DNA from: Candidatus Aminicenantes bacterium
GTDB lineage: Bacteria > Acidobacteriota > Aminicenantia > Aminicenantales > Aminicenantaceae
Assembly (NCBI GenBank): GCA_004377005.1
Contig: SOIV01000051.1
Span: 1-54,187, forward strand
Length of the DNA stretch: 54,187 nucleotides
Direction: 5' to 3'
Shown here: positions 1 to 54,187 of the stretch, one piece after another
How positions within the stretch are numbered: position 1 is the stretch's first letter
Layout of the letters: every line of letters starts with the position of its first letter
Made by a program: the position numbers and the translations under genes
Notes under the pieces: model-generated
What the model saw: only the letters and a program-made list of their open reading frames with translations
Databases searched by the model: none
Told to the model about the DNA's origin: nothing

Positions 1-2
1 AG

Positions 3-674
3 TTTGTACTCAAGCCAGAAAAAGTAGCTGATTTTGAGGAGTCATGGAAAGAAGGAATTGGTGAATGCAAAAAACAAAATTATTACTTACCCATCTACGC
101 CTACCTTATGGATGATTTCCGTTTTTATGCCTTTTACCCTATGCCATTATATTCAGGAATTGACGACTTTTTCAATGCATATGCTGAGTTTGTAAAAAAA
201 ATGGGGATGGAAAAACTTCAGAAAATACATGAACGTGAATACGCCTCCATTGATTATTATAAGATGTTTTTAATCCGCTATAGGGCAGACCTTTCCTATG
301 CTCCCGAAAGCCCAAGACTTAAACAAGAGGAGGCAAATTTCATGTACTGGCCTTTCTGTTATGTCCAGCCTGGAAAGGAAAGTGAATTTGAGAAAATCTG
401 CAAGGAATGGGTAGACTTGGATAAAAGCGTAAATAGACCTAATGGATGGGATACATATGTTGGCGATATTGGGACAGATATGCCCTTCTATTTTTGGACA
501 GCACGCGCGAAGAGTGCCGCTGACTTCTGGAGCCAAGATGAAAAATATGTTAAGAAAGTGGGAGAAGAAAAACTCATGAAATTATGGAGCAAAACAATGG
601 CTCTTCTCAGGAAATTTGAGTATAAAACAGGCTGGTTCCGTCCAGACCTTTCTTACATACCCAAAGAAAAGTAG
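3..674 (+). CDS. Hypothetical protein with tandem NIPSNAP-like/dimeric alpha-beta barrel repeats, 5' truncated by the window
   Basis: The frame is open from position 3 (FVLKPEKVADFEESWKE...) into ORF 108..674. The internal repeat VQPGKESEFEKICKEW resembles the first motif. Confidence 0.6.
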   Translation, partial: FVLKPEKVADFEESWKEGIGECKKQNYYLPIYAYLMDDFRFYAFYPMPLYSGIDDFFNAYAEFVKKMGMEKLQKIHEREYASIDYYKMFLIRYRADLSYAPESPRLKQEEANFMYWPFCYVQPGKESEFEKICKEWVDLDKSVNRPNGWDTYVGDIGTDMPFYFWTARAKSAADFWSQDEKYVKKVGEEKLMKLWSKTMALLRKFEYKTGWFRPDLSYIPKEK

Positions 675-771
675 AGAGAGAGCTTGAGCAGATTAAAAAA
701 AATTGATTAAGTACCCGATTCTCAAAGCCGTTTAGAGCAAGAGAATGCATAGGATAAATGACCCCTGGGTT

Positions 772-799
772 GTGTCGCTGAAGATGCATTATATCTACT
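772..799 (+). other. Degenerate XerC/XerD dif-like site
   Basis: GTGTCGCTGAA-GATGCA-TTATATCTACT in an 11-6-11 layout. The spacer is the same as at 10599, and the site is preceded by CCCCTGGG like the variant-C repeats. Confidence 0.5.
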
Positions 800-1019
800 C
801 GCTACCTATAAAATGACTTTTAGAGGGCAAAACAAATTATTGAGGCCAGCGAAGCCGAATAACATAAAATAAATAGAATTATACTCCAGTATTCCATAAG
901 ATTAATCACCCCCCCATGCTAATTTCTTCAAAAAATAACCCCCCAAATCATCTTTAGAGATGATTTACTTCTTGCTAAGATGATTATAGATTAAAAAAGA
1001 ACATGAGAGGAGGAAAAAA

Positions 1020-1532
1020 ATGAAAAAGCTAATTCTTTTTGCATTTATTGTAACATTACTCTTATGGGGGTGCACTTCTTCTGATGGAACGGGAAATTTC
1101 AAACTCTATTTGACAGATCAGCCAATTGATAATGCAGAAGAAATATTAGTCACAATAAGCGAGATAAACGTCCAAAAAGCTGAGGAAGGTTTTTTAACTA
1201 TATGGGAAGGTGATGAAGAATATGATTTGCTCAAATTACAGGAGATAGAAGTTCTTATGCTAAATATTACATTAAAAGAAGGGACATACACTCAAATTAG
1301 ATTAGTTGTAGCCTCAGGGAGGATCAAGATCGAGGGCGAAAAAGACTATGATAACATGACTGTACCCAGTTCAGAGGTAAAAATCCCTGTGATTTTCAAT
1401 GTTATGGATGGTGGTAATACTGAAATAGTTTTAGACTTTGAGGCAGAACACTCGATACATGTGGTATATGCTGGTCAAAGAAAAGAATATAAATTAAGGC
1501 CTGTGATCATAGTAAAAAGCATAACTTATTAG
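1020..1532 (+). CDS. DUF4382-family lipoprotein
   Basis: GAGGAGG RBS, lipobox LWGC, and motifs LYLTDQP, GTYTQIRL, VPSSEVK, VLDFEAEHS, LRPVI. Confidence 0.8.
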   Translation: MKKLILFAFIVTLLLWGCTSSDGTGNFKLYLTDQPIDNAEEILVTISEINVQKAEEGFLTIWEGDEEYDLLKLQEIEVLMLNITLKEGTYTQIRLVVASGRIKIEGEKDYDNMTVPSSEVKIPVIFNVMDGGNTEIVLDFEAEHSIHVVYAGQRKEYKLRPVIIVKSITY

Positions 1533-1829
1533 CGCGATCGTTTAGAAGAAGTACGAGCAGTCACCCCTTCAGACTTTGAAGTCGGTCTCTACGATGTCAA
1601 AGTCATCAATCCTGATGGGCAGAGTGCTTCACTGGCTGACAGGCTTGAGATTACAGGCAGTCCGTCGCCTACTGTAACATCTGTCACACCGACTTCCGGC
1701 TGGAGCGGGGAGGATACCAGGATCACCATCACAGGTGAGGATTATATCTCAACACCCCAAGTTACCATCAGTACTACCCCGGCAAAACTGGAAGCCAAAT
1801 CCCCTAAAGCCCTAGCTTCCCTGGATTGA
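1533..1829 (+). pseudogene. IPT/TIG (Ig-like) repeat fragment with no start codon of its own
   Basis: In frame after the TAG at 1530-1532: RDRLEEVRAVTPSDFEVGLYDVKVINPDGQSASLADRLEITGSPSPTVTSVTPTSGWSGEDTRITITGEDY..., running into repeat R1. Confidence 0.65.
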
Positions 1830-1879
1830 AAAAGGACGCTGAGCGAATTTAAAGCTAATTTCTTTTTCCCGAGAAGATT
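1790..1879 (+). repeat. Hairpin repeat R1 (variant A, leads into a dif-like site)
   Basis: GGAAGCCAAATCCCCTAAAGCCCTAGCTTCC-CTGGATTGAAAAAGGACGCTGAGCGAATT. 35 bp are identical to R4 and the tail is shared with R5. Confidence 0.85.
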
Positions 1880-1907
1880 GCATCGCATAATCGATATTAT
1901 GTTAACT
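1880..1907 (+). other. XerC/XerD dif-like recombination site (best copy)
   Basis: GCATCGCATAA-TCGATA-TTATGTTAACT versus E. coli dif GGTGCGCATAA-TGTATA-TTATGTTAAAT: 22/28 overall, XerD arm 10/11. Confidence 0.85.
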
Positions 1908-2098
1908 TATGACTTCTAAGTAATTGATTATCAAGAAATCAGAAAAATAATGAAATTTGAAAATCCGGAAATTAGTGACTGAAAATCGGGGGATTGCCCC
2001 CATATTTCGTTCTCCTTCATTTGAATCAAATTTTCCTTTGTGCTATAAGTCGAAGAGTTACAGCTCGGGGTCAATATGAATCCAACAAGGAGGGAAAA

Positions 2099-2647
2099 AT
2101 GAAAAAATTATTTATGATTATTCCTCTGATCCTGCTTATTTGTTTTACACTTAACTGCCAAAACCAGGAAGCAATGGCAGAGCTTGAAGAGATAAAAGCC
2201 CAGGCAGAGGTTGAGGCTCAAAATGAGGAACTCATACGTAATTACTTTAAGGAGTTGGACAAAGGAAACGCTGAGATTCTAAAAGAAGTATATACTCCTG
2301 ATGCTGCTTACTACTTTCCATCGGGGATTTCCGAATCCATGTCCGTAGAACATGAAATAGAAATGGTAAAGATGTTTCATAATGCCATCCCTGACCTTAT
2401 CCATAATATTGAAGAATTGTTTTCTGTAGGGGATAGGATTATTGTCAGGTTTGTTGCCAGAGGTACTTACACTGGAGAACTTGAAGAAATGGGTCTTCCT
2501 GCAACAGGTAATAAAGTAGAAGTTAGCTCAATCATTATTTTCCGCATTGAAAATGGAAAAGTTGTAGAGGAAAGACAAGAGGCTGATATGTTAGGTTTTA
2601 TGCAGCAACTCGGCATGGAGCTAAAGCCTAAGGAGGCTGAGAAATAA
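2099..2647 (+). CDS. SnoaL-like ester cyclase / NTF2-fold exported protein (copy 1)
   Basis: AAGGAGG RBS before the ATG at 2099, signal peptide, and motifs AIPDL, GDRIIVRF, GLPATGNKVEV, FRIENGKVVE. Confidence 0.85.
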   Translation: MKKLFMIIPLILLICFTLNCQNQEAMAELEEIKAQAEVEAQNEELIRNYFKELDKGNAEILKEVYTPDAAYYFPSGISESMSVEHEIEMVKMFHNAIPDLIHNIEELFSVGDRIIVRFVARGTYTGELEEMGLPATGNKVEVSSIIIFRIENGKVVEERQEADMLGFMQQLGMELKPKEAEK

Positions 2648-2682
2648 TTACTATATTTGCTTTTCATAGGGTTGAGCCGACT

Positions 2683-2744
2683 GGAAGCCAAATACCCTGA
2701 AGCCCTGGCTTCCCGAAGAGTGAAAAAGACAGGTGAGCGCGATT
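2683..2744 (+). repeat. Hairpin repeat R2 (variant B)
   Basis: GGAAGCCAAATACCCTGAAGCCCTGGCTTCC...GGTGAGCGCGATTAGC. Confidence 0.85.
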
Positions 2745-2770
2745 AGCGTCTCATTGGGAGAGACGCTTTT
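2745..2770 (+). terminator. Putative intrinsic terminator
   Basis: AGCGTCTC-ATTGGGA-GAGACGCT followed by TTT. Confidence 0.45.
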
Positions 2771-2814
2771 AGATTTATAGATTTCTCATTTCTAAAAAAA
2801 ATAAGGAGGACAAA

Positions 2815-3369
2815 ATGAAAAAATCACTCACTCAATTATTCTTAGTAATTTCTCTTTGCTTCTTGCTGTGTTTTAGTATCAGTTGTCAAAATCAGGAAGC
2901 AATGGCAGAGCTTGAAGCGATGAAAGCCCAGGTAGAGGTTGAGGAGCAGAATAAGGCTCTTGTAAATCGTATGTATGAAGCGTTCAGCACAGGAGATTTT
3001 GAGGCTTATAAGGAGATGGTAGCTCCTGAGTATGTTTGGTACTTTCCATCAAGAAGTACTAAACCCGTGTCCCGAGAAGAAACAATAGAATTTGTAAAGA
3101 TGCTTCGTAATGCTTTTCCTGATATTGCTTACAGTATTGAAGAATTAATTGCTGTAGAGGACAGAGTTATATCCAGGTTTATAGTGAGAGGTACTCACGA
3201 AGGAGAATATCAAGGAATCCCTGCGACTGGGAATAAGATTGAAGTTAGTGGGATTGTGATGACCCGCATTGAAAATGGAAAAATTGTAGAGGATAAGGAA
3301 GAATTGGACGCGTTAGGTCTTATGATGTAACTCGAAATGGAACTTAAGCCGAAGGAGGCTGAAAAATAG
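2815..3369 (+). CDS. SnoaL-like ester cyclase (copy 2) with a premature TAA at 3328-3330 removing the last 13 aa
   Basis: Paralog of 2099..2647. After the stop the frame continues LEMELKPKEAEK*, matching the paralog's QLGMELKPKEAEK* (probable CAA>TAA). Confidence 0.8.
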
Positions 3370-3406
3370 TTCCTGTATCTGCTATTTCATAGGATTTGAG
3401 CCAAGT

Positions 3407-3486
3407 GGAAGCCAAAGACCCTAAAGCCTAGGCTCATCCCTAGATAATCAATCCTCCCAGCTTCCTCTATCCCCAGGGGTGAGATT
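3407..3486 (+). repeat. Repeat R3 (variant C, leads into a dif-like site)
   Basis: GGAAGCCAAAGACCCTAAAGCCTAGGC...GATAATCAATCCTCCC...TATCCCCAGGG, shared with 10546-10598. Confidence 0.8.
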
Positions 3487-3514
3487 GTGTCGTCTAAGAT
3501 ACAATTTGTTACGA
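3487..3514 (+). other. Degenerate dif-like site
   Basis: GTGTCGTCTAA-GATACA-ATTTGTTACGA, at the same position after the repeat as the 10599 site. Confidence 0.5.
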
Positions 3515-3749
3515 ATCAGGGCGGAAGCCGGGATATTTATCAATTGCCTCTTAAGGCATCCGCTGTGCCTGCGGGTTCTCCTATACGAATGACGACCTGT
3601 ATTCATTAAGTTTGACTATTTCTTGATTAATTTATATCCTATTCTCGGCAAAGTTAGGGGAATAATGACAACAAAGTGTCCTAATGCTAATCAGATATTG
3701 GAGAGCTGGGCAGAGGAGGAATGGGAAGAGTATACAAAAGGGGGATGTT

Positions 3750-4655
3750 ATGACTGATCAAAAAGATTTGGAATATACTTACACTCTTTTCGACAATATT
3801 TTTCGTCATAGTTATGGCGAAATGGCGGACTTTAGCGGAGCAGTTTATAATGGGGATTTTTCAATGTCCCTTGAACAGGCCCAGAGACAAAAGCATGAAT
3901 TTATTGCTGAAAGTTTAAACATTAAAGAGGGCTCTAGAGTCCTTGACATGGGCTGTGGGTGGGGGCCGTTTTTAAAGTTTATTGAAGAGAGAGGTGCAAA
4001 GGGTATTGGTGTGACATTATCCACTGGACAGGCAGAGGCCTGTATTAAAAATGGATTGGATGTGCATTTCATGGACTGTAGAACAATCAGTCCTGCGACG
4101 TTTGGAAAATTCGATGCAATTGTTTCATTAGGTGCATTTGAACATCATTGCTCCAAAGAAGAATGGAAGGCAGGGAAACAAGACACAATTTATAATAATT
4201 TTTTCAGGGTTGTTTCTGACCTTTTACATGAAGAAAAAAGGTTTTACCTGCAAACCATGACGTTTGGCAAAAACATGATTGATGCTGATGAGATTGATAT
4301 TAATGCGGAAAAAGGTTCCGATGCGCACATATGCGCACTCGTGGAAGGGATTTTCCCTGGTTCTTGGTTGCCTTCTGGCAGGGAACAGATCATAGAAAAT
4401 GTGAAACCTTTTTTTAAATTAATATCCATTAGTAACGGAAGATTGGATTATATAGAAACCCTAAAACAATGGGGAAAGAAATGGAGGGAATTTAGCTTTA
4501 AGAAATACTTGTTTTATTGTACTTTAATCCCAAAATACCTCACAAACAAGAACTTTCGAAAGCGATTAGACTTATCCGGGATAGACCCACACAGATTATG
4601 TTTTGAACGTGAAATTATTGACCACTTAAGGATTGTTTTTGAAAAAGTTTCCTAG
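3750..4655 (+). CDS. Class I SAM-dependent methyltransferase, cyclopropane-fatty-acyl-phospholipid synthase-like
   Basis: Motifs SLEQAQRQK, VLDMGCGWG, GVTLS..Q, FDAIVSLGAFEH, IFPGSWLP, YIETL. Confidence 0.85.
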   Translation: MTDQKDLEYTYTLFDNIFRHSYGEMADFSGAVYNGDFSMSLEQAQRQKHEFIAESLNIKEGSRVLDMGCGWGPFLKFIEERGAKGIGVTLSTGQAEACIKNGLDVHFMDCRTISPATFGKFDAIVSLGAFEHHCSKEEWKAGKQDTIYNNFFRVVSDLLHEEKRFYLQTMTFGKNMIDADEIDINAEKGSDAHICALVEGIFPGSWLPSGREQIIENVKPFFKLISISNGRLDYIETLKQWGKKWREFSFKKYLFYCTLIPKYLTNKNFRKRLDLSGIDPHRLCFEREIIDHLRIVFEKVS

Positions 4656-4669
4656 GGGATGGTCATATA

Positions 4670-4730
4670 GGGGAAACATTACTTAATTTGTTAGAGATTT
4701 GATTATTTTGTAATTAAGTAATGTGTCCCC
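4670..4730. repeat. 19-bp inverted repeat, REP/MITE-like
   Basis: GGGGAAACATTACTTAATT-N23-AATTAAGTAATGTGTCCCC with one mismatch. Confidence 0.75.
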
Positions 4731-4758
4731 TTTTTTTGTGAGGAGGGAAGAAGAGATC

Positions 4759-5865
4759 ATGGGTCATATAAATTCGAAATCAAAGATTTGGGATGAGCTT
4801 CGCAAAAGGTTGGATCGCCATTCCACAGGGCTACCCCGCCACGCAGCCATCGAGCGAATACTCGCCTTGCTTTTCACCAAGGATGAAGCAGAGCTGGCAA
4901 CCGTCTTTCCTCTCACAACGGTTCTGATAGAGGAACTGGTTTCAAAAACCGGACGTAAAGAGGCGGAGTTAATGCCATTGCTGGATTCAATGGCTTCCAA
5001 AGGTCTTGTTATGGAAATCGAGCGTGATAAGCGTACGCATTATTGGCTTTCTGCGGCTTTTCCCGGTTTTTTTGAATACACCTTTATGCGGGTACAAGAG
5101 GGTTTTCCATACCATGAAATGGCAAAACTCTTAGATGATTACTTTAAGCAAAGCGATTTTGCCAAGGAAATAGCGGGTATGAAAACCCAGCGCACCCGGA
5201 CGTTAATCCGTCGTGATGCCATTGGAGATGATTTTATCAGCGAGGTTTTACCCTACGAAACAGCACGCGGTTTGATTGAACAGGTGGATTACGGGAGTCT
5301 GCAGACCTGCTATTGCCGTCACAAGAATGTACATCTAGGAAAAACGTGTTCTCTTGGAGCACCTGTGGACGATATCTGTATGAGTTTTGGAGTTACGGCC
5401 GATTTTCTCATTAAACGCGGTTTTGCTCGCCGCGCAGACCAAAACGAATTGCTCCGCACTCTTGACAGCGCGGAAGAGCTTGGATTAGTTCATGTAGCAG
5501 ACAATTTTCGTGAGAATGTGGTTTTTATGTGTCACTGCTGCGGCTGTTGCTGCGAACTTTTGAAGATGTTAACGAGGAAGCGTATCCATCACGGTATCGC
5601 TCCCACTCGGTTCGTGCCATTGGTTGACAACCAAAAGTGTGTAGGATGCGGAACTTGTGAGGACCGTTGCCAAATCAACGCCATTGAAGTTGGGCCCGAG
5701 GGGATTGCCAATACTAAAGAAAAATGGTGTATTGGTTGTGGAGTGTGCGTTAATTTTTGCACCTCAGAGGCATTATATTTGCAATTGCGACACGAACCGA
5801 TAGTGCCACCCCGGAATCTTCGTGCAATGACATTGAAAATTCTCAAAGAAAAAAAAGAGCAGTGA
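4759..5865 (+). CDS. 4Fe-4S dicluster ferredoxin-domain protein with N-terminal wHTH-like region
   Basis: CYCRH, MCHCCGCCC, CVGCGTCEDRC and CIGCGVCVNFC motifs. AGGAGG RBS. Confidence 0.85.
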   Translation: MGHINSKSKIWDELRKRLDRHSTGLPRHAAIERILALLFTKDEAELATVFPLTTVLIEELVSKTGRKEAELMPLLDSMASKGLVMEIERDKRTHYWLSAAFPGFFEYTFMRVQEGFPYHEMAKLLDDYFKQSDFAKEIAGMKTQRTRTLIRRDAIGDDFISEVLPYETARGLIEQVDYGSLQTCYCRHKNVHLGKTCSLGAPVDDICMSFGVTADFLIKRGFARRADQNELLRTLDSAEELGLVHVADNFRENVVFMCHCCGCCCELLKMLTRKRIHHGIAPTRFVPLVDNQKCVGCGTCEDRCQINAIEVGPEGIANTKEKWCIGCGVCVNFCTSEALYLQLRHEPIVPPRNLRAMTLKILKEKKEQ

Positions 5866-5874
5866 GTCAAATAG

Positions 5875-8800
5875 TTATGACCTCTGGCTTAATATCACAT
5901 CCAATTCGTCCAAATCGCTCTCAATTCCTAATTCTACGAAGAGGCTTCTGGCTTTTCCAAGATATTCTTCAGCACTAATGCCGTTTAGTTGGTGAATCCT
6001 GCTTTTTACCTCTGACATCCTTTTCCCAACCTCCATATAGGTTCGGGAAAGTTCTGGCCGGGCATCGAGTTCCTCCCCATTCGTTATACTCCTCTTCCAC
6101 CATGTGATGGCTTTCTCTTGCTTTCCGATCAGCCAGAAATACACCCCCATCAATCTTAAGGCTTTTGTTTGTTCTGCCGCAAATTTCTTGGAATTTTTTA
6201 AATTTTCTTTTCCAAAATGAAATGCTTTTTTCCGGAGTTGCTTTATCTCTGATTTGTCACCAGAATCTATGGCTTTTTCGAGTTTACAAAGGTTAAGTAA
6301 AAACTGACTTGTTAAATAGCTGCTGATCATAAGAGGGGATATTCGCTTTTCACGCGAAACAGGTTCTGCTGCCTGCAGCAGTGAGCTTTCCGCACCGTCG
6401 AGATCTTTCAGAAGAATTTGCGCATTCGCTCTTATCCCCAAAAGATAGATCACGGATAAGCGTTGGCCAATCTTATTGTTAAGATGAATCATTTTTTCGG
6501 TCTCATCCAGAACATCATATAGTTTTCTGCTTCTCAGGAGAAGTTTTGTATAATAGTGGGATTTTCTGGCTTTGTGGTGGTCATCCTCATAAAGATCTGC
6601 AATTTCCTGAAACTTATCACAGCATTTTTGTGCTGTACGGAAATCCCCGAGTTCCGTTTTTATGAAAGAAAGCATACCTGCATAGCCTGGTGCATGCCAG
6701 GTTTCTCCCTTCAACATCATAGTGTCTATTAATTCTTCGTCGAACTCCTGTTCTTTGCTCCAATCTCCAGACAGGTATTCGCAAACCAGTTTCCAAAAAT
6801 CGTAGGCAAAGAGAGTTCTATCATCACATTTATCTAAGTAAGGCTTAAAATAACCTAATATTTTTTTCCCAATTTTCAGTGAAACCCCTGAATACGAAAA
6901 GAGAGCGCTAAATCCTGACAGGAAAGCTAATCCGTGCTCCATCTCTGTTAGATTAAACTTACCAACTCTCCTGAACAGCCCGATAGCTTCTGTAAACATC
7001 CTGTATGTATCTATGGAAATAAGTGCCATAACCTTTCGGTAACTTGTTTCCATGATGTCGTTTTCTTCTTTCCCGGGAGTTCTTTTTCTCTTTTTTGAGG
7101 GGAAATTGATCTCCTTCATCATCCACAATAAGTCAATTAAGAGCTTGAAACGGGCTTTGATCTCACTCTTCGGTCTTTTAAGCCCCCAGTATTCTAACGC
7201 TTTATCAAAATGCTCGACGGACTCAGCAAAATGACCTTTATAATAAAAAGCCATCCCAATATTTTTTTGGAGGCTGGCAATCTTTTCCGGGCTTACAGCA
7301 TCTCCAAATTTCCTGAGATAAAGCTCCATGGCATCCTGAAAATAATTCAGAGCTTCGTTTGATGCGGCTGCCTTCAACGCCTCCTCTCCAGCTTTGAGTA
7401 GAAATTCCTCTGCCTTCTCCATTTCGTCTGCGCGGCTGTAATGGAAGGCCAGCATACCGTAAAATTCGTGGAGTCTTTCACAAAATACGGATTCAATAGA
7501 ACGAGCCACATCAAGATGCAGTTGTTTCTTTTTTTTGAGAAGGATGGAATTATAAACAGCATCCCAGGCAAGGGCATGCTTAAACAGGTACTCTAGCTCC
7601 TTCATCCTTCGTCGCTCTTTGATGAGCTGAACTTCTTTTAAATGTTCAAGCCTGTCATCGATTTCTTCGACTCTCCTTGCCACTTCCGCCAGGATCTTGT
7701 AGAAGAAATTTCTACCGATAACGGATGCGATTTTCAGCAGGGATTTTGTCTGTTCTTCCAGCTTGTCAACACGTGCCATTATGACATCATTTATGGTCTC
7801 GGGGATGACCACTGAATCGATTTTTTCAGTCACTCTGAAATGGCCGTTCTCAATTTCCACAACTCCGTCATCGATGAATGATCGAGCTACCTCTTCAATG
7901 AAAAAGGGATTGCCCTCCGCCCTGCGTGCAATGAGTTCTCTTATACGGATCGGAAGAGCTTCCACATTGAGAAGATTTCCGATTAGGGCTTCACTCTGAC
8001 TGCCGTCCAGAGGCTCCAAATTTATTTCAGTGGAATAGTCTGAATACCTGTTCCGGATGGTTCTTAAGATTCGCTCGCCCGTTCCATAATCCGGCCGCAG
8101 CACATTGATAAACAGAATGCTGTTGCTTTCTGCCAATCTATAAAGGGATTCAAACAAATCAACAGAGGTTAAGTCAGCCCAGTGAAGATCTTCGAGGACA
8201 AAAACCAGGGGTTTGGTGACTGATGCCCTAGCGATAAGATCACGAAAGTTTTTCAGGATGAGTTTTTCCAGGGCATCTCCCTCTATTCCCTTAACCCTCT
8301 CTGCATATTTTCCCGTTAGTTTTATCCCCATCAGGGTCGCAATAAAAGGAAAAATCTCTGACACTCCCTCCGGAAACACATTCCTGATGACTTTTTCGAT
8401 TTTCTGAGCAGAAGCGTCCGGAGGATCCTCTTCTTTTATCAGAGCCCAACTTTTCAAAATGTCTATAATAGGATGAAAGCTCAGGTTTGAACCGATGGAT
8501 AAAGCCCTTCCTCTAAGCAGAGTAACTTTCTTCAATTCATCTCTTCTACTCAACTCTGCAACCAGACGAGATTTTCCGATGCCGGCTTCCCCGATCACAT
8601 TCACAACCGATCCTTCCCCATTAATGGCTTTGAGTACATGCAGCTTGAGCTTGTTCAGTTCCTTTTCCCTGCCCACCATTTCGGAGTAGATCATCCGTTC
8701 CGCTCCCAAACGGGCTCTGTACACTCTCTCCTTAACTGATAAAAGTCTGAATACAGTGACAGGTTCAGTCCTGCCTTTTAGTGAGACGGACTCTAAGGTT

Positions 8801-10287
8801 TCAAATTCGAAATCGTTCTTTGTGTATCTGTAGGTTAAGGGACCGATGTAGATGCTGTTTTTTGTACTAATATCTCTCAATTGAGAAGCTAAATTCACAG
8901 CCTCACCTATGACTGAGTATACTTTATCTGTGCTGCCAACGCCTGCTATTACCGTGCCGGAGTTGACTCCAATACGTATACTCAGAGGAATCCTGAGGTT
9001 CTCTTTCTTGTTGAATGTATCCAGAGTGTTACGTAGCTCTATGGCCGCATTTATCGCCTTTTTTGGTGCGTCCTCTATAGCTTGGGGGATACCAAAGGAC
9101 GCCATGAAACTCCCCCCCGTGGTCTCATCTATCCGGCTTTCGTATTTCCTGATAACAGAATCAAACATCGCAAAACAGCGATTGATCACTAAAGCTGCTT
9201 CTTCTGTTTCCAGGCTCTCCAGAACCTCCGAATAACCGAGTATCTCGCCGGAAAATATAGTAGCTTGCCGCCGTTCCGTTTCCCTCCCTGCTTCCAAACT
9301 TTTCTTTGCAGCCAGATCTTCTTTTTCCTTCTCCAGAGATATTTTGAGCTTGGTCAAATCTGATATGAGCCGGTCTGCTGATTGATACCGCCTCTCTGGT
9401 TGCTTCCGCAGACACTTCAAGACAATACGTTCTGCTTCCTCCGGAATATCCTCCTTCAAATCCATTGGGGGTTTAGGAGTATTGTGGATGATCGCATACA
9501 ACATCGATTGCTCATTTTCCCCTTGAAACGGAAGATATCCAGTAAGCAATTCATAAAACACTACTCCCAGGGACCACAGGTCTATGTGTTGGTCCGTACT
9601 TTCTCCCATGGCCTGCTCGGGAGACATGTATGCCGGAGTGCCTGTAATTGACGATGTCAGGGTCAGTTTCGCCTCACTGACCAGTTTGGCCAGGCCAAAA
9701 TCGACGATCTTTATGACTCGATCACTTGTTTCTATGATGTTAGCCGGCTTGATGTCCCGATGAACTATCCCCTCACTATGCGCCTTGGACAATCCCTGAG
9801 CCACCTGGATCACGATCTCTATTGCATCAGCTAAAGGGACAGCCCCCCTCTTGATCTTTTGCCTAAGCGTCTCTCCCTCATAATAGGCCATGGCGATATA
9901 CAACTGGCCATCTTCGGTCTCATCGATCTCATGGATAGTGCATATGTTCTGATGATCGAGAACTGAAACTGTCTGGGCTTCCAGGACAAAACGCACCTTG
10001 GCATCTTTATGGCTGCTGAGTGCAGAAGGCAAAAACTTGAGAGCAACAAAGCGTTTAAGTTTATCATCCTTGGCTTTGTACACCACTCCCATGCCGCCCC
10101 TGCCAAGCTCTTCATGTATTTTATACCTGCCAGCAAAAATTGTTTCAGGTTTGAATTTTATCCTGGGAAGGAAGATGGTTTCAGGGTCGGCGATTAAAGT
10201 TTCATCAGAAACTGTAAAAGAGGTGGCACATTTAATGCAAAACTGGGAATCTTCTGGATTTGGGGTATCGCAATGAGGACACTTCAT
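5875..10287 (-). CDS. Zinc ribbon + Ser/Thr kinase + degenerate class III nucleotide cyclase + AAA ATPase + TPR protein
   Basis: CPHC..CIKC; kinase motifs LGRGGMGVVY, VALK, HRDIKPAN, DFG, YMSPEQ; cyclase motif IRIGVNSG; Walker A GEAGIGKS; LEDLHWAD, GNPFF, YLFKHAL. Confidence 0.9.
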   Translation of the reverse strand: MKCPHCDTPNPEDSQFCIKCATSFTVSDETLIADPETIFLPRIKFKPETIFAGRYKIHEELGRGGMGVVYKAKDDKLKRFVALKFLPSALSSHKDAKVRFVLEAQTVSVLDHQNICTIHEIDETEDGQLYIAMAYYEGETLRQKIKRGAVPLADAIEIVIQVAQGLSKAHSEGIVHRDIKPANIIETSDRVIKIVDFGLAKLVSEAKLTLTSSITGTPAYMSPEQAMGESTDQHIDLWSLGVVFYELLTGYLPFQGENEQSMLYAIIHNTPKPPMDLKEDIPEEAERIVLKCLRKQPERRYQSADRLISDLTKLKISLEKEKEDLAAKKSLEAGRETERRQATIFSGEILGYSEVLESLETEEAALVINRCFAMFDSVIRKYESRIDETTGGSFMASFGIPQAIEDAPKKAINAAIELRNTLDTFNKKENLRIPLSIRIGVNSGTVIAGVGSTDKVYSVIGEAVNLASQLRDISTKNSIYIGPLTYRYTKNDFEFETLESVSLKGRTEPVTVFRLLSVKERVYRARLGAERMIYSEMVGREKELNKLKLHVLKAINGEGSVVNVIGEAGIGKSRLVAELSRRDELKKVTLLRGRALSIGSNLSFHPIIDILKSWALIKEEDPPDASAQKIEKVIRNVFPEGVSEIFPFIATLMGIKLTGKYAERVKGIEGDALEKLILKNFRDLIARASVTKPLVFVLEDLHWADLTSVDLFESLYRLAESNSILFINVLRPDYGTGERILRTIRNRYSDYSTEINLEPLDGSQSEALIGNLLNVEALPIRIRELIARRAEGNPFFIEEVARSFIDDGVVEIENGHFRVTEKIDSVVIPETINDVIMARVDKLEEQTKSLLKIASVIGRNFFYKILAEVARRVEEIDDRLEHLKEVQLIKERRRMKELEYLFKHALAWDAVYNSILLKKKKQLHLDVARSIESVFCERLHEFYGMLAFHYSRADEMEKAEEFLLKAGEEALKAAASNEALNYFQDAMELYLRKFGDAVSPEKIASLQKNIGMAFYYKGHFAESVEHFDKALEYWGLKRPKSEIKARFKLLIDLLWMMKEINFPSKKRKRTPGKEENDIMETSYRKVMALISIDTYRMFTEAIGLFRRVGKFNLTEMEHGLAFLSGFSALFSYSGVSLKIGKKILGYFKPYLDKCDDRTLFAYDFWKLVCEYLSGDWSKEQEFDEELIDTMMLKGETWHAPGYAGMLSFIKTELGDFRTAQKCCDKFQEIADLYEDDHHKARKSHYYTKLLLRSRKLYDVLDETEKMIHLNNKIGQRLSVIYLLGIRANAQILLKDLDGAESSLLQAAEPVSREKRISPLMISSYLTSQFLLNLCKLEKAIDSGDKSEIKQLRKKAFHFGKENLKNSKKFAAEQTKALRLMGVYFWLIGKQEKAITWWKRSITNGEELDARPELSRTYMEVGKRMSEVKSRIHQLNGISAEEYLGKARSLFVELGIESDLDELDVILSQRS

Positions 10288-10363
10288 TTTAAATGTTCAT
10301 TCCCCTTTAAGCTTTAGTAAGAATAACAATTTATAAGATTCTAGTCAACCCCTTCCATAGTGT

Positions 10364-10418
10364 TGTCAATGCAAAGTAAAAACTTCCGGTTTTCTGCCAC
10401 GCCAAAATTTCCGGTTTT
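10364..10418. mobile_element. Isolated IS21-family-like terminal inverted repeat
   Basis: TGTCAATGCAAAGTAAAAACTTCCGGTTTTCTGCCACGCCAAAATTTCCGGTTTT: TG terminus with tandem internal repeats. No transposase present. Confidence 0.55.
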
Positions 10419-10471
10419 AACATCGATCAAACATGTCCTTATAATCATACTTTTTCCATGGATGCTCCATT

Positions 10472-10543
10472 TGACCTGCCCCCCATCAATGTGCCACCTA
10501 TAAAGTTAAATTTGCAGCCTTTGAGGTTTGCTCCTTTAACCAA
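10472..10543 (-). mobile_element. IS3-family right-end remnant
   Basis: The minus strand reads WLKEQTSKAANLTL* then GTGGCACATTGATGGGGGGCAGGTCA, a typical IS3-family IRR ending in CA. Confidence 0.6.
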
Positions 10544-10545
10544 TG

Positions 10546-10598
10546 AAGCCTAGGCACGTGCATTGATAATCAATCCTCCCTATCCCCAGGGTAAAATT
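10546..10598 (+). repeat. Truncated variant-C repeat
   Basis: AAGCCTAGGC...GATAATCAATCCTCCC-TATCCCCAGGG homologous to 3424-3480. The left part is replaced by the IS3 remnant. Confidence 0.8.
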
Positions 10599-10626
10599 GC
10601 GTCGCATTAGATGCATTATGTCAACC
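10599..10626 (+). other. XerC/XerD dif-like site
   Basis: GCGTCGCATTA-GATGCA-TTATGTCAACC. The ~65 bp downstream is homologous to the flank of the 1880 site. Confidence 0.75.
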
Positions 10627-10755
10627 CATAAATTCTATGCTGTAGATATCAGTAAATCAGAAAAAAACGGCATCTAAAAACTCGGAAATTTTGGGTGCGA
10701 ATCTAGTAATGGTAAGGTCTGGATTTGATACTTATTAAAGTAGCAAAAATTTAAA

Positions 10756-10909
10756 TGTTCATGAAAAATGAACAATGCGAATTATTGAACATTAAACTTT
10801 ATAAAAATAATAAATTCTTATAATTTAAGGGTTGTATAAAAAAAAATATTGACATTTGTACATTTTTTTGTTATGTTCACGAATATTGTACGACTAATAT
10901 AACTGTACA
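10756..10909 (+). promoter_or_regulatory. Sigma70 promoter and probable AbiEi operator array
   Basis: TTGACA(10849)-17 bp-TATGTT(10872). Inverted repeat TGTTCAT-GAAAA-ATGAACA. TGWWCR hexamers at 10756, 10769, 10786, 10857, 10874, 10887 and 10904. Confidence 0.6.
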
Positions 10910-10930
10910 AATACAGGAGTGTGATTATCA

Positions 10931-11971
10931 ATGAACATGGAAATTATGGAGAAAGAAATTTTAAATCGAGCGCTGCAAAAATTTCGTGAAAATACAGGAC
11001 TTACAGCTGAGATAATTGAGATGGCTGCAAGGGCAACTAATGCGGGCTACATTCATGATGCAATAATCAAAATTAAATGGAAAGATTTGGATTACTTTTT
11101 TGCGGTTGAAGTTAAAAACATCATTACGCGTGCGACACTTGGAGGAGCGATACAACAGTTCCATTTATTTAAGGAAAAAGGGATGCTCGTAGCAAGGTAT
11201 ATTACCCCTCAAATAGCAGACGAGCTAAAAAAAATGGACATTCCTTTCATGGACGTCACAGGAAATGCATATATAAATGAACCACCTTTGCTTATCTTCA
11301 TAAAAGGGAATAAGCCTACTGATAAATATCGCTTAGAGCAGCCGGTGCGGACATTTCGACCGGCAGGACTACAAGTTATTTTTGCACTTTTATGCAATCA
11401 AGGTCTGGAAAATGCTCCTTTTAGAGAAATAGCTAATAAAGCAGCTGTTGCCTTAGGAACAGTCGGCTGGGTTATGTACGATCTAAGGAGAACGAACTAT
11501 CTGATGGATCTACATCCACGAAATCGACGATTGATTCGCAAAGAAAATTTGTTGAACAGATGGGCTACTGTATATCCTGAGCAATTGCGACCGAAAAAGA
11601 TGCTGGGCCGCTTTCGTGCGGATAAACAGGATTGGCGGAAGTATGCAGAAATAAAAGATATTAAAGGTCTGTGGGGCGGCGAGCTGGCTGCAAACATATT
11701 GACCAAATATCTGAAGCCACAAATTTATACAATTTATGCAAAACTCCCTATTGGTAGGTTTTTACTGAAAAACAAGCTTAAAAAGGATAACAATGGAGAT
11801 ATAGAAATTCTCAATATATTTTGGGAGTTCGGGCTTGATCGGTTAAATGATGAGTTGGTGCCTCCCCTCTTGATTTACGCGGACCTTCTTGCAACAGGTG
11901 ATGCCCGAAATATTGAAACTGCGAGGATTATTTATGAAAGGGAACTTACTAGACTTATCGGGGAAGATTGA
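10931..11971 (+). CDS. abiEi: Type IV toxin-antitoxin antitoxin, AbiEi family
   Basis: Motifs FAVEVK, FMDVTGNAYI, HTH region FREIANKAAVALGTV, WGGELAA, VPPLLIYADLL..GDARNIETA. Confidence 0.8.
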   Translation: MNMEIMEKEILNRALQKFRENTGLTAEIIEMAARATNAGYIHDAIIKIKWKDLDYFFAVEVKNIITRATLGGAIQQFHLFKEKGMLVARYITPQIADELKKMDIPFMDVTGNAYINEPPLLIFIKGNKPTDKYRLEQPVRTFRPAGLQVIFALLCNQGLENAPFREIANKAAVALGTVGWVMYDLRRTNYLMDLHPRNRRLIRKENLLNRWATVYPEQLRPKKMLGRFRADKQDWRKYAEIKDIKGLWGGELAANILTKYLKPQIYTIYAKLPIGRFLLKNKLKKDNNGDIEILNIFWEFGLDRLNDELVPPLLIYADLLATGDARNIETARIIYERELTRLIGED

Positions 11972-12797
11972 TAAAGTTAGACTGCTAGCTTTTGAGAAAG
12001 TTTCAAAGGTAGCAGACTATCTAGGTATCCCATTCTTTATAATAGGTGCTGCAGCTAGGGATTTGATACTTATGAATGGCCATAACATACCTACTATCAG
12101 AGCTACTCTTGATATTGATTTTGGAGTTCAAGTTCCAAGTTGGGATCAATATTTGAGACTAAAACAAGGCTTAATGGAGACGGGTGAATTTACTGAAACC
12201 GAGGATGTCCAGAGGATGATGTTTCATAGCAGTCTAAGAATAGATTTAATTCCATTCGGGCCGATTGCAGATAACACAAGTACGATTAAATGGCCGCCCA
12301 GTCAGGAAATTGTGATGAGTGTTCTTGGATTTGAGGAATCATTCCGTCATTCACAAACTGTTAGACTAAGTTCAAATCCCAAACTTGACATAAAAATAGT
12401 AACACTAGCTGGTTTAGCGGCTATGAAAATAATCTCTTGGAAAGATAGATACCCAGAACGCGATAGAGATGCAAGCGATTTAGCATTAATTATTCGAAAC
12501 TATACAGATGCAGGAAATGTTGAGCGGATTTTTGATGAAGCATTAGATTTAGTGGACTCTGAAGATTTTGATTATGTATCTGTTGGAGCGCGATTACTGG
12601 GTCGAGATATCGCTGTGATTCTTTCAACTGATGCCAAGGCTGTAGTTTTAGAAATATTGAATAATGAAACAGGAAAGCAAGATCGTTATAGACTTCTAGA
12701 AGATATGATGCGGAGTGATTTATTATTAACCAATGATTTTGAAGATGTACTCAGGTGGCTTGAGGAAGTGAAAACAGGAATTTTGGAGGGGATTTAA
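11934..12797 (+). CDS. abiEii: AbiEii/AbiGii-family nucleotidyltransferase toxin
   Basis: Motifs IIGAAARDL, RATLDIDF, IDLIPFG, MKIISW.DR, RDASDL. Overlaps the antitoxin 3' end. Confidence 0.8.
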   Translation: MKGNLLDLSGKIDKVRLLAFEKVSKVADYLGIPFFIIGAAARDLILMNGHNIPTIRATLDIDFGVQVPSWDQYLRLKQGLMETGEFTETEDVQRMMFHSSLRIDLIPFGPIADNTSTIKWPPSQEIVMSVLGFEESFRHSQTVRLSSNPKLDIKIVTLAGLAAMKIISWKDRYPERDRDASDLALIIRNYTDAGNVERIFDEALDLVDSEDFDYVSVGARLLGRDIAVILSTDAKAVVLEILNNETGKQDRYRLLEDMMRSDLLLTNDFEDVLRWLEEVKTGILEGI

Positions 12798-12881
12798 GCA
12801 GAACTAATAAATAATGAATCTTTTGAGATGATGAAATCCTTAATACAAACTGCGCATATCTATATGTAATTCATAAAATCT

Positions 12882-12892
12882 GCGTCGCATAT
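12882..12892 (+). other. Isolated XerC-arm-like half site
   Basis: GCGTCGCATAT matches the first 9 nt of the 10599 left arm. No recognisable XerD arm. Confidence 0.35.
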
Positions 12893-13239
12893 CTATTACT
12901 ACGGAATATGGCACAATTTGTTTTACCGAAGCTTACTGGGGTTATCGGGGAAAGGGGAAAGGAAAATTTGTAACCGAGAAACCAATCAGGGCGGAAGCTC
13001 CCTTCAAGTTTACAACCACCTGGACTAGGTATTGACTCTAATTACAAATTAATGCATACGCCTCGAGCAACCTTAACCCTTTAGTTGCCCAAAAAAGAAG
13101 TAGCCAACTATCTGAGGTCTAAGTCTCGAGCTCTAACAGAAAAACTGCTAATTCTGGAATATTATTTTTCTTTCACAATCGCCATTAACCAGAAATAGGC
13201 AATCAAAATTAACACGAATCTGTCCACTTCCACAAGCAA

Positions 13240-13268
13240 TTGACCTCATTTTTTTCCTATGATATAAG
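13240..13268 (+). promoter_or_regulatory. Sigma70 promoter with extended -10
   Basis: TTGACC-17 bp (ending TGA)-TATAAG upstream of the 13389 gene. Confidence 0.5.
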
Positions 13269-13388
13269 CCATAGAGAGTGTTAGCTTCAGCTAGTTGGAG
13301 GGATCGTTAATTCTGCTCCTGCTATTTTCATTAGGCTGATTTCACGAAAAATTAAATCTAGCTCAAAGATTAGGAGGGATAACCGATA

Positions 13389-14873
13389 ATGAAGAAAAAC
13401 TGGATGGCAGAACTCACCTATCATTATGAAAAAACTCGGCGCCGATATCCTCAAGATCGGCTGATGATTCTTTTTGATATCGACGGTACAATTCTAGATA
13501 TGCGCTATATGGTATTTCATGTTCTGAAAGCCTTTGATAAAAAGCATGACACCCATTTTTTTCGAAAGCTTAGTGTCTCTGATATTACTGTACATGAGAA
13601 TCAAGTGGATAGTTTTTTAGCAGAGTTACGAATTCCATCAGAGGAACAGAGAGAGATCATAAAGTGGTATAATCAGCATCGCTGGTCTTCGGAGTATATC
13701 CTTCAGTCTCACCATCCATTTTCTGGGGTCCTTGAGGTTATTCGATGGTTCCAACTCCAGCCAAATACCTTTGTTGGCTTGAATACTGGACGGCCTGAAT
13801 CAATTCTAAGTGATACCTTAAGATCCCTGAATAAATTAGGTAAAGAGTATAAAGTTCAATTTAGCGATGAACTGTTGCATATGAATCCTCAGGGCTGGGA
13901 ACAAGAAGTAGAAAATTCGAAGGTTGCTGGAGTGCGCCATTTTCAAAAAAAAGGGTATCGCATCTTCGCCTTTGTAGACAACGAGCCCGATAATTTGAAG
14001 GTGGTCTCCAATATTGATCCAGATCAAGAAATTCTCCTGCTTCATGCGAATACTATCTTCGAATCTAAAAGGACCAGATTACCTTCCCGTACGGTCAAAG
14101 GTAAAGCATACGACATAACTGAACTAATTCCTGAGAAAGAACTGCCCCAGCATATTCAATTTGTTTGGCATGGTATAAACGACGAAGTGAACTTACGTCA
14201 ATTTCTAGCTTCTGAGATTACTTGGGGTGAATGTGATGTTCGTATGGATCCAATAGCCAATGAGTTGATTCTTCGTCACGATTCCTTTGTAGAACTCCCT
14301 CTGGATGTAGACGAAGAGTGGTTTAGTTTGGATCGCCTGCTCCATCGCTTGTTAAAAACAGGCAAGTCAATTAAGCTCGATTTAAAGGCAGGCGGTATTT
14401 TGGTAGATAAGGTTTTGAAATTCATTGAATCTTCCAGCTTTGATGAATCTTGCCTGTGGTTTAACGGCAATGTGGAAAGACTGCAAGAGCAAGGGTTCAG
14501 AAAATTAGCCAGTGCCTACCCCAATGCTATTTTGCAATGCCCTGTTGATTTTTTAGCTCCTCTGATTAGCAGTGCCCCAGAAAAAGCTAAGGAAATACTC
14601 GATATGTTTATAAAATGGGGTATCAACCGCTTTTCCATTAGTTGGAAAACTCAGGACATGCGCAATTTCTTTGATCAGATGGATAAGTGGGGATTTGAAG
14701 TCAATATTTACAACGTTCCTGATTTAGAGTCATTCCTGGAGGTGGTGCTTCTCATGCCGCGATCTATCACGTCCGATTTCAATTTTCCTAAATGGCATTA
14801 TTATGGCAGAGGCTCAGGAGAAGATGGTAGCCATTATGAATATTCTATACGAAAGACGATTGGAAGAAGGTAG
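13389..14873 (+). CDS. HAD-family hydrolase fused to a PLC-like phosphodiesterase (Menorin/FAM151-like) TIM-barrel domain
   Basis: HAD motifs FDIDGT, LNTGR, K, FVDNEPDN. C-terminal FVWHGIND..GECDVR..RHD..IKLDLK. Confidence 0.65.
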   Translation: MKKNWMAELTYHYEKTRRRYPQDRLMILFDIDGTILDMRYMVFHVLKAFDKKHDTHFFRKLSVSDITVHENQVDSFLAELRIPSEEQREIIKWYNQHRWSSEYILQSHHPFSGVLEVIRWFQLQPNTFVGLNTGRPESILSDTLRSLNKLGKEYKVQFSDELLHMNPQGWEQEVENSKVAGVRHFQKKGYRIFAFVDNEPDNLKVVSNIDPDQEILLLHANTIFESKRTRLPSRTVKGKAYDITELIPEKELPQHIQFVWHGINDEVNLRQFLASEITWGECDVRMDPIANELILRHDSFVELPLDVDEEWFSLDRLLHRLLKTGKSIKLDLKAGGILVDKVLKFIESSSFDESCLWFNGNVERLQEQGFRKLASAYPNAILQCPVDFLAPLISSAPEKAKEILDMFIKWGINRFSISWKTQDMRNFFDQMDKWGFEVNIYNVPDLESFLEVVLLMPRSITSDFNFPKWHYYGRGSGEDGSHYEYSIRKTIGRR

Positions 14874-14916
14874 GTGCAAATAGACGCTAACACACCATGA
14901 AAAATTATCCAAAGCA

Positions 14917-14990
14917 GGAAGCCAAAGACCTTGAAGCCCTGGCTTCCCTGGATTGAAAAAGGACGCTGAGCGAATTAGCACCCCATAGCT
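14917..14990 (+). repeat. Hairpin repeat R4 (variant B)
   Basis: GGAAGCCAAAGACCTTGAAGCCCTGGCTTCCCTGGATTGAAAAAGGACGCTGAGCGAATTAGC. Confidence 0.85.
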
Positions 14991-15010
14991 AAAGAGGAGT
15001 AAGGAAAAAA

Positions 15011-15193
15011 ATGAATGTTGAAGAGAGGCTGAAAGCTCAAAGAATAGTAATCGCTATTGCTTTGATATTAATGTCGTTGATTTCATTTAATTTCGCCTTA
15101 AAAGGCACTTACACAATTATTTCTTTAATTGTAGGCTTTGCTTTTTTAGGGATGGCGCTTTTTCTCTTGTTTGGATTAAAGAAAAAACATTGA
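15011..15193 (+). CDS. Small two-TM membrane protein (60 aa) between repeats R4 and R5
   Basis: AGGAG/AAGGA RBS, two hydrophobic helices and a basic tail. Confidence 0.65.
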   Translation: MNVEERLKAQRIVIAIALILMSLISFNFALKGTYTIISLIVGFAFLGMALFLLFGLKKKH

Positions 15194-15200
15194 GGCGAGT

Positions 15201-15290
15201 GGAAGTCAGAGACCCTTAAGCCCTGGCTTCCCGAAATTGAAAGGGACAGCTGAGCGAATTTAAAGTTAATTTCTTTTCCCCGAGAGGACA
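15201..15290 (+). repeat. Hairpin repeat R5 (variant A)
   Basis: GGAAGTCAGAGACCCTTAAGCCCTGGCTTCC...GCTGAGCGAATTTAAAGTTAATTTCTTTTCCCCGAGAGG, colinear with R1. Confidence 0.85.
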
Positions 15291-15318
15291 GTGTCGTAGA
15301 ATTACCAATGTGTCCCGC
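15291..15318 (+). other. dif-like XerC arm with highly degenerate right half
   Basis: GTGTCGTAGAA-TTACCA-ATGTGTCCCGC, at the position occupied by the 1880 site after R1. Confidence 0.45.
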
Positions 15319-15374
15319 ATACTTCAGGACGAGCTTAAACGTAAGAAGTCTATAATTAAGTAAAGAATGGTGTT

Positions 15375-16523
15375 ATGAAATATTTGCATAGATCTCTGTT
15401 AGCCCTTATATTGGGGGTTGTAATAGTATCGTTACTGGGTTTCTGTAAGGAGGCCAATAAAAAAAAGGAAATGGAGAAACATGCTTTCGGGAAAACGGCA
15501 GATGGAACACCGGTTGAGCTTTATACCCTGACGAATGCTAATGGTTTAGAAGCGAAAATCACAAACTACGGGGGCATTGTGGTTTCATTACTGGTGCCGG
15601 ATCGGGATGGGAAACCGGGAGATGTAGTACTGGGATATGAGACCCTGGAGGAATACATCGAGAATAACCCATACTTCGGTACACTCGTCGGGCGTTACGG
15701 AAACCGTATAGCCCGTGGTAAATTCACGTTGGAAGGAATTGAATATACCCTTGCCCAAAACGACGGCGAAAATCATCTGCATGGTGGCCCCAAAGGATTT
15801 GACAAGGTCGTGTGGAAAGCGGATGCAGTCAGGAGTAAAAACAGCGTGGGGTTAAAACTCACTTACCTGAGCAAAGATGGCGAAGAAGGATACCCGGGGA
15901 ATCTCTCAGTAACGGTTGTCTACACCTTGACCAACGACAATGAGTTGAAGATAGAATACACTGCAGTGACAGACAAGGTTACCATAGTTAATCTAACCCA
16001 TCACGGCTATTTTAATCTTGCCGGTGCGGGGTTGGGAGATATTCTGGGGCATGAGTTAATGATTAAGGCGGACAGATTTACTCCGGTAGATAAAGGCTTG
16101 ATACCTACAGGAGAACTGAGGAGCGTCAAGGGCACACCTATGGACTTTACCCGGGCGGTCGCTATCGGTGCACGGATTGATCAGGCTGCTGGGCAATTGG
16201 TTTTGGGCGGTGGTTATGACCATAATTGGGTGCTGAATAATGGTGATGGTTCGCTGGCTTTGGCAGCCAAGGTTTATGAGCCCACAACAGGGCGGGTCAT
16301 GGAAGTTTATACGACTGAGCCCGGCATACAGTTTTATTCAGGGAATTTCCTGGATGGCAGTATCACAGGAAAAGGTGGCAAAGTGTACGAGTATCGTTAC
16401 GGGTTCTGTCTGGAAACGCAACATTTTCCGGATTCTCCCAATAAGTCTGACTTCCCCTCGACCGTTCTCAAGCCGGGTGAAACGTATACAACAACCACGA
16501 TCTACACGTTTTCTGTGAAGTAG
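15375..16523 (+). CDS. galM: Aldose 1-epimerase (galactose mutarotase) with signal peptide
   Basis: Motifs GRYGNRI, NHLHGG, GEEGYPG, NLTHHGYFNL, GYDHN, CLETQHFPDSPN. Confidence 0.92.
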   Translation: MKYLHRSLLALILGVVIVSLLGFCKEANKKKEMEKHAFGKTADGTPVELYTLTNANGLEAKITNYGGIVVSLLVPDRDGKPGDVVLGYETLEEYIENNPYFGTLVGRYGNRIARGKFTLEGIEYTLAQNDGENHLHGGPKGFDKVVWKADAVRSKNSVGLKLTYLSKDGEEGYPGNLSVTVVYTLTNDNELKIEYTAVTDKVTIVNLTHHGYFNLAGAGLGDILGHELMIKADRFTPVDKGLIPTGELRSVKGTPMDFTRAVAIGARIDQAAGQLVLGGGYDHNWVLNNGDGSLALAAKVYEPTTGRVMEVYTTEPGIQFYSGNFLDGSITGKGGKVYEYRYGFCLETQHFPDSPNKSDFPSTVLKPGETYTTTTIYTFSVK

Positions 16524-16661
16524 CATAGGCAATACTCAGGGACGGGCAACATATTGTGAGTCAAAACAAACATTTTGTTGCGTTCGTACTCTATTTTGCC
16601 CGCCACACATATGAAATGCACATTATGCCCCGACGTCACCTTTCTTTTATCACCGAGCTCA

Positions 16662-17849
16662 ATGAGTGAGAAGATGAACAGACTGACTACCAACGTGATA
16701 GAAACATTCAGAAAAACGTGGTCATCAGCCCCTGATGTCATCAGTGTTGCACCCGGAAGAGTAAATCTTATTGGCGAACACACTGATTACACCGGAGGAT
16801 TTGTTCTCCCGGTTGCAATAGATAGAGAAATCGTTTTCGCTGCAAAGAAAGTACCGGGAAATACAATAACCGGCTTCTCAATTGATTTTAATGAAGAGGC
16901 TTCATGTCAAATTGGTGAATATGACCCAAAACATCCATGTGGATGGTTTCGCTATGTTATGGGTGTATTATCTGAATTAGAGCGGATAAACAAAACTATT
17001 GAGGGTTTTAAGTTTACTGTGGGAGGCAATGTTCCAATAGGCTCGGGGCTTTCTTCTTCAGCAGCTCTTGAAATGGCTGTGAATACCGCAATGGAATGCC
17101 TTCTGGGATTTCAATTAAATGATAAAGAAGCTGCACTTCTATGCCAGAGAGCAGAGAATAACTTTGTTGGCATGAATTGCGGCATTATGGACCAGTATAT
17201 CTCCAGGATGGGGAAAAAAGATCACGCAATTCTCATCGACTGCACTGACCTGTCTACTAAAGCTATTAAAATCAATACTCCCGGTTACTCATGGCTTGTT
17301 ATAGACTCAATGAAAAGGCGCGGGCTTGTAGACTCGGAATACAATAAAAGACGATTGGAATGTGAAGAAGGTGTAAAATGTGCACAATCTGTTCTCCCTG
17401 AAAGAGAGATTAGTGGTTTAAGAAACATTACTGTTGATGATTTACATACTCTTGGTACCTCATGCGATGAACATGTTTTCCGAAGAGTTAAACATGTTGT
17501 CACTGAGAATGACCGCGTTTTAAAAACGGTAAAAGCACTGGAAACGGGTGACATTGATGCTGTAGGAAAAAACCTTTATGCATCCCACGAAAGTCTTCGT
17601 AACGATTTCGAGGTATCCTGTAAAGAGCTTGACATGCTGGTCGAAATTCTTTCAGAAGTAGATGGCGTATCAGGTGCACGACTAACTGGTGCGGGATTCG
17701 GCGGCTGTGTCATAGCATCCTTAAGGAATGATTCTATCGATTTTGCCGAAAGAGCTATTGCAGAAAAATATCATCCACAAAGTCTCCCCGCAGGTGAGAG
17801 CGCTAAAGTATGGCTCATTAATATTTCTGATGCTGCTAGGTGTCTGTAA
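16662..17849 (+). CDS. galK: Galactokinase (start 16662 or 16674)
   Basis: Motifs APGRVNLIGEHTDY, PIGSGLSSSAA, CGIMDQ, GARLTGAGFGG. Confidence 0.93.
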   Translation: MSEKMNRLTTNVIETFRKTWSSAPDVISVAPGRVNLIGEHTDYTGGFVLPVAIDREIVFAAKKVPGNTITGFSIDFNEEASCQIGEYDPKHPCGWFRYVMGVLSELERINKTIEGFKFTVGGNVPIGSGLSSSAALEMAVNTAMECLLGFQLNDKEAALLCQRAENNFVGMNCGIMDQYISRMGKKDHAILIDCTDLSTKAIKINTPGYSWLVIDSMKRRGLVDSEYNKRRLECEEGVKCAQSVLPEREISGLRNITVDDLHTLGTSCDEHVFRRVKHVVTENDRVLKTVKALETGDIDAVGKNLYASHESLRNDFEVSCKELDMLVEILSEVDGVSGARLTGAGFGGCVIASLRNDSIDFAERAIAEKYHPQSLPAGESAKVWLINISDAARCL

Positions 17850-17965
17850 ACAAATGAAACATACATTCCTGCCAGCCCTTCGGGTCTGTCCTTTGATAAA
17901 CAGGCCCCAAAAGAAGGGACAAGCACGAAGACCTGTTCTATTATTTAAAAGAAGGATAATGAATT

Positions 17966-19501
17966 ATGGAGTTGAGCTGGCTTGACATTGGGCTTTTTTT
18001 AGCATTTTTTGCTGTTACTGTTGGAACCAGTCTGTACAAAAGCTGGAGAGAAGAAACCGGTGAAGATTTCTTTTTGGCGAGCCGCGGACTGTATTGGCCC
18101 ATAATCGGCATTTCCCTCATAGCCGCCAATATTTCCACCGAACACTTTGTTGGAATGTCCGGACAAGGCGCCGGTATTGCCGGAATGGCTGTTGCCAGTT
18201 ACGAATGGCTGGCGGCAATCACTTTGGTATTCGTTGCACTCTTTTTTCTGCCCAAGTTCTTAAAAAGCGGCATTTACACAATTCCGGAATACCTTGAATA
18301 TCGCTATAATGCGACGGCGCGGGCAATTATGGCCTTTTATATGGTAGTTATATACGTTTTTGTCACTATCTCAGCTGTTATTTATTCAGGAGCCCTGACT
18401 CTCCATACCATATTCGGTATGAAAATGACACATGCCGTATGGCTCATCGGTGGTATAGCTGCCTTTTATGCCACGTGGGGAGGATTAAAAGCTGTTGCCT
18501 GGGCAGACCTTTTTCAGGGTTCGGCTCTTATTATCGGGGGAGCAATAACTATGGTTCTCGGCTTCAATGCGGTGGGCGGCGTCGGCACCTTCTTTGAAGC
18601 CAATGCCGATAAACTCCATGTGATACTTCCCCGGGACCACGCTGTAATACCCTGGACTGCTCTTGTCATTGGTCTTTGGATACCTAACTTTTATTATTGG
18701 GGGTTGAACCAGTTCATTGCTCAAAGAACGCTTGCCGCTAAAAGTCTCAAACAAGGTCAGCTCGGTATTATTTTTGCAGCATTCCTCAAACTCCTTATTC
18801 CGTTCATCATTATCTTTCCGGGGATAATGGCGGCGCAGCTTTACACAGATCAGCTCGCCGCTACCAGCGACGTCGCCTACCCGTTGCTTATCAGGAATCT
18901 CATCCCCACCGGTCTGAAAGGATTTATATTCGCAGCCATATGCGGAGCAGTTATAAGTTCGCTCGCCTCGATGCTAAACTCCGCATCCACTATCTTTACT
19001 ATGGATTTATTCAAACGTCACTGGAAAAAGGATGCATCCGGCCATTCGCTGGTAACGATGGGACGTATTATGACATTATTATTTGTTGGCATTGGCTGTT
19101 TGTTGGCACCTCAGCTTGGTGCAGAAAGATTCAAAGGAATCTTCAATTATATCCAGGAGTTCCAGGGCTTTATCTCACCCGGAATACTCGCAGCCTTCGC
19201 CTTTGGTTTGATTTTCAAACGTACTCCTGCTTCTGCCGGGGTTACCGCCTTGCTGCTTAATGTTCCCATCTACGGTTTTCTTTTGAAATATTTCGGGAAT
19301 ATTGCATTTCTTAATAGAATAGCAATCACATTCGGAATATTGATTTTAGCAATGGCAATCATCACGAAAAGGAGTCCACTCCCCCAACCGAAAGTTTTGC
19401 CCACAAGAGAGCATTTTGATATGAAGCCGGCTCCTTCGGTTATATGGCTGGGCACTTTGGTGATAGCAATCACCATAACTCTTTATATTATCTTCTGGTA
19501 A
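17966..19501 (+). CDS. Sodium:solute (sugar) symporter, SGLT-like
   Basis: Motifs DFFLASRGL, SLIAANISTEHFVGMSG, YEW, YYWGLNQFIAQRTLAA. Confidence 0.9.
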   Translation: MELSWLDIGLFLAFFAVTVGTSLYKSWREETGEDFFLASRGLYWPIIGISLIAANISTEHFVGMSGQGAGIAGMAVASYEWLAAITLVFVALFFLPKFLKSGIYTIPEYLEYRYNATARAIMAFYMVVIYVFVTISAVIYSGALTLHTIFGMKMTHAVWLIGGIAAFYATWGGLKAVAWADLFQGSALIIGGAITMVLGFNAVGGVGTFFEANADKLHVILPRDHAVIPWTALVIGLWIPNFYYWGLNQFIAQRTLAAKSLKQGQLGIIFAAFLKLLIPFIIIFPGIMAAQLYTDQLAATSDVAYPLLIRNLIPTGLKGFIFAAICGAVISSLASMLNSASTIFTMDLFKRHWKKDASGHSLVTMGRIMTLLFVGIGCLLAPQLGAERFKGIFNYIQEFQGFISPGILAAFAFGLIFKRTPASAGVTALLLNVPIYGFLLKYFGNIAFLNRIAITFGILILAMAIITKRSPLPQPKVLPTREHFDMKPAPSVIWLGTLVIAITITLYIIFW

Positions 19502-19651
19502 GACGTTTTTGCCGAAAAAGATGATAATTATTTGTAAAGAAACTTCTTTCACAGCTTGTAGAGCCTTCGCCCGTTTTACTGCTATTCTCTAAACTTGACT
19601 TCACCGACACCTGAGAATAAAATCTACCCATAACCAAAATAGAGATAAAAG

Positions 19652-19945
19652 ATGATATGTAAACATTGTCTCAAAGATGTGACGCAATATGCTCCTCTTG
19701 GCTACTGTGCTCAGTGTGGCGTATGGTACAAAGCCGAAGGCGAAGAAATAAAGGGCGTATACATGCTCTGTTCTACAAAAATAGACAATCCAGAAAAGTG
19801 CAATCTGGTAGTTCAAAGCCTGTTCATAAAGGCTGACGAATTGCCAGAAAGTGGAGAAAAACCTATTGCTACAGCAAGAATGCCAAACATTCGTAAAGCC
19901 GATAAGATCTGTGTCTCTTGTGCGGATAAACACTTTGTTTTGTAG
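19652..19945 (+). CDS. Small Cys-rich (zinc-ribbon-like) hypothetical protein
   Basis: CKHC, CAQC and CVSC motifs. Confidence 0.55.
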   Translation: MICKHCLKDVTQYAPLGYCAQCGVWYKAEGEEIKGVYMLCSTKIDNPEKCNLVVQSLFIKADELPESGEKPIATARMPNIRKADKICVSCADKHFVL

Positions 19946-20188
19946 TTTTTTAATTAGACCTTAGAGCGATCAGATTCATGGCCGTTCTTTTTTTTTAAAA
20001 AGTAGCCTGTCCCCTTTCCCAACACCCCATCTCCCAGTCTATAGGGTGATTTTTGGCTTGTACGCATCCTCGACTGCGGTGAACTTTTTAGCCTTTTCAG
20101 GTGAGGGAATGAATGCAAAATTCATCTTTCATATCCTCTCTACTGATGATTGACAGTATGAGAGTACTCTGCAACCATATGAGCTTGC

Positions 20189-20208
20189 TGTGAATAACCT
20201 GTGGATAC
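20189..20208 (-). promoter_or_regulatory. Two tandem DnaA-box-like sequences
   Basis: TGTGAATAA-CC-TGTGGATAC, whose reverse complements are TTATTCACA and GTATCCACA. Confidence 0.35.
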
Positions 20209-20316
20209 TATTTGAAGAAACTGTTTTTGGGAAGAAGAGAAAAATAACTTGAAGTGACCGTCTATTATCTATGAATTATTTGAGAGCTCTTTTAGGAAAG
20301 GTAAAAGTGAAAAGAG

Positions 20317-20345
20317 TTGACAAATATTGTCAAATTGTTTATTTT
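20317..20345 (+). promoter_or_regulatory. pilB promoter with a palindrome overlapping -35
   Basis: TTGACA-AATAT-TGTCAA palindrome. TTGACA-17 bp-TATTTT. Confidence 0.55.
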
Positions 20346-20369
20346 AAGGAAACTCCATAAGGAGCAATA

Positions 20370-22124
20370 ATGGGATCAAATCTTGGCGAACTTCTTCTAC
20401 GGGAAAAAGTCATAAATCAAGACCAACTGAAGACTGCTGCTGATTATGAGAAGAAGAATAAAGTTACTATCGGAAGTGCTCTGGTAACCTTAGGTCATGT
20501 TTCAGAAGAAGAAATGGCCCAGGCATTAAGCCGCCAGCTGGGCTATCCTTATATTGACCTCAGTCAATTCGAAGTCTACCCCGATGTTATCAATCTTATA
20601 CCCGTCGACATTGCCAAAAAACACATAATTATGCCTATTCATAGAATTCGGTCTTTTTTAACGATGGCCATGGTCGACCCAACAGATTTGGATGTCATCG
20701 AAAATGTCAGGTTTCGTACGAGCTTGAGCATCCAGCCTGTTATCGCCTCAGAGTCCGGGATTAATGATGCCATAAACAAATACTACGGTGCTACTGATTC
20801 CATCCGTGTTAAAGAAATAATAGATGAAATCGCGCATGCTGATGACGGAGCAGTAGACGTCATTGAGGAAGAAGGGGAAGAGTATAGTATGGAAGAGCTG
20901 GTTCACTCCACAGAAGAGGCTCCTGTCATCACCCTTGTGAACACGATATTTATGGATGCCATAAGAAAAGGAGCCAGTGATGTCCATTTTGAGCCGTATG
21001 AGCGCTCCTTCCGAGTGAGATACCGCATTGACGGCGTTCTTCATGAAATGATGGATCTAGCCATGAAGTTCAAAAATCCGGTGCTATCACGGGTGAAGAT
21101 CCTCTCTGCCATGGATATAGCAGAAAAAAGGCTGCCTCAGGACGGGCGGATAAAAATGAGAGTAAAATGGGGGGAAAACAATCGCAAAGAAGTTGATATG
21201 AGAGTATCTTGCATACCAACGATTTTTGGGGAGAAAATTGTTTCCCGTATTCTTGACCGCGAAATGTTGCAGTTAGACCTTACGAAATTAGGCTTTGAGC
21301 GAGAGTCTCTTGACGTTTTTGAGAAAGCTATTGTCAGACCCTGGGGAATTATTCTGGTCACTGGGCCTACAGGAAGCGGGAAGACAAATACTTTGTATTC
21401 CGCTATTTCCAATTTAAACGCCAAGGAAAAGAACATCATGACGGCTGAAGATCCTGTAGAGTTTTATATGCCTGGAATAAACCAGGTTAATATAAAGGAC
21501 GAAATTGGTTTAAATTTTGCTACTTCTCTTAGATCTTTCTTAAGACAGGACCCTGATATCATGCTTGTCGGTGAGATGAGGGATTATGAGACTGTTGATA
21601 TTGCTATAAAAGCTGCGCTAACTGGCCATCTTGTCTTTTCCACTGTTCATACCAACGATGCAGCAGGCACAATTATCAGGCTGGTGAACATGGATGTCGA
21701 GCCCTTTTTGATCTCAGACTCTCTTGCTCTGATCGTAGCCCAAAGGCTCATAAGGCGCCTGTGCAAAAAATGCCGTGAAGAACAAAAACTTGCTCCTGAA
21801 GCCCTTGTTGACATTGGCTTTTCTCCAGAAGAAGCGGGGAAAGTGAAAGTCTTTAAAACCAAGGGCTGTGCTGCTTGCAATGACACAGGCTACAAAGGAA
21901 GGACCGGGCTTTTTGAAGTCATGGAAATAACTGATAGTATAAGAGAGATTATTTTAAAAAAGGGACAACCCAGGGAAATAAAAGCGGTAGCTATGAAGAA
22001 CGGAATGATTAGCTTGCGTCAAAGCGGGTTGACTAAGATAAAAGACGGAGTTACAACAGTCGAGGAAGTTTTAAGAGAAACCGTAAAGGACGGGGAGATA
22101 CAAAATGACAAAAACAATGCATGA
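20370..22124 (+). CDS. pilB: Type IVa pilus assembly ATPase
   Basis: N-terminal LGELLL, GASDVHFEP, EKRLPQDGR, Walker A GPTGSGKT, LRQDPD, tetra-Cys zinc site. Confidence 0.95.
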   Translation: MGSNLGELLLREKVINQDQLKTAADYEKKNKVTIGSALVTLGHVSEEEMAQALSRQLGYPYIDLSQFEVYPDVINLIPVDIAKKHIIMPIHRIRSFLTMAMVDPTDLDVIENVRFRTSLSIQPVIASESGINDAINKYYGATDSIRVKEIIDEIAHADDGAVDVIEEEGEEYSMEELVHSTEEAPVITLVNTIFMDAIRKGASDVHFEPYERSFRVRYRIDGVLHEMMDLAMKFKNPVLSRVKILSAMDIAEKRLPQDGRIKMRVKWGENNRKEVDMRVSCIPTIFGEKIVSRILDREMLQLDLTKLGFERESLDVFEKAIVRPWGIILVTGPTGSGKTNTLYSAISNLNAKEKNIMTAEDPVEFYMPGINQVNIKDEIGLNFATSLRSFLRQDPDIMLVGEMRDYETVDIAIKAALTGHLVFSTVHTNDAAGTIIRLVNMDVEPFLISDSLALIVAQRLIRRLCKKCREEQKLAPEALVDIGFSPEEAGKVKVFKTKGCAACNDTGYKGRTGLFEVMEITDSIREIILKKGQPREIKAVAMKNGMISLRQSGLTKIKDGVTTVEEVLRETVKDGEIQNDKNNA

Positions 22125-23223
22125 AATGCTTAAAATTGCCTGTGATAGGGATGCAAGTGATTTACACATAACAACCAGCATCCCACCACGGATCAGAGTC
22201 CATGGCAGATTGATCTCGCTCGACCATCCACCTTTAACTGCGGTTGAAACCAAGAATCTTATCTACAGTTTATTAACAGATAAGCAGAAGAAAACGTTTG
22301 AAGAGAAATTGGAGCTTGATTTCTCTTTTGGCATAAAAGATATGGGACGCTTTCGGGCGAATGTCTTCATGCAGAGAGGAGCAGTTGCAGGAGCCTTTCG
22401 GAGATTTCTTAGCCAGATGTGGAGCTTTCCTAAATTGGGCGTTCCGCCAAGAGTTGCCCAGCTCTGCTATCTGCCCCGGGGATTGGTCTTGGTGACAGGG
22501 CCAACAGGCTGTGGGAAGTCAACAACTCTAGCTTGCATGATTGAACATATCAATGCAGAAAGAGGCGTTCATATAGTAACCATAGAAGATCCTATTGAAT
22601 ATTTTTTCACTGCTGGTAAGTCCATGATCAACCAAAGGGAACTCGGTTCTGACACATTGTCTTACCCCAACGCGCTTCGTTCTGTTTTGAGAGAAGATCC
22701 AGATGTTGTTTTTGTCGGGGAAATGAGAGATTTACCGACCGTGGAAGCCACCTTGCACGTGGCCGAAACCGGGCATCTCACTCTCTCAACCCTTCATACT
22801 AATTCAGCGTCTGAGACGGTTTCAAGGATTGTCGATATTTTTCCCGCTCAGTACCAGGCTCAAGTAAGAATCACACTTTCCATGTGCTTGGAAGCGGTGT
22901 TGACTCAGGCCCTCTTGCCTCGAGCGGGCGGAACCGGAAGAGTTCTGGCTATGGAGATCCTCATCCCTAATGCAGCAATCAGGAATCTCATAAGAGAAAA
23001 TAAACTCCACCAGATATACTCCGCCATGCAGATGGGCCAAGAGAAATATGGGATGCTAACCTTTAACCAATCTTTAGCCAGCCTTTATACCAGAGGGCAA
23101 ATCACCCTCGAGACCGCCATGAGAGTCTCCTACAAACCGGATGAATTGACAGAGATAATTGAAAGAGGAGGGGTACGCAAAGTGGCAACTGAAGGCTATT
23201 CTCCAGCTAATTTGAGAAAATAA
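22105..23223 (+). CDS. pilT: Pilus retraction ATPase
   Basis: Motifs ASDLH, GPTGCGKST, LREDPD, AIRNLIRE. Confidence 0.95.
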   Translation: MTKTMHEMLKIACDRDASDLHITTSIPPRIRVHGRLISLDHPPLTAVETKNLIYSLLTDKQKKTFEEKLELDFSFGIKDMGRFRANVFMQRGAVAGAFRRFLSQMWSFPKLGVPPRVAQLCYLPRGLVLVTGPTGCGKSTTLACMIEHINAERGVHIVTIEDPIEYFFTAGKSMINQRELGSDTLSYPNALRSVLREDPDVVFVGEMRDLPTVEATLHVAETGHLTLSTLHTNSASETVSRIVDIFPAQYQAQVRITLSMCLEAVLTQALLPRAGGTGRVLAMEILIPNAAIRNLIRENKLHQIYSAMQMGQEKYGMLTFNQSLASLYTRGQITLETAMRVSYKPDELTEIIERGGVRKVATEGYSPANLRK

Positions 23224-23236
23224 AAGGAGGAATGAG

Positions 23237-24439
23237 ATGGCTGTTTTTGTCTGGAAAGGTAAAAATCGTTATGGAGATGTTGTCGATGGAGAGCGTGTTG
23301 CTAAGTCCATAGCAGACTTGACAAGAACCCTGAAGAGAGAGCAGATAACCGTCTTTGATGTCTCAAAGAAAAAAGTTGATATAAAGATCCCCTTTCTTAA
23401 AAGAGAAAAAGTCAGTCTCAAAGAATTAGCGATCTACAGCAGGCAAATTTCTGTTTTGGTAGACGCAGATCTTCCTTTGATTCAAAGCTTGACCATGCTG
23501 GCCGATCAGACAAAGAACATTTATTTTAAAACTGTAATTCAAACCATTAGGAAAGATGTTGAGGCTGGTTCCACTTTAAATGAGGCCAAAAGGAAATTTC
23601 CCAACGTCTTTGATAACCTCTACTGCAATCTTGTGGCCTCAGGAGAGCAGAGCGGTTCGCTCGATGTTATGCTGCGGCGCTTAGCCGAGTATTTGGAAAG
23701 TATTGTCAAGTTAAAGGCCCAGATCAAACAGGCAATGACCTACCCTGTGGCTGTCTTGATTTTTTCTCTTGTAGTTACGATTTTCATGATGTGGAAGGTT
23801 ATTCCGGTTTTTTCTAGTATTTTTGTCGAGTTGGGAGCAGATATGCCCCTCCTTACAGTGGTGGTTCTAGTTATAAGTGATTTTGTCCAGAGCTATATAT
23901 TGTTCATCTTTCTCGGGCTTATAGGCTCTGTTTTTCTTTTCAGGCATTTTAAGAAAACAAAAGCGGGAAGAAGGATCATTGATAAATCGATGCTTAAAAT
24001 GCCTCTTTTTGGACCATTGTTCCGGAAGGTTGCCTTCTCTCGAATCACACGAACTTTAGCCACACTCCTTTCTGGAGGTGTGCCCATGCTGGAGAGTCTT
24101 AAAATCACCTCCACTACGGCTGGAAATGTTATCTTAGAAGATCGTATTGTTTTGGCCCGAACCATGGTCTCCGAGGGAGGAAATCTTACAGATGCCCTTA
24201 GAGAAAAAGCTCTTTTTCCCATAATGATAACACAGATGGTAAGTGTGGGTGAAGCCACGGGAAATCTGGATTCAATGTTGGGGAAGGTAGCCGATTTTTA
24301 TGATGATGAGGTTGAAACTGCAGTTGGGGCCCTTCTTTCTATATTGGAGCCCATTCTTCTTATCTTCATCGGAGGGTTAATCGGATCGATCGTTATTTCC
24401 ATGTACCTGCCTGTCTTCAGTCTGATGCAACAGTTTTAA
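23237..24439 (+). CDS. pilC: Type IV pilus platform protein (GspF family)
   Basis: Two T2SSF domains: GEQSGSL..AMTYP and GEATGNL..LEP. Confidence 0.95.
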   Translation: MAVFVWKGKNRYGDVVDGERVAKSIADLTRTLKREQITVFDVSKKKVDIKIPFLKREKVSLKELAIYSRQISVLVDADLPLIQSLTMLADQTKNIYFKTVIQTIRKDVEAGSTLNEAKRKFPNVFDNLYCNLVASGEQSGSLDVMLRRLAEYLESIVKLKAQIKQAMTYPVAVLIFSLVVTIFMMWKVIPVFSSIFVELGADMPLLTVVVLVISDFVQSYILFIFLGLIGSVFLFRHFKKTKAGRRIIDKSMLKMPLFGPLFRKVAFSRITRTLATLLSGGVPMLESLKITSTTAGNVILEDRIVLARTMVSEGGNLTDALREKALFPIMITQMVSVGEATGNLDSMLGKVADFYDDEVETAVGALLSILEPILLIFIGGLIGSIVISMYLPVFSLMQQF

Positions 24440-24514
24440 GGAGTAGATAGACAGAAGACAAAGATAATTTTTCGCAAGCCAGGAGATGGAAAAGAATCAA
24501 GAAGAACAGCCAAA

Positions 24515-25864
24515 ATGCAAAAAAGACAGGAAACTGAGGAGATAGATACAAAAAAAAAAGACATCTTATGGCTAATTCTTCTTCGTTTAATCATAGTCAC
24601 GTCTCTTGTAGTTTCAGCCGTTATAATTCAATACAGCACATCAGTCTTTCTCCCGCTTAATTCCTTTTACTACTTAATCCTCTTATTCTACATTCTCTCT
24701 TTCATCTATTTTATTTTTTATACCTGGGGAAAATATCTCACCCTCCAGGCCTACTTACAAATATTTTTCGACCTCTTTTTGATTACAGCCCTTGTCTATA
24801 TTTCCGGAGGATTACAAGGGTCTTTTTACTTCCTTTATATTTTGGGAATAATTGCAGCAAGCATCGTTCTCTCAAAGCGTGCTGCCTATCTGACCGCAGC
24901 CCTCTCTGCCATCTTTTTTGGTTATCTTGTGGTTTTGATGTATCGGAGAATCATTCCTTCTTTTGCTCCCGGGGAAATTCTGGATATTTCTCTGGGTCTT
25001 GTTATAAACAATATTTTTATTGCCTGGAGCGCCTTTTTCCTCGTGGCCTTTTTAATGAATTACCTGACCGGGAGTTTACAGAAGACAAGGGACGAGCTTC
25101 GCCTGACTCAAAAAGAGCTTGAAGTAAAAAAACGGCTGGCAGTGGCTGGAGAGGTCTCAGCCCAACTGGCTCATGAAATCCGGAATCCCCTGGCAGCAAT
25201 CTCAGGCTCTGTTCAGGTTCTGAAAGACGAATTAGACCTGCACGAAGAGCAAAAAGATCTGATGAATATCATTGTTAAAGAATCAGGGAGAGTGTCTCGA
25301 TCCATTGAGCAATTCTTGAATTTAGCTTCCCCGGTCAAGCAAGCCTTTTCCTCTATCGACCTCTCAGCTATTTTAGAAGAAACCGTGGTCTTGCTTCAAA
25401 GCGGCGGCGAGCTAAACGGGAACTTTCGGGTTGAGGGGAATTTTAAATCAGTCCATGTTCGATATTTTGGAAGCGGCAGCCAGTTCAAGCAGCTGTTCTG
25501 GAATATCATTAAGAATTCGCTCAGAGCCATGCCCGATGGCGGGACGTTGACTGTTGATTTTAACCAGGAGAAAAAGGATAAAATCCAATTAAGGATTGCC
25601 GATACCGGAAAAGGCATGACCGGAGAGGAAAAAGAAAGGATTTTTGAACCTTTCTATTCTGGTTTTGAGGGTGGGCAGGGAATTGGAATGGCTGTTGTTC
25701 ACCGGATTGTGGGCGACTATAAAGGGGAAATCAAAATTGACTCTGAGCTTAATAAAGGAACAGAGATCGTCATAACTCTTCCCCTGAGGGGACCTGGAAA
25801 TCCAGGAATACTGAAAAGTGTAAAGAAAAAGAAAGATGGAAAAAATACTCATAATAGACGATGA
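24515..25864 (+). CDS. pilS: Sensor histidine kinase, PilS-like
   Basis: Multiple TM helices, LAHEIRNPL, DTGKGM, GIGMA, and gene context. Confidence 0.85.
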   Translation: MQKRQETEEIDTKKKDILWLILLRLIIVTSLVVSAVIIQYSTSVFLPLNSFYYLILLFYILSFIYFIFYTWGKYLTLQAYLQIFFDLFLITALVYISGGLQGSFYFLYILGIIAASIVLSKRAAYLTAALSAIFFGYLVVLMYRRIIPSFAPGEILDISLGLVINNIFIAWSAFFLVAFLMNYLTGSLQKTRDELRLTQKELEVKKRLAVAGEVSAQLAHEIRNPLAAISGSVQVLKDELDLHEEQKDLMNIIVKESGRVSRSIEQFLNLASPVKQAFSSIDLSAILEETVVLLQSGGELNGNFRVEGNFKSVHVRYFGSGSQFKQLFWNIIKNSLRAMPDGGTLTVDFNQEKKDKIQLRIADTGKGMTGEEKERIFEPFYSGFEGGQGIGMAVVHRIVGDYKGEIKIDSELNKGTEIVITLPLRGPGNPGILKSVKKKKDGKNTHNRR

Positions 25865-27203
25865 AAAGAGCGTTCTCGATATGCTCAACGTAGTCTTTAA
25901 AAAGGAAGGCTACAGAGTAAAGAAATCCCTTTCTGCCCAAAAAGCCCTTGAATTGATAGAGGAAGAAGACTTTGACCTTATCCTCTCCGATATAAGGCTC
26001 CCCCAGATAAGCGGAATGGAGCTTCTCCGGAAGGTCAAGGAGAAAAAGCCCGGGATTCCTGTCATCATGATAACAGCTTACGGGACGATCAAGCAGGCAG
26101 TGGAGGCTCTTAAAGCAGGGGCCATAGATTATGTGGTGAAGCCTTTTGACGTGGAAGAGCTGAAAATCATTGTTTCTCAAGGACTGGAAAAGATAAAGCT
26201 TAAAGAAGAGAATATTCTTCTTAAAAAAGAACTCAAGGAGAAATATAGTTTCAAGAACATGGTGGGCAAGAGTAAGAAAATGAAGGAGATTTACAGCTTG
26301 ATTGAAAAGCTTGCAGCAACAGATTCCACTGTTCTTATAACTGGAGAAAGCGGTACGGGAAAAGAGATGGCTGCCAGAGCAGTTCATCTTCTCAGCCCGC
26401 GTTGGGATAATCCATTTGTCTCCCTAAACTGCGCAGCTCTTCCCGAAAATCTATTGGAGAGCGAGCTTTTTGGCCATGTGAAAGGGTCTTTTACAGGCGC
26501 AGTGGTTAATAAAAAAGGCATGTTCGAAGTGGCAGAGAAAGGAGTTTTATTTTTAGACGAGGTAGGAGAAATGTCTCCCTGGACTCAGGTGAAGCTCCTT
26601 GGGGCTATCCAGGATAAGAAAGTAAGAAGAGTGGGGGGGACCGAGGAAATTCCGGTTGATGTCCGGATCATCGCCGCTACCAATCAAAATTTAAAGAAGA
26701 AAATCGAGGAAGAGAAATTCAGGGAAGACCTCTTTTACCGCCTGAATGTCATTTCTTTTGAAATGCCCCCTTTAAGAGAGAAAAAAGAAGACCTGCCGCT
26801 CCTTGTCTCTCATTTCCTCAAGAAATACTGCCAGAAGATGGGAAAAAAGATGAAAAGAATTGTTCCCGAAGTGATGAATATCTTCGAATCCTACCCTTGG
26901 CCAGGGAATGTCAGGGAGCTCGAGAACCTGATAGAAAGAATCGTCGCCATCGAGGACAGGGAGACAATAACAGAAGATAGCCTTCCTGAGGAACTTTTAA
27001 AACCACATAAAAAGCCGGAAACCAACCTCCTTTTTCAGCAGGGTTTTAACCTCAATTCACATCTTGATGAAATTGCCCAAAATTATATCAAAGAGGCTCG
27101 CCAGGCTGCGAACGGTAACCTCAAGGAAACAGCTTCTCTCCTTGACGTCAGCTACCGCACATTGAGGTACCTCATCGATAAATACGGCTTAAAATCTTCC
27201 TGA
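25836..27203 (+). CDS. pilR: Sigma54-dependent response regulator, PilR-like
   Basis: Receiver domain, GESGTGKE, ELFGHVKGSFTGA, WPGNVREL and C-terminal HTH. Confidence 0.9.
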   Translation: MEKILIIDDEKSVLDMLNVVFKKEGYRVKKSLSAQKALELIEEEDFDLILSDIRLPQISGMELLRKVKEKKPGIPVIMITAYGTIKQAVEALKAGAIDYVVKPFDVEELKIIVSQGLEKIKLKEENILLKKELKEKYSFKNMVGKSKKMKEIYSLIEKLAATDSTVLITGESGTGKEMAARAVHLLSPRWDNPFVSLNCAALPENLLESELFGHVKGSFTGAVVNKKGMFEVAEKGVLFLDEVGEMSPWTQVKLLGAIQDKKVRRVGGTEEIPVDVRIIAATNQNLKKKIEEEKFREDLFYRLNVISFEMPPLREKKEDLPLLVSHFLKKYCQKMGKKMKRIVPEVMNIFESYPWPGNVRELENLIERIVAIEDRETITEDSLPEELLKPHKKPETNLLFQQGFNLNSHLDEIAQNYIKEARQAANGNLKETASLLDVSYRTLRYLIDKYGLKSS

Positions 27204-27256
27204 AAAACTCCATAAGAAGGAAAATTAAAGGAGATAATAGAATTTTGCCTGATAAG

Positions 27257-27379
27257 TGACATATTTTGTCAAAAGAGAGACAAAAGATGTCATTTTGGAG
27301 CCGAAAAATTGAGATTTTAAAATATAATCTTTTTATTTTCAATAAGTTAATATTTTTTTAATTTGGCACAGAAATTGCT
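27257..27379 (+). promoter_or_regulatory. Sigma54 promoter of the pilin gene with upstream activator sites and an IHF-like site
   Basis: TGGCAC-AGAAA-TTGCT at 27364-27379. TGACATATTTTGTCA (27257) and GACAAAAGATGTC (27279). TTTCAATAAGTTA (27337). Confidence 0.85.
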
Positions 27380-27466
27380 AAATAAAGATTGCACATTAAA
27401 TAATGTCAAATTTAACATTTTCTGGTGGACTAGAACAATAAAGTCGCCAGAGCCAAGGAGGTTTTA

Positions 27467-28003
27467 ATGTTAAAAAAAGTAAGAGGTTTTACACTGATTG
27501 AGCTGCTTATCGTTGTGGCTATTATCGGAATTCTTGCCGCCCTTCTCATCCCCAACGCCATAACCGCCATTCAGAAAGCGAAGCAAAAAAGCACCATGAA
27601 GGATGTCGTCGTCATTTCCACAGCCATTGCAGATTATGTCACTGATAACGGAGTAGCTCCTACTCAGACAGCTGGTACTTATTCAGGCGGCGACGAGTTC
27701 TATCTTTCACTTTCTCCCTTCTACCTCAAAGTCATGCCTGTTACCGATCAGTGGGGTAATGGTTTCTATATCTATTGCAATGTTGCTGTAAATGGAAATT
27801 ATGGAATCAGTGGGGCTCTTGGAGATGATTTCTTGGTTTCTTCCTGGGGACGTGACAAGATACTGGAAAGTTTTACTTTCGATCCTAGTTCACCTGAAGT
27901 TGGAATGTATGTGGTAAGTACAGGAGCACATTTCAACAATGATTTAGTTATGTGGAATGGTTCCTGGATTCGTGCTCCAAGGACTGCTGCAGCCGGTACC
28001 TAA
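27467..28003 (+). CDS. pilA: Major type IV pilin (GspG-like C-terminal motifs)
   Basis: Class III signal RG|FTLIELLIVVAIIGILAA, motifs DQWGN and SWGRD, sigma54 promoter and strong terminator. Confidence 0.85.
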   Translation: MLKKVRGFTLIELLIVVAIIGILAALLIPNAITAIQKAKQKSTMKDVVVISTAIADYVTDNGVAPTQTAGTYSGGDEFYLSLSPFYLKVMPVTDQWGNGFYIYCNVAVNGNYGISGALGDDFLVSSWGRDKILESFTFDPSSPEVGMYVVSTGAHFNNDLVMWNGSWIRAPRTAAAGT

Positions 28004-28041
28004 TTTCAAGCTAGCACTCGCTAAAGTACTTTCCAAACTTG

Positions 28042-28083
28042 GAAGAGGGCGATACATCAAGCAGTGTATCGCCCTCTTCTTTT
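28042..28083 (+). terminator. Intrinsic terminator after pilA
   Basis: GAAGAGGGCGATACA-N8-TGTATCGCCCTCTTC-TTTT. Confidence 0.85.
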
Positions 28084-28098
28084 ATCTAGTAACTAAAT

Positions 28099-28283
28099 GT
28101 AAGATAAACGCAATGTATATTTTTGCAATATCATTGCGAGCCCTGAAAGGGCGTGGCAATCCCATACAATAAATTGTCATTGCGAGTGACCGAAGGGAGC
28201 GTGACAATCTCATCCTATAAAGACGAGATCGCCACTTAGCTTCGCTCCTCGCGATGACAGTGGAATAATTGCGTTTGTATTAG
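28099..28283. mobile_element. MITE with RPE-like internal palindromes (copy 1)
   Basis: Termini GTAAGATAAACGCAAT and ATTGCGTTTGTATTAG, flanking duplication TAACTAAAT, internal TCATTGCGAG...CAATC repeats. Confidence 0.75.
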
Positions 28284-28337
28284 TAACTAAATATAGTATA
28301 ATTTTATCTCTGGAGTTGCTCTAAAAAGAGAATTCAA

Positions 28338-28895
28338 ATGTTGAAAAAAGCAAGGGGTTTTACATTGATTGAATTGCTCATCGTTGTTGCTATCGTCGGT
28401 ATCCTCTCGGCGCTTGTCATCCCCAATGCCGTAGTTGCCATACAGAAAGCCAAGCAAAAAGAAACTATGAAGCAAATCGTCCACATCGCCACTGCCTGTG
28501 CAGATTATGTAAGCAGCATGGGATATGCTCCTGATTATGGAAATCAATCAGGTCCGCTTCAAGCTGGCAGCAACTTCGTGACTTCTATTTCTCCATTCTT
28601 TTTAAAAGTTTGCCCTATAAATGATCAATGGGGGAATCCTTTTCGAGTTTATACAGGCACAGCCATAGCCTCGGTTTACGATATTCCAGCAGAAGATGTA
28701 TATGATGATGACTTTTTAATTGTTTCCTTAGGACGTGACCGCGCAGATGGCGGTGCTGTAAATTTTACCTATCGGCCAGAAAACCTTGCATTAGGCCTTT
28801 ATCAGATCAATTCTGTGGCGGATTTCAATAATGATTTGATCAATTTGGATGGATCTTGGCTTCATGCTCCACGAATAATGTTAAGTGGTTCATGA
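28338..28895 (+). CDS. Second pilin paralog
   Basis: RG|FTLIELLIVVAIVGIL, with DQWGN, SLGRD and FNNDL..GSW..APR shared with pilA. Confidence 0.85.
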   Translation: MLKKARGFTLIELLIVVAIVGILSALVIPNAVVAIQKAKQKETMKQIVHIATACADYVSSMGYAPDYGNQSGPLQAGSNFVTSISPFFLKVCPINDQWGNPFRVYTGTAIASVYDIPAEDVYDDDFLIVSLGRDRADGGAVNFTYRPENLALGLYQINSVADFNNDLINLDGSWLHAPRIMLSGS

Positions 28896-28921
28896 TTTAA
28901 ATAATTTTTTAGCTATGCAGT

Positions 28922-28953
28922 GCGGTACATTACCTAATGTGTCGCTTTTTTTT
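28922..28953 (+). terminator. Intrinsic terminator
   Basis: GCGGTACATTA-CC-TAATGTGTCGC with G-U pairs, followed by T8. Confidence 0.55.
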
Positions 28954-29026
28954 CGCCCTTCCATACTTGACTGATCCCCGCTCTCCTTTTATTCAAGGAC
29001 TTATGTTATAATCTCAGCAACAAGGA

Positions 29027-29722
29027 ATGCGAACAATTGTCCTTTTGATTATTTATACTCTTCTGACGATTCTTCTCATTCCCCTTCTTCTTTTCTGCTA
29101 CCCGATAAAGTTTGCTCAGCCTATTATCTTGATCGCCAAGTGGGCTTTTTGGATCGGGCAGAAAATATTGGGGATTCGCCTTGATGCTTCCGGAATCGAG
29201 AGAATAGATAAAAAAGTGCCCTATGTTTTTATGGCTAACCATCTGAGTTTAATCGACGGGCCTTTGCTTTTTATGCTCATTCCTCAATTTGTTAGAGTTC
29301 TCCTGAAAAAAGAAGCTTTCAGGATTCCTATTATCGGCCAGGCTATGAGGCAGGTGGGTTTTGTTTCTGTTGATAGAAAAAGTTTAAAGGGAGGAAAAAA
29401 GAGCATAGATCGAGCCACTCGCATGATAAAAGAGAAGGGCATTTCCTTCCTGATATTTCCCGAAGGCACAAGGAGTCGAGACGGGAAACTTCAGCCATTC
29501 AAGCGGGGAGGATTATTCCTGGCGGTCAACAGCCAGGTCCCCATATTTCCTGTGAGCATAAAGGGAAGCTACGCACTCCTGCCCAAGGGTTCTTTTTTTG
29601 CAAAAAAAGGAAAAGTGGACGTGATATTTCATCCGCCCGTTTCTGTTCAGGGATTTGACAGGAACAACCTCTCCCAGCTTATGGGTAAAGTCAGAAGCGT
29701 CATACAGAGTGGATTAGATTGA
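29027..29722 (+). CDS. plsC: 1-acyl-sn-glycerol-3-phosphate acyltransferase
   Basis: Motifs ANHLSLID, FPEGTRS, PFKRG. Confidence 0.9.
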   Translation: MRTIVLLIIYTLLTILLIPLLLFCYPIKFAQPIILIAKWAFWIGQKILGIRLDASGIERIDKKVPYVFMANHLSLIDGPLLFMLIPQFVRVLLKKEAFRIPIIGQAMRQVGFVSVDRKSLKGGKKSIDRATRMIKEKGISFLIFPEGTRSRDGKLQPFKRGGLFLAVNSQVPIFPVSIKGSYALLPKGSFFAKKGKVDVIFHPPVSVQGFDRNNLSQLMGKVRSVIQSGLD

Positions 29723-29760
29723 AAATTTTCAAGAAACTTTATTATTAGCCAGGAGGGAAG

Positions 29761-30321
29761 ATGGATTATCAAAATGTTATCGAGGAATGGAGACAAATTG
29801 CAGAAGATTTTTTTGCAGCCAGGGGTGATCTTTTCGAAAAAGTTGTGAGCCTCTCGGTCGAAAAGCTAAGAGCCGGCCATAAGATTCTGATTTTTGGTAA
29901 CGGCGGAAGCGCTGCCCAAGCTCAACATTTTGCTGCAGAGCTTGTGAATAAATTTCTAAAGGAAAGGGCTCCTATTCGAGCGATATCCTTAACCACAGAC
30001 ACTTCTTCCCTCACGTCTATCGCCAATGATATATCCTACGACTATGTCTTCAGCCGCCAGATAGAAGCCCTTGGGGATAAAGAGGATGTTGCCCTGGGCC
30101 TTTCCACAAGCGGAAACTCACCCAACGTAATGGAAGCCATGAAAGTTGCTAAAGAGAGAGGATTGTTCACCGTAGCCTTCACCGGAAAGGGAGGAGGAAA
30201 GCTCAGCTCTCTCGTTGATTATCTCCTTGATGTGTCTTCAGAGAGCACTCCCAGGATTCAGGAGGTTCATCTTCTCCTCCTTCATCTTTTAGCTGAGGAG
30301 ATAGAAAAAAGGTTGGAATAA
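29761..30321 (+). CDS. gmhA: Phosphoheptose isomerase
   Basis: Motifs GNGGSAAQAQHFAAEL, STSGNS, RIQEVH. Confidence 0.92.
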   Translation: MDYQNVIEEWRQIAEDFFAARGDLFEKVVSLSVEKLRAGHKILIFGNGGSAAQAQHFAAELVNKFLKERAPIRAISLTTDTSSLTSIANDISYDYVFSRQIEALGDKEDVALGLSTSGNSPNVMEAMKVAKERGLFTVAFTGKGGGKLSSLVDYLLDVSSESTPRIQEVHLLLLHLLAEEIEKRLE

Positions 30322-30327
30322 AATTCT

Positions 30328-32160
30328 TTACCTTGACCGCCAGAACCTCTCCCTGCGCGGTCTGGATTTGGATTCCCTGAACGTGATGGGCTTCTCCTCC
30401 GCAGCCGGGCTTTCAAGTACAGGTGCCTTTTCTTTTTTTTCACTTTTATCGATGCGGAAGGATCGTTCTGCTGCATAAAGAATTTCTTCTCTGAGTCCTT
30501 CGGAGGAAACTTCCTCCGTAAACTTCCGTCTACCTGCCACTAAATCCTTTATATAGTTTTGAAGCTGCTCCTCAGAGTAGAAGTTGCGGAGGGCGTATTC
30601 ATCAAGACTCTTTCCTTCGCAGAGCCTTATTTCCTTGGTTCCGAGCAGTCCTTTCTCATAGTGGTTGGTTCCCCTTAAATCCCCCCTCTGGATTTGAGCC
30701 ATAAGATTGATGGGAACACGGCTCACCTTGCGCACCAATCTTTTTTTCGTTTGACCGTTTTCTTCATGAGTTTCGATAATCTCTCCAAGCCCCCCTGTGT
30801 TGTACTGCATGAATTTGAGTTTTCCCGGGTAGTTGCTGGCCAGGGTCATGATTATTTCATAGAAGCGGTTGATTTTTTTAGCTCTGGGCCCGACGATGAA
30901 AGGATCGGTTCCGACAATGCGCACTGATTCACCGGCTTTGAGGGGCTGGCTGGCAAAGCTGTGAGTGCTTTCTCCCCAGAGATAGGCAAGCACAGCTTGT
31001 TCCGGGGTCAACTCCTGGGCAAAACTCATGATCGTATTTCTTCGAGTGATGAAAGCAAAGACAAGCCCGTCAAGTTCTTCCAGAGGAGGGAGGTTGATAG
31101 ATTTAGAGTAGATGCCAACCGTTTTTCCCTTTATCTTGACCTTGAGTTTATCACGCCTCACAACTGCCCTTCCGTTCGCCGTAAGAGTTTCATCGAGAAA
31201 ATCGACTTCCCCATCGGCTTTGATCATGACGTTTTCAAACAGCGCAGATTTGTCGGTTAGAGCGTTATACATCGCTTCCTGGCTTTCTTGTTCAACATCT
31301 GTTTTCACAAAGAAGTTGTCTTCTGTCCCCAAGGCAGATCCGTCATTCTTCAAGAAAACAATATCATCCTGGGAAACTATAGTCTTTTCGCCTTTATCAT
31401 AATCAAGCCCGAGCTTGTGGCAGGACCAGGTGGATTTTCCCGTTGCTGTCAGGCCAAACAGAAATACTCCGTAGGTTTTGAGCTTATTGTTGGAATCTCT
31501 GACCGTAACCAGCTTTGTTCCGGCGTGAAGACCGAGCATACCCAGCTCATCAGCTGACCACATGGCCTGGCGGAGAAAACCTTTTTTGTCTTCTCCCATG
31601 TAATCAGTTCCCAGAGCGACATTAATTTTTTCTTCAGGAAGAACAAGAACTTGCTGCCGCAGAAGATGCTCTTCCGGAATATGAATCATGGTGAACTCAG
31701 GGCCAGGATGCTTTCCCGGTTTGAACATGGTGTGTCCCCACATAAATCCGATGCGGTAGTTCACAAGATCTGCTTCGGAAACATAAAGATTGCAGATGGG
31801 GTTGTAGGAATCATTTTCTCCCATCTGTCTCCGGATGTGGTAGAAGGGAAGAGTTCTCAGAAGATGGAGCACCTTATCCAGCTCTTCCGGCGCCCTGGAG
31901 ATGAGAGTTTGCTGTTCTGTTGTGGGAGAAGAAAGGCGGACTGCTTCACTCCCTAAGTAAACAGTTTTCGGAGCAATCCGGCTTGATATGGCTGCCCGCC
32001 AGCCGTAGGATCCGAACTTTGTTTTCACTCCCGATGCTTTGGCTTTTGGCTCGAGCCATTTGAGGTCTACAGCTCTGATGTTCGGTCCCTTTAAGACTCG
32101 AGAGAGCTCCTCCTTGAATTTATTGTAGGCTTCCTGGTTGTGAATTCCTTTGTTATTCAT
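30328..32160 (-). CDS. pckA: Divergent phosphoenolpyruvate carboxykinase (ATP)-like protein
   Basis: Motifs YMGEDKKG, GLHAG, P-loop FGLTATGKST, QDD, ENV, NGR, NTG. Confidence 0.7.
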   Translation of the reverse strand: MNNKGIHNQEAYNKFKEELSRVLKGPNIRAVDLKWLEPKAKASGVKTKFGSYGWRAAISSRIAPKTVYLGSEAVRLSSPTTEQQTLISRAPEELDKVLHLLRTLPFYHIRRQMGENDSYNPICNLYVSEADLVNYRIGFMWGHTMFKPGKHPGPEFTMIHIPEEHLLRQQVLVLPEEKINVALGTDYMGEDKKGFLRQAMWSADELGMLGLHAGTKLVTVRDSNNKLKTYGVFLFGLTATGKSTWSCHKLGLDYDKGEKTIVSQDDIVFLKNDGSALGTEDNFFVKTDVEQESQEAMYNALTDKSALFENVMIKADGEVDFLDETLTANGRAVVRRDKLKVKIKGKTVGIYSKSINLPPLEELDGLVFAFITRRNTIMSFAQELTPEQAVLAYLWGESTHSFASQPLKAGESVRIVGTDPFIVGPRAKKINRFYEIIMTLASNYPGKLKFMQYNTGGLGEIIETHEENGQTKKRLVRKVSRVPINLMAQIQRGDLRGTNHYEKGLLGTKEIRLCEGKSLDEYALRNFYSEEQLQNYIKDLVAGRRKFTEEVSSEGLREEILYAAERSFRIDKSEKKEKAPVLESPAAEEKPITFRESKSRPRRERFWRSR

Positions 32161-32182
32161 CGGAATTATGCATTTTCTTTTA

Positions 32183-32407
32183 TTAATATAAACGCAATAT
32201 ATATTTTTACAACGTCATTGCGAACGCAGCGTGGCAAATCGTCGTTGCGAGCGCAGCGTGGCAATCTCAAGCAATAAATTGTCATTGCGAGGAGCGTAGC
32301 GACGCGGCAATCTCAACCTTTTTTATGCTGCACAGCCTGTTCCGAGCAAAGCGAAGGAATCTTCTTCGCTCCTCGCGATGACACTGGAATAATTGCGTTT
32401 GTATTAG
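32183..32407. mobile_element. MITE with RPE-like palindromes (copy 2)
   Basis: TTAATATAAACGCAAT...CTTCGCTCCTCGCGATGACACTGGAATAATTGCGTTTGTATTAG, homologous to 28099-28283. Confidence 0.75.
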
Positions 32408-32408
32408 A

Positions 32409-34760
32409 TTATTCTGTTTTTGGCTCATCTGTCACAATTTTTTTGAGGTCATCTACTGAAGCCTTTCCGCTGTTAAAGAGGTAACAGGAACTGCTCTCGA
32501 GAAGACGCTCGAAAAAATTCCTCTGAAGTTCCATCTTTTCAGGGGTTGTGAGCAAAAGATGGGGATTGAAAAAAGGCTGGCTTTTAGAGGGACTGAGACC
32601 GCGCGTTAGTCCCAGGCTCTGTCCGGATTCGAGAATGCGCAGGGCATCCTCAACCTGGACTTCCACTACTGGGGGAGAGACAGTATCATAGCGGAGGATG
32701 AATACCCAGCGGAGAGAAGTTCTCTTAACGTGCATTGCCGGTCCCTCGATCCAATAAGGATCAAGAAGAGCATGGGAATCTTTGGAGGCTTTATAGCAAT
32801 AGGGGGAGCCGCGGTCAAGACGGCAGTCGTCAATGCGAAGGCATTCTGCATCCTGGCAGTCTTCCTTGAGCGTAATTACGTTTTCACATTTACTTGAGTC
32901 GAAAAGAGGAGCTAAGCGAGGATAGGATTCAACCGTGTTTGTCGGGAAAAAAAGCTTTCTTTCGACAGAATCAGCCAGGGCTGGGCCTCCTGCCAAGCGG
33001 ACGAAGATGATGTCGTTGGAGTGCAAGCGCAATCTTTTATCTTGAAGAAGAGCGAAGAAAAGTTCAGTCTTTTTTGTTCCTTTTGGCCCGATCAGGACGA
33101 GACCGCTTCCGTCAATTTCAGCCGACATTCCCCGGATAGTGTGGACATTAAAGAGCTTTTCGGAGACGTCCATGACAAGACCGAGAGCCAGACTGCGCAG
33201 AGAAACGTAATTGTCTGTGTTGACGAGCACGCCTGTGTTTGTTTCTGAGTTATAGAAAGAGTGCGGTTCGCGTCCTGTTATTCCGTCGACAGCGTATATG
33301 ATGCCGTGGGGTTCCAGGTCTGCTTCAAGTTGAGCCGGGTACCAGTTTTCGATCCAGAAATCATTGAGATGGGAGACATTCGTGCGCAGCTGAACAATGA
33401 CGCCGTTGATGTTGGCGTTCCATTCATAATAGTTTTCGTAGCTGAGATGGCTTTCCATTTCAGCGATCAGAGCATCCTTCATTTTGACAGGGATTGAGGA
33501 ATCTACGGGCACTGATTTTTTTCTTCGTGTTATCGTATTGTCTAAAGATATGCGCTTGATTTTTTTGGCTGTTTTAAGGTTTGAGAGGGCCTGTGTGATC
33601 CTGTCCATACCTTTTTCCAGGTTTTCCATGGAAGTTGCGTATGAAATACGGATATAATCATCGGCACCAAAGGAATCTCCTGGAACTATAGCTACTAAAG
33701 CCTCTTTTAGAAGATAATAAGCCATGCCGTAAGAGTTTCGAATCTGGACATTGTTGAATTCTTTATCATAATAAGAGGAGAGATTCGGAAAAAGATAGAA
33801 TGCTCCCTGTGGTTTGAAACAGGAGAGATGAGGGATTCTCTGAAGCCTCATCAAGAGATAATTTCTCCGTCTCTGAAACTCAGATGTCATTTTGGAAACT
33901 TCATGCTGGGGACCGGTCAAGGCTTCTAAACTCGCCTTTTGAGAGATCGAGCAGGCATTGGAGGTGGTGTGGCTCTGGATTTTGGCCATGCCATTGATTA
34001 TTTCTGCAGGGCCGGCTGCATATCCTATTCGCCATCCAGTCATGGAGTAAGATTTTGAGACTCCGTTGACGATAGCTGTTTTCTTTTTTATTTCCTCTCC
34101 CAGGGAAGCGAAGCTAACAAAACGAAAGTCATCATAGACGATTTTTTCATAGATTTCATCAGTGATAACGAAGATATCTTCTTCCATAACTACGTCCGCC
34201 AAGGCTTCAAGGTCGCGTTTTTCGTAGGCTGCTCCTGTGGGATTGGAGGGATTGTTCAGTATCAAAGCCTTGGTGGCAGGGGAGATGGCAGACTTTAGCT
34301 GATCTGGCGTCAGAAGAAATCCGTCTTCCTCCTTGGTAGGGATTATTACAACTTTGCCTTTAGCGAGTGAGACTGAATGGGGATAGGTTACCCAGTAGGG
34401 AGCCGGGATGATGACTTCTTGGCCTTCATCAATCAGCGCTTGAACGAGATGGTAAAGCGAGCTCTTTGCTCCTGAGGAGACGATGATTTCATCCATAGCA
34501 TATGTGAGGCCAAAATCTTGTTTCATGCGGTTTATGATCGCTTCTTTCAGCGCTGGAATTCCGTCGTTTGCCGTATACTTGGTAAAATTTTGCTCAATGG
34601 CCTGGATTCCAGCCGCTTTTACATTATCAGGAGTGGAAAAGTCTGGCTCTCCCACACTGAGGTCAACAACGTCTATTCCCTCGGCTTTCATTGCCTTGGC
34701 TTTGGCTGATATTTTAAGAGTGGGAGATATGCCGATTTGACTAGCTTTTTCTGATATCAT
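32409..34760 (-). CDS. Class I (aspartate) aminotransferase fused to a C-terminal PEPCK/HPr-kinase-like P-loop domain
   Basis: aa 1-395: VGEPDF, NNPSNPTG, DEIY, SKSYSMTGWRIG. aa ~400-783: LIGPKGTKKT, HSND, FFNPHLL, YLFNSG. Confidence 0.75.
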   Translation of the reverse strand: MISEKASQIGISPTLKISAKAKAMKAEGIDVVDLSVGEPDFSTPDNVKAAGIQAIEQNFTKYTANDGIPALKEAIINRMKQDFGLTYAMDEIIVSSGAKSSLYHLVQALIDEGQEVIIPAPYWVTYPHSVSLAKGKVVIIPTKEEDGFLLTPDQLKSAISPATKALILNNPSNPTGAAYEKRDLEALADVVMEEDIFVITDEIYEKIVYDDFRFVSFASLGEEIKKKTAIVNGVSKSYSMTGWRIGYAAGPAEIINGMAKIQSHTTSNACSISQKASLEALTGPQHEVSKMTSEFQRRRNYLLMRLQRIPHLSCFKPQGAFYLFPNLSSYYDKEFNNVQIRNSYGMAYYLLKEALVAIVPGDSFGADDYIRISYATSMENLEKGMDRITQALSNLKTAKKIKRISLDNTITRRKKSVPVDSSIPVKMKDALIAEMESHLSYENYYEWNANINGVIVQLRTNVSHLNDFWIENWYPAQLEADLEPHGIIYAVDGITGREPHSFYNSETNTGVLVNTDNYVSLRSLALGLVMDVSEKLFNVHTIRGMSAEIDGSGLVLIGPKGTKKTELFFALLQDKRLRLHSNDIIFVRLAGGPALADSVERKLFFPTNTVESYPRLAPLFDSSKCENVITLKEDCQDAECLRIDDCRLDRGSPYCYKASKDSHALLDPYWIEGPAMHVKRTSLRWVFILRYDTVSPPVVEVQVEDALRILESGQSLGLTRGLSPSKSQPFFNPHLLLTTPEKMELQRNFFERLLESSSCYLFNSGKASVDDLKKIVTDEPKTE

Positions 34761-34787
34761 GACTGACCTACTTTTCCTGGGGAATGA

Positions 34788-36194
34788 TTATTCTTCTTCT
34801 TTCTCTTCAGACGTGAGTTTCTCTTTGAAATATTTCTTCAGGTCAACCCCTGTCAGGGACTTGACTACCTCTGGCATTTGAGCCAGAATTTCTGCTACTT
34901 GGGCGGTGATTTTTGAAGTACCCAGGCCTTTATCTCCTCCGACAATCACAATTTTATCAACCTTGGAAAGAGGTTCGGAGACGGCCTTGGTCAATTCAGG
35001 GAGGACTTTAAGATAAGTATCAAAGAGAGCAGCCTTGTCGTACTTTTCCCAGGCTTGAGCTTTTTTCAGCATTGTTTCAGCCTCGGCTAAACCTCGTTGC
35101 TTGAGCTCTTCGGCTGCAGCAGTACCTTCGAGTTTTGTCGCTTCTGATTTTCCCCTGGCTTCAGCCAGGATGCGGTATTCTTCTGCCTCTGCTTCGGCTT
35201 TTAGCTGGTATTTGCGGGCGTCAGAAGGTTTGATAACGCTGGACTCAAGCTCTTTCTGCTTACGGCCGATTTCTAAATCCTCTATCTTTATGGATTGTTC
35301 CTTTTCTATGATCTTTACTTTGGCTTCTTCTTTTTTTATTTCCTGGTCGATACGGAAGCGCTCAAGTTCATAGGAGAGGTCTGCTTGTGCTTTTTTCTGG
35401 TTGACCAGAGCCTGCGACTCGGCCTTTTTGCCCTCGTTTTCCCACTCGGCCTTGGCGATGAGGGCTGCGGCAGCTAGGCGGGCCACTTCTGCTTCCTTTC
35501 GAGCTTCTGAAGATTTGACCACGGCTTGCTTTTCTGTTTCTGCTTCTGCGATTGTAGCGTCTCGTTTGGCTGCAGCTATCTGTGGCTTTCCGAGGGCATC
35601 GAGGTATCCCTGGGTGTCGCTTATGTCTTTAAGGGCAAAGGACATCATGACCAGACCCATCAGGGCAAAGTCTTTATGAGCAGCCTGGATCACTTTTGAT
35701 GAAAATTCGTGTCTTGCCGTATAAATTTCTTCCACGGTCATGGCACCTATAACCTCTCTCATCTTTCCCTCTAGGATTGTCATGGCGACATCCTTGATGC
35801 CTTCTTTTCCTAACCCCAAAAATTGCTCTGCTGCCAGGCGAATAGAGTGGTCAGAGGAATCTATCTTGACCTGAGCAGTGGATTCAGCCATGAGGGGAAC
35901 TCCTCCTCGGGTGAGAACTTCTGGGGTTTTAATGTTCAAGGTGATCACTTCCATGGGCAAGATGTCTACGGTTTCAATGAAAGGCAAGACAAAAGTGCCC
36001 CCTCCTAGACGATAGCGATAGCCGACTTTTCTCTTTGTTCCATCAGGGGCGATCACTGTTTTCTTTCTTCCTCCAGAAATAATAAGAGCTTGATTGGGGC
36101 CGACTTTTCGATACTGTTTGGCCGTGAGGAGGATTATTAAGGCTAATAAAATAAGTATGATGCCTAATATGATCAGCTTGGTTATGATGGTCAT
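34788..36194 (-). CDS. Flotillin/SPFH domain protein
   Basis: N-terminal TM, GGGTFVLP, AAEQFL, GYLDALG and EA-rich coiled coil. Confidence 0.9.
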   Translation of the reverse strand: MTIITKLIILGIILILLALIILLTAKQYRKVGPNQALIISGGRKKTVIAPDGTKRKVGYRYRLGGGTFVLPFIETVDILPMEVITLNIKTPEVLTRGGVPLMAESTAQVKIDSSDHSIRLAAEQFLGLGKEGIKDVAMTILEGKMREVIGAMTVEEIYTARHEFSSKVIQAAHKDFALMGLVMMSFALKDISDTQGYLDALGKPQIAAAKRDATIAEAETEKQAVVKSSEARKEAEVARLAAAALIAKAEWENEGKKAESQALVNQKKAQADLSYELERFRIDQEIKKEEAKVKIIEKEQSIKIEDLEIGRKQKELESSVIKPSDARKYQLKAEAEAEEYRILAEARGKSEATKLEGTAAAEELKQRGLAEAETMLKKAQAWEKYDKAALFDTYLKVLPELTKAVSEPLSKVDKIVIVGGDKGLGTSKITAQVAEILAQMPEVVKSLTGVDLKKYFKEKLTSEEKEEE

Positions 36195-36374
36195 AATAAC
36201 CTCCTTGGAATTAAGCCTCTCGAGATAAGGCAGGATTTTGATGAATTATTCATAATTATAAATACTTGCTTGTTTTTCTTAAAATCCTTTGATAGCGGAA
36301 ATGTTATATTGAAGAGTTATTATTGTCAAGAAGGCACTCTCTTAAGTACGCATATCAAATTCCCCTATTTCGAA

Positions 36375-36397
36375 AAAATGGGGCCAGGCCCCATTTT
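36375..36397. terminator. Perfect palindrome, bidirectional terminator or REP-like
   Basis: AAAATGGGGCC-A-GGCCCCATTTT. Confidence 0.55.
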
Positions 36398-36436
36398 CTC
36401 TTCGCTAAGTAAAATTTGTTCCTGATAAAAGGCGGG

Positions 36437-37381
36437 CTATTTTTTCTTGAGCTCCAGTTTTTCTCTAAAGTAGGCGATGGTTTCGAGCAGTCCCTCCTCT
36501 AAACCTATTTTTGGCTGCCAGCCGAGTTTTTCTTTGGCTAATGAGATATCCGGACATCGGCGCACAGGGTCATCCGAGGGCAGAGGCTTGCGGATGATCT
36601 TGGAAGAGCTCTTGGTGAGTTTGATTATTTTTTCGGCTAACTCAAGGATGGTGGATTCTGCTGGATTTCCCAGGTTCACGGGCTGTGTAAAACCTTCTTT
36701 ATCCATCGTCATTATGATAGCATCAATGAGGTCTGAGACATAGCAAAAGGAGCGTGTTTGAGTTCCGTCTCCGTAAACGGTGACCGGTTCTCCTCTTAGT
36801 GCCTGAACGATAAAGTTGCTGACAACCCTTCCGTCATTTATGGCCATCCGCGGGCCGTAGGTGTTAAATATACGGACTATTCTGGTGTCAACGTTGTTCT
36901 GACGGTGGTAGTCCATCATCAGCGTTTCAGCCACTCTTTTTCCTTCGTCATAGCAGCTTCGAATACCGACAGGATTGACGTTTCCCCAGTAACTTTCTTG
37001 TTGAGGATGAACTGCCGGATTCCCGTAAATTTCAGATGTAGAAGCGAGGAGGATGCGGGCTTTTATCCGTTTGGCCAAGCCCAGCATATTGATGGTCCCC
37101 ATGACGCTGGTCTTTACCGTTTTTATCGCATTGTGCTGGTAGTGGAGTGGTGAGGCAGGGCAAGCGAGATTATAAATTTTATCAACCTCCAAAAAGATAG
37201 GATGGATGATGTCGTGGCGGATCAGTTCGAAATAAGGGTGGGAAAAGAGGTGCCGGATATTATCTTTGTAGCCCGAGAAAAAATTGTCGACACAGACCAC
37301 ATCCGCCCCCTTTTCTAAAAGAGAGTCGCAAAGATGGCTGCCTAAAAAACCGGCTCCTCCTGTTATAAGGATTCGATTCAT
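36437..37381 (-). CDS. UDP-glucuronate decarboxylase (UXS-like SDR)
   Basis: Motifs [40 protein letters not shown]. Confidence 0.92.
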
Positions 37382-37396
37382 ATTTTTTTCTCCTTT

Positions 37397-38140
37397 TTAC
37401 CTGTAGGCCATGAAGAGGACGCTCTTTTTTTTGAGGGTGTCCTTCTGCACTTGGGCTATTTCTTTTATTCCCTTATAGGCTAAGTTTAAAAGAGTGCTCA
37501 GTTCTTTTCTTGAAAATGGATTTTTCTCTGCTGTTGCCTGTAATTCCACGAGCTGCTCCTTCTCTGTACCGACAACATTCATATCAATTTCTGCTTTTGA
37601 ATCCTCGGAGTAATCGAGGTCAAGGAGGATTTCTCCTCCCACAATGCCCACACTGATGCCGCTGACCAGGTATTTGAGGGGCATCCGGTCGATGATCTTT
37701 TCGTCCATCATCTTTTTCAAGGCGAGGGCTAAGGCAATGCAGCCGGCTGTTACCGAAGCTGTTCTTGTCCCCCCGTCAGCCTGGAGGACGTCACAGTCAA
37801 GGATGATAGTCCTCTCTCCAAGGACGCTAAGATCTGTCACGGCACGAAGTGAGCGCCCTATGAGGCGCTGAATTTCTTGACTTCGGCCCGAAATATGAGC
37901 ACGTGTTCTTTCTCTAATGTTTCTTTTTTCAGTGGAACGGGGAAGCATGGAGTATTCGGCCGTGATCCAGCCAGTTCCGCTTTTCTTAAGGAAGGGCGGA
38001 ACCTTCTCTTCAATTGTAGCTGCAGCAACGATTCTGGTTTTGCCGATCTCTATGAAAGCAGAACCGTCAGCAAAATCCAGATAATCTGGCTTGATTTTTA
38101 TCGGTCTTAATTCATCGAAAGATCTCTTATTGGCTCTCAT
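37397..38140 (-). CDS. rph: Ribonuclease PH
   Basis: Motifs [31 protein letters not shown]. Confidence 0.95.
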
Positions 38141-38240
38141 TTTCCCGTTTCCTTCAGAATCCTCGCATCCACTCGGGGAAGCTTGTTGAAATTTTAATTT
38201 TTCTTTCCTTATATATCAAGGATTTGACCATTTTCAAAAT

Positions 38241-39140
38241 TCAAGCCTCCTCTTCCTCTGGTCTCGTTTTCCACCTGTTGTGGAACCAAAACCAATAATC
38301 TGGATTTTTCCTTATCTGAATTTCTATAATCTTAGTGCATATTTGGGTAATTTTCAATACATCCTGGTTGTAATTTCCTCCCAAGGTTATGCTTAGAGGG
38401 CTGAATATTTTAAGGTGATAGGCATGGGATGATGTAGGATAGCAAAATACCGGGATGAGAGGTGATTTTGTCCTGAGGGAAAAAGATGCCAGGCTTGGGG
38501 TTGTGGCTGCTTTCTTGCCAAAAAAATCGACAAAGACAGCTTGTTGTCTGAGAACATTCTGATCTATCAAAAAGGCAACCATTTCTCTTGCCCGTAGAGA
38601 TTGAAGAATCTTTTTTGTTGCCTGATTTTTGTAGATGACGTGGGACCCCTGGCTTGTTCTGAGCTTGAGGAGTTCTTTCTCCAGGAGCTTGTTATCCAGG
38701 GGGCGGGCAATGACACTTAGTTTTCCCTTTTTGGCTAGAAAAAACGGAATGATTTCCCAGCTTCCGTAGTGAGCAGAGAAGAGGAGCGCTCCCTTTTTTT
38801 CTCGAAGAGCTTTAAGCAGATTTTCTTCGCCTTCGACATTTATGAGGGCATTCCTTTTCTCTTCTCCAAGACGAGGAAGCTTTATGATGTCCATGAAGGT
38901 CTTTCCGAAATGCATAAAGGAGTTTCGGGCTATTCTTTTAAGCTCAGAAGGGGGCAATTCCTTTCCAAAAGCGATTTTCAGGTTGGATAAGGCGATCAGG
39001 CGATGCCTTTTATCCAGGTAATAAAAGGCTAATCCTAAGGTTTGTCCCAAAGAGAGACACAGCTTCCGGGAAAGAATGGACAAAGGAGCTTTGGCTATTT
39101 GAAAGAGTGAGAATTCAAATAATTCTTTAAAACTTGCCAT
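38241..39140 (-). CDS. lpxL: Lipid A lauroyl acyltransferase family (LpxL/HtrB)
   Basis: Motifs SAHYGSWE, LIDQ, FFG, WFWFHNRWK. Confidence 0.85.
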   Translation of the reverse strand: MASFKELFEFSLFQIAKAPLSILSRKLCLSLGQTLGLAFYYLDKRHRLIALSNLKIAFGKELPPSELKRIARNSFMHFGKTFMDIIKLPRLGEEKRNALINVEGEENLLKALREKKGALLFSAHYGSWEIIPFFLAKKGKLSVIARPLDNKLLEKELLKLRTSQGSHVIYKNQATKKILQSLRAREMVAFLIDQNVLRQQAVFVDFFGKKAATTPSLASFSLRTKSPLIPVFCYPTSSHAYHLKIFSPLSITLGGNYNQDVLKITQICTKIIEIQIRKNPDYWFWFHNRWKTRPEEEEA

Positions 39141-39149
39141 TTTAGAATA

Positions 39150-40142
39150 TTACACCCAATTTTGGAGTAGATTTGATATCCTGGCGTAAAATTTATCCTC
39201 CACCTCGAGGTCGATCTTTAAATAATAAGCAGGGATTTTTTTAAAGCTATTGTTGTGAATAATCTTCAAGGCGTCTTTCTCAGTAGTGATGATTGCTTCA
39301 GCGTTGATTTTTTTGTATTTTTCTGTGATTTTTTCCAGAGAAGATTTGGGGTAGGGATGATGATCAGGAAATTTAAAGAAAAACGATGGCTTTATGCCTT
39401 CCTCGTGGAGGATGGATAAGAATCTTTCAGGCCGGGCTATTCCGCAAAAAGCGAGAACTTTTTTTCTTTTAAGCTTTTCACCCGGCTCTCTCCCTTCCTC
39501 TACTAACCTGAAGAAACCCTTATTTTTAACAGAGTATTCAAAGACGGTTGATTCAGGAAAGCGTTCCCTTATTCTTTTTTTTCTCTGAGGATCGACTCCT
39601 TTCTTCATCAAAAGAATGTTGGCTCTTTTAAGGGAAGAGACAGGTTCGCGAAATGCAATTTTTTCTGCCGGAGTGTAGAGAACAATGTCCAAATCTCTGT
39701 GGAGGCGGCGATGCTGGAAGCCGTCATCCAGCACAGCAAGCTCGAAACCCAAGCTCTTTGCTTTTTGGCAGGAGAGAAGACGATTTTTACCGATGAAAAT
39801 TCCAGCCTGAGGAATGCTTTGGGCGACCATAAATGGCTCATCACCGGAATCCTCCCAAGGAGCGAGAATGTTTTTTCCGTCAGAAAGAATACCTCCGCTC
39901 TTTTCCCATCTCCCTTTATACCCACGGGAGATCAGGGCAGGTTTGAAGCCGTGTTTAATGAGATAGGTTATCAGATTTATGACTAATGGCGTTTTTTCTG
40001 TCCCCCCAAAGGCGATGCTTCCCACGCTGATAACGGACAAAGGCGCTTTTTTTGGTGTTGATATTTTCTTTTTGTAAAACCAATTTTTAATCTGGCATCC
40101 TGAGCGGTTGAAAAGAGAAAGAAGGAATAAGAGAAATTTCAT
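39150..40142 (-). CDS. lpxK: Tetraacyldisaccharide 4'-kinase
   Basis: Motifs VGSIAFGGTEKTP, SRGY, GDEP, DDGFQH, FPDHH, TTEKD. Confidence 0.9.
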   Translation of the reverse strand: MKFLLFLLSLFNRSGCQIKNWFYKKKISTPKKAPLSVISVGSIAFGGTEKTPLVINLITYLIKHGFKPALISRGYKGRWEKSGGILSDGKNILAPWEDSGDEPFMVAQSIPQAGIFIGKNRLLSCQKAKSLGFELAVLDDGFQHRRLHRDLDIVLYTPAEKIAFREPVSSLKRANILLMKKGVDPQRKKRIRERFPESTVFEYSVKNKGFFRLVEEGREPGEKLKRKKVLAFCGIARPERFLSILHEEGIKPSFFFKFPDHHPYPKSSLEKITEKYKKINAEAIITTEKDALKIIHNNSFKKIPAYYLKIDLEVEDKFYARISNLLQNWV

Positions 40143-40319
40143 CCTCCGGGGAATATACTATATTCGATTTTCTCTTTCAAGTTTAGAGTTTGGGGAACGT
40201 CCCCATTTTTGCTTTGACTTTTTTCTTTGTCTTATGATAGTTTTTGCTTTCTATTCAAAACATAAGATGAGTATTTTGGCATAATGCTCGTTCATCACAA
40301 GGATAAAGGAGGATATGAT

Positions 40320-43300
40320 ATGAAAAAAGGAATATTTTCGTCTAGGTTTCTATTGGTTCTGTGTCTGGGATTGGCCGTAAGCCTTTTCCTCGGTGCGAAA
40401 AAAGCAAAGAAAGAACCTGAACTTCTTCTCAAAGAATCAGTCCTTGATGGGCTGAGATGGAGATGTATCGGCCCGTCCAACATGGGAGGACGGATTGATG
40501 ATTTTGCTGTTGTGGAAAGCAACCCTAAAATTATTTATGCAGGGACTGCCTCAGGAGGAGTGTGGAAGACCACCAATAACGGCGTAACCTGGGAACCCAT
40601 TTTCGACGACCAGATTACTAGCACCATCGGCGATGTGACCGTGGCGCCTTCCAATCCGGGTATAATCTGGGTTGGCACTGGAGAACCGAACAATCGTCAG
40701 AGTTCTTCCTGGGGAGACGGGATTTATAAATCTACTGATAGCGGCAGGACATGGAAAAATATGGGGCTTCGTGATACCCATCATATTGGTCGTATTGTCA
40801 TCCATCCGACCAATCCGGATATTGTTTATGTTGCAGCCTTGGGGCATCTCTGGGGTCCGAACAAAGAAAGGGGCCTGTTTAGAACCATGGATGGCGGAAA
40901 AACCTGGCGCAATACTAAATTTATTGATGAGAATACAGGATTTGTGGATGTTGCTCTGGATCATGAGAATCCAAATGTTCTGTATGCAGCAGCTTATCAG
41001 AGGCGCCGCCGCGGCTGGGGTTTTAACGGAGGAGGACCTGGCAGTGGTCTTTACAAGACGACCGACGGCGGAGAAACATGGGCCCGTCTGACAAATGGAC
41101 TGCCTTCAGGAAACACAGGACGTATCGGAGTAGATATTTACCGCAGTAGCCCCAATGTTGTCTATGCCGTTATCGAACACAAACAGGGTGGAGTTTTTCG
41201 CTCTGAAGATAAAGGCTTAACCTGGAAAAAGATGTCGAGCACCAATCCTCGGCCCATGTATTACAGCAAGATACGCATCGACCCGAACAACGACCAGAGG
41301 ATCTGGGTTCTCGGAGCTTCTATGTATGTCTCTGAGGATGGAGGTAAGTCTTTCAACACTAATTATGTAAGGGGGGTACATGGCGACCATCATGCCATGT
41401 GGATTAACCCTTCCGATTCCAATCATATGGTCCTGGGCTCAGATGGAGGGATTTATTTTTCTTATGATCGCGGCAAAACCTGGGATTTTGTCAATACGCT
41501 CCCTCTCGGACAGTTTTACGAAATAGGTTTTGATATGCGGAATCCTTATTATGTCTACGGAGGATTGCAGGATAACGGCAGCTGGGGAGGTCCCAGCTCA
41601 ACCTTGAATAGAATTGGAGTTTCCAACGAGGACTGGGTCAGAATCGGGGGAGGAGATGGCTTTTATACTCAAGTAGATCCCGAAGACAACAACACCATCT
41701 ATGCCGAATCCCAGAATGGGAGACTCTACAGGTTTGACGTGAGGTCAGGAGAAAGCAAGTCCATAAGGCCTGAACCTAATGATGAGAAAGAGCGTTACAG
41801 GTTTAACTGGAATTCTCCGATTTTGATATCTCCTCATGATCCCAAGACAATCTATTACGGCGGAAACAAACTGTTTAAATCCAAAGATAGAGGAGAGACA
41901 TGGGAAGCCACGATTGATCTGACAACTCAGCAGGATAGAGAAAAGCTTCCGCTTATGGGAGTGCTTCCAGACAAGGACACGCTTTCCCGACACGACGGCA
42001 TTTCCTATTACGGCGATATCACAACAGTTTCTGAGTCCCCTCTTAAAGAAGGTCTCATCTATGCAGGCACAGATGACGGTAACTTACAGGTCTCCCGCGA
42101 TGGCGGGAAGAATTGGAAGAATGTGATCGGTAAAGTTCCTCGGATGCCCAAGTATACCTATGTCACCAGGGTTGTAGCTTCCCGCTTTAAAGAAGGGACA
42201 GCCTATGCCACATTTGACGGCCACCGCAATAATGATTTCAAAGCATATGTCTTCATGACAACCGATTATGGGGAGAGCTGGAAGAATATCTCAAGCAATC
42301 TGCCTCAAGGCGGAATTGTCAATGTTATAAGAGAGCATCATCGGAATCCCAATCTTCTTTTTATCGGAACAGAAAGAGGTGCCTACTTCTCTATTGATAG
42401 AGGAAAGAAGTGGGTGAAGTTTAAGAGCAACTTCCCCACCGTTCCAGTTGATGACATTGCCATTCATCCTCGAGAGAATGACCTGATTTTTGGCACCCAT
42501 GGCCGGAGTGTATGGATTTTAGATGATATCACTCCCTTAGAGCAGCTTGCAAAAGATACCTTGGCCTCTTCCGCTTATCTTTTTGACATCCGTAAAGCAA
42601 CAATCTTTAATCCTTACAACCATAAGGGAAATCTTGGTCACAAATTTTTTGTCGCTCAAAATCCGCCTTTTGGGGCTACGATAAGCTACTACCTGAAAGA
42701 GGAAGCGAAAGAGGACGTAAAAATAGCTATACAAGACAGCCAAGGGCGGCAAATAAGGGAGCTCAAAGCTCAGAAAGATGCTGGAATCCATCGCGTTGCC
42801 TGGGATTTGAGGTATGGGCCTCCTGAAGCTCTTGGAGAGGATAGGATTAGCCGTCGCTTCAGAGCTCGAGGGCCCTTTGTTCTTCCCGGAGAATATAAGG
42901 TGACGTTGAAAACAGCGGGTCAGGAGATGACAAAGATTGTTAAGGTTGAGGGAGACCCCAGGATCGATATTTCCTTCGAGGACAGAAAAGCCCAGCATGA
43001 TGCCCTGATGAGCATTCATAAGCTGTACCCTGCTATTTCAGCAGCGAGCCGTGCTTCAGATAGTATGAGAAAGGAGATAAAAAAGCAGGAAAGCGCTCTA
43101 AAAAAGATTCCTGATATCCCCGCGGCAATTCATGAGTCGATTAAAGCTATCTCCAAAGAGATCGATGATATTCGGCTAAAGTTAATCGGAGACCCCGGAT
43201 TAGGTTATAGGGGGATGCGCCGTTCAGTCAGGGGACGGCTCCTCATGACTGGAAGGTCTATAGGAGGATATACAGGTGCCCCTTCTGAGCGTCGTGTTCA

Positions 43301-43448
43301 GCAGATAAGGAAAAATTCTGAAGAGTTAAAGACACTTATTGAGAGGATAAACAAGATAATAGAGGTAGATATCCCCAAGCTGAATGAGTTGATGAACAAA
43401 AACAATATCCCCCGTATATTTGTTGGGAAAAAAATAAAAATTAGCTAA
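40320..43448 (+). CDS. Secreted VPS10/BNR (Asp-box) beta-propeller protein, glycosyl hydrolase-like
   Basis: Signal peptide, repeated S/TxDxGxTW boxes, IGPSNMGGR. AAGGAGG RBS. Confidence 0.85.
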   Translation: MKKGIFSSRFLLVLCLGLAVSLFLGAKKAKKEPELLLKESVLDGLRWRCIGPSNMGGRIDDFAVVESNPKIIYAGTASGGVWKTTNNGVTWEPIFDDQITSTIGDVTVAPSNPGIIWVGTGEPNNRQSSSWGDGIYKSTDSGRTWKNMGLRDTHHIGRIVIHPTNPDIVYVAALGHLWGPNKERGLFRTMDGGKTWRNTKFIDENTGFVDVALDHENPNVLYAAAYQRRRRGWGFNGGGPGSGLYKTTDGGETWARLTNGLPSGNTGRIGVDIYRSSPNVVYAVIEHKQGGVFRSEDKGLTWKKMSSTNPRPMYYSKIRIDPNNDQRIWVLGASMYVSEDGGKSFNTNYVRGVHGDHHAMWINPSDSNHMVLGSDGGIYFSYDRGKTWDFVNTLPLGQFYEIGFDMRNPYYVYGGLQDNGSWGGPSSTLNRIGVSNEDWVRIGGGDGFYTQVDPEDNNTIYAESQNGRLYRFDVRSGESKSIRPEPNDEKERYRFNWNSPILISPHDPKTIYYGGNKLFKSKDRGETWEATIDLTTQQDREKLPLMGVLPDKDTLSRHDGISYYGDITTVSESPLKEGLIYAGTDDGNLQVSRDGGKNWKNVIGKVPRMPKYTYVTRVVASRFKEGTAYATFDGHRNNDFKAYVFMTTDYGESWKNISSNLPQGGIVNVIREHHRNPNLLFIGTERGAYFSIDRGKKWVKFKSNFPTVPVDDIAIHPRENDLIFGTHGRSVWILDDITPLEQLAKDTLASSAYLFDIRKATIFNPYNHKGNLGHKFFVAQNPPFGATISYYLKEEAKEDVKIAIQDSQGRQIRELKAQKDAGIHRVAWDLRYGPPEALGEDRISRRFRARGPFVLPGEYKVTLKTAGQEMTKIVKVEGDPRIDISFEDRKAQHDALMSIHKLYPAISAASRASDSMRKEIKKQESALKKIPDIPAAIHESIKAISKEIDDIRLKLIGDPGLGYRGMRRSVRGRLLMTGRSIGGYTGAPSERRVQQIRKNSEELKTLIERINKIIEVDIPKLNELMNKNNIPRIFVGKKIKIS

Positions 43449-43672
43449 GGTTGCAGGACGGCTAGCCTGGCTGAGCCAAATAATTATCTTTTGGAGCAAC
43501 GAGCATAAAGTAAAGCGGACAAAGATAATAGGAGTTGGTCTGATTCATCAGATCCAAGCTGGTTGATGAACGCTCGAAGCTGGCCGATACCGAAAAGACA
43601 TAAGGGTCTTTTCCTATACTTTTTGATTTCTCATAATATTTGCACCTATTGAGAGAAAAAAGGAGGATCGAG

Positions 43673-44539
43673 ATTATAAGAAAGGTGGCAGGAATCCTTC
43701 TTGTAATGCAGATGGCATTTGTCTCTTTCAGCTGCAAGAGGGAGACGCAGATCAGGGGGGTCGAACTCGAGGTGAGCTTTTCTGAAGCGACTTTATCAGA
43801 TGACCTGGTTACTGATATCCAGTATAGATGGAAGACGAAGAAGGACTTTGAAGAGGTAAAAGAAGACTACTATGCTTATGTGCATTTTTGGCATAGATAT
43901 AACCTTCTTTTCTACGATAATCATTCCCCGGAAATTCCGACATCTCAATGGGAGCGGGAAAAGGAATACACTTATTCACGGAGAATATATATTCCTACCT
44001 TTATTGATAAGTCTGACCCTGCGTTCAAGGGAGAAGATATCTTGAGATTGTCTATCGGATTGAACTCTCCTTATGACAGGTCCGGGAAACTACCAAAGCC
44101 TCTTCTTGAAAAAAAATTAAAGTTTTCGCCTGCTCCTCCCGATACTCCCAAAATCAGCTACGAAGACGGATGGTATGATTTAGAAATAAGCCCGGAGACT
44201 TCTCTTAAAAGGTGGAGATGGACAGCCAATGAAGCCAGATGCAAAATTGATAATCCTCGCCAGGATGCTCTGCTGTTTATAAAAGGGGGGGTGAATCTGG
44301 GAGTATTGAATAATCAAAAAGTTGTCTTCAAGGTCAACGATTCGATTTTGGATGAGTTCATCCCAGAGGAAAGTCAATTCGAGAAATCATACAGGATAAA
44401 AAAAGAAATACTTGGCGAGGCGGATATATTTTACCTCGTTATCTCTACAGATAAAACGTTTATCCCGAAGCAGGTTATACTTCGCTCTAAGGATGAGAGA
44501 GAGTTAGGAGTCCAGATTTCCTTTATTTATTTTAGATAG
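43673..44539 (+). CDS. Hypothetical lipoprotein (start uncertain, possibly ATT at 43673)
   Basis: Long ORF, AGGAGG at 43661, hydrophobic stretch ending FSC. Confidence 0.6.
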   Translation: MIRKVAGILLVMQMAFVSFSCKRETQIRGVELEVSFSEATLSDDLVTDIQYRWKTKKDFEEVKEDYYAYVHFWHRYNLLFYDNHSPEIPTSQWEREKEYTYSRRIYIPTFIDKSDPAFKGEDILRLSIGLNSPYDRSGKLPKPLLEKKLKFSPAPPDTPKISYEDGWYDLEISPETSLKRWRWTANEARCKIDNPRQDALLFIKGGVNLGVLNNQKVVFKVNDSILDEFIPEESQFEKSYRIKKEILGEADIFYLVISTDKTFIPKQVILRSKDERELGVQISFIYFR

Positions 44540-44650
44540 ATAAATGCAAATGAAGAAGAGCTTACTCTTTTTTCTTGAGATTTGCTGAGGGAGATCGGAA
44601 CACCTTAGAGAACTTACTCTTTCCCCTTATTCTTGGCTTTCTTGTTAGGG

Positions 44651-45220
44651 CTATCTTCTCTTTCTAGCTCCAGTTCTTGCCTGCTGATATTCTTTCCTGG
44701 CCCTGGCTTCCTCTTCCTTAGCTTTCTGAAGTCTCAGAGAAGTTTCGCTTATATTTCTCTGAATGTTTTCTCTGGAACTCATGTCATCCATGCTGTAAAA
44801 TTCTTGCCATAGACCGTTCATCCTCGTGGTTAATAAACCTACTTGCTCGCGCGCGCGCTTCCATTTCTTTTCGAGTTTATCCGGTGTATTTTCTTGAGGC
44901 TCCGCTCTGTCTGCGTTTTTAGCTTTTGATCCTCTGGCTTTGGCTCCTGATGGTTCCGCTTTATCTAGTGAAGACATCTCAGATGAGGATCCTGCCATTG
45001 CGCTTCCTTCTGGGGGGCCTGCTTGTCTTGAAGTGGTAAGAGCCGGCCCTCTTTTAATGTTTGACAGATCAGCATTGGTAACAACTGTCTTTTCTTGATT
45101 CTTTAGTTTTTCTCTTCTTTCTTTTTCTTTTTTGGCTAAATCAACCAAGCTTTGAGAGGAAAGAACAGCGGTAAGGAATAAAGGGAGAGAAATTGCTACG
45201 ATAATTTTGTTGAAACTCAT
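44651..45220 (-). CDS. Hypothetical exported coiled-coil protein
   Basis: Signal peptide, then QSLVDLAKKEKERR..VVTNADL and a C-terminal coiled coil. Confidence 0.7.
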   Translation of the reverse strand: MSFNKIIVAISLPLFLTAVLSSQSLVDLAKKEKERREKLKNQEKTVVTNADLSNIKRGPALTTSRQAGPPEGSAMAGSSSEMSSLDKAEPSGAKARGSKAKNADRAEPQENTPDKLEKKWKRAREQVGLLTTRMNGLWQEFYSMDDMSSRENIQRNISETSLRLQKAKEEEARARKEYQQARTGARKRR

Positions 45221-45538
45221 TTTTCCTTCTCTTTAAAATTTATTTTATACATTAGAACTTTTTATGTCAATCAAACGAATAACTAGCGCTCGCCAAGAAT
45301 TACTGGCTCTTTCACACCTCTATTTGGCAATAAATACCGTCGGAGATTCATTATTGCCGCAAATATAAGGTAATAAAAACCCCGATATAAGTAAATACCC
45401 CTTTGAGATGATTTGGGGAATGATTTTTTTTCTTTTTTTCCTCACCTAAAAAGATGACCTACCCTCACCATTTCAGTTAACCTGGTTTATTCATAAATTA
45501 TGCCGGCACCCCCTTTTATTTGTCTCTTTATTTGTCTT

Positions 45539-47908
45539 CTACTGAGATGTCCGAATAAAAATTATCCGTCCATCTGAGGAGACTTCTACTGCTCCATGAA
45601 CATCGGTGCGGTAGACTTTAGCTCCTATCTTTTTGTATCTTTCTAAAATTTCTTGATCTGGAAAGCCGTACCTGTTGCCCTCGCCTAGGGAGATCACGAC
45701 GATTTCGGGAGATATCCTGTGGAGAAACGCTTCGGTGCTTGAAGATGGGCTTCCGTGGTGAGGAGATTTGAGCACCTGACTCTTGATTTGCCCGGAGCTT
45801 TCTAAAATCTTTTTTTCAGCATCAATTTCGATGTCGCCTGGGAGAAGAAATGAAATTTGATTGTAGGAGAGTCTGAGCACAAGAGATTGGTCATTGTTTA
45901 TAGTGTAAACATAAGGCTCTCCCTTTTCAGGATGGAGAACTTCGATTCTCACCTTTCTTTCATGATGGGAGTAGCCACGGAAAAGCCTTTTGCGAGAGAC
46001 AGATGAAGAGAGCGATCTTTTGAATTCCGTGTATGGATCACTTTCCAAGGGACTGAAAGTTTCCCAGTATTCACCTATTTTAAAATTTCTGGCAACTGCT
46101 ATTAAGCCGTTTAGATGATCGGGATGGGCATGGGTTAAAACCAGGTAATCAATTTTTTTGATTCCTTTCTCCCAAAGGAAAGGAGAAACTACATGTTCGC
46201 CTATATCAAAAGTTCCCTCTGGATGACCGCCTCCATCGATAAGCATTTTTTTGCGGCCGGGAAATTCAACCAATATAGACTCTCCCTGTCCGACGTCGAT
46301 AAAAGTGAGTTTAAGGTTTTTGGATAAGGAGGGAAAAGGATAGGATATCAGAACAGTAAAGAAGACAAGAAAAAGGACGATAAGGACCAATTTTTGTCTC
46401 CTTATTTTGGAAGGCAGGAGCAAAAGAAGCAAAAAAAGGAAATAGCCGATTATGGTGATGAGATGGGGTGTGGGTATTCGGTAGGACATGAAAGAGAACT
46501 TATCAAAGAGATGTGAACAACTGATGAGAAGGTTTATGAAAGACTCCATACCTTTGGCGAGAAGTTGGGCCAGGAAAGAGCTTACGAAGGAAAGGGGAAG
46601 GAATATATAACCGCCGGCCATGATCAGCCCTACCATAGGTAAGGCGGCATAGTTAAGGATAAGAGAGGAGAATGTCACCCTGTTGAAAGAGCTGGCAATA
46701 AAAGGAAGAACTCCGAGTTGGGCTGTAAGGGAGAGAACCAGGATATCGCTGATTCTAAAGGGAAGGCGGGGAAAGTATTTAATGATCCTGGGAAAAAAAA
46801 GAATGATGGAAAAGGTGGCAGCAAAAGTAAGCTGGAAACCTACATTAAACAGGCTAAAGGGATTGAAAACAAGAAGGATAAAGGCGCTGATGGAGATCGT
46901 GTTGATGAGGTTGACATTCCTCCAGATGAGTTTCCCCAAGAGAAATGCCACAGCCATTATTGTAGCCCTCATTACAGAAGGCCTGCCTTCCACCAAAATG
47001 GCATAAAAAACGAGAAAGAAAATCACGAACAGATAAGAGAGGCGTGTGGGCACTCTCGAAAGCTTCAAAAGAGAGAAAAGAAAGAAGGAAATAATTGCAA
47101 TATGAGCTCCAGAAATAGCAAAAAGATGATAAATTCCCGCTTTTTGGAGAGACCGGGTGATAGAAGAATCCATTCTTGATCTTTCACCTAAGAGGAGCGC
47201 TTCAAGAACAGCTCCCTGAGGAGAAAGTGCGTTTGTTTCAGAGGAGAAGTAATTTTCGATTTTTTGCTGCAGTTTTTGGCGAATAACAGATACTAGATGT
47301 AATGGAGAATACTTTTTTCCGGATTCTAATCTTTCTACAAGAAGCGCGCTTTTGGAAAAAGCCCTGTTGTGGATGTTCTGGCTTTTGAGATATGCATTCA
47401 AGGAAGATGCTTTAAAGTTTCTAAAGCCTCTAGAAGAAAGAAGACGGGCAGAAACCTTGATTTCATCATGGATAAAAAGGTTGAGAGAGGAGGAAGACTC
47501 TGAGGAATGGGGCACTGTGATCCTCAGATTCCCTCGGATTTTTTCCTCTTTATTCTCGTAAAAAACTTTTTTCACCTTTATAAAGAGAAAGTCCCTGTCA
47601 GGTCCACGAGAGGGAGATTTGTACAAAGTGCCGTAAAAATCGGCATAATTTGAGAGCTTTAGCCTCTGAAGGGAATTTTCTTCGAAATTTCTGTCGGAGA
47701 GAGAATAGAGACTTGCACCGAGAAGAAAAGTAGAGAGGAGAATTACAAGGAAAGAGTGTCTTTCTTTTCTGAAGATAAAGAAGAGCCAGGCACAAGCGAG
47801 AGATGCTATCAAGGATAAGATCCAAGTTAGCAAGGAGAAGGAGAGAAAAGAAGATAGTAAAATTCCTGATGCCAGCGATAAAGCCAGGAAGAGAAAGGGA
47901 AAAGGCAT
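45539..47908 (-). CDS. comEC: DNA internalization competence protein ComEC/Rec2
   Basis: ALLLGE, HLFAISGAH, GFQLTF and metallo-beta-lactamase domain (DVGQG, THAHPDH, PHHGS). Probable start MPFPFL at 47908. Confidence 0.92.
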   Translation of the reverse strand: MPFPFLFLALSLASGILLSSFLSFSLLTWILSLIASLACAWLFFIFRKERHSFLVILLSTFLLGASLYSLSDRNFEENSLQRLKLSNYADFYGTLYKSPSRGPDRDFLFIKVKKVFYENKEEKIRGNLRITVPHSSESSSSLNLFIHDEIKVSARLLSSRGFRNFKASSLNAYLKSQNIHNRAFSKSALLVERLESGKKYSPLHLVSVIRQKLQQKIENYFSSETNALSPQGAVLEALLLGERSRMDSSITRSLQKAGIYHLFAISGAHIAIISFFLFSLLKLSRVPTRLSYLFVIFFLVFYAILVEGRPSVMRATIMAVAFLLGKLIWRNVNLINTISISAFILLVFNPFSLFNVGFQLTFAATFSIILFFPRIIKYFPRLPFRISDILVLSLTAQLGVLPFIASSFNRVTFSSLILNYAALPMVGLIMAGGYIFLPLSFVSSFLAQLLAKGMESFINLLISCSHLFDKFSFMSYRIPTPHLITIIGYFLFLLLLLLPSKIRRQKLVLIVLFLVFFTVLISYPFPSLSKNLKLTFIDVGQGESILVEFPGRKKMLIDGGGHPEGTFDIGEHVVSPFLWEKGIKKIDYLVLTHAHPDHLNGLIAVARNFKIGEYWETFSPLESDPYTEFKRSLSSSVSRKRLFRGYSHHERKVRIEVLHPEKGEPYVYTINNDQSLVLRLSYNQISFLLPGDIEIDAEKKILESSGQIKSQVLKSPHHGSPSSSTEAFLHRISPEIVVISLGEGNRYGFPDQEILERYKKIGAKVYRTDVHGAVEVSSDGRIIFIRTSQ

Positions 47909-47922
47909 CGGTTTAACGAAGA

Positions 47923-49227
47923 TTAAGGAGGATATGTTGCATGCTGGCTCTGGCGTTCGAGACAATCCAAGAGAAGATGGCACATAATTTTGATACCCAG
48001 GGTAATGCTTCCTTCATCAGGATTAAAATAAGGATTATGAAGGGGAGCCATGGTTTCTTGTGCGGGATTTTTAGCACCCAAGAAAAAATAGAAGCCTGGA
48101 ATTTCCTGGCAGTAATACGAGAAATCCTCAGCTACCATCTGGGGAGCTAGCTCTTTGACGTGCTCTTCTCCCAGGACTTTCAAAAGAGTGGGGAGCATGA
48201 TTTTTGCCAATTCTGGATGGTTATATAGAGAGGGGGGGCCTTTTCTATAGCTAAAAGTGTAGTCTGCTCCGAACGAATGAGTGATTCCTTTTACTATATT
48301 TTCCATCAATTGTGGAATTTTTTTCCTGTTTCTATCACTCAGAGTCCTCACCGTCCCCTCAAGAATAACTTTTTCAGCAATAATATTAGATCTTGTTCCT
48401 CCACTGATCTTTCCGATAGTCAACACAGCAGGGTCAGTGGGATTGGTTGTGCGGCTGATAACAGATTGGAGACTCACCACTATATTAGAAGCCAGGGCAA
48501 TGGAATCGACTCCCTCGTGAGGCCGGGCTGCATGAGAGCTTTTTCCTTTGATGACGATTTGAAACCAGTCTGAGCTCGCCATCATATGACCAGGGATAAA
48601 GTATGCTTTTCCTAGATCTTCAGGCCAAACGTGAAGCCCGAAAATTGCTCCAACGGAAGGCTCTTGCAGAACGCCTTCTTTTATCATCAGACTCGCCCCG
48701 CCTTCCTCGCCGGGAGGGGGCCCCTCTTCGGCAGGTTGAAAAATAAATTTGATGTTGCCTTTGATTTTGTCTTTCAGCGCAGTCAGAACCATGGCTGTGC
48801 CCAGAGCTATGGAGGTATGGACATCGTGACCGCAAGCGTGCATGACTCCTGGATTTAGAGATTTAAAAGGAACATCCGTCAATTCCTGGATGGGTAAAGC
48901 ATCCATATCTGCTCTTATGCCCACTGTGGCTCCTTGCTGAGAGCCGCGGAGCAAAGCCACCACACCAGTTTTGGCGACTCCTTTTTTGACTTCCAGACCT
49001 AAGGATATGAGCTTAGCACCCACGAGTTTAGCCGTTTCATACTCACGATTGCTTAGTTCTGGGTTCATGTGCAAGAAGCGTCGTATTTTTATGATTTCAA
49101 GGTTATGTTTTTGGATTTCTTTTTCTATCCGAAGTGCTGTGGTTTTATCAACTGTGAGGCCCTTTAGGGGAAAAAGAAGCAGGGCAAACGAGAAGAATAA
49201 AATTTTATACCTGAGATTCCCTTGCAT
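47923..49227 (-). CDS. M20D amidohydrolase with N-terminal signal peptide
   Basis: Motifs HMNPELS, RADMDALP, MHACGHD, FQPAEE, EDF, LHNP. Confidence 0.9.
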   Translation of the reverse strand: MQGNLRYKILFFSFALLLFPLKGLTVDKTTALRIEKEIQKHNLEIIKIRRFLHMNPELSNREYETAKLVGAKLISLGLEVKKGVAKTGVVALLRGSQQGATVGIRADMDALPIQELTDVPFKSLNPGVMHACGHDVHTSIALGTAMVLTALKDKIKGNIKFIFQPAEEGPPPGEEGGASLMIKEGVLQEPSVGAIFGLHVWPEDLGKAYFIPGHMMASSDWFQIVIKGKSSHAARPHEGVDSIALASNIVVSLQSVISRTTNPTDPAVLTIGKISGGTRSNIIAEKVILEGTVRTLSDRNRKKIPQLMENIVKGITHSFGADYTFSYRKGPPSLYNHPELAKIMLPTLLKVLGEEHVKELAPQMVAEDFSYYCQEIPGFYFFLGAKNPAQETMAPLHNPYFNPDEGSITLGIKIMCHLLLDCLERQSQHATYPP

Positions 49228-49289
49228 GGATTTATCTTAGATTTGCTGCAGGATAAAGTCAAGAAATCATATGAGAAGGATGAGATGAC

Positions 49290-50897
49290 TCAGATGGCGA
49301 TTGTTTCCTTAAAAGTGCCGTAGGCCTCTTTGAGGACGGAAGATATTTCCCCGAGAGTGGCCATTGCTTTTACAGCATTCATTATATAAGGAAGAAGGTT
49401 CTTTTCAGCCTCAAGCGCCTCTCTTAATGCCTGCAGCCGGTTTTCCACCAGCTTTTTTGACCTTTTATCTTTTAAGAGATTGAGTTTTTTTATCTGAGCC
49501 TTTTCTAACTTTTTTGGAGGATAGTAGAGCCTAAAGTGAATTTTTTCTTCCTTATTTTTGTACTCGTTAAGACCAACGATAATCTGTTCTTTGCTTTCAA
49601 TTTGTTTTTGATATTTATAGGCACTTTCTTGAATTTCCTTCTGAATAAATCCTTTTTCAATAGCGGCGAGCATTCCTCCCCATTCTTCTATTTTCTGGAG
49701 ATATTCCATTACTTTTTCCTCAATCTGGTTAGTCAAGCTCTCGATAAAATAAGAGCATCCTAAAGGATCTACTGTATTAGCCACTCCACTTTCGTGGGCA
49801 ATGATTTGTTGTGTCCGGAGCGCTATCTGGACCGATTCCTCGCTGGGGAGAGCCAGGGCCTCGTCCCTGGAGTTTGTGTGAAGAGATTGTGTGCCTCCCA
49901 AGATTGCGGCTAGAGCTTGAAGGGTGATCCTGATGACGTTGTTTTCAGGCTGTTGGGCTAAAAGAGCCACTCCGCTTGTCTGGGTGTGGAACCTGAATTT
50001 CCAGGAGAGAGGATTTTTCGCCTTATATTTTTCTCTCATGAGCTTGGCCCATATTCGCCTTGCAGCGCGAAACTTGGCAATCTCTTCAAAGAAGTTATTA
50101 TGGGATGCCAGAAAAAAAGAAAGGCGAGGGGCGAAGGTGTCCACCTCAAGGCCTGCTTTTTGGGCAGCCTCGATATAGGTGATAGCATTAGCCAAGGTGA
50201 AAGCCAGTTCCTGAACAGCCGTAGCTCCCGCTTCTCTGATATGGTAGCCGCTGATGCTCATCGTGTTCCATTGAGGAACATTTTTTTGGCAGAAGGCAAG
50301 AATGTCTGTGATGATTTTAAGAGAAGCATGAGGAGGGTATATATAGGTTCCTCGCGCGATATATTCTTTGAGAATATCGTTTTGGATTGTCCCTGAGAGC
50401 TTGCTCCATTCCACTCCCTTTTTTTCAGCTAAGGCCAAGTACATGGCGAGAATAATGGCTGCTGTGGAGTTGATTGTCATGGAAACGCTGACTTTATCGA
50501 GGGGAATGTGGTTGAAAAGTATTTCCATATCATCGAGGGAGTCGATAGCCACTCCGACTTTGCCCACTTCCCCACTGGCCAGAGGATGATCCGAATCAAA
50601 ACCCAGCTGGGTTGGAAGATCAAAAGCCACGCTTAGTCCTGTCTGGCCTTGGGAGAGGAGAAAGCGGTATCTTCTGTTGGACTCTTCCGCTGTTCCAAAA
50701 CCAGCATACTGGCGCATAGTCCACAGCTTTCCCCTGTACATGGTTGGATAAATTCCCCGGGTAAAAGGATATTTACCGGGATCACCCAGATCCCGAGAGA
50801 AGTTGAAGTTCGTTAGATCTTTGGCGCTGTAGGTTTTTTTAATTTCAATCTGGGAGGGAGTTAAAAACTTATCTTTTCTTTCTTTATCTGAAGCCAT
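49290..50897 (-). CDS. Methylmalonyl-CoA mutase, large substrate-binding subunit (no B12-binding domain)
   Basis: [13 protein letters not shown] (Tyr favours MCM over isobutyryl-CoA mutase), [28 protein letters not shown]. Confidence 0.9.
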
Positions 50898-51000
50898 AAT
50901 CCGCTCAGACTTCTATATTAATCTTCTCTTCATAAAAGCATTGGCAAAAAGTTTTTTTCATGATTAAACATATGTTTTCAATACAGAATTCTGCTTCCAA

Positions 51001-52365
<1,365 letters not shown>

Positions 52366-52378
52366 TCAAGAAAAGAGA

Positions 52379-52705
52379 TTATTTTTTCCCTTCTGTCTCC
52401 TTAAAGAACTCTTCTTTCTTTTTCGAGATTTCTTCATGTTTCTTCTCAACAAACTCTTTTAAAGTATCGAGTCCTTCAGAGGTTTTTTCTTTTACAACCT
52501 TTATTCCCTTTTCAGCTTCTTTGGCGATTTTTTCATAACCTTCTTTAGCTTTCTCTCCTGTTTTAACAGCTGTTTCCCCGATTTTCTTCCTTGTTTCTGT
52601 TCCGCTTGCAGGAGCAAAAAGGACGCCCAGGATAAAGCCTGCAGCTGACCCGATAAGAAATGAGAAGGTGATTTCAAAGAAACTCGCACCTCTATCGTTT
52701 GACAT
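52379..52705 (-). CDS. YtxH-like protein
   Basis: Motif FLIGSAAGFILGVLFAPASGTETR. Confidence 0.85.
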   Translation of the reverse strand: MSNDRGASFFEITFSFLIGSAAGFILGVLFAPASGTETRKKIGETAVKTGEKAKEGYEKIAKEAEKGIKVVKEKTSEGLDTLKEFVEKKHEEISKKKEEFFKETEGKK

Positions 52706-53063
52706 TTTTACCTCCTTTTTTTTTCATGTGCCGCCAACCAAATCGAAGTAGGGGAAATATATAAGGCCAGTATTTGGAAGAGGGCTTGAAGACTCTTGCC
52801 GTTAAGAGCCAGGCGATATCAGATATTCTGGCAACAGTTGTTTTTGTGGCTTCGAGCACAGGGGTTAAATCATCTATTTTTGCGTTCACTTTTTTGTCTG
52901 TTTCCTTCAAGTTCTCGATTAGATCTCTTATTTCAACCAGAGTTTCTTCACCCTCTTTGGCTGTCTTTCGAAGCTGGACAATGAGAGCGACAAGGAAAGC
53001 GACAGATACAACAATGCAGATTGTTATCACTAGAAATAAAAACTGGTTTAAGGTTAACGACAT
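52692..53063 (-). CDS. DUF948/YoxC-like membrane protein
   Basis: N-terminal TM plus coiled coil, directly upstream of the YtxH-like gene. Confidence 0.65.
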   Translation of the reverse strand: MSLTLNQFLFLVITICIVVSVAFLVALIVQLRKTAKEGEETLVEIRDLIENLKETDKKVNAKIDDLTPVLEATKTTVARISDIAWLLTARVFKPSSKYWPYIFPLLRFGWRHMKKKGGKNVKR

Positions 53064-53188
53064 TGGCAGTTATTAATAGATAAAATAAAACCTATGCTTT
53101 GTCAAATGAAAAGAGTTGTGCTAAATACCTCATTTTCCGTGATAAAAAGCAAAATTGTTGATCAGACCTGGCCTTTCGAAAACACACA

Positions 53189-53229
53189 AAAAAAAGGTTA
53201 CAGTTCCCATCAAAAAAAGGTTACAGTTC
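53189..53229 (+). repeat. 18-bp direct repeat, two copies
   Basis: AAAAAAAGGTTACAGTTC at 53189 and 53212. Confidence 0.7.
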
Positions 53230-53261
53230 TTTAAGTAGAGGTTTGATTTATCAAACCCCTT

Positions 53262-53840
53262 CTATTTCCAAAGGACTTTATGAATGTCGTGAAGATTGTA
53301 TTTCTTTTCGATTTTTCCCAGAATTTGACTATAGCTTTCTTCTTTTTTAGATTCGAGCGTCTGTTCCCAATCTTTAAAAAGTGAAGAGGGGATAAACTCA
53401 TATTCTTTTTTTAGCAACCGGTTTATTCCTTTAAGAGCCTGCCAGTGTGTAATCGTTAAAAGAGCCAGGTAGCCAAAAAAAACGTTCGGTCCAGGGAGGA
53501 TAATAGCCAATCCGCTGATGGGGAGAAGCAGAGCTTCTCCGGTGAGCATGAAAATGTGCTTTGTTCTTTGTTTCTGGAGGAAGAAATAAAATTTGATTCT
53601 TATTCTTTTCTTATCCAGTCGGCCTGAGTGAAAAACCTGGATTTTCTTCTCCTCTAGTTTTAGGATTCTTCCGAAAGCCTGTTCTTGCCTGAGAACTCTT
53701 TGAGGCAAGAGCAGAAGCTTTTTTTTAGCCAATTCCCAGATTTCTTTCCAGCGAGAGGACTTGATTTTGATTTGACTGAAGGTTTCAGAAGAAAAATATC
53801 TGTATTTCCGCGAGTAGTCTCGAACGAAGAAGAATTTCAT
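53262..53840 (-). CDS. Hypothetical protein resembling the mitochondrial K+/H+ exchange-related (Mit_KHE1) family
   Basis: Motif LLLPISGLAIILPGPNVFFGY...THWQALKG. Confidence 0.5.
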   Translation of the reverse strand: MKFFFVRDYSRKYRYFSSETFSQIKIKSSRWKEIWELAKKKLLLLPQRVLRQEQAFGRILKLEEKKIQVFHSGRLDKKRIRIKFYFFLQKQRTKHIFMLTGEALLLPISGLAIILPGPNVFFGYLALLTITHWQALKGINRLLKKEYEFIPSSLFKDWEQTLESKKEESYSQILGKIEKKYNLHDIHKVLWK

Positions 53841-53930
53841 GAGCGTGCCTCATTTTAACATTTCTCTGGGATAATAGACAAGACTTGTACTCTATTGTAA
53901 GCATCTTTTTTTCCGTGATTGCAAGTAAAC

Positions 53931-54076
53931 GATCAGGCTGGGTGTTTCGAAAACACGCGGGATTTCCCCAGCGAGGAAATCCCGCTCGGATACAGGCTTC
54001 GCTCTCCTCTCCATTCTGGAGAGGAACCGTGCCCGCTCAGCCTTCCTCACGGTTTTCTCAATCACCCAGCCTGATC
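53931..54076. mobile_element. MITE-like element of ~146 bp
   Basis: TIRs GATCAGGCTGGGTG and CACCCAGCCTGATC (extend to ~25 bp). Internal hairpins CGGGATTTCC/GGAAATCCCG and CCTCTCCA/TGGAGAGG. Confidence 0.65.
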
Positions 54077-54132
54077 AATGCTCGTGGTTTTTCCGGCCCA
54101 TCTATTTCCCGGAAAAAAAGATGCTTCCTTCG

Positions 54133-54186
54133 CTATCTTCGCTGGCTGAGGAGATAGATGAAGAACGGAGCACCCACGACTGCAGT
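54133..54186 (-). CDS. 3' end of a FecCD/BtuC-family ABC permease (partial)
   Basis: The minus strand reads TAVVGAPFFIYLLSQRR*. Confidence 0.7.
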   Translation of the reverse strand, partial: TAVVGAPFFIYLLSQRR

Positions 54187-54187
54187 G

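What the first reader, a model, noticed from the sequence alone, without database searches (positions are those of the whole stretch)
772..15318. Candidate chromosomal Xer/dif gene-cassette array (integron-like, no local integrase)
Seen: up to six dif-like sites or half-sites, all oriented XerC arm to XerD arm on +, at 772, 1880, 3487, 10599, 12882 (half) and 15291. Four directly follow a conserved repeat and 772 follows a remnant of it. They separate unrelated accessory modules: DUF4382, SnoaL pair, methyltransferase/4Fe-4S/kinase, AbiE pair, HAD plus small membrane protein, and the gal genes. Known: chromosomes usually carry one dif, IMEX elements and Acinetobacter pdif modules exploit host XerCD, and cer/psi need accessory DNA next to the XerC arm. 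Inference: a host-XerCD-driven system that accumulates cassettes in direct-repeat orientation, unlike the alternating pdif sites. Sites 772 and 10599 share the spacer GATGCA and could excise a ~9.8 kb circle.
Basis: partly seen in the sequence, partly recalled or inferred. Interest (0 to 1): 0.88.

Follow-up and report, generated by a model that had tools for sequence, protein, structure and literature searches.

The report
Integrase-free dif-site gene cassette array
An uncultivated marine-sediment bacterium (Candidatus Aminicenantes) carries a chromosomal island whose accessory gene modules are separated by extra copies of its own chromosome-resolution (dif) site, and related genomes and metagenomes show modules swapped exactly at these sites, so it behaves like an integron that has no integrase of its own.

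Summary
Window 771-15317 has six same-strand dif-like sites. Three are strong (771, 1879, 10598; 27-39 bits). Three are decayed (3486, 12881, 15290).

They match this lineage's own dif. The true dif lies on another contig (C305:15672-15699) and sits in a conserved flank in three sister species. Such sites are rare. In a 96-genome family sample, 40 had none and most others one. G004 had 24, arranged in arrays, and this genome had 3.

Array sites differ from true dif by a box (CCCCGAGAAGAC) directly 5' of the XerC arm, often preceded by a 30-nt stretch and a hairpin repeat. In 80 metagenome contigs with 90 sites:
- sites on all 7 multi-site contigs are co-oriented;
- the nearest upstream ORF is co-oriented in 69 of 71 cases;
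- only 2 contigs hold any tyrosine recombinase;
- the same left cassette occurs with different right cassettes, with the break inside the 28-bp core.

The syntenic island in G004 shares only the HAD module.

Best reading (0.6): an integron-like cassette platform shuffled by site-specific recombination at extended dif sites, most simply by host XerC/XerD. The enzyme, circular intermediates and the proposed 9.8 kb circle are not shown. I rate it a new variant of Xer 'dif modules'. Interest 0.72.

The parts
108..674 (+). Left flank ORF with no Pfam family. Its last 50 nt (626-674) recur in the syntenic G004:C83 island, just after tRNA-Pro and tRNA-Arg.
771..798 (+). dif-like site A: XerC arm 771-782, spacer GATGCA 783-788, XerD arm 789-798. 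Only a CCCC remnant lies upstream.
   Evidence: 27.4 bits; register; a counterpart stands at G004:C96:9543
1020..1532 (+). DUF4382 lipoprotein-like gene (module 1)
   Evidence: Pfam PF14321, E 6e-27
1551..1826 (+). Remnant of an IPT/TIG-domain gene. The frame runs on into the hairpin module.
   Evidence: Pfam PF01833, E 2.7e-8
1779..1878 (+). Hairpin module (1779-1849) plus type-1 accessory (1850-1878), which ends in the CCCGAGAAGAT box
1879..1906 (+). dif-like site B, the best in the window: XerC arm 1879-1890, spacer TCGATA, XerD arm 1897-1906
   Evidence: 38.8 bits; 0 mismatches to the pattern
1907..1973 (+). Right-flank repeat that follows XerD arms elsewhere (G004:C83 at L026:18165-18242 and 19773-19840, and run contigs)
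1994..3330 (+). Two SnoaL-like genes (1994-2647 and 2815-3330). Between them lie a hairpin-only module (2672-2745) and a terminator-like stem (2745-2767).
3396..3485 (+). Partial hairpin module (3396-3436) plus type-2 accessory (3437-3485)
3486..3513 (+). Decayed dif-like site C with spacer GATACA. Both arms are eroded.
   Evidence: 5.8 bits; in register behind the type-2 accessory; an intact relative stands in run X18 (table 5c)
3684..10287 (.). Module of a CMAS-like methyltransferase (3684-4655 +), a 4Fe-4S protein (4723-5865 +) and a 1470-aa Ser/Thr kinase-cyclase-AAA-TPR protein (5875-10287 -)
   Evidence: 4597-10471 is conserved in runs of several studies (table 8)
10545..10597 (+). Type-2 accessory
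10598..10625 (+). dif-like site D, spacer GATGCA (the same as site A)
   Evidence: 28.2 bits; 1 mismatch to the pattern
10931..12797 (+). AbiEi/AbiEii toxin-antitoxin-type pair
   Evidence: Pfam PF09952 and PF08843
12881..12898 (+). Half-site E: XerC arm plus spacer CTATTA. The XerD arm has been replaced.
   Evidence: Identical to the left 18 nt of the intact site at G004:C83:59119; complete in run X18 (table 5c)
13237..14978 (+). HAD-hydrolase module (ORF 13389-14873) with its own leader and a terminal hairpin module (14906-14978). It is the only module shared with G004:C83 (97% over 1742 nt).
15011..15289 (+). 60-aa membrane-like ORF (15011-15193), hairpin module (15190-15260) and type-1 accessory (15261-15289)
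15290..15317 (+). Site F: XerC arm and spacer are intact, the XerD arm is decayed
   Evidence: 5.7 bits; in run X4 the same left half is joined to an intact XerD arm plus right flank (joint 15306->1897)
15375..19501 (+). Aldose 1-epimerase, galactokinase and sodium:solute symporter genes. They are absent from the syntenic G004 locus.
19594..19993 (-). Start of conserved backbone (110-aa gene, 19601-19933), 91% identical to G004:C83. This is the right edge of the island.

Best explanation
Window 771-19593 is a hypervariable chromosomal island in a Candidatus Aminicenantes genome. It lies between a tRNA-Pro/tRNA-Arg flank (off the contig, inferred from synteny) and a type IV pilus cluster. The island is built as an array of gene cassettes.

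Each cassette is one or a few co-oriented genes followed about 100 nt later by an 'extended dif site'. That site has a CCCCGAGAAGAC-type box (often preceded by a 30-nt stretch and a hairpin repeat), then a 12-nt XerC arm, a 6-nt spacer and a 10-nt XerD arm that copy the lineage's own dif.

Proposed mechanism, all inferred:
- The host's XerC and XerD bind the two arms.
- Two sites with compatible spacers recombine within the core.
- Between direct repeats this excises the intervening cassettes as a circle carrying one site. The reverse reaction inserts such a circle at any array site.
- The XerC-side box marks these sites off from true dif. By analogy with cer, psi and IMEX sites it may allow recombination away from the septum and FtsK.

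What is shown: the site structure, its rarity, its polarity, and its coupling to cassette junctions in nature. In this window three sites are still intact (771, 1879, 10598) and three junctions have decayed (3486, 12881, 15290), so this copy of the platform is partly fossilised.
For: (1) The sites equal the host's dif. The family dif (28 nt, mostly one per genome) has the same two arms. The true dif of this genome is C305:15672-15699. Its flank is 82-92% identical over about 3.6 kb to the dif flank of G006, G003 and G002.

(2) Rarity. With the 28-nt pattern and up to 1 mismatch, 56 of 96 family genomes have a match and only 5 have three or more: G004 24, G074 4, and G000, G071 and G106 3 each. 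The reversed-pattern control gave 0 in all 96. Five PWM hits of 20 bits or more in G000 compare with 0 in each of 3 simulations.

(3) XerD and XerC genes are present and score above the NCBIfam cut-offs.

(4) Arms are conserved but spacers are free. In 13 type-1 sites the mean information is 1.55 bits (XerC arm), 1.59 (XerD arm) and 1.28 (30 nt upstream), against 0.49 for the first five spacer positions. There are 26 distinct spacers among 28 sites.

(5) The box is coupled to the site. It occurs 104 times in 280,787 nt of metagenome contigs, against 0.5 expected. The 14 occurrences that the search pattern did not select are all followed by a XerC arm, and 12 of the 14 by a XerD arm. None of 5 true dif sites has the box.

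(6) Polarity. All 7 multi-site contigs are co-oriented. The nearest upstream ORF is on the site strand in 69 of 71 cases, with a median of 102 nt from stop codon to XerC arm. ORF bases number 209,715 on the site strand against 38,913 on the other. G004:C96 has 8 scored co-oriented sites within 9 kb, with all cassette ORFs on the same strand.

(7) Exchange at the core. Six contig pairs share the left side but not the right, and 5 of them are true cases. Their sequences diverge at +24 or +29 of the site. Seven pairs share the right side but not the left, and the spacer differs in 4 of them. A Wzy gene 86% identical to that of G004:C96 carries the same site, and homology ends inside the XerD arm. 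Run contigs join the left half of site F to the XerD arm and flank of site B, and they complete half-site E.

(8) No dedicated enzyme nearby. Two of 80 contigs hold a tyrosine recombinase, and none lies on the window contig.

(9) The syntenic G004:C83 island has other cassettes and shares only the HAD module.
Against: - No biochemical or read-level proof that XerC/XerD act here.
- No circular contig among the 80 held, and no 771/10598 joint among the joints printed (61 further joints were not printed).
- Many boundaries of shared sequence lie at the hairpin module rather than at a dif-like site. Examples are both ends of the HAD module and many joints. Homologous exchange at repeats therefore also shapes these islands.
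- Neighbouring sites in arrays almost always have different spacers. By what is known of Xer recombination this should hinder full two-strand exchange (PMC11705084 passages).
- The window's arrangement around 3486, 10598 and 15290 is found unchanged in runs of three other studies (table 8), so it is stable in this lineage.
- The exchange evidence rests on short-read metagenome assemblies. Two of the collections may be the same or related samples.
- In G004, four contigs with solitary sites also hold phage-type integrases 3-8 kb away.
- Arm conservation is partly imposed by the search pattern.
Confidence: 0.6

Rival explanations
1. The dif-like sequences are passive passengers of a REP-like intergenic repeat (hairpin + accessory + fossil dif). 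Modules are reshuffled by homologous recombination and horizontal transfer using the repeats as portable homology. Xer plays no part.
For: - The hairpin module is an independent repeat. It has 52 copies in the held loci and is present in 6 of 6 sister genomes, mostly without any dif-like site.
- The HAD module's homology ends at the hairpin module, not at a site.
- Many run joints lie between hairpin or accessory copies, for example 3434->14954 and 3433->10565.
Against: - Neutral repeats would not keep both arms at 1.5-1.6 bits while the five spacer positions between them fall to 0.49 bits.
- In pairs such as L072/L096 and L066/L100 the upstream accessory is unique. The only shared stretch is about 40-45 nt of box plus core, yet the partners differ from the XerD arm onward.
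- All 14 unselected boxes carry a XerC arm.
Confidence: 0.15
2. A dedicated recombinase encoded elsewhere performs the exchange, and the likeness to dif is convergent or ancestral. Candidates are a phage-type integrase or an integron-type integrase acting in trans.
For: - G004, the genome richest in sites, has 8 PF00589 matches. They include phage-type integrases on C115, C91 and C103 and a fragment on C161, each 3-8 kb from a solitary dif-like site.
- Contig L084 has a related integrase 1.3 kb downstream of a site.
- An integron-integrase C-terminal remnant lies on G000:C127, and a full-length but TAA-interrupted intI on G004:C47.
Against: - 78 of 80 site-bearing contigs have no tyrosine recombinase.
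- The assembled G000 (83% complete) has only XerC, XerD and the IntI remnant.
- No dif-like site or hairpin lies near the G004 intI, and there is no attC-like repeat family beside it.
- The solitary sites near phage-type integrases lack the box.
- Both arms match the host dif.
Confidence: 0.15
3. The array is a stack of IMEX-type elements (integrated phages or plasmids that use Xer) laid down one after another at the chromosomal dif in the replication terminus.
For: - There is one well-preserved site beside degenerate ones.
- Sites 771 and 10598 share a spacer, like the two ends of an integrated element.
- The region on the XerC side of the true dif is itself variable between sister genomes.
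Against: - The true dif is on another contig with a conserved flank.
- The syntenic G004 locus is next to tRNA genes and a pilus cluster, not dif.
- G004 has arrays on at least three contigs.
- There is no GC-skew inflection across the window.
- Cassettes are 0.2-2.4 kb with one to a few unrelated genes and no phage or plasmid functions.
- No match turned up in viral contigs.
Confidence: 0.05

Closest known systems
Acinetobacter dif modules, including chromosomal and plasmid 'dif module islands'
   Same: - Accessory gene modules are bounded by extra 28-bp XerC/XerD-type sites with variable 6-nt central regions.
- The sites cluster into multi-module islands.
- No recombinase lies inside the modules and host XerCD is presumed to act.

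Sources: abstract of PMC12907356 and passages of PMC11705084.
   Different: - There, most flanking pairs are in opposite orientation, and no accessory sequences were found next to the sites (PMC11705084 passages).
- Here, sites within an array are co-oriented on all 7 multi-site contigs and the upstream gene is co-oriented in 69 of 71 cases.
- Here, a conserved box abuts the XerC arm.
- The host is an uncultivated Aminicenantes and the arrays are chromosomal.
Integrons (intI, attI, attC cassette arrays; CALIN clusters)
   Same: - Arrays of short, mostly single-gene, co-oriented cassettes, each ending in a recombination site.
- Very diverse cargo: 490 ORFs fall into 385 clusters.
- A fixed entry site at the end of a conserved backbone gene.
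   Different: - There is no integrase beside the arrays.
- The sites are double-strand dif-type cores, not folded attC sites.
- I recall the attC 3' core as GTTRRRY. The XerD arm does not fit it.
IMEX elements (recalled examples: CTX and TLC phages, the gonococcal island; LME-1 in Legionellales appeared only as a search listing)
   Same: Mobile DNA without its own recombinase that borrows XerC/XerD and carries dif-like sites. Degenerate sites are left at the junctions.
   Different: IMEX elements sit at the chromosomal dif and are phages, plasmids or islands with their own replication or transfer genes. Here the arrays lie away from dif, several occur per genome, and the units are bare gene cassettes.
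cer/psi-type plasmid multimer resolution sites
   Same: A Xer core with conserved extra sequence on the XerC-arm side, acting between direct repeats. The XerC arm departs further from dif than the XerD arm does.
   Different: cer and psi use about 180 bp bound by PepA with ArgR or ArcA, a detail I recall beyond the short mention in passages of PMC11705084. Here the constant part is a 12-14 nt box, no binding protein is known, and the setting is chromosomal arrays rather than plasmids.

Membership tests
Xer recombination site (dif-type core) | Two inverted arms around a 6-nt central region, with the inner ...ATAA / TTAT... motif | tested here: met
   Sites 1879 and 10598 fit the 28-nt pattern with 0 and 1 mismatch. 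Site 771 scores 27.4 bits. Sites 3486, 12881 and 15290 do not fit on their own.
Xer recombination site (dif-type core) | Likeness to the host's own chromosomal dif | tested here: met
   The true dif is at C305:15672-15699. The family dif consensus comes from 96 genomes.
Xer recombination site (dif-type core) | Host encodes XerC and XerD | tested here: met
   TIGR02225 scores 374.8 bits (cut-off 329.6) on C313. TIGR02224 scores 348 bits (cut-off 335.15) on C241.
Xer recombination site (dif-type core) | Binding and cleavage by XerC/XerD | not testable with these tools
   This needs EMSA, suicide-substrate or in vivo recombination assays.
Acinetobacter-type dif modules | Modules bounded by sites of alternating (inverted) orientation | tested here: not met
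   All six window sites are on the + strand. All 7 multi-site metagenome contigs are co-oriented. G004:C96 has 8 scored co-oriented sites.
Acinetobacter-type dif modules | Same modules found in different contexts, bounded by the sites | tested here: met
   Same-left/different-right and same-right/different-left pairs, with breaks in the core.
Integron | intI gene with attI next to the array | tested here: not met
   No PF00589 match on the window contig. IntI is only a remnant or pseudogene on other contigs, without such sites nearby.
Integron | attC sites: long imperfect palindromes with a conserved 3' core | tested here: not met
   The conserved unit shows no outer inverted repeat. The hairpin stem shows no covariation beyond shuffles. 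The attC core motif is recalled, not taken from a call.
IMEX | Integrated at the chromosomal dif | tested here: not met
   The true dif lies on C305 with a conserved flank. The island is syntenic with a tRNA/pilus locus. The contig gap beside dif in G000 leaves a small doubt.
cer/psi-type site | Accessory sequence next to the XerC arm, bound by accessory proteins | tested here: inconclusive
   Conserved sequence on the XerC side is present. The binding proteins are unknown and not testable here.

The most novel reading that the evidence does not exclude
This is a second, integrase-free kind of integron. Aminicenantes chromosomes would carry fixed platforms where the housekeeping XerC/XerD pair, redirected by a 12-14 nt box on the XerC side, captures, excises and reshuffles gene cassettes at extended dif sites. 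The cassettes would come from a community-wide pool in marine sediments. The 6-nt spacer classes (TCGGTA, CCGGTA, TGGATA and others) would act as compatibility groups that decide which cassettes can exchange.
Probability: 0.35. Interest if true: 0.88.

Novelty: new variant of a known kind. Interest (0 to 1): 0.72.

Why it matters
Gene-cassette platforms are known almost only as integrons, which need their own integrase and folded attC sites. Xer-bounded modules are known almost only from Acinetobacter, mostly on plasmids and with inverted sites, and their mechanism is still debated.

An array of co-oriented cassettes at extended dif sites, in a deep-branching uncultivated lineage and with natural exchange at the core, would show that the universal chromosome-resolution enzymes can be recruited as a general cassette-shuffling machine.

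It also gives a concrete cis element, the box, to test for FtsK-independent Xer activity. And it gives a simple sequence signature for mining cassette pools in sediment metagenomes.

Tried and rejected
- **Rfam.** No family matched at gathering score over the whole window. None matched at E<=1 over 500-16000.
- **Hairpin as a selected structure.** 85.6% of cells are paired, against 85.5% in shuffles, and covariation is no better than shuffles. There is therefore no support for a conserved fold. It is conserved as sequence.
- **Promoter and terminator scan of 500-16000.** It found 29 promoter-like sites against 33.7 expected and 9 terminator-like against 14.3. This says nothing about cassette promoters.
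- **GC skew.** No inflection at the island. With 54 kb this is weak evidence.
- **attC/integron reading.** Rejected (motif comparison).
- **Circular cassettes.** None of the 80 held metagenome contigs has identical ends.
- **771/10598 junction.** Not among the joints printed. Sixty-one further joints were not printed, and contigs cannot show rare forms.
- **Viral contigs.** 0 matches to the box-plus-site pattern.
- **A recurrent helper gene in cassettes.** None found. The largest cargo cluster is SnoaL-like, with 15 of 490 ORFs.
- **Neighbouring spacers.** They differ in all 10 adjacent pairs of the multi-site contigs. By my own rough estimate about 0.8 identical pairs would be expected by chance, so this is not significant.
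- **G004 ortholog of the true-dif flank.** Not found; only core-site matches came back.
- **Literature.** Searches for Xer or dif cassette arrays, Aminicenantes integrons, IMEX tandem islands, dif modules and integron-like Xer systems listed nothing about direct-repeat Xer cassette arrays or about Aminicenantes. Only listings and abstracts were seen, except the outline and abstract of PMC12907356 and passages of PMC11705084. Supplements were not opened.

Full report
**What is in the window**

The window is a whole 54,187-nt contig (C180) of a 1.93 Mb, 331-contig assembly. The assembly is 83% complete and has 42% G+C. Named relatives are Candidatus Aminicenantes MAGs. Public runs holding near-identical DNA are marine sediment and cold seep metagenomes: 20 of the 24 listed runs, from 11 studies.

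Reading the six places shows a 28-nt unit of a 12-nt left arm, a 6-nt spacer and a 10-nt right arm, always on the + strand. The units start at 771, 1879, 3486, 10598, 12881 (left arm and spacer only) and 15290.

Upstream of four of them lies conserved sequence of two kinds:
- Type 1, at 1779-1878 and 15190-15289. It is a roughly 63-nt module with an 8-bp inverted repeat, then about 30 nt ending in a CCCGAGAAGA-type box that abuts the left arm.
- Type 2, at 3437-3485 and 10545-10597. It has a different 50 nt, ending in CCCCAGGG and a few bases.

The hairpin module also stands alone at 2672-2745 and 14906-14978.

**Is it more than chance?**

I built a 32-nt weight matrix from eight sites of a sister genome plus window 1879, ignoring the spacer. 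In the whole assembly it finds five sites of 20 bits or more among 3.84 million positions, and none in three Markov-1 simulated genomes:
- C305:15702, 40.1 bits
- C180:1876, 38.8 bits
- C180:10595, 28.2 bits
- C180:768, 27.4 bits
- C267:2239, 23.3 bits

The places at 3483, 12878 and 15287 score only 5.8, 2.4 and 5.7 bits. They count as decayed sites for two reasons. First, 3486 and 15290 sit in register behind the accessory. Second, 12881-12898 equals the left 18 nt of an intact site in the syntenic island of G004.

**They are copies of the lineage's own dif**

The C305 site has no accessory. It lies in a flank that is 92%, 84% and 83% identical over about 3.6 kb to the flank of the single best site in G006, G003 and G002.

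A 28-nt IUPAC pattern with up to 1 mismatch was run over 96 genomes of the family:
- 56 of 96 genomes have a match, nearly always one, with the same arms and mostly the spacer GGTATA.
- Only five genomes have three or more: G004 24, G074 4, and G000, G071 and G106 3 each.
- The reversed-pattern control gave 0 in all 96.

So C305:15672-15699 is the true dif, and the window's sites are extra copies.

XerD (C313) and XerC (C241, downstream of topA) are present above the NCBIfam cut-offs. None of five true dif sites carries the box.

**Arrays in relatives**

G004's 24 sites cluster as follows: ten on C96, five on C103, three on C83 and the rest scattered.

On C96, eight scored sites and one decayed one lie on one strand within 9 kb, spaced 0.2-2.4 kb apart, and every cassette ORF is on that strand. 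The cargo is three SnoaL-like proteins, an HD-domain protein, an OMP-like protein, an RRM protein, an HTH protein and unknowns. The array begins directly after a polysaccharide operon that ends in a Wzy-type gene. There is no tyrosine recombinase within C96:1-40000.

G004:C83 is the syntenic locus of the window. It runs from tRNA-Pro and tRNA-Arg, through a short match to window 626-674, three intact sites and a right half-site, to the 110-aa backbone gene, which is 91% identical to window 19594-19993. Between these anchors the two genomes share only the HAD module (window 13237-14978, 97% identical). Everything else differs.

**Metagenome contigs give an independent sample**

Eighty loci holding 90 sites in 280,787 nt were returned. 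The same pattern hit 0 viral contigs. In one-genome-per-species contigs it hit only G004 and one contig labelled Cellulophaga.

In the 80 contigs:
- All 7 multi-site contigs have co-oriented sites, 17 sites in all.
- There are 32 spacers. A few are common: TCGGTA 17, CCGGTA 12, TGGATA 8.
- The nearest upstream ORF is on the site's strand in 69 of 71 cases, with a median of 102 nt from stop codon to left arm. The nearest downstream ORF is on that strand in 48 of 57.
- ORF bases are 209,715 on the site strand against 38,913 on the other.
- Tyrosine recombinase matches occur in 2 of the 80 contigs: L084, a phage-type integrase, and L121, a fragment.
- The 11-nt box occurs 104 times against 0.5 expected. 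All 14 occurrences not selected by the pattern are followed by a left arm, and 12 of them by a right arm, two with a 7-nt spacer.
- 490 cassette ORFs, including those of the window and G004 arrays, fall into 385 clusters. No gene is common to the arrays.

**Signature of function**

In 13 type-1 sites the two arms hold 1.55 and 1.59 bits per position and the 30 nt upstream hold 1.28. The first five spacer positions hold 0.49 bits and the downstream flank 0.43. There are 26 different spacers among 28 sites.

The arms were partly fixed by the search pattern. The upstream accessory and the spacer were not, and a passively decaying repeat would not lose only the five central positions.

**Exchange at the core**

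Among comparable contig pairs, six share the left 150 nt at 93% or more but not the right flank. One of them (L080/L111) is only generic accessory likeness, and L096 and L129 may be one sequence sampled twice. That leaves about four independent cases. In all five true pairs identity runs through the left arm and spacer and ends at +24 or +29. In L072/L096 and L066/L100 the upstream accessory is unique, so the partners share only about 40-45 nt.

Seven pairs share the right flank but not the left. The spacer is the same in three and differs in four.

A contig whose Wzy gene is 86% identical to that of G004:C96 carries the same box, left arm and spacer. It loses homology inside the right arm, at C96:23688.

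Contigs of public runs laid on window 1-20000 show these joints:
- X4 joins 15306 to 1897 with one letter between. That puts the left arm and spacer of decayed site F next to the intact right arm and right flank of site B.
- X18 continues 12898 with an intact right arm and then window 1914 onward, so half-site E is complete in another population.
- X18 also has an intact relative of site C with the spacer GATGCA.
- X18 joins 3433 to 10565, skipping the 7.1 kb kinase module between the two type-2 accessories.

The same call shows that the window's own arrangement across 3486, 10598 and 15290 recurs in runs of three other studies (table 8). It also shows that many joints lie at hairpin modules.

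**What the hairpin repeat is**

It is a separate element. It occurs in 6 of 6 sister genomes and 13 of 24 family genomes searched. It has 52 copies in the held loci, often between genes with no dif-like site, and it ends sharply at ...GAGCGAATT. Its stem shows no covariation beyond shuffles, and no Rfam family matches it. I treat it as a REP-like intergenic repeat that often precedes the box. About a third of the box-bearing sites lack it.

**Rivals**

- *Integron reading.* It fails on its defining features. An integron-integrase remnant (G000:C127) and a TAA-interrupted intI (G004:C47) exist, but they have no such sites, hairpins or repeat family nearby.
- *IMEX stack at dif.* It is unlikely. 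The true dif is elsewhere and G004 has several arrays. There is no skew inflection, and the cassettes carry no phage or plasmid genes. However, the XerC side of the true dif is itself variable between sister genomes, and it abuts a contig end in G000.
- *A dedicated recombinase in trans.* It cannot be excluded. G004 has phage-type integrases 3-8 kb from four solitary sites, all of which lack the box.
- *Homologous exchange at the repeats.* It clearly also occurs, but it does not explain the spacer pattern or the breaks in the core.

**Comparison with what is known**

The closest described system is the Acinetobacter dif-module system, including the recently named chromosomal and plasmid 'dif module islands' (abstract of PMC12907356). 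Passages of PMC11705084 state three things:
- Excision needs direct repeats with identical central regions.
- No accessory sequences were found there.

The present arrays differ in four ways: direct orientation, polarity with the genes, the XerC-side box, and host lineage. In layout they resemble integron cassette arrays, but they are not members of that family. My five literature searches listed no description of such arrays or of Aminicenantes integrons. I did not see supplements.

**Verdict**

Best explanation, at confidence 0.6: an integrase-free cassette platform recombined at extended dif sites, most simply by host XerC/XerD. In this window it is partly fossilised. The enzyme, the role of the box, the circular intermediates and the 771/10598 circle are all inferred, not shown.

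I rate it a new variant of a known kind, with interest 0.72.

Noticed in passing
G000:C127:39535-39717 (L003:1420-1695); G004:C47:23301-24500 (L045): G000 has a 56-aa C-terminal remnant of an integron integrase (TIGR02249, E 2.7e-30). The sister genome G004 has a full-length intI interrupted by one TAA (403.5 bits). Neither has dif-like sites, hairpin modules or an attC-like repeat family nearby.
   Followed up: partly
window 1779-1849, 2672-2745, 3396-3436, 14906-14978, 15190-15260; 52 copies in held loci: A roughly 63-nt intergenic repeat with an 8-bp inverted repeat ends sharply at GAGCGAATT. It is common at the 3' ends of accessory genes across the genus, also without any dif-like site. 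It has no Rfam match and no stem covariation. Its function is unknown.
   Followed up: partly
L031:7724-7758 (contig JAZGEQ010000012.1, labelled Cellulophaga sp. MAG): An exact box-plus-site match with a typical right flank lies on a contig of only 30% G+C. The contig has no other nucleotide likeness to G000. This could be cross-phylum cassette transfer, a chimeric contig or misbinning.
   Followed up: partly
L026:14230-14300 and 14690-14750 (G004:C83): Two stretches that look like tRNA 3' ends lie inside the syntenic island, downstream of intact tRNA-Pro and tRNA-Arg genes (L026:4633-4855). I read them by eye and ARAGORN does not call them. They suggest that tRNA-targeting integrative elements also used this hotspot.
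   Followed up: no
G004:C103:6934-20839 (L053, L057): A roughly 14 kb segment with a 332-aa tyrosine recombinase and an 813-aa ORF is flanked by two dif-like sites in inverted orientation, with the XerC arms facing inward. It lies next to a four-site direct array.
   Followed up: no
G004:C115:12725-17317, G004:C91:24554-33463, L084:5654-8062: Related phage-type integrases lie 1-8 kb from solitary dif-like sites. C115 and C91 are 66% identical to each other, and L084 is 43-45% identical to them. The G004 sites lack the box.
   Followed up: partly
G000:C305 end; G006:C24:4400-12000; G002:C98:5400-10677: The DNA on the XerC-arm side of the true dif is not conserved between sister genomes. In G000 and G003 the contig ends within about 250 nt of dif. 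This is as expected if elements also integrate at the true dif.
   Followed up: partly
window 28100-28283 and 32184-32407: Three short direct repeats (36-44 nt, 88-98% identical) stand about 4.1 kb apart and bracket 28.3-32.2 kb. That stretch holds a pilin-like gene, an acyltransferase and a PEPCK-like gene.
   Followed up: no
window 20370-28895: A type IV pilus cluster sits directly right of the island: PilB-like and PilT-like ATPases, PilC, a PilS/PilR two-component pair and two pilin-like genes. In G004:C96, pilin-like genes and the DUF4382 gene sit beside the other array.
   Followed up: partly
L079:4824, L108:929: In two box-bearing sites the XerD arm is displaced by one base, giving a 7-nt spacer.
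   Followed up: no
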